DNA from: Alphaproteobacteria bacterium
GTDB taxonomy: Bacteria; Pseudomonadota; Alphaproteobacteria; MPNO01
Assembly (NCBI GenBank): GCA_964291675.2
Contig: OZ219866.1
Span: 3,008,001-3,072,000 of the forward strand
Direction of reading: 5' to 3'
DNA length: 64,000 nucleotides
Below, one piece after another: positions 1 through 64,000 of the stretch. A program made the translations under genes and the position numbers. The notes beneath the pieces were generated by a model. It was not told the origin of the DNA. It did no database searches and saw only the letters and a program-made list of their open reading frames with translations. Every line of letters begins with the position of its first letter. Position 1 is the stretch's first letter.

Positions 1-417
1 GGCGGTGATGGCGATGCCGGCGACCCGGCTCTGGCCGGTCTTCGCGTCGTCGAGCTTGCCGGCCTCGGCGGTGGTGTAGAGCGCCGAGTCCCTGGCGCAG
101 CGCGCGAGCACGTTGACCTTGAGCGCGGCGCCCTGGCCGGCGGTCGCGACCCAGCCGTACTCGCCCTCGGCGAAGGCGGCCTGGGCGACGGCGATGGCGT
201 GGCCGGCATCGACCGCCGTCTTGGTGCCGGCGGAGGCGTCGAAATCCTCGTCGACGGTGACGTAGTCGTGGCGCGCGATCGCGCCGGCGGCCCGGACATA
301 GATCCATTCGGTGCCGTCGGTGCCGGCGACCCGGGTGCCGGGGGCGTGCTCGGCGGCGGCGCCGGGCGAATCGATGCGCGCGCCGGCGAGCGGCGCGGTG
401 GCGTGGTGGATGGACAT
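1..417 (-). CDS. Putative capsid decoration/cement protein (partial, runs off window)
   Basis: Not in the ORF track. ATG at 417 with GAAGGAAA RBS; reads MSIHHATAPLAGARIDSPG...GTEWIYVRAAGAI...GEYGWV; lies directly downstream of the major capsid gene. Confidence 0.6.
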   Translation of the reverse strand, partial: MSIHHATAPLAGARIDSPGAAAEHAPGTRVAGTDGTEWIYVRAAGAIARHDYVTVDEDFDASAGTKTAVDAGHAIAVAQAAFAEGEYGWVATAGQGAALKVNVLARCARDSALYTTAEAGKLDDAKTGQSRVAGIAITA

Positions 418-447
418 GGCGGTTTCCTTCGGTCGGAGCGTTGGGCG

Positions 448-562
448 GTCCTTCGATACGCGCCCTGCGGGCGCTACTCAGGATGAGGGGTGGGTGCTGG
501 ACCCGAGAAGAACTCCCTCACCCTGAGTAGCCCCCGGACCGAGTCCGGGGGCGTATCGAAGG
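448..562. repeat. Inverted pair of REP-like elements (family A: CCTTCGATACG...CTACTCAGGATGAGG)
   Basis: The same motif recurs at 3700-3809 and 4243-4435, with partial copies near 6452, 8458, 10958, 15013 and 29960. Confidence 0.7.
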
Positions 563-571
563 GGCGCAGGG

Positions 572-1537
572 TCAGGCGTGGATCACGCCCTGGCGGGCGG
601 CGTTCGACATCGTCAGGTTGCCCATGAAGATGATCGGGATCACGGTCGCGTCCTGGTTGACCGATTGCCGCTTCTCCAGGGGCTCCATGTTGGCGTCCTT
701 GTGCGGGCGCCAGAACAGGTAGTCGGTGTTCAGCATGTACATGTGCGATTCGGGGCACTTGTCGTCGTACATCACCGGGGCCGACCCGCCGGGGCCGTAA
801 TACTGGATCGAGCGGAACCCGGCGCCCGCGTCCTCCTCGGACGAGATGCGCTGGATCGCCTGCAGCGACTGCCAGTAGTGGTTGAAGTAGACCGTGTCGG
901 CGACGATCAGGCTCGGCGCGTCGGCGCCGCGCAGGCATTTGAGCCAGAGCGCGTTCATCGCCTTCTGCACGGTGTCGGCGCCCGGCGTCACGCCGGCCTC
1001 GGAGAAGTCGTAGACCTGGTTGCGCCAGAACGAGAACGCGGCGCGGTCGATGCCGCCGACGGTGCCGGTGGACGGGTCGTCGGCGACCAGCGCGCGCAGC
1101 CCGCCGATCTGCTTGCCCGACGCGCCGGTGCCGTCGGAGTACACCCCGATCGACAGGTTGTTCATCATCGTCTTCTCGGCGTTCTTGATGCGCCGGTCGA
1201 CCAGGCGGAGGGACTGCTCCTTGCCGGCGTTCTTGCGCTCCTCGGCGCCGGAGACCGAGACCACGACGGCGGCCTGCTTCCACTCGTACTCGGCGGAGTC
1301 GAAGACGTCCGAGGGCGAGATGTCGAGCACCTCGTAGCCGGAATAGTACTTGAAGGTCTGGTTCTCGGCGTATTCCAGCTCCTCCACCAGGGTCCGCCCG
1401 CCATCGGCGGGGTCGACCTGGCCCTCCTTGTTGAGGTAGCGCAGCACCGCGTTGTGGTTGAGGATGTTGTCGGCGAGCTGGCCGCGGCGGTTGCGCAGCG
1501 TGGTGGTGACCAGGTCGCCCAGATTGGCGTTTGCCAT
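572..1537 (-). CDS. Phage major capsid protein (321 aa)
   Basis: Probable start MANANLGDLVTTTLRNR with AAGG RBS; motifs YYSGYEVLD, YEWKQAAVVVSVSG and SDGTG..GKQIGGL are typical of podovirus-like MCPs; follows the scaffold gene. Confidence 0.8.
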   Translation of the reverse strand: MANANLGDLVTTTLRNRRGQLADNILNHNAVLRYLNKEGQVDPADGGRTLVEELEYAENQTFKYYSGYEVLDISPSDVFDSAEYEWKQAAVVVSVSGAEERKNAGKEQSLRLVDRRIKNAEKTMMNNLSIGVYSDGTGASGKQIGGLRALVADDPSTGTVGGIDRAAFSFWRNQVYDFSEAGVTPGADTVQKAMNALWLKCLRGADAPSLIVADTVYFNHYWQSLQAIQRISSEEDAGAGFRSIQYYGPGGSAPVMYDDKCPESHMYMLNTDYLFWRPHKDANMEPLEKRQSVNQDATVIPIIFMGNLTMSNAARQGVIHA

Positions 1538-1562
1538 GTTTCGGTTCCTTGCTTGTCCGTGG

Positions 1563-2537
1563 TTACGCGCCGACCATCCGGTCCCAGACGCGCTCGAGCT
1601 CCTCGCGATGCGACCGGGCGGGCGGCAGCGCGGAGCCCGCCGGTTCGGCGCCGCCCAGAGCGGCCCGTCCGGCGTTCCTCGCCTTCGCAACCTCGGCCTT
1701 GCGGGCGCTCTCGCGGCGTTCCGCCAGCTCGGCATCGCGCGCCTGGAGCGCCTTCTGCCTGGTGGCGGGATCGGCCCAGACGGCCTGTTCGTATGCGTCC
1801 TCGAAGCTCGTCGCGGCACCGGCCCGGATCAGCGCCGAGAGCCTGGGCCGGACCGCGTCGAAATGCGGGAAGCGCGGCCTGCCGTCGGAATCGGCGGCGC
1901 GCGCCCGGGCGTCGAGCTCGGCCTCCATCGCGGCCAGCAGGCGGAGCTCGTGCTGCTCGGCGGCGTAGCGCTCCAGCGTGTCCAGCATCTCGTCCGGGCG
2001 CGCCGGCGCGCCGGGCGGGGCGGCGCCGGCGTCGGGCGGAGCGTCGCCGGCGTCGGGCGCGAGACCGTAGGACTCGGCGAACAGCGCGAGCGCCGCCCCG
2101 GGGTCCTGCTCGATCAGCGCATGCGCCTCCAGCAGCCGCGCCACCGCCTCGCCGTCGGAGATCCCCTGCGCGCGCATCGACTCGCGCCACGGCGCGAGCG
2201 CCGCATCGACCGCCTCCAGCCCGGCGAGCGCCTTCTCGCGCTCGGCGAGCGTCTGCGAGCGTTCGGAATGCGCCGTCTCCAGCTCGCGGTGCAGGTCGAG
2301 CGCATACTCGCGCGCGTCTTCGGGCAGCGCCTGGAAGCGCTCGCGCCACGCCGCCGGCCAGTGCCCGGGCGGGGGCTCGGCGTCGGCGTCGTCGGCAGGC
2401 TCGGCGGGCTCGGCGGGCTCGGCCGGCTCCTCCGCGCCGGGCTCCGTCTCCTCCCCGGCGGGCTCGCTGTCCTCGGCCGCGAGGCTGTCCCACGCCGCCT
2501 CCAGATCCTCGCGCAGGCTGTTGGTTTCGTCGGTCAT
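1563..2537 (-). CDS. Putative capsid scaffolding protein
   Basis: Acidic, Pro/Glu-rich N-terminus, helical body and YEQAVWADP motif; immediately upstream of the MCP; GGAGG RBS before ATG 2537. Confidence 0.65.
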   Translation of the reverse strand: MTDETNSLREDLEAAWDSLAAEDSEPAGEETEPGAEEPAEPAEPAEPADDADAEPPPGHWPAAWRERFQALPEDAREYALDLHRELETAHSERSQTLAEREKALAGLEAVDAALAPWRESMRAQGISDGEAVARLLEAHALIEQDPGAALALFAESYGLAPDAGDAPPDAGAAPPGAPARPDEMLDTLERYAAEQHELRLLAAMEAELDARARAADSDGRPRFPHFDAVRPRLSALIRAGAATSFEDAYEQAVWADPATRQKALQARDAELAERRESARKAEVAKARNAGRAALGGAEPAGSALPPARSHREELERVWDRMVGA

Positions 2538-2708
2538 GGTTCCTCCGAAGGGGTTGGATTCGTGGATGGGTGGGCTCGCCACGCGCCCTTGCCGCCACCC
2601 CGGATCGAGTCCGGGGCGACAGGAGAAGCCCGCTTCGGCCGGGCGCCTAGCGAAAATAAGCGGCCTCGAAACGGGCCGCCATCGAAGTCGATTATCGGGC
2701 GTTGCGCC

Positions 2709-3176
2709 TCAGGCGGCGAGCCTGTACCCGGGCGGTCCGCTCCCGTCGATGACGATATCCGGGCGGCTGCCGCCCGGAACGCATCTGGCGGCGATCTGCT
2801 CGATCGAGCCGCGCTCGCCGAGATCCAGCTTCTCGACCGCCAGCAGCCGGACGACGATCTCGGACGCGGCCTGGATCGGCGTTCGGTTCTTCTCCCATCG
2901 GGCAACCGACTGGGCGTCGCGATGGACGTGCCTTGCGAGCTCCGCCTGGGTGAAGCCCATCATCGTCCGCAGGAACCTGAGCTCCTGCCCGGACATCGCC
3001 GATTCGCGCTCCACGATGCCCCGAGCGATGGTCTTGTGCAGCTCGTTGACCGCCGGGATGTACAGCACTTCTTCACCGCTGTCGTCGACCCGCACGCCGA
3101 TTCCCTCGATGAATACGTTGTCCAGTCCGCATTCGGTGTAGCGGTATCTGGTGCGCTCCCCGGAAGCAGCCTTCAT
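2709..3176 (-). CDS. MqsA/YgiT-like HTH antitoxin
   Basis: YRYTECGLDNVFIEG N-terminus plus XRE HTH (ELRFLRTMMGFTQAELARHVHRDAQSVARWE). Confidence 0.75.
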   Translation of the reverse strand: MKAASGERTRYRYTECGLDNVFIEGIGVRVDDSGEEVLYIPAVNELHKTIARGIVERESAMSGQELRFLRTMMGFTQAELARHVHRDAQSVARWEKNRTPIQAASEIVVRLLAVEKLDLGERGSIEQIAARCVPGGSRPDIVIDGSGPPGYRLAA

Positions 3177-3191
3177 GCCTTGCAGCCTTCT

Positions 3192-3539
3192 TCAACCGCG
3201 TTGTATCGGTTCGTCAGCCCACATTGCCGTCACAATCGTCGCTTCCCTCTTCTCTGTCGACGGGACTACGACAACTCTCAACGTGCGTCTCCCGGAGTTC
3301 GGTGTCTTGCACTCCATCTTGTACCTGAAATAGCCCGGCCGGGCCGACGGCTCCCCTTTTTCATAAACAAATCCACGTTTCAGGACATAAAGTACGTCAT
3401 CCAATATCAGGTCACGCTGCTTTATCTGCTCAATCGCATGTTTGCTCATGAAGACTCCGAAATCGTCGCGTAGGGCCATTTCCCTGATCGAGTCCGTGGC
3501 CCGGGCCGCGGATAGCGGTTCTTCGCCGGGCTTCGTCAC
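3192..3539 (-). CDS. DUF4258-like (RelE/MqsR-fold) toxin
   Basis: SKHAIEQIKQRDL..DDV and C-terminal TIVTAM motifs; directly upstream of the HTH gene. Confidence 0.7.
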   Translation of the reverse strand: MTKPGEEPLSAARATDSIREMALRDDFGVFMSKHAIEQIKQRDLILDDVLYVLKRGFVYEKGEPSARPGYFRYKMECKTPNSGRRTLRVVVVPSTEKREATIVTAMWADEPIQRG

Positions 3540-3559
3540 GCCGACACCACTCCGCCCGC

Positions 3560-3578
3560 ACCTATCACGGTGATAGGT
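3560..3578. promoter_or_regulatory. Palindromic operator upstream of the TA operon
   Basis: ACCTATCAC-G-GTGATAGGT, perfect 9-bp arms, 20 bp upstream of the toxin start. Confidence 0.55.
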
Positions 3579-3699
3579 ACAGCGGATCGCGGCGGATCGT
3601 CAAGACCTATCGGCGCGGGCACCGGCGATGTCGAGATCGCTTTCGGCCTCGTCGGTCATGCTTGCTCCGAAGGGGTTGGATTCGTGGATGGGTGGGCTC

Positions 3700-3809
3700 G
3701 TCCTTCGATACGCCCGCCTGCGGCGGTCTACTCAGGATGAGGTGTCTTGTTGGAGGGCGCTCAACCCCGCCCTCATCCTGAGTAGCGGCGAAGCCGCGTA
3801 TCGAAGGAC
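3700..3809. repeat. Inverted pair of REP-like family A elements
   Basis: TCCTTCGATACGCCC...CTACTCAGGATGAGG followed by an inverted copy. Confidence 0.7.
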
Positions 3810-3815
3810 GCACCC

Positions 3816-4229
3816 CTATTTCGTCCTGCCGCCCATCTTCTCGAACGTCCTGAGCCCGCCGAGGCCGAGCAGGCTCAGCAGCACCGTCAGCAGGTGCTCG
3901 AGCTGGAGCGCCGCCGGGACCGGGGTGCCGGGCGCCCAGACCGAGAACCCCCAGACCAGCAGATCGCGCAGGATGAAGTTCCAGGCGAGCGCGGCGCCGC
4001 AGATCCAGCCGATGAAGGGCCGCCAGCCGGCGACGAACACAGAGCGGTGCTGCGCCTCAATGCGGTTGACCTCGATCTGGGCCAGCGCCGGGCGCTGCGC
4101 GAGGCGGGCGAGCAGGGCCTCCTTGCCGAGCCGTTCGTCGTCGCTGGTGAACAGATCGTCGATCACCCGGCCGATCGCCGCGACCGGCTCGGCCGCGCCG
4201 CGGCCGAACAGCATGTCGAGCAGGGGCAT
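3816..4229 (-). CDS. 3TM holin (GTA_holin_3TM/DUF3154-like)
   Basis: IDDLFTSDDER, GWRPFIGWICG and LLGLGGLRTFEK signature motifs. Confidence 0.8.
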   Translation of the reverse strand: MPLLDMLFGRGAAEPVAAIGRVIDDLFTSDDERLGKEALLARLAQRPALAQIEVNRIEAQHRSVFVAGWRPFIGWICGAALAWNFILRDLLVWGFSVWAPGTPVPAALQLEHLLTVLLSLLGLGGLRTFEKMGGRTK

Positions 4230-4242
4230 CAGCCGCGCCCCG

Positions 4243-4435
4243 TCCCTCGATACGGCCCTTCGGGCCTACTCGGGATGAGGGCGGGGTTGGGGCGGCCGGC
4301 ATCCTTTCTCATCCATTCTCTCCTCATCCTTCGGGGGCTACTCAGGATGAGGGTGGGGTTGGGGCGGCCGGCATCCTTTCTCATCCATTCTCTCCTCATC
4401 CTGAGTAGCCCGCCGCAGGCGGGCGTATCGAAGGA
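4243..4435. repeat. REP family A elements with an internal tandem duplication (71-bp period)
   Basis: GGGGTTGGGGCGGCCGGCATCCTTTCTCATCCATTCTCTCCTCATCCT occurs twice (about 4282 and 4353). Confidence 0.7.
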
Positions 4436-4647
4436 CCGACCGCGTCGTTGCCGATCTCGACCATGCCGTTGGCCCGCAGATGCTCGTCCCAGTCGCGGCG
4501 CGAGCGGTAGCGGCGGCCGTCGGCGGGGCTGGCGATGCCGTGCTCGAAGGGGGCGTCGCGGTTGACGAGCTGCGGCCCGGCGGCCGGGCGGGGCGGCGCC
4601 AGCGGGACCCAGCGGGCCTGCGCCTTGCTCCAGGCGTAGCGGGTCAT
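4396..4647 (-). CDS. Small conserved phage protein downstream of the portal
   Basis: MTRYAWSK...SPADGRRYRSRRDWDEHLRANGMVEIGND; ATG overlaps the portal stop; its last codons run into a REP element. Confidence 0.6.
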   Translation of the reverse strand: MTRYAWSKAQARWVPLAPPRPAAGPQLVNRDAPFEHGIASPADGRRYRSRRDWDEHLRANGMVEIGNDAVGPSIRPPAAGYSG

Positions 4648-6425
4648 CGCGGCCTGCCCTCGGCCGGGCCCGGCGGCGGCGCGGCGGCGGCCGCCTCGGC
4701 CTGGCGGATCAGCGCGTCCGAGGTGCGCCCGATCACCTCCTCCAGCCGGCGGCCGGGCTTGAAGCTGCGCGCGGCGGTGCGGAACATTTCGAGGAACATC
4801 GGCGCAGATTGCGGCGCCGCCCCGATCAAGGGCGCGATGCCGGTAAAGAAGCCGGTCGCGGCGGTCAGGAACTCGACCGCGTTGCGCCGCTCGGCCTCGG
4901 CGTCGGGCTGGACCGTCGATTCGGTCTCGATGTCGATGCGGAAGCCGCGCAGCCGCTCGTCGCGCAGCAGCGCAGCGACCGCCGGCGGCACCGGCCGCCC
5001 GGTCATCCGGGCCAGCGTCTCGGGGCGGAAATGCTCGGCGATCACCTCCGCCTTGAGGCGCAGCGCGTCGCGCACGAAGCGCTGCATCGGGCGCTGGCGG
5101 GGCTGCATCCGCATGGTGCCGAAGGAGCCCTTGAGGCGCTGCGCGGTGGCGGTCTCGGAGGCCTGGGTGGAGCCGCGCACGATGTCCGACAGGCCGGTGA
5201 TCTCGAAGATCTCGGCCTTGAGCTGCGCCATGTGGCCGTTGAGCGAGACGATCACCTGGGCGATGCGCTCGATCGGCAGCCACTCGATGGCCGCCGCCAG
5301 CCCGCCCTTGTCGCGGAACTGGTCCCAGTCCTTGACCGGGATCATCTCGTTCTCGCCGGCCTCGGTGAGCAGCCGCTCGATCTCGCCCAGCACCCCGGCA
5401 TAGACGCCGCGCGCCCTGAGCGCGGCGATCAGATGCCGCTTGCGGTCGGCGAGCTCGTCGAGCTCCAGCGCCTGGTCCTGGTAGAGGGTGAATTCCGGGA
5501 TCGGCACCCGCGAGTCCGACGTCCTGACCGCATAGATCGGCTCCGGCACCGGGAAGAAGCCGGCGAGCCCGAGCGGGTCGGGGGTCTCCTCGACGACGCG
5601 GTCGAAGCCGTCGGCGATGACGATGCGCCTGCGCCCCGGCTTGTCCCAGATCTCCCACAGGACGGCGCGCCTCGCGCCTTCCGGCGCGACCTCCGGCGCG
5701 GCGCCCGCGCGGTCGCGCCCGTCATAGGCGCGCACCGCGCCCTCCAGCGGGATGTCGCGGCCGATCGCGCCGAAGCGCTCGACCAGCTCGCCGCGCGCGA
5801 GCGCGTGGCGGAAGGCGATCCAGCCCACCTCGTCCCAGCAGCGCGCGGGCTGCTCGCGGTAGTCCTTCCAGAACACGTGGCGGCAGCGGACCCGCTCGTC
5901 GGCCACCTCCTCGACCCAGGCGTCCTCGCCGTCGAACCCGTCGGGCTCGACCGGCCGGCCGTCGAGCAGGAAGACCGGCGCGCCATCGGGGCCTTCGGCG
6001 CGCTCCAGGGCGCGCCTCGCGATCACCGGCTCGTAGACGATGCGCGCGACGCCGCGCCCGGGCAGCAGCATGTCGTCGCGCACCGCCTCCATCGCCCGGT
6101 CGAAGCCGTCGTCGTCGAGCAGGTAGGAGAGCGCGCGCTCCAGCACCAGCGCGGCCTCGCGCCCGACCGGGTCGTCGTCGAGATAGCGCCGGCGCACGTC
6201 CGGCGCCGGGGTCTGCGAGTAGATCACCGGCTTCAGGATCTCGGTATTGGCCCACAGGATGTTGACCTGGCGGCGGGCGGACTGGCGCTTCTCGGCGCGG
6301 TAGCGCTCGACCACCTTGTCGGCGCGCTGCATCCAGTCGCGCCCGGCCCGCCCCGCCCGGTCGAGCTCGGCCCGCCAGTGGCGCACCGTCCCGTCCGGCC
6401 CGGGAGTTTCGGTCTCGGTCTTCAT
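4644..6425 (-). CDS. Phage portal protein
   Basis: About 593 aa after terL; NILWANTEILKPVIYSQTP, FFPVPEP and EITGLSDIVRG..ETATAQRLK motifs; AAAGGAAAG RBS before ATG 6425. Confidence 0.8.
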   Translation of the reverse strand: MKTETETPGPDGTVRHWRAELDRAGRAGRDWMQRADKVVERYRAEKRQSARRQVNILWANTEILKPVIYSQTPAPDVRRRYLDDDPVGREAALVLERALSYLLDDDGFDRAMEAVRDDMLLPGRGVARIVYEPVIARRALERAEGPDGAPVFLLDGRPVEPDGFDGEDAWVEEVADERVRCRHVFWKDYREQPARCWDEVGWIAFRHALARGELVERFGAIGRDIPLEGAVRAYDGRDRAGAAPEVAPEGARRAVLWEIWDKPGRRRIVIADGFDRVVEETPDPLGLAGFFPVPEPIYAVRTSDSRVPIPEFTLYQDQALELDELADRKRHLIAALRARGVYAGVLGEIERLLTEAGENEMIPVKDWDQFRDKGGLAAAIEWLPIERIAQVIVSLNGHMAQLKAEIFEITGLSDIVRGSTQASETATAQRLKGSFGTMRMQPRQRPMQRFVRDALRLKAEVIAEHFRPETLARMTGRPVPPAVAALLRDERLRGFRIDIETESTVQPDAEAERRNAVEFLTAATGFFTGIAPLIGAAPQSAPMFLEMFRTAARSFKPGRRLEEVIGRTSDALIRQAEAAAAAPPPGPAEGRPR

Positions 6426-6480
6426 GGCTTTCCTTTCGGCTCGCATGGCGGTCCTTCGATACGTGCCCTGCCGCCCCCAC

Positions 6481-6590
6481 CCGTCATGCCCGGACTTGAT
6501 CCGGGCACCCACTGGCGCCGCCGCCTCTCCCTGCAACCCCCTTGCGCGCGGCGGCCGCATGGGTGCCCGGATCAAGTCCGGGCATGACGG
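6481..6590. repeat. Inverted pair of REP-like family B elements (GTCATGCCCGGACTTGATCCGGGCA)
   Basis: The same palindrome occurs at 8471-8760, 14747-14900 and 29988-30480. Confidence 0.75.
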
Positions 6591-6616
6591 AGGGAGCGGG
6601 GCGGCGCGCCCCGCGG

Positions 6617-7933
6617 TCAGATCAGCCCGTGCCCGGCGCGGCGGCGCTCGGCGAGGTGGCGGCGCCATTGGCCCTCGAAGCTGTCCGCGCGCGGCGCCGG
6701 CGGGGCGAAGCGGTCGCCGATCCCCATCGCCAGGTAGCGGAACGCGTCCGCGCCGTGGCTGAAGCGGTCGTGCACCGGCCGGTCGCCGAGCCCGCCGGTG
6801 GCGGGGTCGATTTCCGCCCGGTAGCGGCGCAGGCACTCGATGCCGGCCTCGGCGCGCTCGGCGTCGAACCAGCAGCGCGGCAGGATCGCGCGCACCGCGT
6901 TGATGCCGTCCTCGATGCGGTGGCGCGGCACGATGGCGAACCGGATGCCGAGCCGCCGCGCCTGCTCCTCGCGCGTCCGCCCGGTGCCGAGCTCGCGGGC
7001 CAGCGCGTCGGGCGGCGCGTAGTGGCGGCCATAGACATAGCCGCGCTCGGCGGCGCGTTCCTGCAGCAGCCCGGCATAGTGGTCGAGCCCCTCCCCCTCC
7101 GCCTCGTAGTAGTCGAGCAGGTGGATCTCGGGCCCGGCGAGCTGGGCGAACCAGATCGCCGTCGGGTCGCCGATGCCGAGATCCCAGGCGGTGTCGACCG
7201 GCAGCGCCGGGTCGTGCGGCACCGCGCGGATACGCCCCGAGCGCCGGGCGTCGGCCATCGCCCGGCCGTAATAGGCGCCCTTGACCGCCGCCTCGAAGGA
7301 GCACTCGAACTCCTGGGCGTACTCCTCGCGCGTCATGTCGCGGCGCGCGGCGGCGAGCTCCTGCGCCGGCAGCACGCCACTCGCCGATGCCGGGAACAGC
7401 GCCGCGTACCAGGTCGCATCGGCGCGGGCCGCGCGGTACATGCGCCAGAACGCGTCATGCCCCTTGGGCGTGCCGATGAAGATCGCCCAGCCCTCGCGGT
7501 CGGCGAGCGCCGGGCGGATCACCTCGCCCCACATGTCGGGGTTCATCTGCGCGTACTCGTCGAGCACCGCGCCGTCGAGATAGATGCCGCGCAGCGAATC
7601 CGGGTTGTCGGCGCCGTAGAGCTGGATGCGCGCGCCGTTGGGGAGGTCGACCCGGAGCTCGGTCTCGCTCACCTTGCGGCCCGGCACCGCGGACGTGTAG
7701 TGCTTGAGATAGTCCCACGCGACCCGCTTGGCCTGGCGGTAATAGGGCGCGATATAGGCAAACCGCGGGCGCGGGCGCCGCGCGCGGATGGCGTGGTCGA
7801 TCAGCTCGTTGACGCAGAGCACCGTCTTGCCGAAGCGGCGGTGGCAGACCAGCACGCTGAACCGGGCGAGGCTGCGGTGGATGTCGGCCTGCAGCGGGCG
7901 CGACCGGTAGCCGGTGCTAATTTTCTCGGTCAC
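6617..7933 (-). CDS. terL: Terminase large subunit
   Basis: Walker A HRRFGKT, GADNPDSLRG..LDEYA Walker B, GTPKG motif III, WDLGIGD nuclease motif and SHGADAFRY. Confidence 0.92.
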   Translation of the reverse strand: MTEKISTGYRSRPLQADIHRSLARFSVLVCHRRFGKTVLCVNELIDHAIRARRPRPRFAYIAPYYRQAKRVAWDYLKHYTSAVPGRKVSETELRVDLPNGARIQLYGADNPDSLRGIYLDGAVLDEYAQMNPDMWGEVIRPALADREGWAIFIGTPKGHDAFWRMYRAARADATWYAALFPASASGVLPAQELAAARRDMTREEYAQEFECSFEAAVKGAYYGRAMADARRSGRIRAVPHDPALPVDTAWDLGIGDPTAIWFAQLAGPEIHLLDYYEAEGEGLDHYAGLLQERAAERGYVYGRHYAPPDALARELGTGRTREEQARRLGIRFAIVPRHRIEDGINAVRAILPRCWFDAERAEAGIECLRRYRAEIDPATGGLGDRPVHDRFSHGADAFRYLAMGIGDRFAPPAPRADSFEGQWRRHLAERRRAGHGLI

Positions 7934-8246
7934 GTTCGATCCCCGTATCGACGATCTCGGCCAGCCGGTCGGCGGCGATGCCCCCGTCCCCGCCCTGGCC
8001 CAGGATCAGCCGGCCCAGCAGGCCGGCCATGGTGGCGTTGCGCTCGGCGAGCGCGAATTGCGAGCGCCGGATGCGCACCCGCCCGCACAGCGCGCCGTCG
8101 GCCCAGGCGCGCCGAAGCGCCGGGTCGGCGAGCGCGCGGGCGAACGCATCCGCCGGCACGCCGAGCCAGGCGGCCGCCTCGGCCTCGGTGCAGCCGATCG
8201 CCGCCAGCTCGGCGAGCGCGTCGGCGTCGATGCTCGAACCCGTCAA
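7917..8246 (-). CDS. Putative terminase small subunit
   Basis: TTG start after GAGGA RBS; HTH-like LAAIGCTEAEAAAWLGV and NATMA.LLGR.ILGQ motif; overlaps the terL start. Confidence 0.65.
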   Translation of the reverse strand: MTGSSIDADALAELAAIGCTEAEAAAWLGVPADAFARALADPALRRAWADGALCGRVRIRRSQFALAERNATMAGLLGRLILGQGGDGGIAADRLAEIVDTGIERDREN

Positions 8247-8280
8247 GATCGCGTCCTCGTTCGGTTGTCGGGATGTCGGG

Positions 8281-8428
8281 CCACGAAAAAGGGCGCCGGT
8301 CTCTCCGGCGCCCCATTTCGCGACTGTGGCAAATCTACCCCAAAACGCGTCCCATGTCAAGCGAAAAATACGTTATAGGGAAATTTTTTCGGAACCCCTT
8401 GGAATCCCGGGGGTTTCTTGCCGGTGCC
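8281..8428 (-). promoter_or_regulatory. Promoter+terminator repeat unit, copy 1
   Basis: Minus strand TTGACA (8360-8355), 17 bp, TAGATT (8337-8332), then hairpin GGGCGCCGG-AGAGA-CCGGCGCCC-TTTTT. Confidence 0.75.
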
Positions 8429-8455
8429 AATTCGGGCGGCGGAGCGGGCGGTTGT

Positions 8456-8760
8456 CCCTCGATACGCCCCGTCATGCCCGGACTCGTTGCACCGCTGCCC
8501 GGTTCAGCCTTCGATGCGGGCCGAACCCGGCCCTCTTCGCCCCGCCCCTCGACGCCCGGATCGAGTCCGGACATGACGGGAGGCGGAGTGATGGCGATGG
8601 GGCGGGCCGCGCCCGGCTCTCCCTGCTCCTCCTCCGCCACCACCCCGTCATGGCCGGACTCGATCCGGCCATCCACACGGCCTCTCCGCCCGCATGACGG
8701 TCCGACGGGAGGGTGGCAGCGCTCATGGATGCCCGGATCGAGTCCGGGCATGACGGGGGA
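8456..8760. repeat. Cluster of REP-like family B palindromes
   Basis: Several GTCATG(C/G)CCGGACT(C/T)GATCCGG copies in alternating orientation. Confidence 0.7.
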
Positions 8761-8785
8761 GGAGGCCGGTTGCCCCCCGTCTCCG

Positions 8786-8928
8786 CCACGAAAAAGGGCG
8801 CCGGTCTCTCCGGCGCCCCATTTCGCGACTGTGGCAAATCTACCCCAAAACGCGTCCCGTGTCAAGAAAAAATACGTTAAAGGGAAAATTTTTGCCAAAC
8901 CCCCTGGAATCCCGGGGGTTTCTTGCCG
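8786..8928 (-). promoter_or_regulatory. Promoter+terminator repeat unit, copy 2
   Basis: Near-identical to 8281-8428. Confidence 0.75.
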
Positions 8929-9012
8929 CCTCCGAAGCGCCACCGGACCGACGCCGGAGCAGCGAACGGCGATTACCCGGGAGGCGTCCGGAAGCGGTGG
9001 CGGAACCGTGAT

Positions 9013-9663
9013 CTACGAAAACAGGCGTTCTAGTTCTTCGAGCACCTGCAAGTGTCGTTTCGTCGTCAATGGCGCTGAACAGAAATAGCGTTCAGCCTCC
9101 ACGGACGTCCCCTCGCGACGTTCAATGATGAATTTCGGGATTGCCTCGGATTTTGATGCGAATTCAATTGTGAGCGCGCTGAACGCTGCTGCACTCACGT
9201 CCCGGTGTTCGTTCACGCCGGATAAAATGACATTTGCAATCTTGTCGTACTTGGCGAGCATATTCGCTGCCGGTTTCTCGAATTCGACAACGACCTCGCT
9301 CGAGTAGAGCGACTTCTTATGGATCCGCCTGCATCCGTAATGCTGGACCAGCCAGTCTATCAGGTCCGCGAAAAATGCTTCCGCATGCCCTGTCTCGTAT
9401 GCTCGAACGACTACTCCGTCATTGTGGATAGACAAGCGGTGGATCGTGGCTTCTCCCAACTCTGTCTGGAAGAACCCCAACTCGTACACAAGCCCGTTTC
9501 TTTCCAGTTCGGTGTGGGACGACAGCCTGGGCAAGGTGCCGAAATTGTATCGTTGGCCGATGGCAATGAGAATTTGGCGTTCATTTAGCCCGTCCATGGG
9601 GGTGAACGACTCAAGAGGGAAAAGCGATACCAAGGTTCCGGACGAGAAAGCTATGATTTTCAC
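9013..9663 (-). CDS. Hypothetical protein (third gene of a TA-like triad)
   Basis: 216-aa ORF, visibly lower GC than the flanks; start overlaps the upstream stop. Confidence 0.6.
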   Translation of the reverse strand: MKIIAFSSGTLVSLFPLESFTPMDGLNERQILIAIGQRYNFGTLPRLSSHTELERNGLVYELGFFQTELGEATIHRLSIHNDGVVVRAYETGHAEAFFADLIDWLVQHYGCRRIHKKSLYSSEVVVEFEKPAANMLAKYDKIANVILSGVNEHRDVSAAAFSALTIEFASKSEAIPKFIIERREGTSVEAERYFCSAPLTTKRHLQVLEELERLFS

Positions 9664-10166
9664 GGAGCTGACCTTGCGATACTCGGCAACCTTGCCGCAT
9701 CGGCCTGCGACGGTTTAGGCGGTATTTCCGCCAACGCACTGTTGGGCCGAATCCGCCGATCCCTCACTCCTTCTTCGTGCTTCACCGCTCTTGAGCGCTG
9801 CGCGGGGGCGAGGGATCGGACCAGATCCTCAGATCGGTAATTCCTCGCGGCGCGCTGCAAGTACGGCTCGGATCGAGGCCGCAACTCCTCGCGACAGATA
9901 CCGACCAGCAGCTCGCTGACGGTATCCAGCGTCCAGTTGCCCGGCGATCCGAGCAGCCTGGTGACGCGAGCCGGCTCGAGCCCGAGGCGCCGCGCGAGCT
10001 TTGCCTTGGTCAACCCGTCCCGTTCGGCCGCCTCGTGGAACCGCCGCAGAACGTAGTCGTAGAAGCTGTTCCTCACCCGCTCGTTGAGATAGCCGAGCGC
10101 GTAGTCCGAGAGCGGCTCGTCGCCCGCGATCTCAGATTTCACTGGAATTTGTCGAAACGTAGTCAC
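9660..10166 (-). CDS. XRE-family HTH protein (putative antitoxin)
   Basis: GLTKAKLARRLGLEPARVTRLLGSPGNWTLDTVSELL HTH. Confidence 0.7.
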   Translation of the reverse strand: MTTFRQIPVKSEIAGDEPLSDYALGYLNERVRNSFYDYVLRRFHEAAERDGLTKAKLARRLGLEPARVTRLLGSPGNWTLDTVSELLVGICREELRPRSEPYLQRAARNYRSEDLVRSLAPAQRSRAVKHEEGVRDRRIRPNSALAEIPPKPSQADAARLPSIARSAP

Positions 10167-10674
10167 GGCAGCTTCCTCCTGTCAGCGGCACCGCGCCGGG
10201 AAGGGCGGCATTCCAGCGCTCGTTCGTCTCGATGAGGGCCAGCTCGTACTCCAGCGAATCCCGCTTGCCGAGCGGCCTCCGGCCGCCGAACCGAACCGAC
10301 CTGGGCTCCCACGAGAGGGCAACGAACGTGTCGGCGCAGGGAAACCTTCCAAACACGCGCAAGCCGGGGTTCGGGTCGCGGCTCCTGATTTCCCAGGTTC
10401 CGTCCGCGGGCGGATCCATGAGCGCCAGGAATGCGCTTCCGTGCTCGAACGGCGTCATGCTCAGCGTCACGTGCTCGCCTTTGACAAACGATTCCAGGTC
10501 TCCCTGAAGCCGGCCGACCCGCCGCCCCCAAGCCTCGACCCGCTCGGAAATGTCATCGGCGAGCCGAGGATGGAGAAGCACGGAACGGACCGCCTCGTCA
10601 CTGTCGAACTCCGGCACGAATGCGCGAAGGCGACCCGTTACGATCGCAGCCTCGATACTCTCTGCTATTGACAT
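10132..10674 (-). CDS. Putative RelE/HigB-like toxin
   Basis: WEIRSRDPNPGLRVFGRF resembles the RelE-fold WE.R...R motif; lies upstream of an HTH gene. Confidence 0.5.
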   Translation of the reverse strand: MSIAESIEAAIVTGRLRAFVPEFDSDEAVRSVLLHPRLADDISERVEAWGRRVGRLQGDLESFVKGEHVTLSMTPFEHGSAFLALMDPPADGTWEIRSRDPNPGLRVFGRFPCADTFVALSWEPRSVRFGGRRPLGKRDSLEYELALIETNERWNAALPGAVPLTGGSCRDYVSTNSSEI

Positions 10675-10785
10675 TTAAGTCAACTGGATCGCGCTTGGCC
10701 TGGACCGCCGAACAAGGTAGCACGATGGATGAGCGGACGCCGAAGCCCGCCTCGTCCGCCCGGGCCCCCCCGTTCCCCCGCCAGC

Positions 10786-10929
10786 AAAAAGGGCGCCGGT
10801 CCCTCCGGCGCCCCATTTGTCGACTGTGACAAACCTACCCCAAAACGCGTCCCATGTCAAGCGAAAAATGCGTTAAAGGGAAATTTTTTGCGTAACCCCC
10901 TGGAATTCCGGGGGTTTCTTGCCGGTGCC
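10786..10929 (-). promoter_or_regulatory. Promoter+terminator repeat unit, copy 3
   Basis: TTGACA-17-TAGGTT plus the same hairpin and T run; similarity to the copy 1 region continues to about 10971. Confidence 0.75.
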
Positions 10930-11058
10930 GACTCGGGCTGCGGGGCGGGCGACTGTCCCTCGATACGCCCCCATCGGCATTTCGACCAAGCGGAGCGAGC
11001 CCCGGCACTGACAAATCCGGCGACAGGGCAGGAAGATATCCACAGATCGAACGGCAAG

Positions 11059-11304
11059 CTAGCCAAACAGCTTGATGAGCGTGATTGCGAGCCCGATCCC
11101 GATAACGGAGGCGGCAACGACGCCGCCGAGCACCCATGCCTTGGTCGCCATGGTGTTTTCGATACCCCTGATCCGTTCGTCAATCCGGGCTAGCTGGATT
11201 TCCAATGCCCGCAAGCGAGCGTCGATGCCATCTCCGTTCGACCCGCCGGCATGCACCAAGGATGCCGATGGAGTCGCCGTGGGATGTGGACGGACCGACG
11301 CCAT
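11059..11304 (-). CDS. Small coiled-coil protein with C-terminal TM helix (XhlA-like)
   Basis: IDARLRALEIQLARIDERIRGIE followed by WVLGGVVAASVIGIGLAITLI; start overlaps the upstream stop. Confidence 0.6.
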   Translation of the reverse strand: MASVRPHPTATPSASLVHAGGSNGDGIDARLRALEIQLARIDERIRGIENTMATKAWVLGGVVAASVIGIGLAITLIKLFG

Positions 11305-11570
11305 CACGCCCTGACCTTGGAGAGCCATTCCCAAAGGTCGTTTCGATTGAATCCGAAATAGGCAGAGATCTCGAGAACGATACCGAGACGACTGTCGGCG
11401 TCCGTGGCAACCCCGACGGTCCTGGCCACGTCCGATGTCAGGACGATCCCTTCGGGTGCGACGAATGCCACCCTCTCGTCCAGAATGAAGTGCCTGCCGG
11501 GCCAGTTCTGCTTTATCGCTTCCCATGCGCCGGCGTCCGGCTGATTGAGATAGACGGCGAAGGTACTCAT
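11304..11570 (-). CDS. Hypothetical protein (88 aa, alpha/beta)
   Basis: MSTFAVYLNQ...GFNRNDLWEWL; upstream TTGACC-17-TAGGGT promoter-like sequence. Confidence 0.6.
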   Translation of the reverse strand: MSTFAVYLNQPDAGAWEAIKQNWPGRHFILDERVAFVAPEGIVLTSDVARTVGVATDADSRLGIVLEISAYFGFNRNDLWEWLSKVRA

Positions 11571-11711
11571 CCGGCGACCCTTTCCCGTCGGCGCGTAAAC
11601 CCTAGATAGGGGCCGTTTCGCGGTCAACAACCCTGGCTGGCACCGGAGGTCGAAGCCGCCTCGATGTGTACGGTGCGCGGTGCGCGCCTTCGTCTCCGCT
11701 CCCCGCCCGGC

Positions 11712-11851
11712 AAAAAGGGCGCCGGTCTCTCCGGCGCCCCATTTGTCGACTGTGACAAATCTACCCCAAAACGCGTCCCATGTCAAGCAAAAAATGCGTT
11801 AAAGGGAAATTTTTTGCGGAACCCCCTGGAATCCCGGGCGTTTCTTGCCGG
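11712..11851 (-). promoter_or_regulatory. Promoter+terminator repeat unit, copy 4
   Basis: TTGACA-17-TAGATT plus hairpin and T run. Confidence 0.75.
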
Positions 11852-11924
11852 CTGCGATTGGGGACGTTCCGTCGCTATCCAGGGTGAGGGCTCTATCGAG
11901 CGGCGGCCCGATCGAGGAGGGGGC

Positions 11925-12395
11925 CTACGCGCTCGTCCGGACTTGGGGGCGAGGCGGGTCCGGGAGGGCGATGGATACCGACCCCGTCATCCCGTTGTAG
12001 AGCATCGTCACATGGCGCAGGAGCGCGCGGCCGATGAGTGCGCCGTGCGGCTGCCCGCCCGCATGGAGGTGCACGCCCGCGAACCTGCCGGAGACGGCCA
12101 GGTCCAGGATGGGGATGAATATCTGGGCCAGATGGACATTGACCTCTCCGGCCCCGTGCACCCCGGATACTTGCACACGATCGATGGCCGGCAAGCCGAC
12201 CGCCGCCGCGATGGAAGAGTCTATGCAGCTTTCCCCTGCCCCCGTATCGACCAGAGCACGGTGCTCGGCCTGCGGCAGGTTCGGGTTCCCGCCGGCACGG
12301 TAGTCGGGATCGAAGCCGATCCGCACCCGGAGCGTGGGGCCGAACCTGACCAGGGCATAGGGTTGCCCTGCGAACCCGCACTCAGCTTGCGGCAT
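11925..12395 (-). CDS. Retropepsin-like aspartic protease
   Basis: ALVDTGA catalytic motif, SGVHG flap and ALIGRALL motif. Confidence 0.8.
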   Translation of the reverse strand: MPQAECGFAGQPYALVRFGPTLRVRIGFDPDYRAGGNPNLPQAEHRALVDTGAGESCIDSSIAAAVGLPAIDRVQVSGVHGAGEVNVHLAQIFIPILDLAVSGRFAGVHLHAGGQPHGALIGRALLRHVTMLYNGMTGSVSIALPDPPRPQVRTSA

Positions 12396-12651
12396 CCACC
12401 GCAACCGGGTTGTAGAGCGCCGAGGCGGGTAGCGTGATCGGCGGAGCGCCGATCTCCCTGATCAAGTACGGCCCTGCCCCGAACCGCTCGACCGCCTGCG
12501 CGGCGGCGTCCTCGAACGTGTCGTAGAGGCCCGCCAGCTCCCCGCCATGCACGATCGCCCACTTGCCCAGGTGATCCGTCTCGAGCGCGTTGCGCATGCC
12601 TTCATAGGCAGCGATCTCCCTGGTCAGCGCAGGTGCCTCCGCATCCGCCAT
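12382..12651 (-). CDS. DUF5678-like small protein, partner of the retropepsin
   Basis: HLGKWAIVHGGELAGLYDTFEDA..YLIREIG; overlaps the protease start. Confidence 0.65.
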   Translation of the reverse strand: MADAEAPALTREIAAYEGMRNALETDHLGKWAIVHGGELAGLYDTFEDAAAQAVERFGAGPYLIREIGAPPITLPASALYNPVAVDAAS

Positions 12652-12762
12652 ACGAGCCCTCCTTCCGGGACTGCGGGGAAGACCGCAACCCCTTGGCACG
12701 GGAAAACAATAGGATATCGCGGGGCACAAGCATATCCCGCCGTGAAGCCGACCGGGCACCCG

Positions 12763-12851
12763 CCCACGAAAAAAGGCGCCGGTCCCTCCGGCGCCCCATT
12801 TCTCGACTATGAAAAATATAGTCGAAAACGCGTCCCGTGTCAAGCAAAAAT
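12763..12851 (-). promoter_or_regulatory. Promoter+terminator unit, copy 5 (most diverged, directly after the Q-like gene)
   Basis: TTGACA-CGGGACGCGTTTTCGAC-TATATT, then GGCGCCGG-AGGGA-CCGGCGCC-TTTTTT. Confidence 0.75.
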
Positions 12852-13438
12852 TATCCGAAGTCGTCGTTCTCCTGCTCCTCCTCGTCCGTCCGCTCTGCCG
12901 GGTCCATGCGCACGGCCGAGGAATTGCGGGTCTCGGGGTACGGCGCGTCGACCCAGCCGGCAAGCTCGGCGTAGCGGTGCAGCGCGGCCCGGACGTGCTC
13001 GACCGCCGAGCCGTGGCGCATGCGGTACCAGCCCTCGACCTGGCGCAGCCCGTGATTGTCGATCACCACGTCGAGGATGAGCTGGAGCCGCGTGGTGCGC
13101 ACCGCGCCGGCGGCGACGGTGACCGCCATCTCGCGCGCCCAGGGCCGGTAGCGCAGCCGCCAGGCCAGCTCCTCCGCCGGGGTGAGCCGGTCGATGGGGT
13201 CGGTGAACATGGCGCGGCGCCGGCGCTGGGCGATGGGCGCGGCCGGGCGCGCGGCGGGGAACAACCCGCGGCCGAACGCCTCCCAGACCCGGCGGATCTC
13301 GAGCGCCGCGCGGAGCTGGCCGGCGCAGAGCCGGCCGTCGCGCCCCAGCCGGGCGACGATGTCGCGGCGCAGCTTGCGCAGCGTCTCGGGGGTCGGCCCG
13401 GCATCCCGGGGTGCGGCGGCTTCGGTTTCGGGTTCCAT
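12851..13438 (-). CDS. Putative late-gene regulator/antiterminator (Q-like, C-terminal HTH)
   Basis: C-terminal LILDVVIDNHGLRQVEGWYRMRHGSAVEHVRAALHRYA resembles a sigma-region-4/DUF6456-type HTH; sits immediately upstream of the promoter-terminator unit and the packaging genes. Confidence 0.55.
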   Translation of the reverse strand: MEPETEAAAPRDAGPTPETLRKLRRDIVARLGRDGRLCAGQLRAALEIRRVWEAFGRGLFPAARPAAPIAQRRRRAMFTDPIDRLTPAEELAWRLRYRPWAREMAVTVAAGAVRTTRLQLILDVVIDNHGLRQVEGWYRMRHGSAVEHVRAALHRYAELAGWVDAPYPETRNSSAVRMDPAERTDEEEQENDDFG

Positions 13439-13460
13439 GCTGTGCTCCTTCTGCGAATTG

Positions 13461-13907
13461 TCAGCCGGCGCGGCGGCGGGCCGGCGGGCGGACGCTCGGC
13501 CCGGCCGCGAAGGCGCCCGGCAGCGGGTCGATCCCGGGATAGCGGATGCGGGTGCCGGCCGCCCGGGCGGCGCGGATCAGGTCGGGGATCGACGCCGGCG
13601 CGCCGTCGAGCGCGTAGCCGGCGACGGTCGCGGTGACCCTCCCGCCGAGCGTCTCCAGCGCCCGGCGCAGCGGCGGCGAGGGCAGCGGCGGCGCCTCGCC
13701 CTCGCCGTCGTCCTCCGGCCAGGCCATATCCGGCGCCGGCGCCGGCGGGGCGGCGCAGCGCCATTCGTCCAGCGCCGCTTCGAGCGCCGCGGCGGGGCGC
13801 GCGAAGGTCCATTCGAGGAAGCCGAGCTCGATGCCGCTCGCCGCCAGCAGGAGGAGACGCCGGCGCTCCCCCGGGGAGAACGGAAGGCGCTTGCGATCTT
13901 CTTCCAT
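13461..13907 (-). CDS. Hypothetical phage protein, divergent from the repressor
   Basis: AAGGAG RBS before ATG 13907; occupies the Cro position but no HTH is recognisable. Confidence 0.55.
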   Translation of the reverse strand: MEEDRKRLPFSPGERRRLLLLAASGIELGFLEWTFARPAAALEAALDEWRCAAPPAPAPDMAWPEDDGEGEAPPLPSPPLRRALETLGGRVTATVAGYALDGAPASIPDLIRAARAAGTRIRYPGIDPLPGAFAAGPSVRPPARRRAG

Positions 13908-13940
13908 ATGCGCTATCTCCTTCTCATATCTGACGCCTGT

Positions 13941-13968
13941 AGTTTGCATGAAAAGAAAACTCTGTCAA
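13941..13968 (-). promoter_or_regulatory. Putative pR-like promoter with overlapping operator
   Basis: TTGACA at 13968-13963 followed by the imperfect palindrome AGTTT-N11-AAACT in an AT-rich divergent intergenic region. Confidence 0.45.
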
Positions 13969-14008
13969 GTAGCAATACGCCGAAGGATGCAATTTCTGGG
14001 TGAGGACC

Positions 14009-14641
14009 ATGGCCGAAAGACCTGACGGAATCGCGATCTCCAACCGTATCCGGCAATGGCGCAAGCGGCGCGGGCTGACGCTCCAGGTGCTGGCCGGGCG
14101 GCTCGGCACCTCGGCCGGCCATCTGCACAAATGGGAGACCGGCAAGGTGTCGATCACGCTCGACCGGCTGGGCGAGGTGGCCACCGCGCTGGAGTGCAAC
14201 GTGCTCGACCTGGTCGAGGGGCTGGCCAACGTGCCGGTGGTCGGCCGGGTCGGCGCGGGCTCCGAGGTGCATGCCGTCGACGACCACGCGATGGGCCAGG
14301 GAACCCGCCAAGTGCGCTGCCCCAACGGGCTCGACGCCCAGCAGACGGTGGCGGTCGAGGTGGTCGGCGATTCGATGCTGCCGATCGAGGAGGGCTGGCT
14401 GCTGTTCTACACCCGCGACTACCAGGGGGTGCCGACGGAATGCCTCGGCAAGCTGTGCGTGGTGCAGCTCGCCGAGGACGGGCCGCGCTACGTCAAGCGG
14501 CTCAAGCCGGGGCGGCAGAACGGGCTGTTCAACCTGTACAGCACCAACGCCCGCGAGATGGAGGACATGGCGCTCGCCTGGGCCGCGCCGGTGCTGGACG
14601 CGCGCCCGCCCGTGCCCGGCGAGAGCGGCGCCCGGGGCTGA
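14009..14641 (+). CDS. CI/LexA-like repressor (XRE HTH + S24 autopeptidase)
   Basis: HTH RGLTLQVLAGRLGTSAGHLHKWETG; VGAG cleavage-site motif; GDSM serine and VKRL lysine. Confidence 0.88.
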   Translation: MAERPDGIAISNRIRQWRKRRGLTLQVLAGRLGTSAGHLHKWETGKVSITLDRLGEVATALECNVLDLVEGLANVPVVGRVGAGSEVHAVDDHAMGQGTRQVRCPNGLDAQQTVAVEVVGDSMLPIEEGWLLFYTRDYQGVPTECLGKLCVVQLAEDGPRYVKRLKPGRQNGLFNLYSTNAREMEDMALAWAAPVLDARPPVPGESGARG

Positions 14642-14746
14642 AAGGAATTCCCGGAAAGCGTAAATCGGGCATCGCGGGATTTATTCGATAGGGGAATTCG
14701 CCCCGCCGCGACGGCCGCGCGGGCCGGGCGAATCGGCTCGCCCCCG

Positions 14747-15025
14747 CCCGTCATGCCCGGACTTGATCCGGGCACCAACAGGTGCCGCCGGCACAACGCC
14801 CCGTCGGTTGAGGCGGCGGCACCAGTGGGTGGCCGGATCGAGTCCGGCCATGGGTGCCCGGATCACCCCCGGACTTGATCCGGGGGCCGGGCATGGCGAT
14901 GGGGGAGCCGGGGCGGTGGAACAAGACGACGCGGCGGGCGCGCCGCGATCCCTGCCCCGATCCAGACCGGACAGCAGTCGAACCGGCCCGGCCATGACGT
15001 GGCGGGGCAGGGCGCGTATCGAGAG
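14747..15025. repeat. Cluster of REP-like palindromes
   Basis: Several family B copies and one family A half-site. Confidence 0.7.
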
Positions 15026-15137
15026 ACGCCTCGCCGCGACGGTTCCATGCGGCGCGCATATGCTCTAAGACGAAGCGCCGGAACCGCGCGGCACGGCGCG
15101 GCCGGGCGAGGGCACGGTTTCCGCGAGGGGGAGGGAC

Positions 15138-16418
15138 ATGAGCGAACTCTGGCAGCTCACCGCGGCCGAGGCGGGCCGGCGCATCGCCGCCGGCGAGATT
15201 CTTTCGGAGGCGCTGGTCCGGTCCTGCCTGGAGCGGATCGAGGACCGCGACGCCGACATCGAGGCCTGGGCCCATCTCGATCCCGACTACGCCATGGCCC
15301 AGGCGCGGGCGGCCGATTCCCAGGCGCCCAGGGGCCCGCTGCACGGCGTGCCGTTCGCGGTGAAGGACGTGATCGACTCGGGCGAGCTGCCGACCGAGTA
15401 CGGCGCGCCGGCGATCCATGGCGGCCACCGGCCGCAGCGCGACGCGGCCTGCGTGGCGGCGATGCGCCGGGGCGGCGCGGTGCTGCTGGGCAAGACCGTC
15501 TCCACCGAGTTCGCCACCTTCCAGCCCGGCAAGACCCGCAACCCGCACAACGCGGGCCACACCCCGGGCGGCTCGTCGAGCGGCTCGGCCGCCGCGGTCG
15601 GCGCCTCGATGGTGCCGATCGCCTTCGGCAACCAGACCGCCGGGTCGCTGATCCGCCCGGCCGCGTTCTGCGGCGTGGCCGGGCTCAAGCCGACCCACGG
15701 CACGGTGGACCTCGCCGGCATTCTCGCGCTCGAGCCGGTCTTCGACACGCTGGGCTACATGGCCCGGTCGGTCGACGATCTGGGGCTGTTCTACGACATC
15801 GTGCGCGGCGCCGAGCCCGCGGTCCCGGCGGACGGGCTCGGCCGCGCGCCGAAAATCGGGCTGTGCCGCACCCATCACTGGAGCAGGGCCGAGGACGAGA
15901 CCCGCGAGGCGGTCGAGCGCGCGGCGGCGAGATTCGCCGATCTCGGCGCCGAAGTCGCCGATCTCGACCTGCCGGACGCGTTCGCCGCGATCCCCGACAG
16001 CCACCGGGTGCTCCTCAACGCCGGGCTGACCCAGAGCCTCGCCCGGCAATACGCCGATCACCGCGACCGGCTGAGCGAGCGGCTGCGCGGCATGATCGAG
16101 GAGGGGCTGGGCTATGACGAGGCGACGGTCGAGGCCGCCCGCACCCATGCCAGGGCGTGCCGCGCGCAGGCCGACGAGGCGTTCGGCGGGTGCGACGCGC
16201 TGCTCACCCCGAGCGCGCCCGGCGAGGCGCCGGAGGGGCTCGGCATGACCGGCGATCCGATCTTCCAGACCACCTGGACGCTCTTGCATCTGCCCTGCGT
16301 GACGCTGCCCTTCGCGACCGGGCCGCGCGGGCTCCCGGTCGGCGTGCAGCTGATCGGCAGGCGCGGCGCGGATGCCGCCCTGCTCGCCGCCGCCAAGTGG
16401 TTCCACCGGCGGGTGTGA
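15138..16418 (+). CDS. Amidase signature family protein
   Basis: GPLHGVPFAVKD, PGGSSSGSAAAV and QTAGSLIRPAAFCG. Confidence 0.92.
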   Translation: MSELWQLTAAEAGRRIAAGEILSEALVRSCLERIEDRDADIEAWAHLDPDYAMAQARAADSQAPRGPLHGVPFAVKDVIDSGELPTEYGAPAIHGGHRPQRDAACVAAMRRGGAVLLGKTVSTEFATFQPGKTRNPHNAGHTPGGSSSGSAAAVGASMVPIAFGNQTAGSLIRPAAFCGVAGLKPTHGTVDLAGILALEPVFDTLGYMARSVDDLGLFYDIVRGAEPAVPADGLGRAPKIGLCRTHHWSRAEDETREAVERAAARFADLGAEVADLDLPDAFAAIPDSHRVLLNAGLTQSLARQYADHRDRLSERLRGMIEEGLGYDEATVEAARTHARACRAQADEAFGGCDALLTPSAPGEAPEGLGMTGDPIFQTTWTLLHLPCVTLPFATGPRGLPVGVQLIGRRGADAALLAAAKWFHRRV

Positions 16419-17221
16419 GCGAGCCGCCAGGCCCCGCCGCCGGCCGCATTGCGCGCATCGCCGCGCCGCTCGCGATCGGCATCGCCGTGCTCGCCCTCTG
16501 GGAGGGCGCGGTCCGCGTCCACGAGGTCGCGCACTATGTCCTGCCCGGGCCGCTGCTGATCCTGGAGACCCTGGCGAAGGACTGGCAGACCCTGCTGGTC
16601 TCGCTCGCGCACACCATGAAGACGGCGCTCGGCGCGTTCCTGCTGGCGGCGGCGGGCGGGCTCGGCATCGCCATCCTGTTCGCCCGCTCGCGCTGGCTGG
16701 AGGCGAGCCTGTTCCCCTACGCGGTGATCGTCCAGGTGACGCCGGTGGTCTCGATCGCCCCGCTGATCATCATCTGGGTCAAGGACATCGAGATCGCGCT
16801 CTTGATCTGCGCCTGGATCGTCGCCTTCTTCCCGGTCGTCGCCAACACCACGCTCGGGCTGAAGAGCGCCGACCACAATCTGCGCGACCTGTTCGAGCTC
16901 TACGGCGCGAGCCCGCGCCAGATCCTGTGGCGGCTCCGCCTGCCGAGCGCGCTGCCCTACTACCTGTCCTCGCTCAGGATCGCCGGCGGGCTCGCGCTGA
17001 TCGGCGCGGTGGTGGCGGAGTTCGTCGCCGGCACCGGCGGCGCCGCCTCGGGGCTCGCCTGGCGCATCCTCGAATCGGGCTACCGGCTCAACATCCCGCG
17101 CATGTTCGCCGCGCTGCTGCTGATCTCGCTCGCCGGCATCGCCGTGTTCGCCGCGCTCGGCTGGCTGCAGCACGCCCTGCTGCGCCGCTGGCACGAGAGC
17201 GCGGTGGCCAGGGAGGGGTAG
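16415..17221 (+). CDS. ABC transporter permease (nitrate/sulfonate type)
   Basis: GTG overlaps the amidase stop; several TM segments; LYGAS...LRLPSALP and GAVVAEF motifs. Confidence 0.88.
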   Translation: MSEPPGPAAGRIARIAAPLAIGIAVLALWEGAVRVHEVAHYVLPGPLLILETLAKDWQTLLVSLAHTMKTALGAFLLAAAGGLGIAILFARSRWLEASLFPYAVIVQVTPVVSIAPLIIIWVKDIEIALLICAWIVAFFPVVANTTLGLKSADHNLRDLFELYGASPRQILWRLRLPSALPYYLSSLRIAGGLALIGAVVAEFVAGTGGAASGLAWRILESGYRLNIPRMFAALLLISLAGIAVFAALGWLQHALLRRWHESAVAREG

Positions 17222-17320
17222 GGGGTCCGCATGGCCCAGCAACCGTCCATGCACTAACATCCGGAGCGAACCGCTCAGGGGTGCCGGTCGCAGCGACACC
17301 CGCGTGACGGAAACAGCGAA

Positions 17321-18559
17321 ATGAACGCGATGACGATGACCGGCGAGGCGCCACCGCGGATCGAACGCCTCAAGGTGCAGAACTTTCGTGCCCTGCGGGA
17401 CGTCGAGCTGACGCGGATCACGCCGCTTACCGTGCTGCTGGGCCCCAACGGCAGCGGCAAGACGACGGTGTTCGACGTCTTCGCCTTTCTCGCCGAATGC
17501 TTCGAGAGCGGGCTGCGCCGAGCTTGGGAAAAGCGCGGCAGGGCGCGCGAGCTGAAATCGCGCGGCGCGGACGGACCTGTCCTGATCGAGATCGCCTATC
17601 GCGAACGGCCGAAGACACCCCTGATCACCTATCGCCTCGAAGTGGACGAGACCAACGGCAGACCCGTCGTGGCCCAGGAATGGCTTCGGTGGAAGCGGGG
17701 GAGCCATGGAGCACCGTTCAGGTTTCTCGACTACGCCGACGGAGTGGGGCGGGTCATCCCGGGTGAACTGCCCGACGCGCGGGATGAGGGGATGGAGGTC
17801 CCCCTGAGTTCACCGGACACGCTCGCGGTCAACGCGCTCGGCCAGCTCGCGGAGAACCCCCGTGTGGTCGCGCTCCGGGACATCATCATGGGATGGCACA
17901 TGTCCTGTCTCTCGTTCGAGGACGCGCGGGGACAGCCGGAGGCGGGGCCACAGGAGCGCCTGAGCAAGACCGGGGACAACCTCGCCAACGTGATCCAGTA
18001 TCTGTCCGAAGAGCATCCCGAACGCTTGGAGTCGATCTTCGGCAGGCTCCGCGAACGGGTCCCCAGGATCGAGAACGTCACCGTCGACCTGACGAGGGAC
18101 GGCAGGCTGTTACTCCGAGTCAAGGACGCCCCGTTCGCCGAGCCCGTCATGGCCCGCTCCGTGTCCGAAGGCACGCTCAAAATGCTCGCCTACCTGACGC
18201 TGCTGCACGACCCGGTTCCGCCGCCCTTCATCGGCATCGAGGAGCCCGAGAACTTCCTGCATCCCCGCGTGCTCCACGGGTTCGCCGAGGAGTGCCGGGA
18301 AGCGGCCCGGGCGACCCAGATCCTCGTCACCACCCATTCGCCGTTCTTCCTCGACACGCTGCGACCGCGCGAAGTGCGCGTGCTTTGGCGCGACGAGTCC
18401 GGCTACACGCGATGTCACGCCTTGGACGGAAACGACAAGGTCAAGGCGTTCATGGAGGCCGGCGCCCAGCTTGGCGATCTCTGGATGGAAGGGCATTTCG
18501 GTGTCGGAGACCCGCTGACCGGGGGCGGAATGCCGGCGCGGGGCAGTGTCGGAACCTGA
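17321..18559 (+). CDS. ABC-type AAA ATPase (AAA_21 family)
   Basis: [12 protein letters not shown] signature, IGIEEPEN and TTHSP. Confidence 0.85.
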
Positions 18560-19178
18560 CATGCCCGCCTGCCATTTCGAGTTCCACGTGGAAGAAGTCT
18601 CCATGGAGGCGTTTCTCAGGACCTGGCTGCCCGGTTTCCTGCCGGCGGGCTGCACCTTCGGAACCTACCCCTACCCGGGCAAGGGCGCGCTGTTGCGCAG
18701 GATCGGGGATCGCCTCAGGGGCTACGCGGCATGGATGCCGGCGGAGTACCGCATCGTGGTGGTCGTGGATCGCGACGCAGACGACTGCATGGAGCTCAAG
18801 TCCACGCTCGATCAATTCTGCGAGAGCGCCGGGCTCCGTTCGAGACGAGCCGCGGGCGGCGCCGGCTGGCAAGTCGTGACGAGGATCGCCATCGAAGAGC
18901 TTGAAGCCTGGTATTTCGGCGACTGGACGGCGGTGCGCGCGGCGTATCCGCGCGTATCGGCGAATATTCCCGGTCGCGCCGCCTACCGGGACCCGGATGC
19001 GATCCGCGGCGGCACTTGGGAGGCGTTCGAACGAGTCCTGCGGAAGCACGGCTATTTCAGGCAGGGATTGGCCAAGGTACAGGCCGCCACCGACATCGGT
19101 CGAAATATCGACCCCGCGCGCAACCGGTCCCGCAGCTTCGCGGTATTCCGCGATGCGATCGCCGAGGCCGCCGCGTAA
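18546..19178 (+). CDS. DUF4276-family (TOPRIM-like) protein
   Basis: [30 protein letters not shown] and NRSRSF motifs; coupled to the ATPase (start may be 18561). Confidence 0.8.
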
Positions 19179-19226
19179 AGGTTTTCGGGACCGTCGCCGC
19201 TTTCGCCTCCGCCCTCGGCGTAAGGG

Positions 19227-20393
19227 TCAGCACGCCGCCGCGGCGCCCTGGCTCATCAGGCCGCGATAGATCTCGTCGTCGCCGATCACGCCGACCAGGC
19301 GGCCGTCCTCGACCATCAGCACCGGGCGGCCGGTGCGGTGGCGCAGCTCGATCGCCGCCCGCATCCGCAGATCCGGCGCCGCGGCGCAGATCGTGCCGGC
19401 GTCGAGCGCGGCCGGGTCCGTGTCCGGCGTGTGGTGGCGGATCGCGGCGGGGGCGGGCTCGATGCTGGCCTCGACCGGCTCGCCCGCCTCGTTCAGGCTC
19501 AGCCGGTTGAGCCCCGACCAGTCGAGCAGCAGCTTGCCGCCGCCGCGCCTGATCTCGGCCACCGGCGTCATCAGCGAGCCGCAGCGCAGCACGTTGAGCG
19601 CGTCCATGTGGGCGATGAACTCGGCGACATAGGCGTTGGCCGGCTTGAGGACGATCTCTTCCGGCTCGCCGAACTGGACGATGCGGCCGGCCTCCATGAT
19701 GGCGATGTGGCGGCCGAGCTTGAGCGCCTCGTTGAGGTCGTGGCTGACGAACAGGATGGTCTTGCCGAGCCGGCGTTGCAGGTCGAGCAGCTCGTCCTGC
19801 AAATGCTCGCGGATCAGCGGGTCCAGCGCCGAGAACGGCTCGTCCATCAGCAGGATGTCGGAATCGGTGGCGAGCGCGCGGGCGAGCCCCACGCGCTGCT
19901 GCATGCCGCCGGAAAGCTCGTGGACGAACCGGTCGGCCCAGCGGTCGAGATCGACCAGCTTCAGCTTCTCCGCCACCAGGGCGTCGCGCTCGGCCCGTCC
20001 GGTGCCGCGCAGCTCCAGGCCGAAGCTCACATTCTCGTGCACCGTGCGCCAGGGCAACAGGGCGAATTGCTGGAACACCATGGCGATGTGCTGCATGCGC
20101 ATGCGCCTGAGCGTGGCGGCATCGCAGAGGGTCATGTCCAGCATCTCGCCGCCGTCGCGCACCAGGACCCGTCCGCGGGTGACCGGGCACAGCCCGTTGA
20201 CCGCGCGCAGCAGCGTCGACTTGCCGGAGCCCGACAGGCCCATCAGCACGCAGATCTCGCCCGGGCGGACGGCGAGCGACGCCCCGGCGACGCCGACCAC
20301 CGCGCCGGTCGCGTCGTGGATCTCCTGGCGCCCGGCGCCGCCATCCAGCATCGCGAGCGCGGCCCCGGCGTCGCCGCCGAACAGGATGTCCAC
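19227..20393 (-). CDS. choV: Choline ABC transporter ATP-binding protein
   Basis: GLSGSGKS, LSGGMQQRVG and LMDEPFSALD with C-terminal CBS-like region; the true start may be slightly upstream. Confidence 0.85.
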   Translation of the reverse strand: MDILFGGDAGAALAMLDGGAGRQEIHDATGAVVGVAGASLAVRPGEICVLMGLSGSGKSTLLRAVNGLCPVTRGRVLVRDGGEMLDMTLCDAATLRRMRMQHIAMVFQQFALLPWRTVHENVSFGLELRGTGRAERDALVAEKLKLVDLDRWADRFVHELSGGMQQRVGLARALATDSDILLMDEPFSALDPLIREHLQDELLDLQRRLGKTILFVSHDLNEALKLGRHIAIMEAGRIVQFGEPEEIVLKPANAYVAEFIAHMDALNVLRCGSLMTPVAEIRRGGGKLLLDWSGLNRLSLNEAGEPVEASIEPAPAAIRHHTPDTDPAALDAGTICAAAPDLRMRAAIELRHRTGRPVLMVEDGRLVGVIGDDEIYRGLMSQGAAAAC

Positions 20394-20420
20394 GTCGTTG
20401 AGCTCGATCGCGCGAATCGA

Positions 20421-21269
20421 TCAGCTCCGCCGGTTGTCGCCGCCGCGCTGCTTGCAGATGCGGTCGAGCAGGATGGCGACGATGACGATGGCGAGCCCGG
20501 CCTCGAACCCCTTGGCGATGTTGACCGTATTGAGCGCGCGCAGCACCGGGACGCCGAGCCCCGGCGCGCCCACCATCGCCGCGATCACCACCATGGAGAG
20601 GCTGAGCATGATGCACTGGGTCACGCCCGCCATGATGGTCGGCATGGCGTGCGGCAGCTCGACCTTCCACAGGAGCTGGCCGCGCGTCGCGCCGAACGCC
20701 TCGCCGGCCTCCACCAGCGGCCGCGGCACGCTGGAGATGCCGAGATGGGTGAGCCGGATCGGCGCCGGGATGGCGAAGATCACCGTCGAGATCAGCCCCG
20801 GCACCACGCCGAGGCCGAACATGATCATGGTCGGGATCAAATAGACGAAGGTCGGGATGGTCTGCATCAGGTCGAGCACCGGCCGGATGGCGTTGTACAG
20901 CCAGGGCCGGTGCGCCGCCGCGATGCCGACCGGCACGCCGGCGGCGATGCAGATCACGGTCGAGAACAGGATCAGGGTGAGCGTCTGGACCGTGTTCTCC
21001 CAGTAGCCCAGATTGATCACCAGCAGCAGCGTCAGCACCACCGCCGCCACCAGCTTCCACGAGCGGTGCAGAAAGAAGGCGAGCGCCGCGAGCAGCGCCA
21101 CCAGCACCAGCGCGGGCAGCGCCAGCGCGAGCCCGGTGACGCCCTCGATGACGAATTTCAGGATCTCGGACAGGTAGTCGAAGAACCAGGCCCCGTGGTC
21201 CAGCAGGACGTCCACGAAGGACTCGATCCACCTGCCGAGCGGGATCTTCTCGTCCGTCAGCCAGTCCAA
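20421..21269 (-). CDS. choW: Choline ABC transporter permease
   Basis: LDLMQTIPTFVYLIP, ProW-like. Confidence 0.85.
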   Translation of the reverse strand: MDWLTDEKIPLGRWIESFVDVLLDHGAWFFDYLSEILKFVIEGVTGLALALPALVLVALLAALAFFLHRSWKLVAAVVLTLLLVINLGYWENTVQTLTLILFSTVICIAAGVPVGIAAAHRPWLYNAIRPVLDLMQTIPTFVYLIPTMIMFGLGVVPGLISTVIFAIPAPIRLTHLGISSVPRPLVEAGEAFGATRGQLLWKVELPHAMPTIMAGVTQCIMLSLSMVVIAAMVGAPGLGVPVLRALNTVNIAKGFEAGLAIVIVAILLDRICKQRGGDNRRS

Positions 21270-21324
21270 GACCTACCCCGCGGCGTTGCCCGCCCTCCCT
21301 GGCGGCGGTCCCGGGGCGAGGCGG

Positions 21325-22278
21325 CTACAGCCCCAGCGCCTTGTCGACCGCGGCCATGGAGTCGCCCCCGCCCATCGTCGTCACCCCGGCGAGCCAGGTC
21401 TTCAGGATGGCCGGGTTCTGCTTGAGCCACGCCGCCGCCGCCTTCTGCGGCTCCTGCTTGTCCTCCAGGATCGCGGTCATGATCTCGTTCTCCATCGCCA
21501 GGGTGAATTGCAGGTTCTTCAGCAGCCTGCCGACATTCGGGCACTGCCCGGCATAGCCCTTGCGGATGTTGGTGTAGACCTCGGCGCCGCCGAAATTCGG
21601 TCCGAACACGTCGTCGCCGCCGGCGAGATAGGTCATCTCGAACCTGGCGTTCATCGGATGCGGCTCCCAGCCCAGGAACACGATCCACTGCTTCTTGCGG
21701 TTGGCGCGCACCACCTGGGCCAGCATGCCCTGCTCGCTCGATTCGACCAGCTTGAAGCCCTTCAGGCCGAACGCGTTCTTGGCGATCATGTCCTGGATCA
21801 GGCGGTTGCCGTCGTTGCCGGGCTCGATGCCGTAGATCTTGCCTTCGAGCCGGTCGCGGTACTTGGCGATGTCGCCGAAGCTCTTGATGCCGCCGTCGGC
21901 CGCCAGCTTGTTGACCGCGAGCGTGTATTTCGCCCCGGTCAGGTTCTTCGCCACCGTCTCGACCGACCCGTCGTCGCGGTAGGGCTTGATGTCGGCCTCC
22001 ATGGTCGGCATCCAGTTGCCGAGGAAGACGTCGATATCGCCGTTCTTGAGGCTGCGATAGGTGACCGGCACCGACAGCACCTTCGCGGTGGGATCGTAGC
22101 CGAGCGCCTTGAGCACCACCGAGGTTGCCGCGGTGGTCGCGGTGATGTCGGTCCAGCCGACATCGGAGAAGCGGACCGACTTGCACGAATCGGGATCGGC
22201 CGCCGATCCGGCGGACGAAAACAGCACGGCAAAAGCCGCGCCGATGGCCGCTATGCGCAGGCATTTTGTCATTGACAT
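21325..22278 (-). CDS. choX: Choline ABC transporter substrate-binding protein
   Basis: Signal peptide; VRFSDVGWTDI, FLGNWMP and GIEPGNDGN. Confidence 0.88.
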   Translation of the reverse strand: MSMTKCLRIAAIGAAFAVLFSSAGSAADPDSCKSVRFSDVGWTDITATTAATSVVLKALGYDPTAKVLSVPVTYRSLKNGDIDVFLGNWMPTMEADIKPYRDDGSVETVAKNLTGAKYTLAVNKLAADGGIKSFGDIAKYRDRLEGKIYGIEPGNDGNRLIQDMIAKNAFGLKGFKLVESSEQGMLAQVVRANRKKQWIVFLGWEPHPMNARFEMTYLAGGDDVFGPNFGGAEVYTNIRKGYAGQCPNVGRLLKNLQFTLAMENEIMTAILEDKQEPQKAAAAWLKQNPAILKTWLAGVTTMGGGDSMAAVDKALGL

Positions 22279-22385
22279 GTCCTCCCCTTGGCTACCCCAT
22301 GCGCGTCCCGACCGGAAAGCCCGGGCCGGATACCGCTGGAATGGCGGGTATATTGCCACAACGGTCGCAGTGGCGGGACACCCGG

Positions 22386-24044
22386 ATGAACGCAAACCAG
22401 GCTTTCGATTACGTCGTGGTCGGCGCGGGATCGGCCGGCTGCGTGCTGGCCAACCGGCTGACCGAGGACGGCGCCTCGACCGTGCTGCTGATCGAGGCCG
22501 GCGGCAGCGACCGCAGCGTGTTCCTGCAGATGCCGTCCGCGCTGGCGATCGCGATGACCCACCGGCGCTACGGCTGGCATTACTGGTCCGAGCCCGAGCC
22601 CGGCCTGGGCGGGCGGCGCCTGCATTGCCCGCGCGGCCGGGTGCTCGGCGGCTCGTCCTCGGTCAACGGCATGGCCTATGTGCGGGGCAACGCGCTCGAC
22701 TACGACTCCTGGGCCGAGGGCGGCGCGACCGGCTGGTCCTATGCCGAGGTGCTGCCCTATTTCCGCAAGGCCGAGACTTGCGCCGCCGGCGGCGATGCCT
22801 ATCGCGGCGATTCGGGCCCGCTGCATACCAGCCGCGGGGCCATGGCGAACCCGCTCTACGAGGCCTTCATCGAGGCCGGGACCGAGGCGGGCTACGCGCG
22901 TACCGACGACATGAACGGCTACCGGCAGGAGGGTCTGGGGCCGATGGACATGACGGTGCACCGCGGCCGGCGCTGGAGCACGGCGAACGCCTATCTCAAG
23001 CCGGCGGCGGCCCGAGCCAACCTCGCCGTCGAGTCGGGCGCGCTGGCCACCCGTATCCTGCTCGACGGAAGGCGCGCCCGCGGCGTCGAGTACCGCAAGG
23101 GCGGCGCGCTGCTGAGCGTCGAAGCGCGGCGCGAGGTGGTGCTGTCGGGCGGGCCGATCAACGCGCCGCAGCTCCTGATGCTGTCGGGAATCGGCCCGGC
23201 GGGGCATCTGCGCGAGCACGGCATCGAGGCGGTGCACGACCTGCCCGGCGTCGGCGGCAATTTGCAGGACCATCTGGAGCTCTACGTCCAGCGGGCCTGC
23301 ACCAGGCCGATCACGCTCTACGCCGCGACCGGGCTGGTGCAAAGGGCGCTGATCGGGCTGCGCTGGATGGCGTTCAGGACCGGCCTCGGCGCGACCAACC
23401 ATTTCGAATCCGGCGGCTTCATCCGCTCGCGCCCGGGCATCCGCTGGCCCGACATCCAGTATCACTTCCTGCCGCTCGCGGCGTCCTACGACATGCAGAA
23501 CCGGATTCGCCGCCACGGCTTCCAGGCGCATGTCGGCCCGATGCGCTCCCGCTCGCGCGGCACAATCCGCCTGGCCTCCGCCGACCCCGCTTCGCCGCCC
23601 GAGATCCGCTTCAACTACATGAGCCATCCCGACGACTGGGCCGACATGCGGGCCTGTGTCCGCCTGACCCGGGAGATCTTCGCCCAGCCCGCCTTCGACC
23701 CCTATCGCGGCGCCGAGCTGGCGCCCGGCGAGGCGGTGCGGAGCGACGCGGAGATCGACGCCTTCGTGCGCGAGACGGTGCAGAGCGCGTACCACCCCAC
23801 TGGCACCTGCAAGATGGGGACCGACGCCATGGCGGTGGTCGATCCGGCCTGCCGGGTGCATGGCGTCGACGCACTCCGCGTGGTCGACAGCTCGGTCATG
23901 CCGACGATCACCACCGGCAACCTCAACGCGCCGACCATCATGATCGCCGAGAAGGCGGCCGATGCGATCCGCGGGCGCCAGCCCCTGCCGGCGTCGGACG
24001 CGCCGGCCTATGCCGCCCCCGGCTGGCAGCGCACCCAGCGCTGA
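22386..24044 (+). CDS. betA: Choline dehydrogenase (GMC oxidoreductase)
   Basis: GAGSAG FAD motif, GGSSSVNGM and GNLNAPTIMIAEK; divergent from choXWV. Confidence 0.9.
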   Translation: MNANQAFDYVVVGAGSAGCVLANRLTEDGASTVLLIEAGGSDRSVFLQMPSALAIAMTHRRYGWHYWSEPEPGLGGRRLHCPRGRVLGGSSSVNGMAYVRGNALDYDSWAEGGATGWSYAEVLPYFRKAETCAAGGDAYRGDSGPLHTSRGAMANPLYEAFIEAGTEAGYARTDDMNGYRQEGLGPMDMTVHRGRRWSTANAYLKPAAARANLAVESGALATRILLDGRRARGVEYRKGGALLSVEARREVVLSGGPINAPQLLMLSGIGPAGHLREHGIEAVHDLPGVGGNLQDHLELYVQRACTRPITLYAATGLVQRALIGLRWMAFRTGLGATNHFESGGFIRSRPGIRWPDIQYHFLPLAASYDMQNRIRRHGFQAHVGPMRSRSRGTIRLASADPASPPEIRFNYMSHPDDWADMRACVRLTREIFAQPAFDPYRGAELAPGEAVRSDAEIDAFVRETVQSAYHPTGTCKMGTDAMAVVDPACRVHGVDALRVVDSSVMPTITTGNLNAPTIMIAEKAADAIRGRQPLPASDAPAYAAPGWQRTQR

Positions 24045-24062
24045 GCCGGGTCGCCGCCGGCG

Positions 24063-24407
24063 TCACCCCGCCCCGGTCGCCGCCGGCAGGTCGCCGAGGC
24101 GCGCGCGGACCTCGCCACGGAATTCCGAGAACTCGCGGGCGAGGCCCTGGTGATCCTTCGCGAGATCGTCGACCTTCTCTTCCAGCCGAACGAACTTGTC
24201 CTCCAGCCGGTCGAACCGGTCCTCCAGCCGTTCGAATCTGTCCTCAAGCCGTTCGAACCTGCCCTCCAGCCGGCCGAACCTGTCCTCAAGCTGGGCGAAA
24301 TTGTCCTGAAGCCGGCCGTACAGGCGCAACAGGAACATGGCGAAGGTACCGCCCGACGCCAGCAGCGTCGCCCCGACGCCGAGCACGGTGACGATCTCGG
24401 CGCTCAC
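24063..24407 (-). CDS. Small TM + coiled-coil protein, paralog C (114 aa)
   Basis: GTG start overlaps the upstream TGA; RLEDRFx heptads. Confidence 0.7.
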   Translation of the reverse strand: MSAEIVTVLGVGATLLASGGTFAMFLLRLYGRLQDNFAQLEDRFGRLEGRFERLEDRFERLEDRFDRLEDKFVRLEEKVDDLAKDHQGLAREFSEFRGEVRARLGDLPAATGAG

Positions 24408-24685
24408 CGGGCCGCGCTTTCCGCGGGAAGGTCGCCGAGGCGCGCGCGGACCTCGCCACGGAATTCCGAGAACTCGCGGGCGAGGGCCTGGTGGTCCCTG
24501 GCGAGTTCGTCGACCTTCTCTTCCAGCCGAACGAACCTGTCCTCCAGCCGTTCGAACCGGTCCTCCAGCCGGGCGAAATTGTCCTGAAGCCGGCCGTACA
24601 GGCGCAACAGGAACATGGCGAAGGTCCCGCCCGTCGCCAGCAGCGTCGCCCCGACGCCGAGCACGGTGACGATCTCGGCGCTCAC
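24404..24685 (-). CDS. Small TM + coiled-coil protein, paralog B (93 aa)
   Basis: Near-identical DNA to its neighbours; GTGA coupling. Confidence 0.7.
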   Translation of the reverse strand: MSAEIVTVLGVGATLLATGGTFAMFLLRLYGRLQDNFARLEDRFERLEDRFVRLEEKVDELARDHQALAREFSEFRGEVRARLGDLPAESAAR

Positions 24686-24921
24686 CGGGCCGCGCTTTCC
24701 GCGGGAAGGTCGCCGAGGCGCGCGCGGACCTCGCCACGGAATTCCGAGAACTCGCGGGCGAGTGCCTGGTGATCCTTCGCGAGATCGTCGACCTTCCCTT
24801 CCAGCCGGTCGAACCTGTCCTCCAGCCGGCCGTACAGGCGGAACAGGAACAGGGCGCAGGTCCCGCCCGACGCGAGCAGCGTCGCCCCGACGCCGAGCAT
24901 GGTGACGATTTCGTTGCTCAT
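24682..24921 (-). CDS. Small TM + coiled-coil protein, paralog A (79 aa)
   Basis: MSNEIVTMLGVGATLL...DHQALAREFSEFRGE. Confidence 0.7.
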   Translation of the reverse strand: MSNEIVTMLGVGATLLASGGTCALFLFRLYGRLEDRFDRLEGKVDDLAKDHQALAREFSEFRGEVRARLGDLPAESAAR

Positions 24922-25047
24922 GCTCCCAATATAGTAGCACGTGTCGAGTGCTTCACTACCAAAGAGAGAGTTGCGGCGAGCCGCTCGCCTATCGCCCCGG
25001 CGCGGGGAGCGGCCTAGAATATGCCCGCCGCAACGGGAGGACGCGAC

Positions 25048-25494
25048 ATGGCCGGCAGCATCGACGTCGCGCAGGTCGACCATATCGGCATCCGGGTCTC
25101 CGACGCCGGGCGCGCGCTCGCCTTCTACCGCGCGCTCGGCTTCGAGCTCGAACGCGAGGTCGAGTTCGACGCGGTGATCATCATCCGCAATGCGCAGGGG
25201 GTGGAGATCAACCTGGTGGTCAACGCCAATGACGACCATGGCGGGCGCAACGTGCTGATGGACGTGGACGGCACCAAATACGCCGGCATCACCCATGTCG
25301 CGCTACGCGTCGCCTCGGTCGCGGATACCGTCGCGGCGCTCAACGAGAACGGCATCGAGATCCGCCAGGGCCCGGTCAGGTTCGGCGAGGACGGCAACGT
25401 GTCGGTGTTCGTGCGCGACCCCGACCTCAACGTGATCGAGCTGCGCGGCCGCGACGAGGACCTCGACGGCGTCGAGCATTACGCGCCGGGTTGA
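25048..25494 (+). CDS. VOC/glyoxalase family protein
   Basis: [16 protein letters not shown] and [13 protein letters not shown]. Confidence 0.88.
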
Positions 25495-25548
25495 GCGCCG
25501 GCGGCCGGCACCCGGGCATTCGTTTGCAGTCCCGAAGCGGCGACGGGC

Positions 25549-25794
25549 TCACTTCGCGGCTGGGAGCTCCCCGCGGATGAAGCCCTGCAACAGCCCCTCG
25601 AGCCGGGCCATGCGTTCGCGGAGTTCGGATATCTCGCCGGCCAGGCTCCGGTGGTCGGCCGCCAGGCTCCGGATGTCATCCGCGAGACGGTCGATCTTCT
25701 CGTCCAGGCGGCGTTCCATGCCGGCGCTGGTACGCCAGTTGAACAAGGCCAGCGCGATCCCGACGCCCAGCATGGTGAGGATTTCGTCGCTCAT
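25549..25794 (-). CDS. Small TM + coiled-coil protein, paralog E
   Basis: MSDEILTMLGVG...DHRSLAGEISELRERMARLEG. Confidence 0.7.
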   Translation of the reverse strand: MSDEILTMLGVGIALALFNWRTSAGMERRLDEKIDRLADDIRSLAADHRSLAGEISELRERMARLEGLLQGFIRGELPAAK

Positions 25795-25988
25795 CGCGCA
25801 CCGGTCCCCGCGGGCATTTCGCCGAGGCGCCCGCGGATTTCGCCGCGAAGCTCCGAAAGCTCCCGGGCCAGGGACCGATGATCCTTGGCCAGGGCGTCGA
25901 TCTTGCGGTCGAGCCGGTCGGTTACCCGCCAGATGAACAGGCCCAGCGCGACCCCGACGCCCAGCATGGTGAGGATCTCGTCGCTCAT
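25791..25988 (-). CDS. Small TM + coiled-coil protein, paralog D
   Basis: MSDEILTMLGVG...DHRSLARELSELRGE. Confidence 0.7.
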   Translation of the reverse strand: MSDEILTMLGVGVALGLFIWRVTDRLDRKIDALAKDHRSLARELSELRGEIRGRLGEMPAGTGAR

Positions 25989-26130
25989 GTGCCCAATATA
26001 GTTGAATCGATCGGGTCTTTCACGACCTATCGTCGGTGATCTGCGACGCCGGGCAGGGATCGCCCCGCGCCTTGTGAGCCCCCGCCCCATTCGCTAGCGT
26101 GCCGCCGGCAACCACCGGCGAAGGCGAGAC

Positions 26131-27489
26131 ATGGCCCAGGACCTCCCCTCCTTTCTCGAACGCGTGCGCGCGGAACGGCCCGACGAGCTCGTGACCGTCG
26201 CCCGCGAGATGGACCCCGGCCACGAGGTGACCGCCGCGGTGGTCAAGATCGAGAAGGAGGCGAAGCGCCGCCCGGTTCTCCTGTTCGAGAACGTCAAGGG
26301 CAGCGCCTTCCCGGTGCTCACCAACCTCCATGCCAGCCGCTCGCGCCTCGCCATGGCGATGGGCGCGCCGCCGCGCGAGATGCTGAAGAAATACCTCGAG
26401 GCGATGGACGAGCCGGTCGCGCCGCGCGAGATCAATACCGGGCCGTGCAAGGACGTGGTGCTGAAGGGCGCCGACATCGACCTGGCGCTGTTGCCCCAGC
26501 TCGAACACCACCAGGGCGACGGCGGGGCCTATATCACCGCGGCGATCTCGTTCGCCAGGGACCCCGACGGCGAGATGTGGAACTGCGCCTATAACCGGCT
26601 GATGATCACCGGCCGGGACACCACCTCGATCCACCTGACGCTCGGCAAGCATCTCTGGGAGTACTACCAGGTCGCCGAGTCGCGCGGCGAGGCGCTGCCG
26701 GTCGCCTTCGCCATCGGCGTCCACCCGGCGATCGCGCTCGGCTGCCTCGCCATCGGCTCGATCGACGAGGACGAGCGCGGAATTATGGGCGGGCTCCTGG
26801 GCGAGCCGCTGGAGCTGGTGCGCTGCGAGACCTCCGACGTGCTGGTGCCGGCCCAGGCGGAGATGATCCTGGAGGCCGAGATCCTGCCGCGCGCGCGCAT
26901 CGCCGAGGGGCCGTTCGGCGAGTTCACCGGCTACAGCCTCGGCGCGCGCGACCGCGAGGTGGTGCAGGTCAACGCGCTCACCCACCGCGAGGGCGCGATG
27001 TTCCACGACATCACCGTCGGCCATCTCGACCACATGCTGCTGTCGACCGTCCCGATGGAGGCCAATCTCTACCGCGCCGTGCGGGCGATGATCCCCTCGG
27101 TCAGGGCGGTGCGGGTGCCGAGCCCGTTCACCTGCTTCGTCTCCATCGAGCAGCGCCTCGAAGGCCAGGCCAAGAACGCGATCTTCGCCGTGCTCGGCGC
27201 CGACCTCTACATGAAGCGGGTCGTGGTGGTGGACCACGACATCGACGTGTTCTCCGACCGCGAGGTGAACTGGGCGATCGCCACGCGCTGCCAGCCCGAC
27301 CGCGACATCATGGTGGTCTCGGGCGCGCGCGGCTCCGATCTCGACCCCTCGACCGCGGGCAAAGACGGGTTCACCGCCAAGTGGGGGGTCGACGCGACGG
27401 CCAAGCCCAGCCTCGACGCCTTCACCCCGCGGCACAGCTTCCCCGACGCCGTCTGGGACGGCATCGACGTGGAGGCGCTGCTGCGCTAG
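26131..27489 (+). CDS. UbiD-family decarboxylase
   Basis: EGPFGEFTGY, VVVDHDIDVF and WAIATRCQP. Confidence 0.9.
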   Translation: MAQDLPSFLERVRAERPDELVTVAREMDPGHEVTAAVVKIEKEAKRRPVLLFENVKGSAFPVLTNLHASRSRLAMAMGAPPREMLKKYLEAMDEPVAPREINTGPCKDVVLKGADIDLALLPQLEHHQGDGGAYITAAISFARDPDGEMWNCAYNRLMITGRDTTSIHLTLGKHLWEYYQVAESRGEALPVAFAIGVHPAIALGCLAIGSIDEDERGIMGGLLGEPLELVRCETSDVLVPAQAEMILEAEILPRARIAEGPFGEFTGYSLGARDREVVQVNALTHREGAMFHDITVGHLDHMLLSTVPMEANLYRAVRAMIPSVRAVRVPSPFTCFVSIEQRLEGQAKNAIFAVLGADLYMKRVVVVDHDIDVFSDREVNWAIATRCQPDRDIMVVSGARGSDLDPSTAGKDGFTAKWGVDATAKPSLDAFTPRHSFPDAVWDGIDVEALLR

Positions 27490-27494
27490 CCGCG

Positions 27495-28901
27495 ATGGCC
27501 GTCCATCTCGCGCAATCGCTGGAAGAGCAGGCCCGGCGGCGTCCCGGCAAGCGGGTTCTCGACTCGGGCGGGACGGCCTTAGCGTGGCGCGAGGTCGAGG
27601 GCAGGGCGGGGGCGCTCGCGGCCGCGCTCGCGGGCGCGGGCATCGGGCGCGGCAGCCGGGTTGCGCTCGGCCTCGACGACCCGGCCGAGCTCGTCGTCGC
27701 GCTGTTCGGCGCGCTCAAGACGGGCGCCACCGCGCTGCCGCTCAACCCGCTTCTCACCGCCGGCGAGCGCGCCCGCATCCTCGCCGATTTCGCGCCCGAC
27801 CGGACGGTCGAGGCGCCGGCCCCGGGCGAGGCCGACTTCCCCGCCGTCTCGACCGAACCCGGCGATATCGCGATCGTGCTCTACACCTCGGGCAGCACCG
27901 GCGACCCCAAGGGGGTGCTGCTGTCCCAGGCGGCGGTCGCCTGGGCGCTGGAATCCTGGCGCGGTCCGGTGATGGACTTGCGGGAGGACGACGTCTCGCT
28001 GTCGGCGCTGCCGCTCGCCCATTCGCTCGGCATCTTCGGCTCGGTGCTGGCGCCGCTGCTGTCGGGCGGCTCGGTCGCCTTCCTCGCGCGCTTCGATCCC
28101 GGGGACGCGCTCGCCGCCATCGCGCGCCACCGGGTGAGCGTGTTCCCGGGCGTCGCCACCATGTTCCGGCGCATCCTCGACAGCCCGGCGCTCGCCGGCA
28201 GCGATCTCGCCAGCCTGCGCTACGCGCTGTCGGGCGCGGCGCCCTGCCCGTGGGAGCTCGCGAGACACTGGCGCGAGAAGACCGGGGTGCGCATCGTCCG
28301 CGGCTACGGCATGACCGAGCTGTTCCGGCCGATCTCCTACCGCGCGGCGGAGCCCGCCGACCTGCCCGACGCGATCGGGCGCGCCGTGCCGGGGGTCGCG
28401 CTGCGCGTGGTCGACGAGTCCGGGCGGGCGCTCGCGGCGGGCGAGACCGGCGAGCTCTGGATCGCGAGCCCGGCGCGGATGTCCGGCTATCTCGGCCGGC
28501 CGGACGACACCGAAGAGGCGTTCGAGGGCGCCTGGTTCAGGACCGGCGACCTCGCGACGCTCTCCCCCGACGGCCATGTGCGCATCGTCGGCCGCCGCAA
28601 GGACATGATCCTGCGCGGCGGCTATACCGTGGCGCCCGGCGAGGTGGAGGCGGTGCTGCTGTCGCATCCGGCGGTCGCCGAGGCGGCGGTGATCGGCGTG
28701 CCCGACGACGATCTCGGCGAGGACATCGCGGCCTTCGTCAGCCTCAATCGGCCCGACGCCGCGGCGGCCGAGGACATCGTCGCGTTCTGCCGCGACCGCA
28801 TGGCGGGCTACAAGTACCCGCGCCATGTCCGCATCGAGCCCGCCCTGCCCAGGGGCCCGGCCGGCAAGATCCTCAAGGCGCGGCTGCGGTTTCAGGCTTG
28901 A
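27495..28901 (+). CDS. Acyl-CoA synthetase (AMP-binding)
   Basis: YTSGSTGDPKG, GYGMTE and FRTGDL. Confidence 0.9.
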   Translation: MAVHLAQSLEEQARRRPGKRVLDSGGTALAWREVEGRAGALAAALAGAGIGRGSRVALGLDDPAELVVALFGALKTGATALPLNPLLTAGERARILADFAPDRTVEAPAPGEADFPAVSTEPGDIAIVLYTSGSTGDPKGVLLSQAAVAWALESWRGPVMDLREDDVSLSALPLAHSLGIFGSVLAPLLSGGSVAFLARFDPGDALAAIARHRVSVFPGVATMFRRILDSPALAGSDLASLRYALSGAAPCPWELARHWREKTGVRIVRGYGMTELFRPISYRAAEPADLPDAIGRAVPGVALRVVDESGRALAAGETGELWIASPARMSGYLGRPDDTEEAFEGAWFRTGDLATLSPDGHVRIVGRRKDMILRGGYTVAPGEVEAVLLSHPAVAEAAVIGVPDDDLGEDIAAFVSLNRPDAAAAEDIVAFCRDRMAGYKYPRHVRIEPALPRGPAGKILKARLRFQA

Positions 28902-28964
28902 TGGCGCGCTGCGCGGCCCCTATGTGAAGAGCCGGAATACCATCCGTCCGACGGACACGACGCC

Positions 28965-29918
28965 ATGAACGCGCTGCGCACAGCCATGCTGATGGCCGCC
29001 ATGGCCGGCGTGCTCGGGGTGTGCGGCTTCCTCGTCGGCGGCGAGGCCATGATGCTGTTCGCGCTCCTGATCGCGGGCGCCGGCAATCTGTTCGCCTTCT
29101 GGAACGCCGACAAGATCGTGCTCAGGATGCACAACGCGCGCGAGGTCGACCGGCGCGGCTCGCCCGAGCTTTTCGGCACGGTCGAGGAGCTGGCGCGGCG
29201 CGCCGGGCTGCCGATGCCGAAGGTCTATGTCATCGACACCGCGCAGCCCAACGCCTTCGCCACCGGGCGCAACCCCGACAACGCCGCCGTCGCCGCGACG
29301 ACGGGCCTGTTGCGCATGCTGAGCCGCGACGAGCTCGCCGGGGTGATGGCGCACGAGCTCGCCCATGTGAGGAACCGCGACACGCTCACCATGACGATCA
29401 CCGCGACCATCGCGGGCGCCGTCTCGGCGCTCGCCGGCATCGCCATGTTCTCCGGCATGTTCGGCGGCAGCCGCAACAGCCCGCTCGGCGGCATCGGCGT
29501 GCTGCTGGTGATGATCCTCGGCCCGGTCGCGGCGGCGCTGGTGCAGATGGCGATCTCCCGCACCCGCGAGTATTCCGCCGACCGGGCCGGGGGCGAGATC
29601 TGCGGCAACCCGCTATGGCTCGCCTCGGCGCTGGAAAAGCTGCAAGCCGGCGCCGCGCGCACCGACTACGAGGCGGCGGAACGCAACCCGGCGACGGCGC
29701 ACATGTTCATCGTCAACCCGCTGCACGCCAACAGGATGGACGGGCTGTTCACCACCCACCCGCGGACCGCGAACCGGGTGGCGGCGCTGGTCGAGCAGGC
29801 CGGGGCGATGGGCATCGGCGGCGGCCGGGCGGCGCCGCGACCGGCCGCCGGATCGCCGAGGCGCAAGGCAAGCGGGTCGCGCATCCCGGTCACCCGCAAA
29901 CCCGGCCCCTGGCAATAG
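28965..29918 (+). CDS. htpX: Zinc metalloprotease HtpX
   Basis: [22 protein letters not shown] and FTTHP. Confidence 0.92.
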
Positions 29919-29959
29919 GGCGAATAGGATTTCGACGCCGCCGCCGCGGTGCGGCGTCC

Positions 29960-30480
29960 CCCGATACGCCCCCTGCGCCCCCACCACGTCATGGCCGGCC
30001 CCCGGAACGAGTCCGGGGGTGATCCGGCCACCCATGCAGCCGTTCCGCGCGCATGTCGGCCGGCGGGAGGAGCGGCGGCGCCAGTGGGTGCCCGCCCCTC
30101 CCGTCATGGCCGGACTTGTTCCGGCCATCCACTCCTCCCACCGCGCCCGGCCCATGGATGGCCGGAACACCCCTGGACTCGTTCCGGGGGCCCGGCATGA
30201 CGGGAGGGGGTGCTGGCGCTTCCCCCGCCCACCCCGTCATGGCCGGACTTGATCCGGCCACCCATGCGCGGACTTGATCCGCGCAACCTCTGGCGCCACC
30301 GGTACAACGCCCCGTCGGGAGGGGCGGCGGCGGCAGTGGGTGCCCGGATCACAGTCCGGGGCTCGATCCGGCCACCCATGCGGCACCTCCGCGCGTATGG
30401 CGGCCGGCCGGGACGGGCGGCGGCGCCCATGGGTGCCCGGATCGTCCCCGGACTCGTTCCGGGGGCCGGGCATGACGGGT
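29960..30480. repeat. Large cluster of REP-like palindromes
   Basis: Many GTCATGGCCGGACTTG(A/T)TCCGGC and CCCCGGAACGAGTCCGGGG units between convergent genes. Confidence 0.75.
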
Positions 30481-30502
30481 TGAGGAAAGGGACGCGCCGC
30501 TT

Positions 30503-31171
30503 CTATTCGGCGGCGTCGCGGTCGCCTTCCGGCCGGTTCGCCGCGCTGCGCTGGATGAACTCGTCGACATTCATGACATGCGCCGTTGACACGCCGAGGA
30601 TGCCGAGCGACACCCGGTGCACCTCCGCGGCGGGGATCGCGCCGAAGCCGATATCGGGATAATCGAACGTGCCCGTGGCGTCGGAGATGAACGCGACCTT
30701 GTAGCCGTTGAACATCGCGTCCCGGGCGGTGGCGTGGCAGCAGTTCTCGGTGGTCACGCCGGTCACCGCGACGGTCTCGATCTTCTCCGTGCGCAGGATC
30801 ATGTCGAGATCGGTGCCCATGAACCCGCTATAGCGGTGCTTCTTGATCACCGGCTCGTTCTCCGCCGGGGCGATCTCGTCGTAGATCTCGATGCCGGGCT
30901 CGCCGTCGACCAGCCCGGCGCGGCTCGCGATGGGCGGCCAGATCTCGCCGTAGAGCCCCATATCCGAGCCGTCGCGCCGGTGTACGTGGGTGGTGTAGAT
31001 CACCCGCATGCCGGTCTTGCGGGCGTGCTCCAGGAGGCGCTTGAGACCGGGCAGGATGTCGCGCCCCATCGGGGTCTCCAGCGCCCCGTCCGGCGCGACG
31101 AAGTCGTTCTGCATGTCCACCACGATGACGGCGGTGCGCTTGGGGTCGATATAGTCGAGAACCAGAGGCAT
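30503..31171 (-). CDS. Isochorismatase-family cysteine hydrolase
   Basis: VVDMQNDF, KHRYSGF and TENCCHATARDA. Confidence 0.88.
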   Translation of the reverse strand: MPLVLDYIDPKRTAVIVVDMQNDFVAPDGALETPMGRDILPGLKRLLEHARKTGMRVIYTTHVHRRDGSDMGLYGEIWPPIASRAGLVDGEPGIEIYDEIAPAENEPVIKKHRYSGFMGTDLDMILRTEKIETVAVTGVTTENCCHATARDAMFNGYKVAFISDATGTFDYPDIGFGAIPAAEVHRVSLGILGVSTAHVMNVDEFIQRSAANRPEGDRDAAE

Positions 31172-31345
31172 CGGTGTGTCCTCCCTTCGGGTCCGGCCGG
31201 GCCGGATCGCGGGTCGCCCGGCCGGATGTCGCCCGGGTCGCCCGCGCTTCGAAATGAATTCTGACTCCACGATCCGCAGGAAATCAACGAATTGGACGAT
31301 CCACGCGTGCCGGCCCGCCCGCTCGCCGATCCCGCGCCGCGCGGA

Positions 31346-32383
31346 TCAGCCCCCCAGCGCGATCCGGTGGCTGTCGAGCAGGCCGGGCGCGCGGGACGGG
31401 TCGCCGCGGCCCCAGCCGCATTCGGTGGCGATGCCGAAATCGCCCACCGCGCGCGAAGCCGCCGCGATGCGGCGCCGGTCGCCGTCGCGGTCGTCGTGGT
31501 GGATCAGCCCGAGATAGAGCTCGCACGCCTCGGGCAGGCGAAGCCCGGCGAGCGGCGCGTAATAGGCCGCGTCGTCCCGGTGCTTCGGCGCCGGGACGTG
31601 GAGGAACTGCAATGACCGCCCGAGCCGGCCGAGCACGCCGTGGGCGATCTCGACCGCGTTGGCGAGATCTTCGGGCATCACCACGTGCTCGTCGTTGGGC
31701 GTGCCGTAGCACAGGTGGTAGCCGAGCTCGGCCGGCTCCGGCACCGCGTCGCCGAGCCTCGCCAGCATGCCGCAGATGTCCGCCTTGTAGGTCTCCGGCC
31801 GGTTGGGGAAATAGTTTTCCCAGGCCAGCACCTCCTGGCACACGTCCCACTGAATCGCGAGGTCGCCGTGCGGGATGGCGGCGCAGATCTTCGCGAGGTC
31901 GGACTTGAAGGCGCGTTCGTAGGCGGCGAAGAAATCGGGCCGGGAGCCGGGCGCGACGAACCAGTAGCCGACCGCCATCGGCGTCGGCAGGCAGACCTGG
32001 AAGCGGATATCCGCCGGCAGCGTGCCCGCCGCGCGCAGCGCGCGGAACCGCTCATGGGACGCGATCGCCTCCGGCGCGTAGCCGGGATCGAATTCGACCG
32101 CCGCCGGGTCGACGCCCGGGCGGAAGCGGAACAGCTCCCACTCGCGGATCAGCTTGCCGTCCCACTGGTGGATGCGCGCCTTGTCCTCGTCGGCCGCGAC
32201 CTCCATCGCCGGATGGTTGGCCAGCTTGGCGCGCTGCCAGAAGATCCAGCGCGCCCGCTCGCCGGTCTCGCCGTCCGGGATGCGCTTCAGATGCCCGCCG
32301 AGGCGCGCGGCGGTCTCGGCGAAGGCCGTGTCGGCGTCCGGGTAGGGCAGGCTGCCGACCAGATGGGCGCGGGTGAGCGGCAT
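31346..32383 (-). CDS. Cobalamin-independent methionine synthase-like protein
   Basis: HLVGSLP, PDGETGER, HLCYG and ATECGWGR. Confidence 0.7.
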   Translation of the reverse strand: MPLTRAHLVGSLPYPDADTAFAETAARLGGHLKRIPDGETGERARWIFWQRAKLANHPAMEVAADEDKARIHQWDGKLIREWELFRFRPGVDPAAVEFDPGYAPEAIASHERFRALRAAGTLPADIRFQVCLPTPMAVGYWFVAPGSRPDFFAAYERAFKSDLAKICAAIPHGDLAIQWDVCQEVLAWENYFPNRPETYKADICGMLARLGDAVPEPAELGYHLCYGTPNDEHVVMPEDLANAVEIAHGVLGRLGRSLQFLHVPAPKHRDDAAYYAPLAGLRLPEACELYLGLIHHDDRDGDRRRIAAASRAVGDFGIATECGWGRGDPSRAPGLLDSHRIALGG

Positions 32384-32466
32384 GGCGGCAGTCCTTCGGT
32401 GGCGGTGGAACCGGGCGGAATGGAAGCAACGCGGGCGGGCCGTGGCAAGGGGCGGAACTTCATCGC

Positions 32467-32877
32467 TCAGCTCCAGACCTCCAGGCGCAACCCTCGAAAG
32501 CCCTCGAAATGCCGCTCATTTGTCGTGACCAGGAACAGGCCGTTGACATACGCGATGGCCGCGATCTGCCCGTCGACAATTGGCGGGGTCCTGCCCAGGG
32601 CGCTCAACCGCGCCCGCTCCCGCGCGTGCCAGTCCGCCGCGTCCCGGTCGTATTCCAGGACCGGGAAGCTGGGCAGAACGACGGTGTCCATATAGTGCTC
32701 GATCCTTTCACGACGCCGCGACGGAGGAAGGCGGGCGCAGCCGAAGCGCAATTCGTGCCAGACGGGGGCTCCGATCGCCGCTTCGTCCTCGATCTGGCGT
32801 AGACGGCGGACCACGCCCAGACTCGGCTTCGGCCGCAGAGGTTCCGATACGACGTTCGTGTCCATTAAGTACGTCAA
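32467..32877 (-). CDS. vapC: VapC PIN-domain toxin (N-terminal codons supplied by the island)
   Basis: YLMDTNVVSE, WHELRFG, DGQIAAIA and LVTTNERHF; no adjacent antitoxin. Confidence 0.88.
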   Translation of the reverse strand: MTYLMDTNVVSEPLRPKPSLGVVRRLRQIEDEAAIGAPVWHELRFGCARLPPSRRRERIEHYMDTVVLPSFPVLEYDRDAADWHARERARLSALGRTPPIVDGQIAAIAYVNGLFLVTTNERHFEGFRGLRLEVWS

Positions 32878-33124
32878 ATTCTGACCCCGATTCGGCCCCG
32901 TTTCACCCGTCGTCGCATGCCGCTCCCAGGGGGCGATGGCATGCGATAAGTGATTGTCTTGACGGGACTATTCCCCATTGCTACATTGCCCTCCAACTTG
33001 CCAAGCTGGCGATGAGGCCGTCAGACCACACGTCCACTGTTGCCGTCACCATGCTTTCTGTACGCTTACGGCTCTGCTACCGGAAGTCGCCGCGCAGAAG
33101 ACGCCCCGAAGGAGCCCCCGCACC

Positions 33125-33907
33125 ATGGCGGAACGCCAGTACCGCACCCTCACCAAGCGCACCGTGGACCGTCTCTCGGTCAACGGCAAGGACGCCGTCT
33201 TCTGGGACAACGAACTTCCCGGCTTCGGCGTTCGAGTGTACCCCTCCGGCAAGAAGGTCTTCGTCGTCCAGACGCGCGCCTTCGGCCGCTCCAGGCGCGT
33301 CAGCCTCGGCACCCATGGCGACACCGACTTCTCCGTCGACCACGCCCGCAGGAAGGCCACCGACGTCATCGCGCGCATCAAGGCCGGAGAGCCGCCCGTT
33401 GCTCCCGAGCCAGCGTCCGACCCGACCGTCGCCGATCTCGCCGAGCGTTACCAGCGCGAGTATGTCGCGATGCACTGCAAGCCGGCCACCATCTCGCATT
33501 ACCGCCTCATGCTCCGCAAGCATATCGTGCCGGCCCTCGGCAAGCGCCGCGTCGCGGACGTCGAGTACAAGGACATCCTCGCCTTCCACAACAGCCTGCA
33601 CCAGATGCCGACCGTCGCCAACCGGGCGGCCGACATCCTGGTCAAGATGTTCAACCTGGCAGACGGGTGGGGCTGGCGTCCCTCGGGCAGCAACCCGTGC
33701 CGGAGCGTGCCACGCTTCCGGGTCGAGAAGCACGAGCGGTTCCTCACCCGCGAGGAGCTGTTCCGGCTCGGCGAGGCGCTGCGGGCGGCCCCGGAAAGGC
33801 GCCTCGCCTCGGCCCACGCGGCGGCGGCCAAGGTCGCCGCCGTGCGGATATCCGACAGCCTCGAAGCCGACATGGACACGCCGCCGGACGGTTCCGCCAA
33901 CCTGTGA
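33125..33907 (+). pseudogene. Tyrosine integrase with in-frame deletion of the catalytic domain
   Basis: Arm-binding region (WDNELPGFGVRVYPSGKKVF) and core-binding region, then HAAAA joined directly to the C-terminal tail KVAAVRISDSLE; no R/HxxR/H/Y residues. Confidence 0.8.
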
Positions 33908-34048
33908 TCTACGACTGCACACCGCTCTTGTTTATCGCTCGCTCTGATTGACAGTACTTGTCCCGATCCTGCCGCGGCTGTCGAGATTCCGCCGAATTCT
34001 CGTCAGGGATGATAGGGTCAAGATGCAGTTCAACTCCGAAGTCATCCA

Positions 34049-34696
34049 ATGATCCTTGAGTTTCAGCAATGCGTTGTGACCGTGTATGGCTGTTTGGCTC
34101 CCGGCCGGTACACGCCCATCCTCGGTACAGGGTTCAGGCTCGGACGTCCCGACGTTGTCGTAACGGCCAAGCATGTTGTAGATGGAGGCTACAGCCGGTA
34201 TGCCGTGGCTGCCAAGAAGGCCAATGAAGTTCAAATCCAACTCGCGAAACGTGTAGAGTTCCCGGACGCTCCGGCCGATCTCGCTGTGCTCCTATTGGAC
34301 GGCGTATCCGATTCCTGGCAATGCTTCCGGCTTCTTGAGCTCGGAGACGGAAAGGACGCTCTGGGAGAACCCGTAGCATCGTTCGGGTATCCGGTTCACG
34401 ACAGTGATGCCTTCACGGCCCGATACATGGTCGGGCACATCCAACGTCAGTACCAGCACCAAGACGACGAACGCGAGGAGTCCTACTTCGCCTACGAACT
34501 CGGCTTTCCAGCGTTTCCCGGTCAAAGTGGGTCGCCCGTAGTTCTCCACGGGAACACCGCCGCCGTGCACCTCAACGCCCTCGCTGTCGTCACCAACAGC
34601 GTCGGTTACTTTGACCATCCATCTGCGGCCTCGTGGGCAATCGGACTGTCGCTCGCACCTTTCAGAGACTGGTTATCGTCGTTCGTTCCCTCGTAA
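34049..34696 (+). CDS. Trypsin-like serine protease
   Basis: TAKHV, DLAVL and PGQSGSPV catalytic triad motifs. Confidence 0.8.
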   Translation: MILEFQQCVVTVYGCLAPGRYTPILGTGFRLGRPDVVVTAKHVVDGGYSRYAVAAKKANEVQIQLAKRVEFPDAPADLAVLLLDGVSDSWQCFRLLELGDGKDALGEPVASFGYPVHDSDAFTARYMVGHIQRQYQHQDDEREESYFAYELGFPAFPGQSGSPVVLHGNTAAVHLNALAVVTNSVGYFDHPSAASWAIGLSLAPFRDWLSSFVPS

Positions 34697-34780
34697 CAGC
34701 CGAATACCGTTTGGCAATTGGCGCGAGGGCGAGGACCGGCGGCACGCAACCATCCGCCCAAGACCGCAGAGTACTTGGGA

Positions 34781-35070
34781 CAAACCTTCGCCTCGCGATT
34801 GCTCGCCCTCGGGGAGAGTCTCCCGATGATCGGGAAGCTGCTCGGTCACACGAAGGTGCAGACGACCGCGCGCTATGCACACCTTGGCCAGCACTCGGTC
34901 AAGGTCGCCGCCGCGAGAATCGCGGACAGCCTCGAAGCCGACACAGACACCCCGCCTGAAGTTTCCGCCGCCCCGTGATCTACGTCACACCTTCGCCTCC
35001 ACGGCTCTCGCGCTTGGTGAAAGCCTACCGATAATCGGAAAGCTCCTCAGTCACCGCGGTGTGGAGCCCG
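34781..35070 (+). pseudogene. Two tandem integrase C-terminal fragments
   Basis: TFASRLLALGESLPMIGKLLGHTKVQTTARYAH...IADSLEADTD, then DLRHTFASTALALGESLPIIGKLLSHR. Confidence 0.8.
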
Positions 35071-35324
35071 CTACGCGCACCTCCCGCGACTTGGTCGCCC
35101 CGACCTCCAGCGCACTCGGTGACCGGCCCCCCATCCATTCGGACGCGTCGTGAGCGCCACTAGGCGCGCCATTGACCGGTGCCCTTCGACATCATGGGCG
35201 CAAGGAGGCTGAGCAGAGCCACGAATGCCCTCGACGGAGGCCGCTCCCGGAACGTAGAGCGGACCCGACGCGCGCTGAACTTCGCCTACTCGTCGGAGAA
35301 CTGGGAGCTTCACCCTTACCAGAC

Positions 35325-35828
35325 TTAGTCGTGTCCGATGCCTTCAAGTTCTAGTGCCCGGACCAAAGCAGTGCTGGCGTTGCTTAAGTTTTCGCGCTGA
35401 CCCCGAATGGCATAAGCCCACTTCAGGCCGTGGAACAGGTTGTTGCGGAGGCGATAGACGACAATGAGTAGGCCGGCCGCATCTTCCCACGCGTGCAGAC
35501 ATTCCTGCTTCAGAAACCTCCGGACGAGTTCTTCGTAATCAGGTCGCCGGAAGTTGAGATGATCGAAGTGGTAGCTGAACTGTCCGCCCGGGCAGTAGCG
35601 GTTACGAAAATACGTCTGTTCGATCTGAAAACTATCCTGCGCCAGAACACCCCGCTCGGACCAGCGTGTCGTGACCTCTACGATAGCTCGCGCGCTCCCG
35701 CGCCGGTCGAGAACCCTCGCCTCGAACAGGCTCCAGAGAAGCACGAAATCTCCAATTGCGTCGCGATCATCCCGGCAGAGCTCCGCAAAGCCAGGTTCGT
35801 TGCGTCCAAGCCATTCCAGCGGGTTCAT
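35325..35828 (-). CDS. HEPN-like protein
   Basis: RNNLFH R-X4-H motif in a helical protein. Confidence 0.6.
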   Translation of the reverse strand: MNPLEWLGRNEPGFAELCRDDRDAIGDFVLLWSLFEARVLDRRGSARAIVEVTTRWSERGVLAQDSFQIEQTYFRNRYCPGGQFSYHFDHLNFRRPDYEELVRRFLKQECLHAWEDAAGLLIVVYRLRNNLFHGLKWAYAIRGQRENLSNASTALVRALELEGIGHD

Positions 35829-35904
35829 GAGTCAGTTATGCCTCGCCGTGACGGGTCGCTGCCGCAATAGGCAGGTGGCAGAACCTCGAATGTGTAGAAT
35901 TCCT

Positions 35905-36702
35905 TCAATCGTCCGCATCGCATCGTCGTGCAAGGAAGGTGCATACGCCGCATGCGAGCGTCACAACGAGCTCGGCCTCGTCTGTGGATACCGGCTGGCC
36001 TTCGCGAATATGACGTCCGCGTTCTGAAGCGTAGCCCCAAAGCTTTTCGACAGCCGTGTCGAGAGGTGGAGTCAAATCCAGCTTCCGGACGAGGCGGCCA
36101 AGCGTGACGTTGCGCTCGCCTGTCACCTCGCGAGCGATGCATTCAAGGGCGGACATTGCATGCTGGATGGCGCCGGTCACGTCCGGTTCTGGCCTGCGCG
36201 AGATATCGTGCAATGCCTCCTGGATTTCCTTGGCGGCGGCGGTGTACCCGGTGTCAGCCAGCGTCTCGTCGGCCTGTCGGGTTGTTTCGGTAAAGGTGGC
36301 GGAGCCTCGATAAACGATATCCCCATCCGTCATCTGCCACCCAATACCCATTTCCAGAAAGACGTCATTAAGCTGTGCCTCGAACGCCTCTGCCTGGTCG
36401 GAAGAACGTTGTGCAAGGGCTACGTGCAGCGCTTCGGATATATCGTACACTCTGAACCAGGGGCATTCCGAAATGAGATCGTTCACCTCGTCGGCGACAT
36501 TTGGATACTCACTCCAGTTCGAGGGGTCTGGCCGCACACGCAGCGTGCGGCAGACGACACGCCGCATGGAAGCCGGCCTCATACCAAGGTCTTCAGCAAT
36601 CTGAGGAATGGCATCTCGCAGGCCTTCGGGCGCATCCTCGCGAACGTAGATCTCTCGTTCCGGGGCGCGATAGCCGTATCGGGCGGAAAAACGGGAACCC
36701 AT
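35905..36702 (-). CDS. AbiJ-like abortive-infection protein
   Basis: FSARYGY N-terminus, WFRVYDISE, A+SALE and LWGYASERGRH C-terminal motifs. Confidence 0.7.
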   Translation of the reverse strand: MGSRFSARYGYRAPEREIYVREDAPEGLRDAIPQIAEDLGMRPASMRRVVCRTLRVRPDPSNWSEYPNVADEVNDLISECPWFRVYDISEALHVALAQRSSDQAEAFEAQLNDVFLEMGIGWQMTDGDIVYRGSATFTETTRQADETLADTGYTAAAKEIQEALHDISRRPEPDVTGAIQHAMSALECIAREVTGERNVTLGRLVRKLDLTPPLDTAVEKLWGYASERGRHIREGQPVSTDEAELVVTLACGVCTFLARRCDADD

Positions 36703-36913
36703 TGTGCTCCTCCTAATCAATGTTTCGAGCCGGTTCCCTCGCCGCCTAGGGTACTATGCGTCCGTCACCACCCCCCTCGATCAACAACCGGAGAGAGGGA
36801 AGATCTTCACCGCTGCCCACGGCGCGCATCACTTGAGCCCTGGAGGCCAGCCTTCTGCTCGCTGTGAAGGCGCGCCCCTTCGCGAAGACCGATCCACTCC
36901 CAACGCCCAACTC

Positions 36914-39040
36914 TTAACAGCCATCTTCGACATCCTCGCTTGAAGCATCGTTGGGGTCGGTAGGCACGTTCTGCCAATCCCGAACTAATGGCTCCCAACC
37001 AGCACCTTCGACTTTACCTTTTCGCTCCTCGTTCAACCCCAACCAAACACCCCAAAAATCTGGGTCAGCAGAACGCGGCTGCTGATGTTCTGGCAAATCA
37101 TTCATCCTAACCATTACGGGCAGTTCCGATGCCCAACCAAGGAGAATCGCGGCCTGCGAGGGCAAAGATGGGAGTTCACGAAGCAATCCCCGTAGGCTAT
37201 CCGGTACCAAGCGGTGCACCAACTCTTGATCGCGGTCGTTGCTAATACGATGAAGAAGAAACGTATTACACTGTGACAGTACAGTTGGGGACAGTTCCGA
37301 TGGACGCTGAGACGAAAGCACAAGTCCCAGACCGAACTTCCTTCCTTCCCTAGCGATTCGTTCAAAAACCTGACAACAAATGGAAGATGCGTCTTGATTT
37401 TCAATATCTTCTCTGTACCGTTTAACAAACGTATGAGCCTCCTCCATTATCAAAACAGTGGGAAGTGTAGTTCCAAATACTCTTACATAACGCTGCAGTG
37501 CCTCAAAAATAATTCGCGCGATGACCGCCGTAACAACATGAATTACTTCGGTCGGTACTAGTGAAAGATCAATTATCGACACAGATGCCTGTTCACTACC
37601 TTCAGTACCCAAGTACTGATCCAGCCACGAATCCAAGGATACACCCTCAGAGTCGTCAATTACCGCTTTCATTTTCGGATCTGACAAGAGTGTTCTGATT
37701 CTTGCAACAAGGAAGTCCACAAACTGGGTGACATTCTCTTGCTGTGCAAGTATCTCAAGATGATCGGCCAGATCCGTTCCACGAAACGCCACTGGAACAT
37801 CTTCATCCGGTCCCTCTGGGTACGCAATTCCCCCTACTTGATTCAGGCAATCGTTCAAGGTTTCAATTATGGTTTCGACTTGATTCTCACTAAATGCTAC
37901 AAAATACTCAACTTTTTCTCCATCCTTTTCAAATCTCTTTATATTCGTTTTGCCGGCGTCAACTATCGCATCCAGCAATGACTCTAGGCCGTAGCCTGGA
38001 AACTGCTCCATTCTCGTCCGCAAGTCCGCAGCCATAGCTTTGAGTTGAAATCCAAACCTAGTACATTCGCTCGAAATTGCACCAGAGCGGAAGTCACGCC
38101 GGATAGTTATCAGCCTTGAAGAAAGGTATCTGCGCAACTCTAGATCTCTTTCCTCTTCTGTCTGTTCGCTGACACCCAGCCTTCCAGCCTTTACCTCACG
38201 CAATGCGCGCCGCAAAAGAGGCCTTTGTGTTCTTGCACTGGCTTGAGTAAATGAACTCCACTCGGCGCTATTCCAAAACCACAATGGCACCTTCAGGGGC
38301 AATTCACCATTACTCGCATCAACCCGAAATACTTTCGCACGGATTAGGGGATCCCGACGAAAGGCACGCGCATACTCACCGTTGGGGTCGAGAATGACGA
38401 ACCGAGCGTTCATCCCGCGGTCACACCGCGAATTTGTTGCTTGTTCTAAGCACCAACGCACGACGCCAGCGACCGAACACGACTTTCCACTTCCAGTATT
38501 CCCGAGAACAGCGAAGTGACGTCCGAACAGCCTATTCGGGTCTACCGCTACTTCAGCATCACCAGCCAACGGACTCGTACCGATTTTTACCCTGCGAAAT
38601 GCTCCAGACTCTACAATAGACCGGAGTTGCTTCTCGGTAGGCAGGATGACGGGCGAGCCAACCGACGGCAACGCGTCCGCACCACGCCGAAATTGATATT
38701 CTGCGTCTCCCTTGCACGCCCTCAACGTACCAAGTGGATTAAGTCGAAGTCGTCGAAGTGGATATGGCAAGTCCACCAAGCCAAAATCCTGCATTCCTCG
38801 CCGCTTAGGAAACGGAGAACGTTCGACCGCTAGCCATTCCACTTGGCCGACCAAAAAAGCCTCATCTACAGACACAAGAAGATAGCTGTTTACTCTAGGA
38901 AATGACCTAGGTGTCCCGGAGTTCAGTGCCACTGAATCCGGAGCTTCCACATCAAGCGCAACCTTGATTTCGTCAGGCGAGACAAAGTCTACTGTTCCAA
39001 CGCGGAAACTGCCAGCGTACTCAAAGGGAGGCTGCGTCAC
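36914..39040 (-). CDS. herA: HerA-family ATPase of a SIR2-HerA system
   Basis: RHFAVLGNTGSGKS, LDPNGEY, MEEAH and IAREGRKFG..SQRPSELS. Confidence 0.9.
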   Translation of the reverse strand: MTQPPFEYAGSFRVGTVDFVSPDEIKVALDVEAPDSVALNSGTPRSFPRVNSYLLVSVDEAFLVGQVEWLAVERSPFPKRRGMQDFGLVDLPYPLRRLRLNPLGTLRACKGDAEYQFRRGADALPSVGSPVILPTEKQLRSIVESGAFRRVKIGTSPLAGDAEVAVDPNRLFGRHFAVLGNTGSGKSCSVAGVVRWCLEQATNSRCDRGMNARFVILDPNGEYARAFRRDPLIRAKVFRVDASNGELPLKVPLWFWNSAEWSSFTQASARTQRPLLRRALREVKAGRLGVSEQTEEERDLELRRYLSSRLITIRRDFRSGAISSECTRFGFQLKAMAADLRTRMEQFPGYGLESLLDAIVDAGKTNIKRFEKDGEKVEYFVAFSENQVETIIETLNDCLNQVGGIAYPEGPDEDVPVAFRGTDLADHLEILAQQENVTQFVDFLVARIRTLLSDPKMKAVIDDSEGVSLDSWLDQYLGTEGSEQASVSIIDLSLVPTEVIHVVTAVIARIIFEALQRYVRVFGTTLPTVLIMEEAHTFVKRYREDIENQDASSICCQVFERIAREGRKFGLGLVLSSQRPSELSPTVLSQCNTFLLHRISNDRDQELVHRLVPDSLRGLLRELPSLPSQAAILLGWASELPVMVRMNDLPEHQQPRSADPDFWGVWLGLNEERKGKVEGAGWEPLVRDWQNVPTDPNDASSEDVEDGC

Positions 39041-40078
39041 GTTGTGCCCCCATCATCGTCGACGGCGGAGACGTTGCCCTGTTGACGTTCGGAGCTGTCA
39101 GCAGTGCCCCACCGCCCTCTCAGCAGCTCCGCCATTCGGAACGTGGTGCGATCAATTGCAGGTTTTGGAAGGAAGTGGTCTACCAAACTCTCTAGGTCAC
39201 CTAGATGGTCCCCTAGAAGAAGAGAAATTTGAGCATGCCTCCCCAATCTCTCGTAAGTCCGCATTATCCTTCCTAGAGGATCACTGAAAGCAATGATTAC
39301 CAGATGTGTCGAGGGTATTGTCAACATATCCTCAATCACCCGATTTATATGCTCATCTCCAAAACTATAGCCGTAGCAGAAAACCGTGCTGTTCGGGCGG
39401 CAAATGGATGCTGCAAAGTCACGGAACAACTCTACGTAGGGATATGCTGCTGTTTCTCGGTCCTTTGCAGCATTGGGATAGATCATGAACTGGCGCGCAT
39501 CCACTCCATATCTTGTGTACATAGACAAAAAGGGAGCCGTACTCTTAGCACCGAATGGCAATCCAATTCGGCGAATTGCGTCACCGAAATCCAGCCAGTC
39601 CACCGATCCATGTAGTTTAGTGAATCTGGCTACACCCTCCAGGTATCGGGGCTCGCCTCTGATGCCAGGTGGGTTGTAGTGTAAATCTACATCCAGGCGC
39701 GATGCGCGAAATACGGGTGCAAGCGTTCCCACAAATCGGTCAATCAGTCTAAGTCCGGCAACATCCGCTCCTGCCTCAAGGTATCGATCATAGTTTGTCG
39801 TGAATATATTCAATCTTTCCCGTGTCCCCGAGCGACTGGCAAAACTCATCAAGAAGCTCACAAGATAATTGAATGCAAGATCACGTTTCTCCAATGCACA
39901 TCCAATTAAGTTATTCTCTCCCTCTAATATGGAGGCAGTAAAGGTCTGAAGCAAATTAGACAAATCCTTGTTCAAATTGGCTAGGGTCTCTTGTTCCGAA
40001 GATTCTTCTGTACCGCTTGACGAAAGTATCTCCAAGCCACGGATAAGTTCATTTGCCACGCGGATTTGATCTTCTATG

Positions 40079-41528
40079 GGTCGTGTCCCCAGACGTGGTG
40101 TAGGAGCTCTGGCCTTGGTTTGTAGCTGTGGGTAAGCAGCGCGCCGCCGCGACCGCCGCGAGTCTGGCGGCGGCGGGCTGCTTATCCACAGCGGAGGCCA
40201 TCGCGGTTCCGGTTTAGGGTTGGGTCGTGCAACGCCAACCCGAACCTGAGGAGGAACCGCGATGACCGACGACATGATGGCCCTGCGCGGGCTTTTGGAG
40301 AAGAGTTCCGACGCCGATCTGCTGCGCGAGATGATCGGCTTCTCGGCCGAGCGTCTGATGGCGCTGGAGGTGGAAGGGCTGACCGGCGCCGCCCATGGCG
40401 AGCGCACGCCGGAGCGGATCACGCAGCGCAACGGCTACCGCGAGCGGGCCTGGGAGACCCGCGCCGGCACGGTGGCGCTGAGGATCCCGAAGCTCAGGAC
40501 GGGGAGCTACTTCCCCGGCTTCCTGGAACCGCGCCGGATGGCCGAGAAGGCACTCACGGCGGTGATCCAGGAGGCCTACATCCAGGGCGTGTCGACGCGC
40601 TCGGTCGACGACCTGGTGCAGGCGATGGGGATGTCGGGCATCTCCAAGAGCCAGGTGTCCAGGCTGTGCGCCGAGATCGACGACAAGATCGAGAGCTTCC
40701 TCGACCGGCCGCTGGAGGGCGAGTGGCCCTATCTGTGGCTGGATGCGACCTATATCAAGATGCGCGAGATCGGGCGCATCGTCCCGGTCGCGGTGACCGT
40801 CGCGGTGGCGGTCAACGACCAGGGCCGGCGCGAGGTGCTCGGCATGGCGATCGGCCACTCCGAGGCCGAGACCTTCTGGACCGCCTTCCTGCGCGCGCTG
40901 ACCGGCCGCGGGCTCAAGGGCGTCAAGCTGGTGATCTCCGACGACCACAAGGGGTTGAAGGCCGCCGCGACCCGCATCCTCGGCGCCACCTGGCAGCGCT
41001 GCCGCATCCACTTCATGCGCAACCTGCTGGCCCATGCCGGCCGTCAGGGAAGGCGCGTCGTGTCTGCCTTCGTCGCCACCGCCTTCGCCCAGGACGACGC
41101 CCAGGCCGCGAGCGCCCAGTGGCGCCTGGTCGCCGACCAGCTCAGGCCCAAGGCGCCCAAGCTCGCCACCCTCATGGACGACGCCGAGCACGACGTCCTC
41201 GCCTACATGACCTTCCCCAGGGAGCACCGAACCAAGCTCCACTCGACCAACCCCATCGAGCGGGTCCATGCCGAGATCAAGCGCCGAACCAACGTCGTCG
41301 GCATCTTCCCCAACGAAGACGCCGTCACCCGCCTGGTCGGCGCCATCCTGCTCGAGCAGAACGACGAGTGGGCCGTCGCAAGGAGATACATGACACTGGA
41401 ATCCATCGCTCAGACCAGCGACAATCTCACCGTCAAGCCGCCCGCCGTGGCAGCCTGACCCTACCGGCCCAACACGCCGGATACCGCGATCGGCGCCGGG
41501 CTCTTACACCACGTGGCGGGACACGATC
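40079..41528 (+). mobile_element. IS256-family insertion sequence
   Basis: Terminal IRs G(G/A)TCGTGTCCC..ACGTGGTGTA; 8-bp TSD CTTCTATG at 40071-40078 and 41529-41536. Confidence 0.92.
40262..41458 (+). CDS. IS256 (Mutator-type) transposase
   Basis: [26 protein letters not shown] and STNPIER. Confidence 0.95.
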
Positions 41529-42447
41529 CTTCTATGTTTCCATCATTGCGTCCGGAATGGCTAGCGACACGTTTGGCCTCTGTCGTGATTTCTTCGTCCA
41601 GTGATGCAAAGGTCACACGGTTCATCCCGGGCAATCCTCTGCCTGTCGCCAATTGATGGACGGCGTGTGTTAGTCCGGAACCGACTAGCAAAGACAGGTG
41701 CTCCGACTGCACCAGAGCGGTTAGCCAGGGTTCGATTCGTCCACGCAAAACGTTGGATTCGAACTCTTGGCCTGCCTTCACCCAAGTACATGTGGAAGAG
41801 CCATCGAGTACGAACCTACGGTGTTCGCTAGAGTCCGTAGGCGAAGTCGCCAAGCTGACTGGCGCAGTGTCATCCCTACACTTTATTGTTTGCATATCCG
41901 ACACCTGTTCACGTCCGTTTCACCTCGTCCCAATGCAAGACTGGCCATGCGAATTGTATCAGCAAGGAGCGATCTATAGAAAAGGTGCGACATCCCAGTA
42001 TGCATCGGTAGCTGTAGTCAAGTTCTGCTTCAGTGCGACTACATGAAAAAGATGAGAGCATTGGTTCGGCTAGCTCTAAACTCGGTCCTCGCTGGATCGC
42101 GGAAGTTGAATTGCGTGCACCACGCACGTTACGGGCTGCTGGGCCACAGAAAATACCTCCCGCTGTACGTCGTTTCCCCAACCGTGATCTACATGGGCAG
42201 TCGGCTAACTTCCGCACTCCGCTTGCAGTTGATAGACCTTGCGCCCCTTGCGGGCGACGACCGGATACGGGAGTCGACAACGATCTGAAACCGCTCCGTT
42301 TCAAATGGTTGAACGTCAACGTATGTGGGAACCGGACACGGGGTGCGTCGGAGAAGAAGGCTAACCGATGCCGGGACGACGGCTGCAAGAGCGATGGGAC
42401 GTAGGCGCCTGTTCCGGTTCCCCACTCATGTGACGCGGCCCACATTC

Positions 42448-42897
42448 TCAGTCTCCTTCCTCCGCACGTCGGCGGCTCGACGCGATAGCGGACAGGATTA
42501 TCCCATCGAGCTCGGGCTCGTCCCATCTCCCGGCCTCGGCCAGCGCCCGGTCCATCATGCGGACGAAGTGCGGGTCGCCCGCTTTCGCCTGGAACGTGTA
42601 GAGGCGATTGACCACTTGGCGCATCAGACGACCCATCTCGTCGGTGCCGATGCGCGACACCTCCGGCCAGGGGAGCCTTCGACCGTCCGCGTCGATCACC
42701 ACGACATCGGTGAAATCGCCAGTACGGGTGACCGGCTCAATCCCCGCGTGAATGTCCTCGAGCATCGTGTTGCGAACGCACATCACCGCCATCGACTTCG
42801 AGATGCTGGCGGTCAATTGCCGCTCGTGCTCATCCACCGTCCACCTCCGTCCTCCGCGCTCGCCACCGACAAGTTTCCGCCTTGTGAGACGCGCCAT
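42448..42897 (-). CDS. Conserved hypothetical protein
   Basis: CVRNTMLEDIHAG...EMGRLMRQVVNRLYTF looks protein-like; start uncertain (possibly near 42837). Confidence 0.5.
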   Translation of the reverse strand: MARLTRRKLVGGERGGRRWTVDEHERQLTASISKSMAVMCVRNTMLEDIHAGIEPVTRTGDFTDVVVIDADGRRLPWPEVSRIGTDEMGRLMRQVVNRLYTFQAKAGDPHFVRMMDRALAEAGRWDEPELDGIILSAIASSRRRAEEGD

Positions 42898-43589
42898 CCG
42901 GTCGGATTTTCGGCCCGGCCCGGCTCACGGATCGCTTGTGACGACTCAACCTTATTCGCGGTTCCGCACCTCGTATAGATAAACCCGGCGCGCCCTTCAC
43001 GTCTGGAAATCACGCCGGCCCCCTTCGCCCGTTGTCGACATGGCGATCTCCATCGCCCGGACGCCGCCACGCGTCCCTCAGGCGACAGGAATCTGGCCAC
43101 CTTCATCCGCTGAGCCGCAAGGAGGCGGAGCCCGGCGGGGGCCGGTCGAGACGCGCCCGCCCGAGCGAGGCGTCTCGCCGCTCAACGTCATGAGCCGGCC
43201 GGTGTTCGACGAGGACGGCACCGCGACGCCGAGACGCCCGCCCGAAGGCCCGGTGCCGGGCGCCGCCAGCCAGAGGGCCGACACGCGCCCGATGCCCGCA
43301 AGCGCCCCGATGGTCCCGGCGAGGCCCGCGTTGGCATCCCCATCCTCGCCTGCCCCGGACAACGATCCGGGGGATACCGGACGCGCGGCCTCGAAGACGA
43401 GCGCCGCGAGGCGCGGACCCCGCCAGGTCTCGATGAGCGTCAGGCCGGTCGGCGCCGTCCTTCCGCCCGCATGGATTGCGTAGCCGGGCAGCACGTCCCG
43501 CCGGGCCACCGCGCGCACCAGCTTGACCAGCGCCGCCACATGCGGCTCGCCCGCGAGCGCCGGCATTGCCGGTCCGGAGCCCGCCGCGA

Positions 43590-44007
43590 TGCCGCCGTTG
43601 CGGATCGGCGCATGGACTCGTTCCATCCTCGACCGCGCGCTGGAACGCGCCGGCGAGACCGCGCGGCAAACCCTGCCCGGCTCGACCGCGCCCCTTCCGG
43701 CCGAACGGCATGCCGCAGGAATGGCGGGACCGCGTTCCGGCACGGCCGAAGTCCTGATCTTCAGCAGCCTGTCGGTGCTCCGGCACCGCGGCACGCCGCC
43801 CGGCACGACGATCACGGCGGGCACCCTCTCGATGCCCAACAGCCGGAACAGGCGCGGGTCGATGGCGACCCCCGCGTCATGGCCGCCGAGGCGCGCACCG
43901 ATCCGCTTCGCGGTCGCGGGCAGGCCGTCCTCCATGACGCCGCGCAGCACCAGCGGCGCACCGGCCCGGGCCGCCTCGCGCGCCCATTGCCGCCAGCTCG
44001 CGGCCGG
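43590..44007. pseudogene. trbC: F-type TrbC remnant with internal inversion
   Basis: + strand ...EVLIFSSLSV continues as PAASWRQWAREAA...VLRG...IDPRLFRLLGIERVPA on the - strand (44007-43780). Confidence 0.65.
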
Positions 44008-44299
44008 CGCCGCCTGCAAGGTCTTCGGCCCGCTGCTCCGCGCCTTCAGCCTCCGCCACGGCCTCGACGTGCTCGCCGTCTCGCTCACCGGCGAGGCGCT
44101 GGAGGGCTGGCCGGAGGCGGTGGCCGACCGGGGGCGCGCCGCCCGGCTCGGCCTCGGCGACGCTCCCGTCCCCGCCCTCGTGCTGTTCGACACGGCCACG
44201 AAGCGGATCGTCCCCGTCGGCTTCGGCGTCATGGCCGAGGACGAGATGGCCGAACGCATCTACGCCCTCACCGCACTGGAGCCGGGCAATGACTATTGA
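44008..44299 (+). pseudogene. traF: TraF C-terminal (thioredoxin-like) fragment
   Basis: ACKVFGPLLRAF..VLAVSLTG..VPALVLFD..PVGFGVMAEDEMAERI; directly upstream of traH. Confidence 0.65.
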
Positions 44300-45413
44300 T
44301 CTGAAGAAGGGCGCGGTCTGTGCCGCCCTGCTGCTGGCGCTGGCCGCGCCCGCCTCCGCCGACGTGCTCTCGGAGATCGCCGAGACCATGGCCAAGCTCC
44401 GGGCGCTGGCGCAGTGGGTCAACAGCCAGAACCTCAACTCCTGCGAGACCGCCCAGGCGCTGGTCGGCGCGGCGTGGTCGAAGAACGACCGGGCGAGCGC
44501 GTCGATCTGCGCCGCCATCGGGACTTCCCAGGGTATCTTCTCGGACTATGCTGCCGCCAAGCACGGCTGCGGCGCCGACGGCAAGCGCCACTCGACGCTC
44601 GCCGCCGCCTCGGGGCCGATGGCCGACCAGGTGCCGGTCAACGTCAACTACGCCTGGAAGGCGGTCCGGGCGTCCTCCTTCCTCGCCGGCGACACCCAGC
44701 TTGCCGAGTTCGCCATGGCGGTCACCGGCACGGTGATCGTCACCGCGCCCACCTCGGACGGCGATACCTCCGGCCCCCGCGTGCGGATTCTCGAACCGCT
44801 GGCGCTCGACCGCCGCGTCACCGAGACGCTGATGGAGGGCGGCGGGGCGCTCCCGGTCTACCGCTGCGACGAGAGCACGCGCTGCCTCAACCCGGCGCTG
44901 GGCACGGCGACGGTGCCGCCCAACCGGGGCTTCCGGGCGCGGGTGGCGGCGCTGCTGCGCGACATGGTCGACGCGGTGCGCACCGACACCGCCGTGCCCG
45001 CCCCCGCGCTCGGGCTGGTGAACCTCACCACGCTGCCGGTCTACCGGGTCGCCAACGCGGCGGCGGCCTACCGGGGCGCCGTCATCGACCAGGAGATGGA
45101 CGCGCTGGCCGAGGCCGTGGCGCTCGACGTGATGCAGGTGTGGCTCACGGACCTGCACCGCACGGTCGAGGAGCGCGCCGGGACGCTCGACATCGCCGAC
45201 GGCGAGCAATTGCGGCGCTGGCGCGAGGGCCTGCGCGCCAACCGCGTCGCGCTCGCCCGGCACCGGAACGAGGGGCTGGCGCGCTTCAACACGGCGTTGG
45301 CGGTGGTCGAGAAGCTGCGGCTGATCGAGACCGAGCTCGCGGGCGCGCTCTCGGCCGATCTGCGCGCGGCATTGGCCTTCGCGCGCGGCGGCGCCGGGGC
45401 GGGGTCGCGGTAG
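44289..45413 (+). CDS. traH: TraH-like conjugal pilus assembly protein (probably internally deleted)
   Basis: Signal peptide joined directly to NSQNLNSCETAQALVG; VYRCDE..CLNP. Confidence 0.65.
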   Translation: MTIDLKKGAVCAALLLALAAPASADVLSEIAETMAKLRALAQWVNSQNLNSCETAQALVGAAWSKNDRASASICAAIGTSQGIFSDYAAAKHGCGADGKRHSTLAAASGPMADQVPVNVNYAWKAVRASSFLAGDTQLAEFAMAVTGTVIVTAPTSDGDTSGPRVRILEPLALDRRVTETLMEGGGALPVYRCDESTRCLNPALGTATVPPNRGFRARVAALLRDMVDAVRTDTAVPAPALGLVNLTTLPVYRVANAAAAYRGAVIDQEMDALAEAVALDVMQVWLTDLHRTVEERAGTLDIADGEQLRRWREGLRANRVALARHRNEGLARFNTALAVVEKLRLIETELAGALSADLRAALAFARGGAGAGSR

Positions 45414-46636
45414 ACCGTCCGGCCCTCGCCAACGAGGCCGGCAACTACAACGTCGCCGTCACGGGCAAGTCGGGCTCGGGCAAGTCGGTGCTGATGCAGG
45501 AGCTGGTCACCGGGCTGATCGGCGCCGGCGGCGAGGCCGTGGTGATCGACGACGGGCGGTCCTTTCAGCACACCGCCGAAGCCCTGGAGGGCGCGTTCAT
45601 CGCCTTCGGCAAGGACCCGGCCTGCCTCAACCCCTTCGCCATGATCGACGCCGGAACCGCCAATCACGACGGCGACTACCGCGAGGAGTGTTTCGCCATG
45701 CTGGCCGGCGTCATCGGGCGCATGGCCCGGCGCCGGGGCTCGATCGACGACATCGAGGCGGCGCTGATCGCCGAGGCGATCGCGGCGGCCTGGGACGAGG
45801 CCGGCAACGACGCCGATCTCGGCACGGTCAGGAAGAACCTCGAAGCAAGGGACGACCGCCGCGCCGCCGACATGGCGACCTCCCTCGGCCCCTGGTGCCC
45901 GGGCGGCGCGATGGGGAGGCTGTTCGCAGAAAGCAACGTCCCCGATCTGGAGAACGCGCTCACGGTGTTCGAGCTCGCCGAGCTCAAGGGCCGGGGCGAC
46001 GTCCAGGCGGTGGTGCTGATGCTGGTGGTCTTCCTCGCCACCCAGCGCATGTATCACGGGCCGCGCACGCGGGCGAAGGCCATCGTCATCGACGAGGCCT
46101 GGGACCTGCTCTCCGGCGAGGACAGCAAGGCGTTCCTCGAGGGCGCCGCGCGGCGCGCCCGCAAGTACCGCGGCGCGCTGATTACCGGCACCCAGTCGGT
46201 CAACGACTATTACGCCAACCCCGCCGCAAGGGCGGCCTGGGAGAACTCGGACTGGACGATCTTCCTCGCCCAGAAGGACGAGTCGGTCGAGCTGCTGAAG
46301 TCCGAGAAGCGCATCCACTGCGATCCCGGCATGGAGCGCGCGCTGAAATCTCTCACCACCGCGGACGGCCGCTATGCCGAGCTGGTGCTGCACGGCCCGG
46401 ACGGCTGGCGCGTCGCGCGCCTGGTGCTCGACGCCTGGTCGGTGGCGCTGTTCTCGTCGCGCGGCCCGGCATTCGCGGCGGTGGAAAACCTGAAGGCGCA
46501 GGGGCTGAGCACTGTCGAGGCCATCGACCGGATTGCCGGGGGCGCGCGCCCCGCAGGGGTCGTTCGCCCCGGGGACGCGGCCGGTCCTGCCTCTGCCGGA
46601 CATTCCGAAACGACCGACACGGGAGAGCGCCCATGA
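45414..46636 (+). pseudogene. traC: TraC/VirB4 C-terminal ATPase fragment
   Basis: NYNVAVTGKSGSGKS, VIDDGRS, IDEAWDLL and RRARKYRG; N-terminal half and start codon absent. Confidence 0.8.
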
Positions 46637-47265
46637 CATCCAAACGAAACCCCGGAAGAGAGCAAGGCGCCCTTCGCTGGCCGGACGACCCGGAGACGGT
46701 GACGGCCGCCGACATCGACTTCACCGCGCTCGCCCATGTGCTGGCTAATACCTGCCGCCGGGGCGGGTGCATGCGCGGCTACCACTCGGTCGCGGCGCAC
46801 GCGGTCATCGTCTCGGAAGAGATCGAGGCGCTCGATGGGCTCGGCGACGAGGACCGGCGGCGGCTGGCCCTGCACGCGCTGGTCGCCAGCGCGCCGTCCG
46901 CCTGGCTCCGGGGGCACCTGCCGGACTCGCAGCGCGCCGCCGAGCGGGCCGGCAAGCTCGCAACGGCGATCGAGACGGCGGTACGAGAGGCGGCGGGGCT
47001 GGATGCCGTGCTCGACGAGGAACACGCGGAACTGCTCCGTTTCGTGACCCGCATGGCGGCGGCGGCCGAGAGGCGCGACCTGCTCGATGGAAGCCTGTCC
47101 GCCGGCGCCGGCGTCGCCTTCCCGCCGCTCAAGCGGCGCCTCCGCCCGGTGGCGCCCGACAAGGCCGCCGAGGCCTGGCTCGCCCGGTTCCGCGCGCTTG
47201 CGGGCGACCGGGCAGCGTTGCGGCGGGCAGGCGGCGAGGGAGCGGACGATGCGCCCGCGTCCTGA
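46633..47265 (+). CDS. Degenerate HD-phosphohydrolase-like protein
   Basis: LAHVLANTCRRGG..HSVAAH; ALH is followed by A rather than the HD aspartate. Confidence 0.55.
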   Translation: MTSKRNPGREQGALRWPDDPETVTAADIDFTALAHVLANTCRRGGCMRGYHSVAAHAVIVSEEIEALDGLGDEDRRRLALHALVASAPSAWLRGHLPDSQRAAERAGKLATAIETAVREAAGLDAVLDEEHAELLRFVTRMAAAAERRDLLDGSLSAGAGVAFPPLKRRLRPVAPDKAAEAWLARFRALAGDRAALRRAGGEGADDAPAS

Positions 47266-47491
47266 CCGGCGCCGGCCCGCGGCGAACGGCATCGCCGTGG
47301 AGCGGGACGCGGAGACGGTGTTCCGCGCCGCCATCCTGGCGGGCGTTCTGTCGGCCGAACCGGGCGCGCGCAACTGGGCGGGCCACTACCTCTACATGTT
47401 CCACGACGAGGACGGCACCGCCTGGTTCAAGCACCGGGACACCCGCGCCCATGTGAGGATGACCGCGCGGCGGGCGGGGAACGCGGCATGA
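47249..47491 (+). CDS. Hypothetical protein
   Basis: YLYMFHDEDG..FKHRDTR; coupled to both neighbours. Confidence 0.5.
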   Translation: MRPRPDRRRPAANGIAVERDAETVFRAAILAGVLSAEPGARNWAGHYLYMFHDEDGTAWFKHRDTRAHVRMTARRAGNAA

Positions 47492-47865
47492 GCGAGCTTC
47501 GCCTGCTGGCCTGCGCCGTGCTGCTCTCGGGCGGCGTGGCGGCGGCGGTGGCCGCGGCGACGGTGCGGCTTGCCGCGCCCGAGGCGCCGCGCATCGCGTC
47601 GGTCCGTCTCGGGGAGATGACCGCGGCCTGGACGACGCGCGCCGCGGCGGATGGCCGGACCGCCGAGGACGCGCGCGCCTGGGGCGGGGCGCTGGAGGCC
47701 GCGCTCGGCCGGGTGGCTGAAACGCATCGCGTCGTTCTCCTCCCGGCCCGGGCGGTCGCCGCCGGGGCGCCGGACCTGACGCACGAGGTCGAGGCGGCGC
47801 TCGCGGCGGTGCTCGCGCGCGGCCGGACGGACGGCGGCGTGCCGGTCCCGGGAGGCGGGGAATGA
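47488..47865 (+). CDS. trbI: F-type TrbI-like protein
   Basis: N-terminal TM segment and VVLLPARAVAAGAPDLT motif; position after traC. Confidence 0.65.
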   Translation: MSELRLLACAVLLSGGVAAAVAAATVRLAAPEAPRIASVRLGEMTAAWTTRAAADGRTAEDARAWGGALEAALGRVAETHRVVLLPARAVAAGAPDLTHEVEAALAAVLARGRTDGGVPVPGGGE

Positions 47866-48125
47866 CCGCGCGGCGCCGGAAGATCGGCCTCGCGGTCATG
47901 ATCGCGCTGGCGGCGCTGTGGCTGGGCGCGGCCTCGCGCGTCCACGTCAATGCGAGCTGGTCGGACGAAGCCTGGGGCTACGCCGCCTTCCCGCTGTTCG
48001 GCGAAGAGCCGGCGGTCGGCGACCGGGTGCTGTTCGAGCCGCCCGATGCGGTCGAATCCCCGGTGCCGTATCTCAAGACGGTGCGCGGCGTGCCGGGGAT
48101 GCGCGTGACGGTCGGAGAGCCGGAC
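47862..48125 (+). pseudogene. S26 signal peptidase (TrhF-like) N-terminal fragment
   Basis: VNASWS...YLKTVRGVPGMRV, then homology ends at the junction with the convergent FN3 gene. Confidence 0.6.
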
Positions 48126-48129
48126 CGAG

Positions 48130-49490
48130 GTGCCGGCGGACCAGCCCGGATCGGAACTACCGATAATTGCAGCACCCCCAATCGAATACTCTGTCGTGCC
48201 GACGCAGAACTTCAGGGCACGAAGTGCAGTATTTGCTGGAATAGGAGTAAACGCGGCTTGCAGCGGGTTGCTCGCAGGGGGATTGAAGTCAGCCACGACA
48301 GTGAAACTATAAGTCGTGCCGCCGACCGTGAACTCGTTGTCAGATAACAGTGAGTTGCATTGAGCTTGAGTTACGCAGCCAACGCCTCCGCTGCCTGAGG
48401 TAAACGCCTGCGGCGTCAGCGTCGCGCACCAGATTTCGCCGGTCGCCAGGGTGCAGGCGGCGGCCGGCATGCCCGTGTCGACGACCCAGTCGCTGTTGCC
48501 GTTGGCGTTCACCGCGCGCACCCGCACCCGGTAGGGCGTGCCGTTGGTCAGGCTCGAAATCCGATGCGAGGCCGCCGTGCCGCTGTGGCTGGCGTCCACC
48601 CAGCCCGCGGATGCCGCGCCCGTGGTCACCGCCGCGTCGTTGGCGACCGTGCCCGAGTCCGCCGAGGTGTAGTGCACGTCGTAGCCCGTCACCGTCCCCG
48701 ACGGCGCCGTCCACGACAGGTCCAGCTTCGTGTCGCCCGCCGAGACGTTCAGCCCCGTCGGCGCGGCGGGCGGGTCGGAGGATCCGGACTGCGCCGCCGA
48801 GCCGTTGACGCGGATTCTGTAGGACTCGCCCGACAACAAGGTCCTGGCGGGGTTGCCATAGTAGCTGCTGTTCCCGACGCTCCAGCCTGTGGCGGCTCCC
48901 GAATCCTCATTGCCCGAAGTCGTCGTCACCAGACTCAGACTCGAGCCTGCGCTAAAGAAGGGAAAGTACAGGAAATACGTGGTGTCCGCGGCAAGCGTGG
49001 TGCCCGAAGGCGCCGCGAACGCGACGTTGACGGTGCCGGCGGCGCTGCCGAGGGTCGACGGGACCGTCAGGTCCGCGATTTTCTCGTTCGGCTTCCCGAT
49101 GTTCGTTCCACTGTCGAAAGCGGACCAGAGCTGCGCCTTCACGTTATTGCGCTGTCCGGTGGTCAGGGCGGTGTATGTCCGAATCCTCGCCTCGATGCTC
49201 TCGAGGGTATAACCGTCGGCGTTGCTTCCGGTCGTGAAGCCCTGCGCGCGCGCGATAGTGAATCGCCAGTTGGAATCTAGGCCCGCCGTCTGCCCGATGT
49301 TGCTCACCAGCACGTCGGCGGCGGCCGGCGCGGCGGCGAAGGGGGAGAGCGCGCCGAGCAGCAGCGCGAGGGCGGGGAGGAGTAGGGAGAGGCGGGCGCA
49401 GCGGCGCCCGGGACGCGGGTCAGGCCTGCGCGGAGACTCTGACGGGGAAGCCGGCTTGCGCGCGCCGGCCGGGCGCCGGGCGCAGGTCAT
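48130..49490 (-). pseudogene. Secreted fibronectin type III-domain surface protein, 3'-truncated
   Basis: Signal peptide ...AAPAAA-DVLVSNIGQ; FN3 motifs PAAPTGL..LSWTAP..GYDVHY..LTNGTPYRVRVRAVN; the frame runs on into antisense tra sequence. Confidence 0.65.
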
Positions 49491-49725
49491 GCCGCTGGGC
49501 CGCTGGGCCGCTGGGCCGCTGGGCCGCTGGGCCGCTGGGCCGCTGGGCCGCTGGGCCGCTGGGCCGCTGGGCCGCTGGGCCGCTGGGCCGCTGGGCCGCT
49601 GGGCCGCTGGGCCGCTGGGCCGCTGGGCCGCTGGGCCGCTGGGCCGCTGGGCCGCTGGGCCGCTGGGCCGCTGGGCCGCTGGGCCGCTGGGCCGCTGGGC
49701 CGCTGGGCCGCTGGGCCGCTGGGCC
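49491..49725. repeat. 9-bp tandem repeat (GCCGCTGGG) x ~26
   Basis: Perfect array read directly from the sequence. Confidence 0.95.
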
Positions 49726-49727
49726 AT

Positions 49728-49785
49728 TATACCCGCCCGAGGCGGGGGCCGGTGTCTATACCCGCCCGAGGCGGGGGCCGGTGTC
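49728..49785. repeat. 29-bp tandem duplication with promoter-like boxes
   Basis: TATACCCGCCCGAGGCGGGGGCCGGTGTC x2; minus strand shows TTGACA and TATAAT, but at non-canonical 21-bp spacing. Confidence 0.7.
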
Positions 49786-50140
49786 AAGCCCCGGGCCGCA
49801 TCCTCGCGGCTCTCGTCGATGGTCCCGCCTTCACGCGCAACCGCGAACACGGCGGCGCGCGCCCGCGCCACATCGGGCCTCTCAAGCCGCATCGATTAGC
49901 TCCATACTCAGTAAACGCCGATCGGACGGGCAGCCATGCCCGCAAGGCTTTCTATCACAACGACCGCGTGGTAATTGTACGGTTATCGAGGAATTTCATT
50001 TGGATTTCGTTGATGTCGGAAAAAAATTATCTGCCGCATCCGCCGCCCGGGCCGGCGGCCCGGTGCGGGCGCCGCCGGGCATCGCGGCCTGCGGCTTGCC
50101 TGGCCCGCCCGCGCCGTCGTCCGCCACCGGGGAGAAACGC

Positions 50141-50685
50141 GTGAAGAGCCGCGAAGAACTCGAACGCGCGAACGAAGAGCTCGAACGCGGGAACGAGGTT
50201 CTGGAGGAGCGCATCTCGATGCTGAGCGCGGCCGTGCTGCGCCTCGGATCGAGCCTCGACCTCGCCACCGTGCTGCAGGAGGCCGCCGACAGCGCCCGCG
50301 CGCTCTGGTCAAGCCCTTCTCGGCGACCGAGCTGACGGCGCGCATCCAGGCGGCCTTGCGCAAGCACGCCGGCCCGGAGACCTTCGTCCTCGGCGACCTC
50401 GCCGTCCACTACGACGAACGGCGGGTCACGGTGGGCGGCCGCCCGGTGCCGCTCACCGCCACCGAGTTCGACCTCCTGCGCCTGCTGACGCTGAACGCGG
50501 GCCGGGTCTCGACCTACGAATCGCTGATCCGGCAGCTCTGGAACGGGCCGGACGCCGCCGAGCCGGCCCGGGTGCGCACCTTCGTCAAGCAGATGCGGGA
50601 CAAGCTCGGCGATGACCCGAAACGGCCGGCCTGGATCCTCAACGTGCGCGGCGTCGGCTACCGCGTGCCGAAGCCGGACGAGTAG
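50141..50685 (+). pseudogene. Hybrid sensor/response regulator remnant (N-terminal coiled coil + OmpR-type winged helix)
   Basis: SSLDLATVLQEAADSARAL joined out of frame to KPFSATELTARIQAALR...LTATEFDLL...NVRGVGYR. Confidence 0.7.
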
Positions 50686-51303
50686 CGCGGGTCCGGCGAG
50701 GCCGGACATGCAGTGCCGGAGGGAACGCGCCATTGAAAGCAGCGCGCACCACGAACCGGGCGCAATCCTCAGACCGGGGAGCCCGTCGCCATCGCGGCGT
50801 CGAGGGCGCCGTCGTTCAAGCCCGCGAAGGCGCTGCGCGACGCGGTCAACGGCTAACAGGGCGGAACGGGTTCGGCGCCCCGCACGTCATCCCGCCAGCG
50901 TAGCCGCAGCCGTGCACACGAGCGTCGGGTCGTGCTCCGTGAGTTCCGCAACATTTGGGGCAGGGAGGAGTTGGGGGGAAACGTTGAAATTCGCCAGACG
51001 CGCGAACGCCTGCGCAGACCAGCGGCCGACATCGGCTCCCTCGCGCGCGGGAATCCTTATATGGCGAGCCGCAGGATTGCTCCGACGACTGCGCTGCGGG
51101 CCAGTGCGCGCGGCTGATGCACCACCTGGAACCCTGCCGCTTACGGTGCCGGACAGCTCACCGCTCACGGATCCGGGGATCAACAGCCATCACGGATATC
51201 GGGGCCAAGCGCATCTGGTGCCCACGGCCTTGGGGAGTGCTTACCAGTGGCCCTTGCTCTGTGAGTGGCGTAGCGACCAAATCGACAAACTGAGGAACCT
51301 GGA

Positions 51304-52353
51304 ATGTACGAGGACGACCTGACGACAGTGACAAGGGCAATTGAGCAGTCAAATGACTACAGAAAATGTCCAGTCTGGCCGATGGAAGAAGTACGCTGCT
51401 ATCCGTCTGCGGCCCGTGGCGAGCTCCGGATATACTTCAATTCGCCTCGGGCTGGGGGAATATTCTCCGTTCCTTCTTTCGACGCTAACGAGAATTTCCG
51501 TATTGATTGCGCGGAGGAGCAAAGAAGGAAGATTTCCCGTTGGGTTTACGACCAAAACAAACACGCGAGGATACCCCATCTAGATCCTGATGAGATAGAG
51601 AGCATTTCTCGGCAGCCCTTCCTGCCAGTTGAACAACGGCTGGACAGGTTTCTTCGTGCTCTTCGGGACAAACTTCCCGGGTATCCATCGGATCCAATTG
51701 AGTTGCCGTTCGATTCGGACATCATGAACACTATTCGAGCATCCACGGAAAGTGGTTCCGACTACTACGATCTTGACTGGTTAGCATCAGAAGCTGCAAA
51801 GGCGGGACTGGTAAGGGAGCCAAAGGACAAAGCCTACGCACTCACTCTCGAAGGAATGAAACGACTGGAGGGCCAAGGATACGGTCAGTTGTCCAATCAA
51901 GCGTTTGTTGCCATGTGGTTTGATGATGAGGTCAAAGCTGCATATGACGACGGAATCGAGCCAGCCGTAAAAGATGCTGGCTATAGAGCGGTTCGGATAG
52001 ATAGGAGGGATTTTCTCACAAAGATTGATGACGAGATAATTGCAGAAATTAGAAGGTCACGATTTGTTGTTTGTGACTTTACATGCCGTTTGATAAGAGA
52101 CAAGTCACAACACATAGATAACGCACGCGGCAGTGTCTACTACGAGGCTGGATTCGCCCATGGACTGAATATCCCCGTGATTTTCACTTGTCGCGATGAT
52201 CTGCTCAAGTATGTACATTTCGACGTAAATCACTATCCGACCATTACATGGAAGTTTCCGCAGGACATTCGTAAACCATTGCGAGACCGAATCACCGCTG
52301 TTATCGGAGATGGGCCTGCCTTTGAGGACGGATCAGCGCATACTGAGAGATAG
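51304..52353 (+). CDS. Protein with C-terminal nucleoside 2-deoxyribosyltransferase/TIR-like domain
   Basis: QAFVAMWF, KIDDEIIAEIRRSRFVVCDFT and SVYYEAGFAHGL; low GC. Confidence 0.75.
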   Translation: MYEDDLTTVTRAIEQSNDYRKCPVWPMEEVRCYPSAARGELRIYFNSPRAGGIFSVPSFDANENFRIDCAEEQRRKISRWVYDQNKHARIPHLDPDEIESISRQPFLPVEQRLDRFLRALRDKLPGYPSDPIELPFDSDIMNTIRASTESGSDYYDLDWLASEAAKAGLVREPKDKAYALTLEGMKRLEGQGYGQLSNQAFVAMWFDDEVKAAYDDGIEPAVKDAGYRAVRIDRRDFLTKIDDEIIAEIRRSRFVVCDFTCRLIRDKSQHIDNARGSVYYEAGFAHGLNIPVIFTCRDDLLKYVHFDVNHYPTITWKFPQDIRKPLRDRITAVIGDGPAFEDGSAHTER

Positions 52354-52874
52354 AATTCGCCAATGCCGTCAGCCACCCGCCCTCTAGATCGGTCGGCTGC
52401 TGGTGCTCATGCGGCATGCGGAGACCGTCGCCGGGGCGGTCGAGATGACCCTGTACCTGCCGACCCTGCCGTCGTGGTTGTTCGCCGCTTCACCGCCCAT
52501 GCGTCCAAATCCAGCCTGCGATAGGCCACACGGTTGCCGAGGCGGTAGAAGGCAGGGCCGTCACCACTCACGCGGTAGCCGCCCAGCGTGCGATGCGAGA
52601 GTCCAAGGCGATTCGAGCAAGAACGACCAATCCCCAGGCCGAAAGGCGGACCAAATCCTCCTCCAACTTACGGACGCGCGGGCTACCCTTGGCGCAGGAC
52701 AACAGACCGCTGACCTGTGGAGTAGAGTGCAAAGACCCTGGCAACGCCGTACATTTCGCATCCACCGGCGGTATCGTCTATTGCACCTACAGAGGCCATT
52801 CTCCAACGTCGGCAGAACCATCTCTACACCGCTTGGCAAGCGCACCGAACAGTGTTTACTGGAGACATCAGGAC

Positions 52875-53723
52875 ATGGCAGACAGACCATTCGACGCCGT
52901 GCCGGAAGGCGTGGAATTCCTCCGCTTTTCAGAACGCAACCATAGAAACTGCGCTGTTGAGACTATGCGCAACGTCGCAGTACTTCCAAGTTCGGTGCGG
53001 AAAACACTCGACGACGTCGGCACTTTGCTTTCGCTCCTTGACCAAATGGCTTCATGCCTCTGGGGGTGTCGTGGGGGAAGCCACGCGATAGAGCATCTGG
53101 TCGGTCGCTCCGTGAGTTCCGCCCTCGCTTCATTTCGTCTAATCGAAATGGGACACTATGACGAGGCATGGGCGATAACACGCAATGTCGCGGAAGTCGG
53201 TAACCTTATGTGGCTATTCTTCGTCGATCCGGACGAGCTTCATTCCTGGCTACGATTGTCCGCACGAGAGCGTCGCTCCAAATTCCGCCCGGTCGTAGTT
53301 CGAGAAAGGATCGAAGCGGCCAACAGCGTTGTGCCACATGACCGCGACTCGTACTCGCTCATGAGTGAAGTTGGAGTTCACCCGAGTCCAGAAAACACAC
53401 CTCATGCAAGGCACAACGCATACGGTATTCCCACACTCGGCGGATACTATCAGGAACGCGGCTTTGTCGAGTCCCTCGCTCAGCTCGCATGGGCGATTGC
53501 TTCCGTAGGCGGTCCAGCCGCAAGAATGGCGAATATTGACGACAAGTATGAAACGAGGATTGTCGATCTTGCAACCAACCTTGTGCGGGAATTGCCGAAT
53601 TTGCCGGGAAGTGATGAAACAACCGACACATCAGAGGCTCTTCTCGCGAGGAGTAACTTCATCGATAGCCGATTTCGGAAAGTGCACAGCGCTGCGCGTA
53701 AGCCGGATGACGCAACAAAGTAG
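52875..53723 (+). CDS. Hypothetical helical protein (DUF5677/HEPN-like)
   Basis: AWAITRNVAE and YSLMSEVGVHP motifs; AGGA RBS before ATG 52875. Confidence 0.5.
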   Translation: MADRPFDAVPEGVEFLRFSERNHRNCAVETMRNVAVLPSSVRKTLDDVGTLLSLLDQMASCLWGCRGGSHAIEHLVGRSVSSALASFRLIEMGHYDEAWAITRNVAEVGNLMWLFFVDPDELHSWLRLSARERRSKFRPVVVRERIEAANSVVPHDRDSYSLMSEVGVHPSPENTPHARHNAYGIPTLGGYYQERGFVESLAQLAWAIASVGGPAARMANIDDKYETRIVDLATNLVRELPNLPGSDETTDTSEALLARSNFIDSRFRKVHSAARKPDDATK

Positions 53724-54009
53724 CAATGCGAGAACTTGCTTTCCCATTCCCATGGTGATGTTCGGGGCGGGTGGAAGAAGCCGGCGTAGGCGCCCCCGGG
53801 GATAGCGCGGCCCCTCCCGCGTCGGCTCAGTCAATACAGCACCGTCGCATGTTGGGCACGCGTACGTAAGGCACCATATCTCGGATCACCGCCCGTTATG
53901 GATAGAGGTGCGCACCGGCGGGCAGTAGGGGCTGCTCAATCACACCGCGCGCGAATCCTCGTTCACTGGTGAGCGGGACGGCAAGCTGTCTCCGCGCTTG
54001 CTTCCGCGC

Positions 54010-54231
54010 TCACGTTTTGCCGAGCCTGTCCGCCTCCGCCGTCGTGGTCGCCCGGCGCCGAGTCGCCCACGCGTCCAGATCCGGCCGGCGATACCGCACC
54101 CGGTTGCCGAAGCGGTGGAAGGCCGGCCCGTCGCCGCTCACGCGGTAGCCATCCAGCGTGCGGGGCGAGAGGCCGAGCCAGGCCGCCGCGCGCCGGGTGT
54201 CGAAGAAGCCGCCCGTGTCGTCGTCGTTCAT
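54010..54231 (-). CDS. Excisionase/AlpA-like HTH protein
   Basis: DTRRAAAWLGLSPRTLDGYRVSGDGPAFHRFGNRVRYRRPDLDAW. Confidence 0.8.
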   Translation of the reverse strand: MNDDDTGGFFDTRRAAAWLGLSPRTLDGYRVSGDGPAFHRFGNRVRYRRPDLDAWATRRRATTTAEADRLGKT

Positions 54232-54697
54232 GGTGCCCCCCGTTCGATTGCCGGATGTTCCGGACCCGCTGCGCCGCCGGCCCGGTGCCGGCCGCCTGCG
54301 GCCATGCCAGGAGATGCCGCTCCTGCCGGCCGCAACGCGCGCCAGCGCAGCGAAGGTAGGCGGAGCCGCCGGGGTTTTCAAAGCGCGCGGTTAGGGGCCT
54401 TCCGGCAAGGTCACGCCGTGTGGATCAGTGCGCGCGCTCACGCGCGACGGCGCCGACTCCGGCCGCCGGAACGTCCTCGTCAGCGTGCCCGGCACCCTTC
54501 GGCCGCATCCGGGAAGGCCCGGCCCAGGATCAGGGCGCCGGCAAACGGCAAGCTTTGGGGCATCCTACATCCAGGGGGCATGCGCGTTCGCTGCGGCGGG
54601 CGGTTTCGGAGTCCGATCGCTCTCTGGATGCTTACGGGGCTCGATTCGTTTCGGAGGGAATGTCGAAAAAGGTTCAGTATTACGGTAGGTTACGGAG

Positions 54698-54742
54698 CTA
54701 TTGAGAGTTTTCTACAACGTGCGTGTCCAGCAAGTACCGCAC
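54698..54742 (-). pseudogene. vapC: Original 5' end of vapC left behind at the island junction
   Basis: GTG 3 nt after the antitoxin stop; reads MRYLLDTHVVENSQ*. Confidence 0.8.
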
Positions 54743-54745
54743 GGC

Positions 54746-55027
54746 TCACAGCGACACGTCGCGGCCCGGGCTCCTGTCCCGCACGTCCCCGAACAGCTCG
54801 TCCGGGTCGAGATCGAGTTCGGCGAGGTCGGTCGTCTCCAGGAATTCCCGATACGCCGCCGCGAAGCCGCGCCGCTTCCCGGCAAGCCGCTTGAACTGCC
54901 GGTGGCCGACCAGCACGGCGACCGGTTCTCCGCGCCGCGTGAGCTCCACCGTCTTGCCGTTCTCCGCCTCCCGGATCAGTCGCGGCAGGTTGCGGCGCGC
55001 ATCGGCGATGGAATGCTTCTCGGTCAT
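54746..55027 (-). CDS. Phd/YefM-family antitoxin
   Basis: SIADARRNLPRLIREAENGKTVELTRRGEPVAVLV; upstream GTACA...TGTAC operator-like palindromes (about 55039-55057). Confidence 0.88.
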   Translation of the reverse strand: MTEKHSIADARRNLPRLIREAENGKTVELTRRGEPVAVLVGHRQFKRLAGKRRGFAAAYREFLETTDLAELDLDPDELFGDVRDRSPGRDVSL

Positions 55028-55086
55028 GTTGCATCCCTCATGTACATGTGGATGTACGTTATGTCGGCGACGAAGGCCGCGCAACC

Positions 55087-57429
55087 TCAATCCGACCCCG
55101 CCGCCGCCGCGATCGCCGCCAGCACCCGCCTCGGCGTGAGCGGGGTCTCGTTGAACTGCGCGCCGGAGGCGGCGAAGGCGTCGGCGAGCGCGTTGGCGAT
55201 GGCCGCCGGCGGGGCGATGGCGCCGCCTTCTCCCATCCCCTTCATGCCGAACTTGGTGGAGGTCGCGGGCGTCGCCATGTGGCCGATGGCGAAAGACGGG
55301 ATCTCGGCCGCGCCGGGCAGCAGGTAGTCGGCGAAGGTGGTGGCGAGCGGCTGGCCGTCGCCGTCGAACGCCACCTCCTCGTAGAGCGCGGTGCCGATGC
55401 CCTGGGCGGTGCCGCCGGCGATCTGCCCGTCGACGATCATCGGGTTGACCACGGTGCCGCAATCCTCGACGACCGCGTAGTCGAGGATCTCGACCGCGCC
55501 GGTCGCCGGGTCGACCGCGACCGCGGCGGCGTGGGTGGAATAGGAGAAGACGCCGGAGGATTCGGTGGGCTCCCAGGTCTCCGTCACGTCGAGCACCGGG
55601 TCCATGCCGTCCGGCAGCTGCTCCTGGCGCAGATGGGCGATGCGGCCGATCTCGGCGAACGAGACCGAGCCCGAGGGTCCCGCCGCCTCGCCGTCGGCGA
55701 AGCGGATCGCGGCGGCGTCGCATTGCAGGAGGTGGGCGGCGATCCCGGCCATCCTGGCCCGGAGCGCGATACAGGCGTTGGATACCGCGCCGCCGCCCAT
55801 GACGATCGAGCGCGAGGCGAAGGTGCCCATGCCGAAGGGCGAGATTGCGGTGTCGCCGAAGCGGACCGAGACGTCGTCCGGGTGGATGCCGAGCTCCTCG
55901 CAGGCGATCTGCGCGAGCGTGGTCTCCATGCCCTGGCCGTGGCTGTGGATCGCCACCAGCAAATGCAGCGTGCCGTCGGCATGCATGCGCGCGGTGGCGG
56001 TCTCGTAGCCCGCGACGATCGGGGTGCGGCGGCGCACCCACTCCTCGGCGCCGTGCGCCGACTGCTCGGTGAAGCTGCCGAGCCCGACGCCCAGCAGGCG
56101 CCCGTCCGGCAGCCTGGCCGCCTGGCGCGCCCTGATCCCGTCATAGCCGACCAGCGCCGCCGCCCGGCGCACCGCCTCCGGATAGTCGCCGTTGTCGAAC
56201 TTCATGTCGCAGACCGTGCGGTAGGGCATCTCGTCGGGCCCGACCATGTTGTCGATGCGCACGTCGCGCGGGTCGCGCCCGACTTCGCGCGCGACCTCGT
56301 CGATGCTGCGCTCGATGGCGAAGCAGGCGCCCGGCCGCGCCACCCCGCGATAGACGCCGAGCGGCGGCTTGTTGGTGGCGACCGTCCAGGTCTCGGCGCG
56401 GAAGTGCTCGATCCGGTAGGGGCCCGGCAGGTTGCGCGCCGCCATGCCGGTCTCCATGAACGGGCCGGTATGCCAGAGCGCGTAGGCGCCGCCGTCGATG
56501 GTGATCTCGGCGTCGATCCCGGCGACGATGCCGCGTTCGTCGGCATAGGCGGTCACCCGGTAGACATGCTCGCGCGCCTGGCAGGCGGCGCTCAGATGTT
56601 CGGCCAGATCCTCCACCCAGCGCACCGGCCGGCCGGTCTCCAGCGCGATGGCGCAGACCGCGAGGTCCTCCGGCATCATCCGCGCCTTGCCGCCGAACCC
56701 GCCGCCGACATCGGGCGAGACGACCCGCACCTGGCGCATCTGGAGGCCCAGCATCTCGGCCAGCCCGACCCGCATGATGTGCGGGATCTGCGAGGTCAGG
56801 TGGACCACCAGCTCGTCTTCGCGCTCGTCCCACCGGGCGAGCACCGCGCGCCCCTCCAGCGGCATCGTCGATTGCCGGTTCATGCGGTAGTTGCGGGTCA
56901 CGCTGACCGGCGCGTCGCGCACCGAATCGATGTCCCCGCCGGCGATGGGCAGCGCGACATAGACGTTGTCGCCCCATTCCTCGTGCAGCAAAGCCGGCGG
57001 GTCGCCGCGCGCCGCGAGGGGCTCGACGATCGCCGGGAGAGGGTCGAGGTCGGCGATTGTCGCGGCCGCGATGTCCTCGGCTTCGGCCCGGGTGGCCGCT
57101 CCGCAGGCGGCGATCGGCTCGCCCGCGTAGCGCGCCTTGCCGCGCGCCAGCGGCCAGTGGTCGGCCGGCTTGAAGCCCGGGATGTCGGGCACCACCCGGA
57201 CCGGGCGCAAGGCGGGAAGGTCGTCGGCGAGCCAGACCGTGCCGCTCGCGGGCTTCGCCACGTCGCGGATCCGCGCGTGCCCCAGCGGGCTGCGCAGAAA
57301 CGCGACCTCCAGCGTGCCGGGTATCGCGATGTCCGCCACATAGCGCCCGCGCCCGCGCAGGAACCGCGCATCCTCCTTGCGCGGCACGCTGGCGCCGACG
57401 CCCAGCCCGGCGGTGGTTCGCTTGGGCAT
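55087..57429 (-). CDS. Xanthine dehydrogenase-family molybdopterin-binding subunit
   Basis: VGGGFGGK, HGQGMET and GMKGMGEGG. Confidence 0.9.
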   Translation of the reverse strand: MPKRTTAGLGVGASVPRKEDARFLRGRGRYVADIAIPGTLEVAFLRSPLGHARIRDVAKPASGTVWLADDLPALRPVRVVPDIPGFKPADHWPLARGKARYAGEPIAACGAATRAEAEDIAAATIADLDPLPAIVEPLAARGDPPALLHEEWGDNVYVALPIAGGDIDSVRDAPVSVTRNYRMNRQSTMPLEGRAVLARWDEREDELVVHLTSQIPHIMRVGLAEMLGLQMRQVRVVSPDVGGGFGGKARMMPEDLAVCAIALETGRPVRWVEDLAEHLSAACQAREHVYRVTAYADERGIVAGIDAEITIDGGAYALWHTGPFMETGMAARNLPGPYRIEHFRAETWTVATNKPPLGVYRGVARPGACFAIERSIDEVAREVGRDPRDVRIDNMVGPDEMPYRTVCDMKFDNGDYPEAVRRAAALVGYDGIRARQAARLPDGRLLGVGLGSFTEQSAHGAEEWVRRRTPIVAGYETATARMHADGTLHLLVAIHSHGQGMETTLAQIACEELGIHPDDVSVRFGDTAISPFGMGTFASRSIVMGGGAVSNACIALRARMAGIAAHLLQCDAAAIRFADGEAAGPSGSVSFAEIGRIAHLRQEQLPDGMDPVLDVTETWEPTESSGVFSYSTHAAAVAVDPATGAVEILDYAVVEDCGTVVNPMIVDGQIAGGTAQGIGTALYEEVAFDGDGQPLATTFADYLLPGAAEIPSFAIGHMATPATSTKFGMKGMGEGGAIAPPAAIANALADAFAASGAQFNETPLTPRRVLAAIAAAAGSD

Positions 57430-57453
57430 GCCGTCACTCCCCCGCTGCGCCGC

Positions 57454-57885
57454 TCAAGCCGACCCCGCCCGGAGCCAATCGAAAGGATTCAGCACGGAAG
57501 CGCCCAGACCGTCGACACCGGATATATCGCGCGTCACGAGCGTCAGGTCGAACCGTCGGGCCGTCGCGGCCAGCAAGCCGTCCACCTCCGGGATCGGCCG
57601 GACGGCGCTCATTATGCCCCATATGTCAGCCACGAGGGCATCGACCGGCAGGATGCGGTCACCGAACGCCCGCTCGACCTCCCACAACCAGCGCTCCAGC
57701 GCGGCTGCCTGCCGGCCATCGCGCGGCCTGACGAGCTCGATGCCCTTTCGGAGCTCGCCCGTTACCAGAACGCTCAGAAAGACATCCGAATGTTCGATTC
57801 CGGCATACCATGCAGCGACCCGGGCGTCGCAGCGGTCGCCCTTGCGCAGCTCCGAGATGACATTCGTGTCGATGAGGTATGTCAG
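57454..57885 (-). CDS. vapC: VapC PIN-domain toxin (second copy, apparent CTG start)
   Basis: (L)TYLIDTNVISELRK...DGLLAATA...LVTRD; the ORF track shows only the C-terminal half. Confidence 0.82.
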   Translation of the reverse strand: MTYLIDTNVISELRKGDRCDARVAAWYAGIEHSDVFLSVLVTGELRKGIELVRPRDGRQAAALERWLWEVERAFGDRILPVDALVADIWGIMSAVRPIPEVDGLLAATARRFDLTLVTRDISGVDGLGASVLNPFDWLRAGSA

Positions 57886-58496
57886 AAGTCGACCTCACGA
57901 CCCGGGTTGCGCGACCGCTCGATGTCGATCCCCTCAAGCGGTGCGGCGGCGAGCAAATCCTTCAGACCACGCGTGGGGGCCTCACCGTCGGGAAAATCCA
58001 GAATCAGGTCGCCATCGGCGCCGCCGAATTGGAGGCCCGCGACCTCACACGCCATCCGCAATCGCTGCTCGCATTGCGGCCGATTCAGGTTGGTGTCCAC
58101 CCACCACCGGCCGGTCAGGCGCACCGCATGTTTCTCGGCCAGCTCGGGTTTCTTCAGGTACAGATCGGTCGGCTTCCTCGCAACGACCCTGCGAGACCTC
58201 GTGGTCAGGAGCGACAGCCGTTCGAAGAACTGTGGATCGAGTTCTCCAAGCTTACGGAGACAGGTCATGTACGCCAGCTTGAGACTACCCGCTTCAACCC
58301 TGTCGCCGAGCAGCAGGAACGCGTAAGTCCCGGTTCGACGGGGCCTGGGGTCCGAGGGCGGGATCGCCGCCGAGGCGGGAGGGAGATCGAGTATGTCGCG
58401 AAGGATCGCGTTGGGGCTCTGATCGAAGCTCGTTCGCCGGTGCTCGATGGCGCGATGCACGTCGAGATCGATCGCGATCTTCGTTGTCTGCACCAT
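57882..58496 (-). CDS. Atypical long antitoxin candidate
   Basis: C-terminal GLKDLLAAAPLEGIDIERSRNPGREVDF resembles VapB tails; large unrelated N-terminal domain; overlaps vapC. Confidence 0.55.
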   Translation of the reverse strand: MVQTTKIAIDLDVHRAIEHRRTSFDQSPNAILRDILDLPPASAAIPPSDPRPRRTGTYAFLLLGDRVEAGSLKLAYMTCLRKLGELDPQFFERLSLLTTRSRRVVARKPTDLYLKKPELAEKHAVRLTGRWWVDTNLNRPQCEQRLRMACEVAGLQFGGADGDLILDFPDGEAPTRGLKDLLAAAPLEGIDIERSRNPGREVDF

Positions 58497-58595
58497 GATT
58501 TTCGCTCCGATTGTTATAGGTCAGTGAAGCCTTATTCCTTATAAGGTAAGGAATGCCATTTGTCGATATCGTTTGGCGGGCACGGCCGGCGCCCC

Positions 58596-60914
58596 CTAAA
58601 CCTTCCGCGCCGCCCGCAAGATCGCCCTCAACCGTTCCGGGGTCACAGGGAGGCGGTCGATGGCGCCGGGGATGCCGATGGCGGCGTCGATGGCCGACGC
58701 GATGGCGGCGCCGACCGGGTTGATGCCGCCTTCGCCGGCGCCCTTGACGCCGAGGCCGTTATAGGGGCTCGGCGCGTCCTCGCAGACCAGAAGGTCGATG
58801 GGCGGGGTCTCGGCCAGCGTCGGCATCAGATAGTCGGCGAAGGTGACCGAGAGCGGCGCGCCGGTCGCGTCGTAGCGGAACTCTTCCAGCAGCGCCCCGC
58901 CGAGCCCCTGGACGCAGCCGCCCATGAGCTGGCCGTCGACCAGCATCGGGTTGACCGCGCGGCCGACATCGTAGGCGATCGAATAGCGCTCCACCGCGAC
59001 GCCGCCGGTCCCCGCGTCGACGCACGCTTGCGCGATGTGGACGCCGTAGGGATAGGCCATCAGGTCGCTGCGGTGCCAGCCCTCGGCCGAGAGGCCGGGC
59101 GCGCGCCCGGCGAGGATCGGCGAGCCGGGCGCCAGCCGGCGGGCGATCTCGCCGAGGCCGATCTCGGCGCCGCTCTCCGTATCCGTCCGCGCCACCCGCC
59201 CGTCGGCGACCTCCAGCGCGTCCGCCGGCGCCTGCAACAGCTCCGCCGCCGCCTCGATCGCTCTCGCGCGCAGGTTCTCGCTGGCGATCCGGACCGCCTC
59301 GCCGGTCATCACCGTCGCCCGCGAGGAGTGCGCGCCAAAGCCGTAATCGATCAGATCGGTGCGGCCGTGCACGACCCGCACCCGGCGGTAGTCGACCCCG
59401 AGCGTGTCTGCGCAGATCTGCGCCATCGCGGTCGCGAAACCCTGGCCGAGCGCGGCGCCGCCGGTGAGCAGCTCGACCGCGCCGGTCGCGTCCACCCGGA
59501 TGCGGACCCCGTCGGCCGGGCCCGGCCCGCTCTTCTCGACGAACAGCGCGAGCCCGGCGCCGGCCAGCTCGCCGGCTTCCCGGCGCCGCTCCATCTCGGC
59601 CTGGATCCCGTCCCAGCCGGCGCGGGCGAGCGCCTTGTCCAGCAGCTTCGCGTAGTCGCCCGAATCGTAGACCACCTCGTGGTCGATGGTGTCGATCCCG
59701 CCGGCGAACGGCATCTGCTCCCGCCCGATCAGGTTGCGCCGCCTGATCTCGACCGGGTCGGCGCCGAGCCTTGCGGCGACGGCGTCGAACAGGCGCTCGC
59801 GGGCGAAGGTCGCCTCGAAGCGGCCGGGCGAGCGGTAGGTCGCGGCCGGCGTCTTGTTGGTCAGGCGGACATGGCCGCGGGCGCGAAAGGCGGGGACCCG
59901 GTAGGGGCCCGGCATCATGCCGGCGGTCATGTCGGGGACGCGCACGCCGTGGGTGCGGATATAGGCGCCCTGGTCGTGGAAGAAAATGCTGTCGATGGCG
60001 CGCACGGTGCCGTCCGCGTCCACCGCCGCGCGGACCCGGTGGCGCTGCTCGCGCGAATGATTGGCCGCCTGCAAATGCTCCCAGCGGTCCTCGATCCACT
60101 TGACCGGCCGTGCGAGGCGGAGCGCGGCGGCGCAGACCAGGTACTCGTCCGGGTAGAGCTCGCCGCGCACCCCGAACCCGCCGCCGATCTGGCCCTCGTA
60201 GAGCTGGACCGAGGCGGGCGCCCGCCCGAGCGCGGCGGCCAGCTGGTCGCGGTTGAAATGCGGCCGCTTGGTGGCGCCGTGGAGCTCGAGCATGTCGCGC
60301 CCGGCGTCGTAGACCGCGACCGCGCCGCGGGTCTCCATCGGCACCGCGGAATGCCGCCCCACCGAGACCTCGATCTCGACCACCGCATGCGCGCCGTCGA
60401 ACGCCGCGGCGATGTCGCCGCGCGACTTCTCCAGCACATGCGCCTCGGTCGAATGCGCCGCGTCGAACCGGCCCGGCTCGTCCTCGGCCGCCAGGATCGG
60501 CGGCAGGTCGCGATACCTCGCTTCGACCAGCTCCGCCGCGTCCTCGGCGCGATAGGGGCTGTCGGCGAACACGGCTGCGACGGGCTCGCCGACATAGCGC
60601 ACCCTGCCGCGCGCGAGGACCGGCTGGCGGTAGGGCTCGAGCCCCTTCACCCTTGTGGCGCGAAACGCGATCGGGCCGATATCGGCGACGTCCTCGGCGG
60701 TCCACACGGCGGCGACGCCGGGCGCCGCGCGGGCGCTCTCCACATCGAGCGCGAGGATTTCCGCATGCGCCCGGTCCGAGCGCAGGACGCGCATGTGGAG
60801 CTGGTTGGGAAACGAGATGTCGGCGGCGAAGCGGCCGGCGCCGCGCACCAGCGGCGGGTCCTCGATGCGCGCGACCCGCTTGCCGATCCAGGTCTCGCGC
60901 CGGGGCGGCGTCAT
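58596..60914 (-). CDS. Xanthine dehydrogenase-family molybdopterin-binding subunit
   Basis: IGGGFGVRG, LGQGFAT and GVKGAGEGG. Confidence 0.9.
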   Translation of the reverse strand: MTPPRRETWIGKRVARIEDPPLVRGAGRFAADISFPNQLHMRVLRSDRAHAEILALDVESARAAPGVAAVWTAEDVADIGPIAFRATRVKGLEPYRQPVLARGRVRYVGEPVAAVFADSPYRAEDAAELVEARYRDLPPILAAEDEPGRFDAAHSTEAHVLEKSRGDIAAAFDGAHAVVEIEVSVGRHSAVPMETRGAVAVYDAGRDMLELHGATKRPHFNRDQLAAALGRAPASVQLYEGQIGGGFGVRGELYPDEYLVCAAALRLARPVKWIEDRWEHLQAANHSREQRHRVRAAVDADGTVRAIDSIFFHDQGAYIRTHGVRVPDMTAGMMPGPYRVPAFRARGHVRLTNKTPAATYRSPGRFEATFARERLFDAVAARLGADPVEIRRRNLIGREQMPFAGGIDTIDHEVVYDSGDYAKLLDKALARAGWDGIQAEMERRREAGELAGAGLALFVEKSGPGPADGVRIRVDATGAVELLTGGAALGQGFATAMAQICADTLGVDYRRVRVVHGRTDLIDYGFGAHSSRATVMTGEAVRIASENLRARAIEAAAELLQAPADALEVADGRVARTDTESGAEIGLGEIARRLAPGSPILAGRAPGLSAEGWHRSDLMAYPYGVHIAQACVDAGTGGVAVERYSIAYDVGRAVNPMLVDGQLMGGCVQGLGGALLEEFRYDATGAPLSVTFADYLMPTLAETPPIDLLVCEDAPSPYNGLGVKGAGEGGINPVGAAIASAIDAAIGIPGAIDRLPVTPERLRAILRAARKV

Positions 60915-61396
60915 CCGGGCCCGGCCTTCATCGCGGCCGCCGCGGCCTTCACCGCATCCAGAATGTTGAGATAGCCCGTGCAGCGGCAGAGATTGGAGGC
61001 GAGCGCCTCGCGCAAGCCCTCCTCGTCGATATCGGGCTCGCGCTCCAGCACGCCGACGGCGAGCATCAGGAAGCCAGGCGTGCAGAACCCGCATTGCAGC
61101 GCGTGATGGTCGATGAAGGCCTGTTGCAGGGGGTGCAGCGCCTCGCCCTCCGCGAGCCCCTCGACGGTGCGGATCTCGGCGCCCTCGGCCTGGGCGGCGA
61201 ACATCAGGCAGCTCCTCACCGGCGCGCCGTCGAGCAGGAGCGTGCAGGCGCCGCACACCCCGTGCTCGCAGCCGAGATGGGTGCCGGTCAGCCCGCAATC
61301 CTCGCGGATCGCGTCCGCCAGCGTCTTGCGCGGCTCGACCCGGACGGCGCGGGCTTCGCCGTTGACGGTGAACGAGATTTCGCGCGGCTCGGTCAT
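60911..61396 (-). CDS. 2Fe-2S subunit (CoxS-like)
   Basis: GCEHGVCGAC, QCGFCTPG and NLCRCTGY. Confidence 0.92.
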   Translation of the reverse strand: MTEPREISFTVNGEARAVRVEPRKTLADAIREDCGLTGTHLGCEHGVCGACTLLLDGAPVRSCLMFAAQAEGAEIRTVEGLAEGEALHPLQQAFIDHHALQCGFCTPGFLMLAVGVLEREPDIDEEGLREALASNLCRCTGYLNILDAVKAAAAAMKAGPG

Positions 61397-62250
61397 CCGG
61401 CGGCGTCCGCCAGTGCGCGCTCGACCATGACGCCGGCAAGCTCGCCGCGATATTCGGCGCTCGCATGGACATCGGAGACCGCATCCACCGCATCGGCGAC
61501 GGCGGCACCGGCTTCGCGGAACAGCGCCGGGCCGGGCGCGCGGCCCGCCAGCACGGCTTCGCCTTCCGGGATGCGCCGGGGACAGGCCTCGACCCCGCCG
61601 ACGCCGATTCGCGGCTCGACGATCGCGCCCTCCTCCACCCGGTAGACCGCGAGCGCCATCGCCAGCGCGAAATCGCCGGCGCGGCGGGCGAACTCGCAGA
61701 ACCCCCAGCGCGCATCGGGCGCGAGCCGGGGGAGGTCGGCGCGCAGCAAGAGCTCGTCGTCGGCCAGCGCCGTTACCATCGCCCATTCGAAGAACGACCG
61801 CGCGGCGATCTCGCGCTCGCCCCGCGCGCTGCGCGCGGTCAGCCGGGCATCCAGCGTCGCCGCGACGAGGCACCATTCGGATGCCGGGTCGGCATGGGCG
61901 AGGCTGCCGCAGAATGTGCCCCGCATGCGGATCGGGTAATGGCCGATATGGCGTACCACGGCGGCGAGCAGCGCGCCGAGCGGCCCGTCCTCCACCGGGC
62001 GATGGAAATCGGCGTGGCGCGCCAGCGCGCCGATCCCGAGCGCATCCTCCCCGACGGCGACGCTGCCGAGGCCGGAGACCCGGTTGATGTCGATCAGGTG
62101 GGCCGGCCGGGCGAGGCGGAACGCCATCGTCGGCACCAGGCTCTGCCCGCCGGCGAGAATCCGCGCGTCTTCGCTCGCATGGGCGGCGAGCAGGGATGCG
62201 GCCTCGTCAACCGTCCCCGGCAGGTGATGGGTGAACGGGGCCGGTTTCAT
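61393..62250 (-). CDS. FAD-binding subunit (CoxM-like)
   Basis: MKPAPF, LAGGQSL and GSLAHADP. Confidence 0.9.
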   Translation of the reverse strand: MKPAPFTHHLPGTVDEAASLLAAHASEDARILAGGQSLVPTMAFRLARPAHLIDINRVSGLGSVAVGEDALGIGALARHADFHRPVEDGPLGALLAAVVRHIGHYPIRMRGTFCGSLAHADPASEWCLVAATLDARLTARSARGEREIAARSFFEWAMVTALADDELLLRADLPRLAPDARWGFCEFARRAGDFALAMALAVYRVEEGAIVEPRIGVGGVEACPRRIPEGEAVLAGRAPGPALFREAGAAVADAVDAVSDVHASAEYRGELAGVMVERALADAAG

Positions 62251-62365
62251 CGGGCTTCCGGCATCTCGAAATTCGCCGCCACAGGTCCGGCGACCCTTAC
62301 AGCCGGCGAACCGGGGCCGTCAAGCGGCGCGGGGTCATCGGGACCGGCGGTGCGGATGGCGAATT

Positions 62366-62439
62366 TGGCTGGGGGACCTGGATTCGAACCAGGACTGCTC
62401 GGGTCAGAGCCGAGAGTTCTACCGTTAAACTATCCCCCA
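62366..62439 (-). tRNA. tRNA-Gln(CTG)
   Basis: TGGGGGATAGTTTAACGGTAGAA CTCTCGG CT-CTG-AC CCGAG...GGTTCGAATCC...CCCCCAGCCA, 74 nt with encoded CCA. Confidence 0.93.
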
Positions 62440-62559
62440 GCATGTCGGGGCGGGCAGAGAATAGCGCTATTCGAGGGACGATCAAGTTCGCGCTCCGGCG
62501 GCCGGGATTTGTGACATCGGAGCCAGGCGGTAAAATTCGCCGGGAGGGGCTCAGGGACG

Positions 62560-63612
62560 ATGGACGTGGCGTACGGGTCGAAACAGGGATTTAGGAGTTC
62601 CCGGTCGGGGACGGGGCGGCGCCGGCGCGGCGGCGGGCGCAAGATCGCCGCGCTCGACCTCGGCACCAACAATTGCCGGCTCTTGATCGCCCGCCCCACG
62701 CCGGACGGATTCGCCGTGATCGACGGGTTCTCGCGCATCGTGCGGCTCGGCCAGGGGCTGGAGGCGACCGGCGTGCTCGGCGAGACCGCGATGCGGCGCA
62801 CCGTCGACGCGCTCGCCGTCTGCGCCGCGAAGATCCGCCGCCACCGGGTCGCGCGCGCCCGCTACGTGGCCACCGAGGCGGCGCGCCGGGCGGCCAATTG
62901 CTCCGGCTTCCTCGACCGCGTGGCCGCCGAGACCGGGATCGAGCTCGACATCATCTCGTCGCGCGAGGAGGCGACGCTCACCCTGATGGGCTGCCTGCCG
63001 CTGTTCGACCCCGAGCTTCCCTACGGGCTGATCTTCGATGTCGGCGGCGGCAGCGCCGAGCTCGTCTGGCTCAGGGTTTCCGGCCGGGACGGGCCCGACA
63101 TAATCGGCTGGATCTCGCTCCCGCTCGGCGTGGTCACGGTGACCGAGCGCCACGGACCCGAGGACTTCACGGTCGAGGAATACGAGGCGATCGTGGCCGA
63201 GGTCGAAGCCATGCTCGCGCCGTTCGACGCCGAGCACGGCATCCGGCGGGAGATCGAGCGGGGCCGCATGCAGATGCTGGGGACCGCCGGAACGGTGACC
63301 ACCATCGCCGGGGTCAATCTCGGCCTCAGGCGCTACAACCGCGCTCTCGTCGACGGCTCCTACCTCACCTTCGACCAGATCAGCAGGATCAGCCGCCAGC
63401 TGTCCCGCTCGACCTATGCGGAACGCGCCGCCCACCCCTCGATCGGCCGCGGCCGGGCCGACCTCGTGGTCGCCGGCTGCGCGATCCTGGAGGCGGTCTG
63501 CCGCACCTGGCCGGCGGGGCGGCTCCGGGTCGCCGACCGCGGCGTGCGCGAGGGCATCCTGCTCCAGCTCGCCGCCGAGTTCGGCGCAGGCCCAGCGCAT
63601 GGCCGGGCGTGA
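62560..63612 (+). CDS. ppx: Ppx/GppA exopolyphosphatase
   Basis: [19 protein letters not shown] and GVREG. Confidence 0.88.
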
Positions 63613-64000
63613 CCGCAAGCCTGGGCGCGGCGCGGGGAGCGGGAGCGTCGGCAGGCGGGGCGCCACCGTCCGGGTCAGGACCGCCAAGGGGCGCAAGCCC
63701 TCATCGACGCGCTGGCTGCAACGCCAGCTCAACGACCCCTATGTCGCCGCCGCGGCGAAGCACGGCTACCGGTCGCGCGCCGCCTGGAAGCTGATCGAGA
63801 TCGACGACAGGTTCGACCTGCTCGGGCGCGGCGCCGTGGTGCTCGATCTCGGCGCCGCGCCGGGCGGCTGGACCCAGGTCGCCGTCGAGCGTGCGCCGGG
63901 CGGGCGAATCGTCGCCGTCGACCGCGCCGGGATGGAGCCGGTCGCTGGCGCCGAGGCGCGCCTGCTCGACCTCGACGACGGGGCGGCGGCCGAGGCGCTG
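63599..64000 (+). CDS. rlmE: 23S rRNA methyltransferase RlmE (partial)
   Basis: [35 protein letters not shown]; runs off the window. Confidence 0.9.

Follow-up and report, generated by a model that had tools for sequence, protein, structure and literature searches.

A repeated promoter-terminator unit, dispersed in one genus, and its putative GafZ-like regulator in an alphaproteobacterial phage remnant

Ahead of the packaging genes in a domesticated phage-like cluster of an Alphaproteobacteria bacterium lies a promoter that is predicted to fire directly into a terminator, and this arrangement occurs five times over. What such a unit is for, and why it is repeated, are the questions raised by this locus, which was examined within a window of 64,000 nt (GCA_964291675.2 OZ219866.1:3008001-3072000). 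The answer that we favor, and consider somewhat better than an even bet, is that the units are late-gene switches, dispersed in the genus and worked by the 195-aa protein p195 as a GafZ-like antiterminator.

A five-copy unit upstream of packaging genes

Late and structural genes occupy 572..8252 on the minus strand (Pfam, PHROGs): TerS-like (7917-8252), TerL (6617-7933), portal (4644-6602), GTA_holin_3TM (3816-4229), an MqsA-like HTH protein (2709-3176), a 339-aa protein (1563-2582) and an SU10-type major capsid protein (572-1819), with tail and virion genes extending left of the window. From a CI-like repressor gene to the last virion gene, the cluster (~21 kb, flanked by a transposase and a TA pair) holds only regulators, cargo, TerS/TerL, portal, holin, capsid and tail genes; Pfam and PHROG scans of these ~21 kb found no integrase or replication genes. 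The CI-like gene adjoins amidase and ABC permease genes in all seven genus loci for which flanks are available; in one other genus it adjoins the amidase gene. CI, p162 and p195 are present and collinear in 7/7 relatives, five of which also carry the structural genes there; TerL lies elsewhere in G003. On this synteny the element is best described as a vertically inherited phage remnant at one fixed chromosomal site, GTA-like in its gene content. A lambdoid prophage was ruled out, the cluster being small, syntenic, vertically inherited and devoid of integrase and replication genes.

A repeat search placed the units in one family of five direct copies (8270-8437, 8775-8942, 10770-10937, 11696-11863 and 12753-12920), 60-100% identical to the reference copy. 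On the minus strand each has TTGACA and, across a 17-bp spacer that contains GGGACGCGTTTT, a -10 box; a short leader then precedes a GC hairpin of 10 bp and its T run. Aligned on that strand, all five are identical in TTGACA, in GGGACGCGTTTT, in the leader and in the hairpin (GGGGCGCCGG/CCGGCGCC) with its T run. Unit 1 (8270..8437; -35 8360-8355, -10 8337-8332, hairpin 8314-8290), which is directly upstream of TerS, unit 2 (8775..8942; -35 8865-8860, -10 8842-8837, hairpin 8819-8795) and unit 3 (10770..10937; -35 10860-10855, -10 TAGGTT 10837-10832, hairpin 10814-10790) are extended forms, as is unit 4 (11696..11863; -35 11786-11781, -10 11763-11758), with its upstream hairpin. Unit 5 (12767..12850; -35 12843-12838, -10 12820-12815, hairpin 12797-12773, T run) begins 8 nt past the p195 stop codon and shares the core only, its upstream portion being taken up by the 3' end of the p195 ORF.

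A consensus scan of 7500-14800 returned six promoter-like sites where shuffles gave 1.1 +/- 1.0; units account for four of the six, unit 3 having been missed on account of its TAGGTT. Terminator-like sites in the same region numbered 12, compared with 5.5 +/- 2.6 in shuffles, and again four are units. The unit hairpins fold at -22 to -25 kcal/mol, which none of 200 shuffles equaled. Repeat search, alignment, consensus scan and folding thus confirm the five-copy minus-strand promoter-terminator array of the preliminary description, and by its sequence the unit is a near-consensus sigma-70-type promoter with an immediate, strong predicted intrinsic terminator. Transcription is predicted to start ~7 nt after the -10 box and to yield an RNA of ~40-45 nt; the hairpin begins ~12 nt past the predicted start, which leaves little loading room compared with lambda.

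In an alignment of 69 units from five genomes the spacer GGGA is invariant and conservation reaches at least 90% in TTGAC, the -10 box and the stem, whereas the loop and the flanks are free to vary. The stem is kept in sequence with almost no compensatory change, so that covariation does not prove an RNA structure. The spacer motif is not palindromic (ACGCGT alone is a palindrome), and no sigma-dependent pause element was identified.

A putative late regulator and its pairing with the unit

The gene immediately upstream of unit 5 encodes p195 (12851..13438, minus strand), a putative GafZ-like late regulator or antiterminator. The protein has no family in Pfam, PHROG, NCBIfam or PADLOC, with no Pfam family at E <= 0.01, and hence no Q family either, nor any at E <= 10 in the HMMER PF20057 test. 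In an AlphaFold2 (AF2) model (pLDDT 73.5), the part from residue 85 to residue 162 is matched by structures of sigma region 4 (Z 5.0-6.8; rmsd 1.7-3.4 for the best matches), and the 23 matches at Z >= 5 are mostly sigma-factor domain-4 structures; Foldseek alone returned nothing at E <= 0.001. The Q21 complex chain 6jnx_P matches weakly (Z 5.2, rmsd 7.0, 109 residues), below the sigma-4 structures. Profile comparison of the p195-family alignment A6 with 21 DUF6456 domains gave an hhalign probability of 93.9% (E 1.6e-7, 117 columns) over template positions 8-133 of 135, and a second alignment, A2, gave 81% (E 1.2e-5). Direct matches to PF20057 were found for one of 61 A6 members (E 2.6e-4) and one of 47 A2 members (E 0.072), and for none in the 12/12 genus genomes, the Caulobacter control being positive. 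These comparisons suggest that p195 is a remote relative of DUF6456 (PF20057), the GafA C-terminal/GafZ domain, although an hhalign match of this strength is not proof. The preliminary description had placed a Q-like regulator beside the late promoter: the position holds, with the regulator gene directly upstream and ahead of TerS and TerL, but the protein matched no Q family and is sigma-4-like, probably a remote relative of the DUF6456/GafZ type.

Upstream of p195, the regulator operon begins with p162 (13461..13907, minus strand). Relatives carry stop codons upstream of its second Met, which is therefore taken as the start and gives a true length of ~148 aa. Its N-terminal three-helix HTH (AF2, pLDDT 69) has a generic fold, similar at Z ~6 to that of Myb, of the DNA-binding domain of GcrA and of homeodomains; p162-p195 fusions occur in two of 220 family proteins examined. 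Divergent from this operon is the gene for a CI/LexA-like repressor (14000..14641, plus strand; Pfam HTH_3 E 4.8e-10, Peptidase_S24 E 3e-7; PHROG transcriptional repressor). It is better conserved than any other protein of the locus, with 85-95% identity within the genus, and its gene is found next to the host amidase gene in every case.

Within the genus, p195 is single-copy in 10 of 11 relatives, and a unit lies 60-150 nt before TerS in G001, G004, G005, G006 and G008 and next to TerL in G003. Relatives of p195 down to 32% identity, in other genera and on an IMG/VR viral contig, likewise have behind them a promoter whose spacer contains GGGAC, and a hairpin. A strict script found a promoter-terminator within 1 kb after the homologue's stop at 9/19 loci, eight of them with GGGAC, and five further loci were recognized by eye, one without a T run; homologues at 55%, 47%, 39% and 32% identity are among those so followed. 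The outgroup genomes contain the motif only once or twice, and the late modules behind homologue and unit are mutually non-homologous: protease, capsid protein and adaptor at L103, an HK97-type module at L106, and on the viral contig (L149) the order primase-helicase, homologue, unit, TerS, TerL, portal. The arrangement of regulator gene plus unit is thus upheld in distant relatives, and its recurrence before unrelated late modules lends good support to a late promoter-terminator that would be read through under the upstream regulator. In G003 the regulator genes and TerL are on separate contigs, with a unit ~540 bp upstream of the 5' end of TerL, which counts for action in trans.

In the mechanism that we propose, each unit would be a late-gene switch, in which a constitutive-looking sigma-70-type promoter fires into an intrinsic terminator ~40 nt downstream and so yields nothing beyond a short RNA unless some factor modifies the polymerase at the promoter. 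That factor is most probably p195, which is likely to recognize the invariant GGGAC(GCG) in the -35/-10 spacer, much as GafZ does at the ZBE and lambda Q at the QBE. We infer this binding, and the antitermination that it would confer, from the invariance of GGGAC in 69 units and its retention beside homologues at 32-55% identity. RNA polymerase so modified would then read through the terminators into the TerS, TerL, portal and capsid genes, while the divergent CI/LexA-like repressor would keep p162 and p195 off. The unit appears to have multiplied in this genus, with the late-leader copies bracketing species-variable cargo cassettes.

Cargo, dispersed copies and other explanations

Three of the four intervals between units carry minus-strand genes. 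Cargo A (11925..12654) comprises a 90-aa protein (12382-12654) and a 159-aa retropepsin-like protein (11925-12404; Asp_protease_2, E 2e-5), a pair also found between units in G004. Cargo B (11059..11570), an 88-aa protein (11304-11570) and an 80-aa protein with a C-terminal TM helix (11059-11301), has no family match in Pfam, PHROG or NCBIfam and was seen only in G000 among the loci compared. Cargo C (9013..10674; ORFs, Pfam, PHROG) encodes proteins of 180 aa, 168 aa (a weak HTH) and 216 aa, and the trio recurs after the first unit in G001 and in G010, there cut by an IS21-like element. The remaining interval, between units 2 and 1 (8438..8774), consists only of REP-type repeats, as first noted, with up to ~220 genome copies by blastn. 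Of the labels originally given to the cargo, retropepsin stands, while 'DUF5678-like' and 'RelE-like' found no support in Pfam, NCBIfam or PADLOC.

Species differ in how many units and which cargo they have at the locus, as had been anticipated. Re-duplication of the promoter with each cargo acquisition is one conceivable history; cargo modules have diverged as much as core genes, and an ancestral array with differential loss would explain this equally well. The units of one array are most alike among themselves, and cargo differences between species probably arose by recombination between units.

The unit is not confined to this locus. This genome has about 15 further copies at other places, and across the genus the dispersed chromosomal copies number from ten to more than 20, beside two to five in the late leader. 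Some copies retain the promoter only. The unit is present in 11/11 genus relatives, in 1/8 other genomes of the family and in 0/21 genomes of other families. Such genus-specific proliferation would suit a selfish or neutral mobile promoter repeat, MITE- or REP-like and insulated by its terminator, that landed in the late leader by chance and has no dedicated regulator, and re-used promoters have been described (PMC3575422). The genes downstream of dispersed units are mutually unrelated (UbiD, Rieske oxygenase, CO-dehydrogenase flavoprotein, Amidase_2), and at L062 of G010 a 215-nt indel relative to the orthologous intergenic site of G000 (C2:892451-892506) holds a unit, although this one clean filled/empty pair, a small sample, shows neither terminal inverted repeats nor a target duplication; a second pair (L080) shows a larger and ambiguous difference. 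Several species nevertheless keep intact copies at orthologous sites, for instance before Amidase_2, UbiD and PDC-S11 orthologues, promoter function alone leaves the invariant GGGAC unexplained, and the pairing with p195-family genes extends to phage contigs at 32% identity. We regard such a repeat as unlikely. A genome-wide MITE unrelated to the cluster had been named as one finding that would tell against a late promoter array; this has come true in part, the scatter being genome-wide and genus-wide, but it is tied to the same regulator family.

Equally unlikely, in our estimate, is that the units are genes of a multicopy trans-acting small RNA of ~40-55 nt (a single-stranded 5' seed plus terminator hairpin) that follow p195 by coincidence or as a result of co-regulation. 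Each unit is complete in itself for transcription, the leader (CACAGTCG.GAA.T) is kept within the genus and partly beyond, and 20/57 dispersed copies face a convergent gene and so have nothing to read into, a point that also tells against the switch reading. Units also remain in G010, where TerL was not found with this query, and in G009, a 270-contig assembly in which these queries found neither p195 nor TerL; the case of G009 likewise weighs against the switch reading. Yet conservation is higher in the promoter spacer than in the transcribed portion, the existence of promoter-only copies does not fit an RNA gene, the unpaired 5' part is just ~12 nt, and Rfam 15 covariance models gave no match at E <= 1 (7500-14500, both strands); in outgroup genomes the one or two copies are tied to the p195 gene and late genes. 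Slightly less probable still is that the spacer is a repressor operator, for the CI-like protein or for the HTH of PDC-S11, which would then be autoregulated, with promoter occlusion as the mechanism and the terminator as mere insulation. Between -35 and -10 is a classic repressor position, the CI-like protein is highly conserved, and 6/6 PDC-S11 defence-candidate loci in this genome, whose family carries HTH_3, lie behind a unit. Against this, between CI and p162 there is a separate TTGACA promoter and no GGGAC motif, the spacer motif is not a dyad, and repression leaves unexplained a strong terminator that is constant within ~40 nt, phage contigs included. The reading of the units as switches worked by p195 is the one that we carry into the comparisons below.

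Relation to known systems

A moron is a gene between its own promoter and terminator. Phage morons and integron arrays likewise place accessory genes between essential phage genes or vary their cassettes between strains, but here the terminator precedes the cargo. No integrase was found among the ORFs scanned at the locus and the repeats are promoter-terminator units, not attC-like sites, so any shuffling would use homologous recombination between units.

Lambda Q acts at pR'/tR', where a constitutive late promoter directly follows Q, a terminator is nearby and the QBE lies in the promoter spacer. The locus shares this arrangement of regulator gene, promoter, terminator and spacer element, and L149 has it in the same position, between early/replication and packaging genes. 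The terminated lambda pR' transcript is 194 nt, compared with a predicted ~40 nt here; p195 lacks a Q family match and resembles the Q21 complex chain only weakly, and there are multiple units per locus. Cargo genes in the late leader are a further likeness, Stx phages carrying theirs between pR' and the lysis genes (PMC6266700).

The putative mobile promoters of PMC3575422 are near-identical promoter segments before unrelated genes, within and between related genomes, whereas the piece reused here comes with a terminator as well as a conserved non-promoter motif and is linked to a single regulator family. BrrG, the antiterminator of the Bartonella gene transfer agent, is described as a promoter-binding, processive regulator in a domesticated element, acting at a strong TTGACA-N17 sigma-70 promoter that is constitutive alone and has an attenuating leader (bioRxiv 10.1101/2024.11.20.624540); in that account BrrG differs in being Q21-like by structure, with a long leader and a single site.

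Nearest are GafYZ/PgtaT/terGTA of Caulobacter crescentus and GafA of Rhodobacter capsulatus. PgtaT has a degenerate -35 and requires GafY and IHF (PMC11150451), whereas the -35 here is consensus; the terminator lies ~40 nt past the start site and not behind the first gene, a single repeated unit, dispersed genome-wide, combines promoter and terminator, the motif is not palindromic, unlike the Caulobacter ZBE, the structural module is podovirus-like (SU10-type capsid protein) and not RcGTA-like, and PF20057 is unmatched in the 12 genus genomes. The likenesses are nonetheless extensive. GafZ is described as an antiterminator with a sigma-like HTH that binds between -10 and -35 (PMC11150451), and GafA homologues carry the DUF6456 annotation (PMC9638019), to which p195 is a remote profile match. 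Here as there, a small alphaproteobacterial phage-like cluster lacks replication genes and has a sigma-like HTH regulator, a specific element between -35 and -10, terminators that need read-through and ~150-bp repeated units in the leader, and in both the two-gene regulator also occurs as a fusion, p162-p195 paralleling GafA, in which GafY and GafZ are fused.

A five-unit array in a phage-derived late cluster

A repeat search of the window recovered a single repeat family with five direct copies on the minus strand: unit 1 (8270-8437), unit 2 (8775-8942), unit 3 (10770-10937), unit 4 (11696-11863) and unit 5 (12753-12920). When aligned on the minus strand, all five contain a promoter part, composed of an A/T-rich tract, TTGACA, the 17-bp spacer TGGGACGCGTTTTGGGG and a -10 box (TAGATT, TAGGTT or TATATT), and a downstream part, composed of the leader TGyCACAGTCG.GAAAT, the hairpin GGGGCGCCGG-loop-CCGGCGCC and a T run. 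Copies 1-4 also have about 70 nt of upstream sequence in common, including a second small hairpin; copy 5 lacks this homology because the 3' part of the 195-aa ORF occupies that position. Consensus scans identified six promoter-like sites, where shuffles gave 1.1 +/- 1.0, and 12 terminator-like sites, where shuffles gave 5.5 +/- 2.6; four in each set are units. The unit hairpins fold at -22 to -25 kcal/mol, which was equalled by none of 200 shuffles. The five repeated promoter-terminator units of the preliminary description are therefore real by repeat search, alignment, site scan and hairpin folding. The second hairpin lies upstream of the promoter in the extended units (plus strand, 8396-8413, 8901-8918, 10897-10914 and 11825-11838), is followed on that strand by TTTCTT, and is missing from unit 5 and most dispersed copies; it may block antisense transcription entering the unit.

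The array lies between a regulatory gene pair and late genes. A CI/LexA-like repressor gene (14000-14641, plus strand) is divergent from the genes for the small protein p162 (13461-13907, minus) and the 195-aa protein p195 (12851-13438, minus). On the minus strand, p195 is followed by unit 5 and the genes for a 90-aa and a retropepsin-like protein, then by unit 4 with genes for an 88-aa and a TM protein behind it, by unit 3 with three genes for 180-, 168- and 216-aa proteins, and lastly by units 2 and 1, which have only REP-type repeat between them. Genes for TerS-like, TerL, portal, GTA_holin_3TM holin, MqsA-like HTH and SU10-type capsid proteins come next, and tail and virion genes extend about 6 kb beyond the left window edge; next come a TA pair and then a transposase. 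Neither an integrase nor a replication gene was detected in the cluster. The transposase (PHROG 2199, E 2e-62) and the small VapC-like pair (recognized by eye) occupy C2:2998789-3001345 of the genome containing the window, G000 (L043 789-3345), and the same transposase type occurs near a dispersed unit at C1:543708.

Several further features of the region were recorded. The MqsA-family antitoxin-like HTH gene (TIGR03830, E 3e-11; 2709-3176), between the holin gene and a 339-aa gene, is present in G000 and the genus relatives G006 and G008 and was undetected in G001 and G005, a patchy distribution that makes cargo variable within the late operon too. At 17321-19178, genes for a 412-aa AAA_21 ATPase and a 210-aa DUF4276 protein separate ABC permease from ABC ATPase genes that neighbour each other in relatives. 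The two intervening genes resemble a defence-type pair and look to have been inserted in G000 specifically. Two stretches, 37000-40000 and 51000-54000, have a G+C of 0.47-0.57 compared to about 0.70 and are probably foreign islands.

A putative GafZ-like regulator paired with the unit

The protein p195 has no match in Pfam, PHROG, NCBIfam or PADLOC, and Foldseek returned none in the PDB at E <= 0.001. In its AF2 model (pLDDT 73.5), the C-terminal domain (residues 85-162) best matches sigma region 4 (Z 5.0-6.8), and sigma-factor domain-4 structures make up most of the 23 structure rows at Z >= 5; a Q21 complex chain matched with Z 5.2 and rmsd 7.0. These Z values are middling. A protein atlas pointed to DUF6456 (PF20057) as a lead. 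A survey of 201 class genomes supplied 21 DUF6456 domains, drawn from 38 of them and occupying the C-terminal end of their ORFs, for comparison with p195 by hhalign. The alignment of close p195 homologues matched DUF6456 at a probability of 81% (E 1.2e-5), and that of 61 diverse family representatives at 93.9% (E 1.6e-7) over 117 columns, approximately the whole domain; one of the 61 also matches PF20057 directly (E 2.6e-4). The putative regulator, first taken for a Q-family protein, appears GafZ-like from the DUF6456 alignment and its sigma region 4-like fold. Its family comprises 1075 cluster representatives at E <= 0.001, and neither p195 nor its homologue on viral contig L149 had a tblastn match in 50,697 deposited phage genomes.

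The partner p162 carries a generic three-helix HTH at its N-terminus, and runs of complex prediction for p195 with p162 returned 0.00, 0.50 and 0.00. Apparent fusions of the two were found in 2 of 220 family proteins examined. Both (P0039 and P0045; 298-325 aa) contain a full p162-like part and a p195-like part, and may be true fusions or gene calls that run across a frameshift.

Homologues of p195 are accompanied by units far beyond the genus. At two loci encoding homologues of 55% identity (L103 and L104), the stop codon is followed by TTGAC-N2-GGGACAGTTT...TAAAAA and then a leader and hairpin, with a T run in L104. A homologue of 47% identity (L106) is accompanied by a TTGACA promoter, a related spacer and a terminator, and homologues of 39% and 32% identity on IMG/VR viral contigs (L147, L148/L149) by TTGACG, a GGGGAC or GGGACGCG spacer, a -10 box and a hairpin. 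A strict script placed a unit within 1 kb at 9 of 19 homologue loci, and inspection by eye added five; the five loci without a unit include IS/transposase insertions and the relocated cluster of the relative G003. The late modules downstream of homologue and unit are mutually unrelated. The 43-kb viral contig has a primase-helicase gene and small ORFs ahead of the homologue, and the unit, TerS, TerL and portal after it, so that the homologue occupies the position of Q in lambdoid phages. This retention of the gene-unit pairing far outside the genus is the decisive comparative result. Outgroup genomes contain the motif only once or twice each, which makes its genome-wide spread a trait of the genus of G000.

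Inheritance, array variation and dispersal

Within the genus, p195 is a single-copy gene in 10 of 11 other genomes (71-83% identity). The repressor, p162 and p195 are collinear in all seven relatives compared, with TerS, TerL, portal and holin genes downstream in five. At all seven loci with flanks the repressor has the same host neighbours, an amidase and an ABC permease gene, and in one other genus it lies next to the amidase. A fixed site with collinear regulators across species is what a domesticated, GTA-like cluster would show, rather than a recently integrated prophage. The cluster is read as a vertically inherited element of this kind and not as a lambdoid prophage. In G003 the regulators remain at the old site on contig C1, TerL lies at C2:364846-365994 and a unit at C2:366535-366616, about 540 bp upstream of the TerL 5' end, a natural trans arrangement with regulator and target on separate contigs. 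In G010 the cargo is interrupted by an IS21-like element and TerL was not found.

Unit number and cargo vary between species, as had been anticipated. G000 has five units between p195 and TerS, separated by three cargo sets and one REP-only interval, and each of five relatives has two, separated by the 180/168/216-aa trio (G001), the 90-aa/retropepsin pair and about 9 kb of IS elements (G004), REP-like sequence (G005 and G008) or a small antitoxin-like ORF (G006). Units within an array are more alike than units from different species, indicating gene conversion or recent duplication. Cargo proteins have diverged between species about as much as core proteins, and no paralogues of them were found elsewhere in G000. 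Differential loss between units, starting from an ancestral array of several cassettes, fits these comparisons as well as repeated gain. A joint between units 1 and 5 (8299->12795), present in one contig of a metatranscriptome run and two contigs of a probable source DNA run, both examined as contigs, has only 21 letters on one side and was treated as a repeat-induced assembly path rather than a deletion variant.

The unit had been regarded as local to the cluster and is instead dispersed. With one unit as the blastn query, 21 places were found in G000, five in the array and 16 elsewhere. A motif pattern gave 21 matches, compared to none in the reversed genome, corresponding to the five array units, 15 further units and one apparently chance match; a strict rule assigns a terminator to 15 of these 21 matches. 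The unit core occurs in all 11 other genus genomes (from 2 to at least 22 matches each), weakly in one of eight other genomes of the family, and in none of 21 genomes from other families of the order. Repeated packaging-initiation sites, an alternative raised earlier, can be set aside, as units are spread across the whole chromosome and also occur in genomes in which no TerL was detected. G009 retains units, and neither p195 nor TerL was found there with the queries used.

With ORF calls from a GC3 heuristic, the ORF that follows a dispersed unit points the same way in 37 of 57 cases and is convergent in 20. A member of the PDC-S11 family (PADLOC, E 2.4e-60), whose proteins have an N-terminal domain and HTH_3, is next after 16 of the 57, and in G000 a unit lies 111-172 nt upstream of all six PDC-S11 family loci, one of these units being truncated. 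Other genes after dispersed units encode UbiD, Rieske oxygenase, CO-dehydrogenase flavoprotein, a CysN-like GTPase and an Amidase_2 protein. Several of these sites have orthologues in other species; the unit at C2:3117765 of G000, for which an orthologous empty site was sought, sits at a synteny break.

Proposed mechanism, rival readings and known systems

Since its -35 and -10 boxes match the consensus and it has an A/T tract, the unit promoter should need no activator, and the strong terminator immediately downstream makes read-through the controllable step. We propose that inactivation of the S24-type repressor would lead to production of p195, which would bind the GGGAC element, join RNA polymerase at the promoter and make it terminator-resistant, such that cargo and late genes are expressed. 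Each further unit would load polymerase anew and stop read-in when p195 is absent. The late promoter-terminator reading largely holds as to function, without its Q-family regulator, lambdoid prophage and local unit. We count against a p195 mechanism that no pause element was recognized in the unit, that the GGGAC spacer motif is not a dyad, that 20 of 57 dispersed units are convergent with the next ORF, and that G009 has units with no detected p195 or TerL.

Three other readings were weighed. The units could be multicopy sRNA genes, which we consider very unlikely: an Rfam search of the array region gave no family match, and across 69 aligned units from five genomes GGGA of the promoter spacer is invariant, with TTGAC, the -10 box and the almost invariant stem at least 90% conserved and the loop and flanks free. 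That the unit is a selfish mobile promoter, a reading to which its dispersal is relevant, seems similarly improbable; in the one clean filled/empty comparison the unit lies inside a 215-nt indel with no inverted ends or target duplication. There is also a slim chance that the spacer, conserved as it is and not dyadic, is a repressor operator. LexA, CtrA and ECF-type readings of the spacer were rejected, as a matching dyad or spacing is absent and the -35/-10 boxes are of sigma-70 type. Beside the unit, at about 3040-3130 of L062 (G010), the same 215-nt indel also has a 16-bp palindrome without mismatches, TGTTTCACGTGAAACA, together with another promoter-like stretch.

The sequence anatomy, the linkage and the variation are shown by the comparisons, whereas p195 binding, antitermination and any response of the dispersed copies are inferred. 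A broader idea, which we hold to be unlikely though worth stating, is that the unit is a portable switch answering one phage late-regulator family, through which the host wired its own genes to the regulator. The wired genes would then include the six PDC-S11 defence-candidate loci, the lysin-like Amidase_2 gene and a number of metabolic genes. Once induced, the GTA-like element would turn on a defence or lysis regulon by read-through at dispersed terminators, as would a phage supplying a GGGAC-recognizing p195-type protein, giving a defence trigger that senses a phage late-gene antiterminator; units facing convergent genes would yield antisense transcripts. If the dispersed copies do answer p195, they would form a compact natural case of regulon growth via a mobile switch, candidate anti-phage genes included. 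A self-insulated repeated unit would show a regulator reaching new genes by mere copying of about 80 bp, and the array would show integrase-free gain and loss of accessory cassettes in a late leader.

The literature searched held no description of repeated late promoter-terminator arrays, although a printed account may exist elsewhere. New here are a promoter-terminator fusion that recurs around cassettes, the spread of this unit within a single genus and its link to each of the PDC-S11 loci of G000. For a large protein family that lacks annotation, the findings provide a cis/trans pair open to testing. The family is located where early genes meet late ones in alphaproteobacterial phages and in clusters derived from phages, and is now tied to the recently discovered GafZ-type antitermination. 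In one account, homologues of the Rhodobacter capsulatus regulator GafA are annotated DUF6456, and its C-terminal DNA-binding domain is described as sigma-like and as binding a fragment with -10 and -35 elements (PMC9638019). Caulobacter crescentus GafZ is presented as the counterpart of this domain, with a sigma-like HTH; it requires an element between -10 and -35 and enables RNA polymerase to bypass a terminator made of three 150-bp direct repeats (PMC11150451). The apparent p162-p195 fusions, in turn, parallel GafA, which is a fusion of GafY-like and GafZ-like parts.

Follow-up and report, generated by a model that had tools for sequence, protein, structure and literature searches.

A decayed island in a vapC gene whose integrase family probably uses the 5′ motif of PIN toxin genes as its integration site

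An integrase is usually bound to a single conserved site, for example a tRNA gene, dusA or prfC. SXT supplies prfC with a new promoter and 5′ coding sequence, and Tn554 has two recombinases. In islands and prophages at dusA, as described in PMC4482086, the integrase adjoins the 5′ end of its target. Island sequence replaces that end, the first β-strand included, while the original 5′ end lies at the far boundary, and attL and attR are imperfect direct repeats. SXT/R391 is described in the 5′ end of prfC (PMC3318190), and a subgroup of IntSXT-type integrases carries an N-terminal DUF4102/arm domain (PMC8138268). For regulated gene integrity elements, an integrase clade is described that targets prophage late genes, and the same account gives as a general rule that attP usually bears a replacement for the target gene segment (PMC10111431). 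GInts are described as encoding three integrases and GinD, with unrelated elements converging on ssb (PMC5385486).

We analysed a window of 64,000 nucleotides (the whole stretch of DNA examined, from contig OZ219866.1 of an Alphaproteobacteria bacterium) in which the two genes of a toxin–antitoxin (TA) operon lie apart. At one side we observed a Phd/YefM antitoxin gene of 93 aa (54746-55027, minus strand; PF02604, E = 7e-12), followed 3 nt after its stop codon by a stub ORF of 14 codons, GTG-RYLLDTHVVENSQ* (54698-54742, minus strand). The stub joins the original 5′ end of vapC (GTG-RYLLDT) to the right arm of the element (HVVENSQ*). At the other side lies a hybrid vapC gene for a PIN toxin of 136 aa (32467-32877, minus strand; PF01850, E = 9e-9), which starts TTG-TYLMDTNVVSEPL and matches the NCBIfam VapC models below their cut-off only. 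Its codons 1-7 (TTG-T-Y-L-M-D-T) comprise element arm and overlap region and the remainder is chromosomal, with the insertion point between codons 7 and 8. A sequence-only reading of this DNA had described the antitoxin with its stub and, about 22 kb away, an orphan vapC with a TTG start, and the coordinates and Pfam matches bear out both. The pair resembles type II VapBC modules in its canonical Phd/YefM–VapC make-up, its 3-nt gap and residues D6, E42 and D102, all retained in the window VapC. It differs from them in the 21.9 kb that separate the antitoxin from its own toxin gene, which rules out a VapBC operon with an adjoining cognate antitoxin, in the foreign head of the toxin and in its fourth acidic position, which is His123; this position is Asp in four of four VapC orthologues and Asp or Glu in 25 of the 33 targets described below. 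Gly113 also stands at a conserved Asp position, and the His at the fourth acidic position gives the window toxin apparent signs of decay.

The junctions carry an imperfect 25-bp direct repeat, attL (32848-32872) and attR (54713-54737), with core copies of CGTGTCCA at 32857-32864 and 54722-54729 and an island length of 21,865 bp. The core is the reverse complement of L/M-D-T codons. The two 25-mers are identical at 21 of 25 positions, as had been proposed, and lie one base below a literal reading of that claim. In 300 mononucleotide shuffles of both 120-bp junction neighbourhoods, the best 25-mer match averaged 14.7 and peaked at 18, so that 21 was never reached. The arms resemble each other for about 10 nt to each side of the core; the sequence common to both window junctions is TGGACACG, and the common region in three other junction pairs is 6-8 bp around GAYAC. 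GC content within the island interval is 47-60%, compared with about 70% in its flanks. In three relatives (G009, G010 and G001), both window flanks align to a single stretch (84-94% identity) that has no intervening DNA; in G009 the alignments of the two flanks share 23 bp, and in G010 they share 16 bp. The antitoxin lies 9-12 nt from the vapC orthologue in these genomes and also adjoins it in G016, where the pair is present without the window flanks. The sequence-only reading had held that excising the interval would give an intact antitoxin–vapC operon and had proposed a search for the empty site in related genomes; the three syntenic relatives have exactly this uninterrupted operon between both flanks.

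The conserved left end, which forms the spacer from attL to the integrase (32878-33124, 247 bp), contains an inverted repeat, GGCATGCGA, at 32913/32938 and one sigma-70-like promoter match (32959-32987, plus strand) directed toward the integrase. A consensus scan of these 247 bp found no promoter-like site facing the toxin, which leaves expression of the hybrid toxin unsupported. The integrase gene (33125-33907, plus strand) encodes a remnant of 260 aa in which residues 1-235 of one integrase, int1, run on in frame into the 25 C-terminal residues of a second, int2. The first 235 residues are 93% identical to int1 of a related locus (L048), with the alignment ending at residue 235 of 394, and the tail is 84% identical to int2 residues 374-398. 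A scan of 32978-33907 matched Arm-DNA-bind_3 (E = 1e-10), Phage_int_SAM_3 (E = 2e-7) and Phage_int_M; the int1 part thus comprises the arm-binding, SAM-like and central domains. Its arm-type and SAM-like core-binding domains identify the window integrase as a P4/IntSXT-like tyrosine recombinase, and the domain search gave no match to a catalytic domain (R..HxxR..Y) in it. Both int1 and int2 of L048 match Xer-type models over residues ~108-378, and HDLRH...ARYAH is readable in the integrase sequence of full-length relatives. These alignments show that the window copy has lost, by deletion, the catalytic domain of int1 together with almost the whole of int2. Since its integrase is without a catalytic domain, this copy is unable to excise on its own, and the window island is dead and fixed.

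A survey of the integrase clade returned 56 loci with the N-terminal part of the integrase, 51 of which have the int1 5′ end and upstream DNA. ORFs were scored as re-headed if they were at least 100 aa long, lay on the other strand, started 213-362 bp upstream and began start-x(2-4)-D-[T/A/P]-[N/H]. At 32 of the 51 loci, a full-length ORF was re-headed by an element-borne start codon and hh-D-T, and truncated beginnings of the same kind were found at five more. A full-length PIN-like ORF was absent at 19 of the 51; the arm adjoins a CheW/response-regulator gene instead at L059 and, judged by reading the sequence, an SDR-like start at L076. The 33 re-headed ORFs, window included, match PF01850 in 30 cases and PIN_3 in 11. 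The same junction recurs in the 21 clusters that they form at 60% identity or more, with a median pairwise identity of 23% and PIN bodies that are 9-38% identical in most pairs. D6 is retained in 33/33, T7 in 31/33 and N8 in 30/33, as are the catalytic positions E42 (32/33) and D102 (30/33). A check of whether homologues of the integrase at 33125 have their att sites at PIN 5′ ends had been proposed in the sequence-only reading; the counts support, well past the window itself, its inference that widespread vapC genes serve as attB for the element, and related-integrase islands appear to enter many PIN toxin genes in several bacterial phyla.

When 15 close elements were aligned on the D-T codons, mean identity was 81% across the 90 nt towards the element and 37% towards the PIN gene. 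This sharp drop, together with the empty sites, supports all three parts of the earlier proposal: an island at the D-T codons of vapC, a divided TA operon and a toxin N-terminus that the element arm rebuilds. An in-frame start codon stands 3-6 codons (9-18 nt) ahead of the Asp in all arm types seen. Most loci have two tandem integrases (int1-int2), and none of four other tandem integrase pairs (46-50% identity, one genome) adjoins a PIN gene. A second copy in the window's genome re-heads another vapC, 40% identical. Some targets share 60% identity or more across phyla, so these PIN genes may themselves be mobile. A degenerate attP-type pattern had no hits in genome_contigs or metagenome_contigs and no excised or attP form was found; recombination by int1 and int2 is thus inferred.

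At the far ends, a stub was present at all five right ends found by homology, in the form xxxxDT, then (H/D)(V/I)VG(N/S)..., and it ran to a stop codon within the examined stretch in four of the five. Four of the five also had an antitoxin gene ahead of the stub (PhdYeFM twice, MazE/AbrB once and Rv0623-like once), the pairings in G062 and G064 being based on position and orientation only. These far-end antitoxin genes were intact. G008 has such an island between a PIN gene and a Phd antitoxin gene that stand 37.8 kb apart. Their homologues adjoin each other in G004, G011, G002 and G022, which makes this a second TA operon split by an island of this kind.

The features of 5′-end replacement are therefore found here: an empty attB and imperfect end repeats for the window island, an empty site in relatives for the G008 island, an element-supplied start codon and N-terminus, and the original 5′ end at the far boundary. 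This architecture is already known from dusA islands, as described (PMC4482086), and from SXT in prfC; the PIN-toxin target class is new as far as the literature searched shows. With the dusA islands as they are described, the PIN islands share 5′-end replacement, a far-boundary remnant, imperfect repeats and a conserved coding motif as target. By contrast, dusA is a single-copy housekeeping target, whereas the PIN islands use many diverse genes of a toxin superfamily, several per genome, and they split a two-gene operon and carry two tandem integrases. The target here is a PIN gene and not dusA, the site of the dusA-specific integrases. [quoted passage not shown] The clade described at prophage late genes also repeatedly targets one class of protein gene; in that description regulated gene integrity elements disrupt the gene without a replacement, whereas PIN islands keep the ORF and break the operon. 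GInts, as described, and Tn554 share with the PIN islands tandem tyrosine recombinases at one end, site-specific insertion, imperfect repeats and the convergence of unrelated elements on one type of gene. The PIN islands differ in having two integrases, both with arm-binding domains, where GInts have three, and in target class. We identified no ginD-like gene, the next ORF in L048 and L119 having no Pfam match, and with two tandem integrases at most loci these are not GInts (ginABCD).

We consider it highly probable that the interval is a decayed site-specific island whose int1-int2 family uses PIN 5′-motif DNA as attB. In this mechanism, a tandem pair of P4-like tyrosine integrases at the left end, int1-int2, would catalyse integration into the DNA for the first β-strand and first catalytic Asp of PIN toxins (hydrophobic-hydrophobic-D-T-N/H), with strand exchange probably within the D-T codons. 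The integrase-side arm would bring a start codon in frame, followed by three or four residues and then D-T, so that after integration the toxin ORF would still be full-length, its head now encoded by the element; the hybrid toxin may be translated, and may benefit the element or the host. The original head would remain behind the antitoxin as a stub of 14-26 codons, with its stop codon inside the other arm of the element. With each insertion, a toxin gene would be cut off from both its antitoxin and its promoter, and because PIN genes are numerous, dispensable and share one motif, the clade would find many places to insert in each genome and a broad range of hosts. In the window, the element is fixed in place, a deletion having joined int1 residue 235 to the int2 tail.

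An alternative is that the PIN gene is island cargo, part of an integrase–PIN module, with alike N-termini from common descent. The adjacency of PIN gene and integrase at 32 of 51 loci and the cross-phylum identities of at least 60% fit this idea, which we nonetheless find scarcely credible: in both the window and G008 the PIN body belongs to the chromosome and adjoins its antitoxin and flanks in island-free relatives, so that empty sites contradict it for two islands, and the fall in identity at the D-T codons (81% to 37%), the low identity of most PIN body pairs and the original heads at the far ends all count against it. We give practically no credence to chance decay of two vapBC loci, or to RecA-type recombination between PIN 5′ ends without an integrase. 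Some likeness between the junctions is expected because both encode PIN N-termini, but the shuffles never reached 21/25, and homologous recombination generally needs a much longer match than 25 bp with four mismatches. Both versions are contradicted by the exact synteny in three relatives, the empty sites and the survey, in which many genomes show the same junction position beside a single integrase clade.

Integration might also work as a recombinational switch or hijack, a functional idea of the sequence-only reading, giving the toxin an element promoter and uncoupling it from the antitoxin until excision re-couples them, so that the split pair regulates or stabilises the island or tunes a TA stress or defence response. 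Start codons kept in frame across divergent arm types suggest that the hybrid toxin is meant for translation, the re-headed toxins mostly keep their catalytic residues and the far-end antitoxin genes are intact. We regard this reading as unlikely, as the left end has no promoter-like site toward the toxin, excision would restore the operon without penalty and thus offers no obvious addiction logic, and the deleted integrase and His-bearing toxin of the window are as expected without selection on the split toxin. The lack of a promoter match toward the toxin would instead suit an island that silences host toxin genes, for example those of TA systems acting on incoming mobile DNA, the intact ORF being a by-product of attP–attB likeness. 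Such an insertion would also deprive the toxin of its native promoter and of translational coupling (3 nt from stop to start in the intact operon), and arm likeness about 10 nt to each side of the core is what core-type binding sites would need. However, the start codons stand at or past the edge of the attL–attR likeness and are kept in every arm type, and with many PIN genes per genome (nine matches to the window VapC in its own genome) silencing one would gain little, so we think this quite improbable. It also seems doubtful that a cross-phylum two-integrase clade treats the 5′ motif for the active site, throughout the PIN/VapC superfamily, as a degenerate attachment site present in many copies, and re-heads toxin genes with a start codon and upstream DNA of the element so that they become element-controlled and physically uncoupled from antitoxins, a reversible rewiring of TA systems for island maintenance or defence modulation.

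What the PIN-island clade recognises seems to be a short coding motif of a large, diverse toxin superfamily, which gives it many places to insert in each genome and hosts in several phyla. This offers a natural account of orphan vapC genes and of orphan antitoxins with tiny PIN-like stubs, which are common annotation puzzles, and mobile DNA may routinely break up chromosomal TA operons and join them again. The islands also suggest a rule for delimiting defence-carrying islands, with an integrase pair and re-headed PIN gene at one side and an antitoxin and stub at the other. The degenerate, motif-level target may interest those seeking predictable-site integrases in uncultured bacteria, and the question is raised of whether re-headed toxins are expressed, and to whose benefit.

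Within the window island, a SIR2–HerA anti-phage defence pair (36914-40431, minus strand) consists of adjacent genes overlapping by 4 nt, HerA (36914-39040; PADLOC E = 8e-254) and SIR2 (39037-40431; E = 4e-132). The SIR2 5′ end overlaps an IS256/Mutator-family transposase gene (40262-41458, plus strand; Transposase_mut, E = 1e-119). Nearby are a trypsin-like peptidase gene (34049-34696, plus strand; Trypsin_2, E = 7e-12, with weak PADLOC PDC-M35A and LmuA-like matches) and a defence candidate with an AbiJ N-terminal domain (35905-36720, minus strand; PADLOC PDC-S32). F-type conjugative transfer fragments in overlapping frames (43078-46636; TrbC, TraF, TraH and a TraG-type P-loop ATPase) represent a decayed transfer module. 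The island is not an ICE, as these fragments do not make up a complete T4SS, coupling protein and relaxase, and no relaxase was matched among the window ORFs scanned. For 27 ORFs of the G008 island, 27 families were found, and the 25 of them that were listed include none of the T4SS. Further genes encode an fn3 protein (47427-49892, minus strand), a winged-helix regulator (50356-50685, plus strand), a TIR-like product (51304-52353, plus strand) and a DUF5677 protein (52593-53723, plus strand). Near the right end lies an HTH_17 (AlpA/excisionase-like) gene (54010-54381, minus strand; E = 1.7e-7), of a Pfam family also present in the G008 island. Within the right end of the element (54440-54721), the segment 54445-54644 shows 72% identity to its counterpart in the G008 island, and stretches of 41-148 nt match four more right ends, in G062 and G064, at 72-90% identity.

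The gene for the Phd/YefM antitoxin (54746-55027, minus strand; 93 amino acids; PF02604, E 7e-12; NCBIfam phd_fam) ends in TGA and is followed 3 nt later by a stub ORF reading GTG-RYLLDTHVVENSQ-stop (54698-54742, minus strand). The vapC gene encoding the PIN protein (32467-32877, minus strand; 136 amino acids; PF01850, E 9e-9) opens with TTG-TYLMDTNVVSEPL and lies about 21.9 kb from the antitoxin. We observed that the two junctions are 25-mers in direct repeat (32848-32872 and 54713-54737), identical at 21 of 25 positions, as against a best 25-mer match of 18 over 300 shuffles of both junction neighbourhoods. Both 25-mers contain the core CGTGTCCA, at 32857-32864 and 54722-54729, which gives an island of 21,865 bp from core to core, and the GC content, about 70% in the flanks, is 47-60% across much of the interval. 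The coordinates, the 21/25 match and the shuffles thus bear out the split operon, stub, orphan vapC and direct repeats described in the sequence-only reading of this DNA.

That reading also called for an empty site in relatives. We searched 60 relatives for VapC and the antitoxin separately and found both side by side in four genomes: G009 (VapC 86% and antitoxin 90% identical), G010 (81% and 87%), G001 (72% and 80%) and G016 (73% and 75%). These adjacent orthologues show that the antitoxin and VapC are a cognate pair. The left flank (window 30490-32871) and right flank (54714-62330) match one stretch of G009 at 92-94% identity with a 23-bp overlap, and likewise lie on one stretch of G010, where the alignments overlap by 16 bp; in G001, the flank alignments stop 28 nt from each other around the junction. 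The intact antitoxin-vapC operon is therefore present with both flanks in these three genomes; G016 has only the toxin-antitoxin pair in common with the window locus. Comparison of the junctions with the intact sites revealed that the antitoxin-side junction tracks the intact site as far as the D-T codons and then departs, and that the vapC-side junction does the reverse. The stretch common to both window junctions, TGGACACG, is bounded on each side by mismatches. The overlap region of tyrosine recombinases is 6-8 bp, and this stretch fits such an overlap. Additionally, close to each end of the island (32913-32947 and 54571-54584) lies a copy of the motif CCAGGGGGC, with ATGCG after it. This motif is the single 9-mer that the two ends share, each end has small repeats of its own, and the left-end copy sits in an inverted repeat, GGCATGCGA. 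The two copies could be arm-type integrase binding sites, candidates for which the evidence is too weak to make the call.

The same locus varies in other relatives. G005 (L046, 8363-9725) and G007 (L047, 79-1444) lack vapC and have an orphan antitoxin immediately adjoining the left flanking gene. The syntenic locus of G008 (L045, G008:C1, about 8578-11742) keeps the antitoxin and the toxin head MRYLLDT and lacks the vapC body; the ACG codon that marks the break in the window is also the last to be retained here, and unrelated DNA of low GC content (3.1 kb) begins after it. The vapC head has been broken independently a second time, at precisely the same nucleotide. The 3.1-kb DNA contains three ORFs, none with a Pfam match, and its first 303 nt have no other occurrence in 21 genomes.

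The main claim of the sequence-only reading was that the element uses vapC genes as its attB. With the N-terminal part of the integrase as query, we retrieved 56 loci from metagenome-assembled genomes labelled Alphaproteobacteria, Gammaproteobacteria, Binatia, Bryobacterales, Thermodesulfobacteriota/Syntrophobacterales and Spirochaetia. Leaving out L095 and L096 (int2, the second gene of the tandem integrase pair), L102 and L103 (tail fragments) and L064 (without upstream DNA) gave 51 loci. At 32 of these, an ORF of at least 100 amino acids on the opposite strand starts 213-362 bp upstream of int1, the first integrase gene, and its start codon is separated from D-[T/A/P]-[N/H] by two to four residues, most of them hydrophobic (L068 was added by eye). 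Such a beginning is found on a short or disrupted frame at five loci (L062, L066, L081, L093 and L097) and is absent from the remaining 14. We aligned the 32 ORFs with the window VapC (n = 33). PF01850 is matched by 30 of the 33 and PIN_3 by 11; the three without a PF01850 match include L059 (a CheW/response-regulator protein) and L054 (no Pfam match). Clustering the ORFs at 60% identity or more gives 21 groups, and the median pairwise identity is 23%; D6 is present in all 33, T7 in 31 and N8 in 30. The predicted att sites of many of the integrase homologues thus fall in the 5' ends of PIN genes, and this recurrence beside the integrase clade both supports the vapC claim and generalises it.

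When we aligned 15 closely related elements on their D-T codons, mean identity was 81% over 90 nt on the element side versus 37% over 90 nt on the gene side. The arms of more distant integrase subfamilies (64-71% identity) read MSFLLDT, MSCLLDT, MFTLLDT, VLLIDT, VIAIDT and MRCLMDT, with the start codon in frame in all. As a control, we inspected the four loci of the window's own genome that encode integrases of 46-50% identity (L111-L116), two of them tandem pairs (C1:185479-187356 and C1:1120073-1121939) and two apparently single genes (C2:28291-28968 and C2:118669-119340); none has a PIN gene upstream. It seems that P4-like integrases in tandem pairs form a broader group whose members use several classes of target. 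Two insertions appear to be off target: the gene headed by the element arm encodes a CheW/response-regulator protein, as judged from Pfam, in L059 (1834-2751, minus strand), and has a short-chain dehydrogenase-like beginning, read by eye, in L076 (about 2700-2790).

With the 300 bp at the right end of the window island as query, we identified five right ends in three genomes. All five carry a stub of the pattern xxxxDT-(H/D)(V/I)VG(N/S)..., running into the element arm, and in four the stub continues to a stop codon inside the stretch examined. An antitoxin gene precedes the stub at four ends: PhdYeFM (L104 and L105), MazE/AbrB (L106) and Rv0623-like (L108, a call just below the Pfam cut-off). 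These stubs indicate that the two element arms, read together, resemble the head of a PIN gene. L107 (G062:C2, about 185.3 kb) and L105 (about 180.7 kb) are right-end copies 4.7 kb apart in the same orientation, and the inner copy, L107, has the stub LHLLDT-HVVGNALKVSN-stop with no antitoxin gene upstream; the two may represent tandem or nested islands. The pairing of ends in G062 and G064 is based on position and orientation only.

Elsewhere in G008, a PIN gene and its Phd antitoxin lie 37.8 kb apart, split by an island. In G004, G011 and G002, homologues of the two (80-83% and 89-90% identical) are separated by 10-13 nt, and homologues of lower identity are also adjacent in G022. This island provides a second empty-site proof, on an unrelated toxin-antitoxin pair (the toxin is 19% identical to that of the window). 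Homologues of the same PIN protein and antitoxin are on separate contigs in G006 (C2:488740-489096 and C15:430408-430656), and the PIN match lacks the first nine residues; an island may occupy a site here as well.

We observed directly the junction anatomy, the empty sites and the recurrence beside one integrase clade; the likely mechanism is that int1 and int2 perform the exchange inside the D-T codons. The likeness of the arms to PIN heads would then reflect core-type binding sites held in the arms, the hybrid toxin would be translated from the conserved start codon, and the benefit to the element might be a landing site that is plentiful, dispensable and widely shared. A promoter scan of 32700-33200 gave a single match, which lies on the strand of the integrase; no match points towards vapC. 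This result is not decisive, since the consensus was that of sigma-70 and the genome is 70% GC. A 28-nt degenerate pattern joining the left and right arms, strict and representing one subfamily only, had no match to an attP or excised form in the genome and metagenome contig collections, a negative of little weight.

SXT/R391 elements sit in prfC, and the window island resembles them. This location is mentioned in PMC3318190. The dusA-specific islands, as described in PMC4482086, share further features with the window island: the integrase adjoins the target at its 5' end, the island donates a new 5' end that includes a substitute first beta-strand, the old 5' end lies at the outer boundary, and the direct repeats are imperfect. 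In contrast to both systems, the target class here is a toxin superfamily that is diverse and present in many copies, and it is recognised by way of the codons for the first catalytic residue; an operon of two genes is broken by every insertion, and the integrases are a tandem pair. GInts have three integrases and a preference for ssb (PMC5385486), and an integrase clade that targets prophage late genes has no replacement segment (PMC10111431). Our full-text search found a PIN or vapC gene named as an attachment site nowhere, although the TIGER/Islander target-gene tables could list one. The architecture is thus known (the dusA type), and we found no description of the PIN/vapC target class in the literature searched.

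The window copy is a dead remnant. Its integrase product (260 amino acids) is 93% identical to int1 of L048 (394 amino acids) over residues 1-235 only, and its last 25 residues match, at 84% identity, the C-terminal tail of the int2 that comes after int1 in L048, which indicates that almost the whole of int2 was deleted along with the catalytic domain of int1. In intact relatives, int1 and int2 are in tandem at most loci; the window copy is predicted to be unable to excise by its own means. Two further copies of the integrase pair in the window's genome are also truncated. On another contig of that genome, a same-family element (L110, G000:C1:13175-16714, about 2290-2700) has a truncated int1 (94% identity, residues 1-180) adjoining another vapC (40% identical to the window's), which is re-headed as MYLMDT and has its fourth Asp intact. 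The ..xDF.. motif and VND have Asp in all four orthologues from intact operons; the window toxin has His123 and Gly113 at these positions. Among the 33 targets, the ..xDF.. column holds D in 22, E in 3, I in 3, A in 1, H in 1 (the window) and one gap. These substitutions and the dead integrase suggest that the window insertion is fixed and decaying.

The island is decayed and carries defence genes. It contains the integrase remnant at its left end, a trypsin-like peptidase, an AbiJ-N-domain protein (PADLOC PDC-S32), a SIR2-HerA defence pair (SIR2, E 4e-132; HerA, E 8e-254), fragments of TrbC, TraF, TraH and a TraG-type ATPase in overlapping frames, an fn3 protein, a winged-helix regulator, a DUF5677 protein and, 330 bp from the right end, an HTH_17 (AlpA/excisionase-like) gene. 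A low-GC ORF (51304-52353) encodes a TIR-like protein of 349 amino acids that has no Pfam match and a weak match to a PADLOC TIR effector model (E 3e-8), and is a possible additional defence gene. The SIR2 gene (39037-40431, minus strand) overlaps, at its 5' end, an IS256-family transposase gene (40262-41458), and its match to the PADLOC SIR2 model starts at model position 96, suggesting that an IS insertion may have cut this defence gene.
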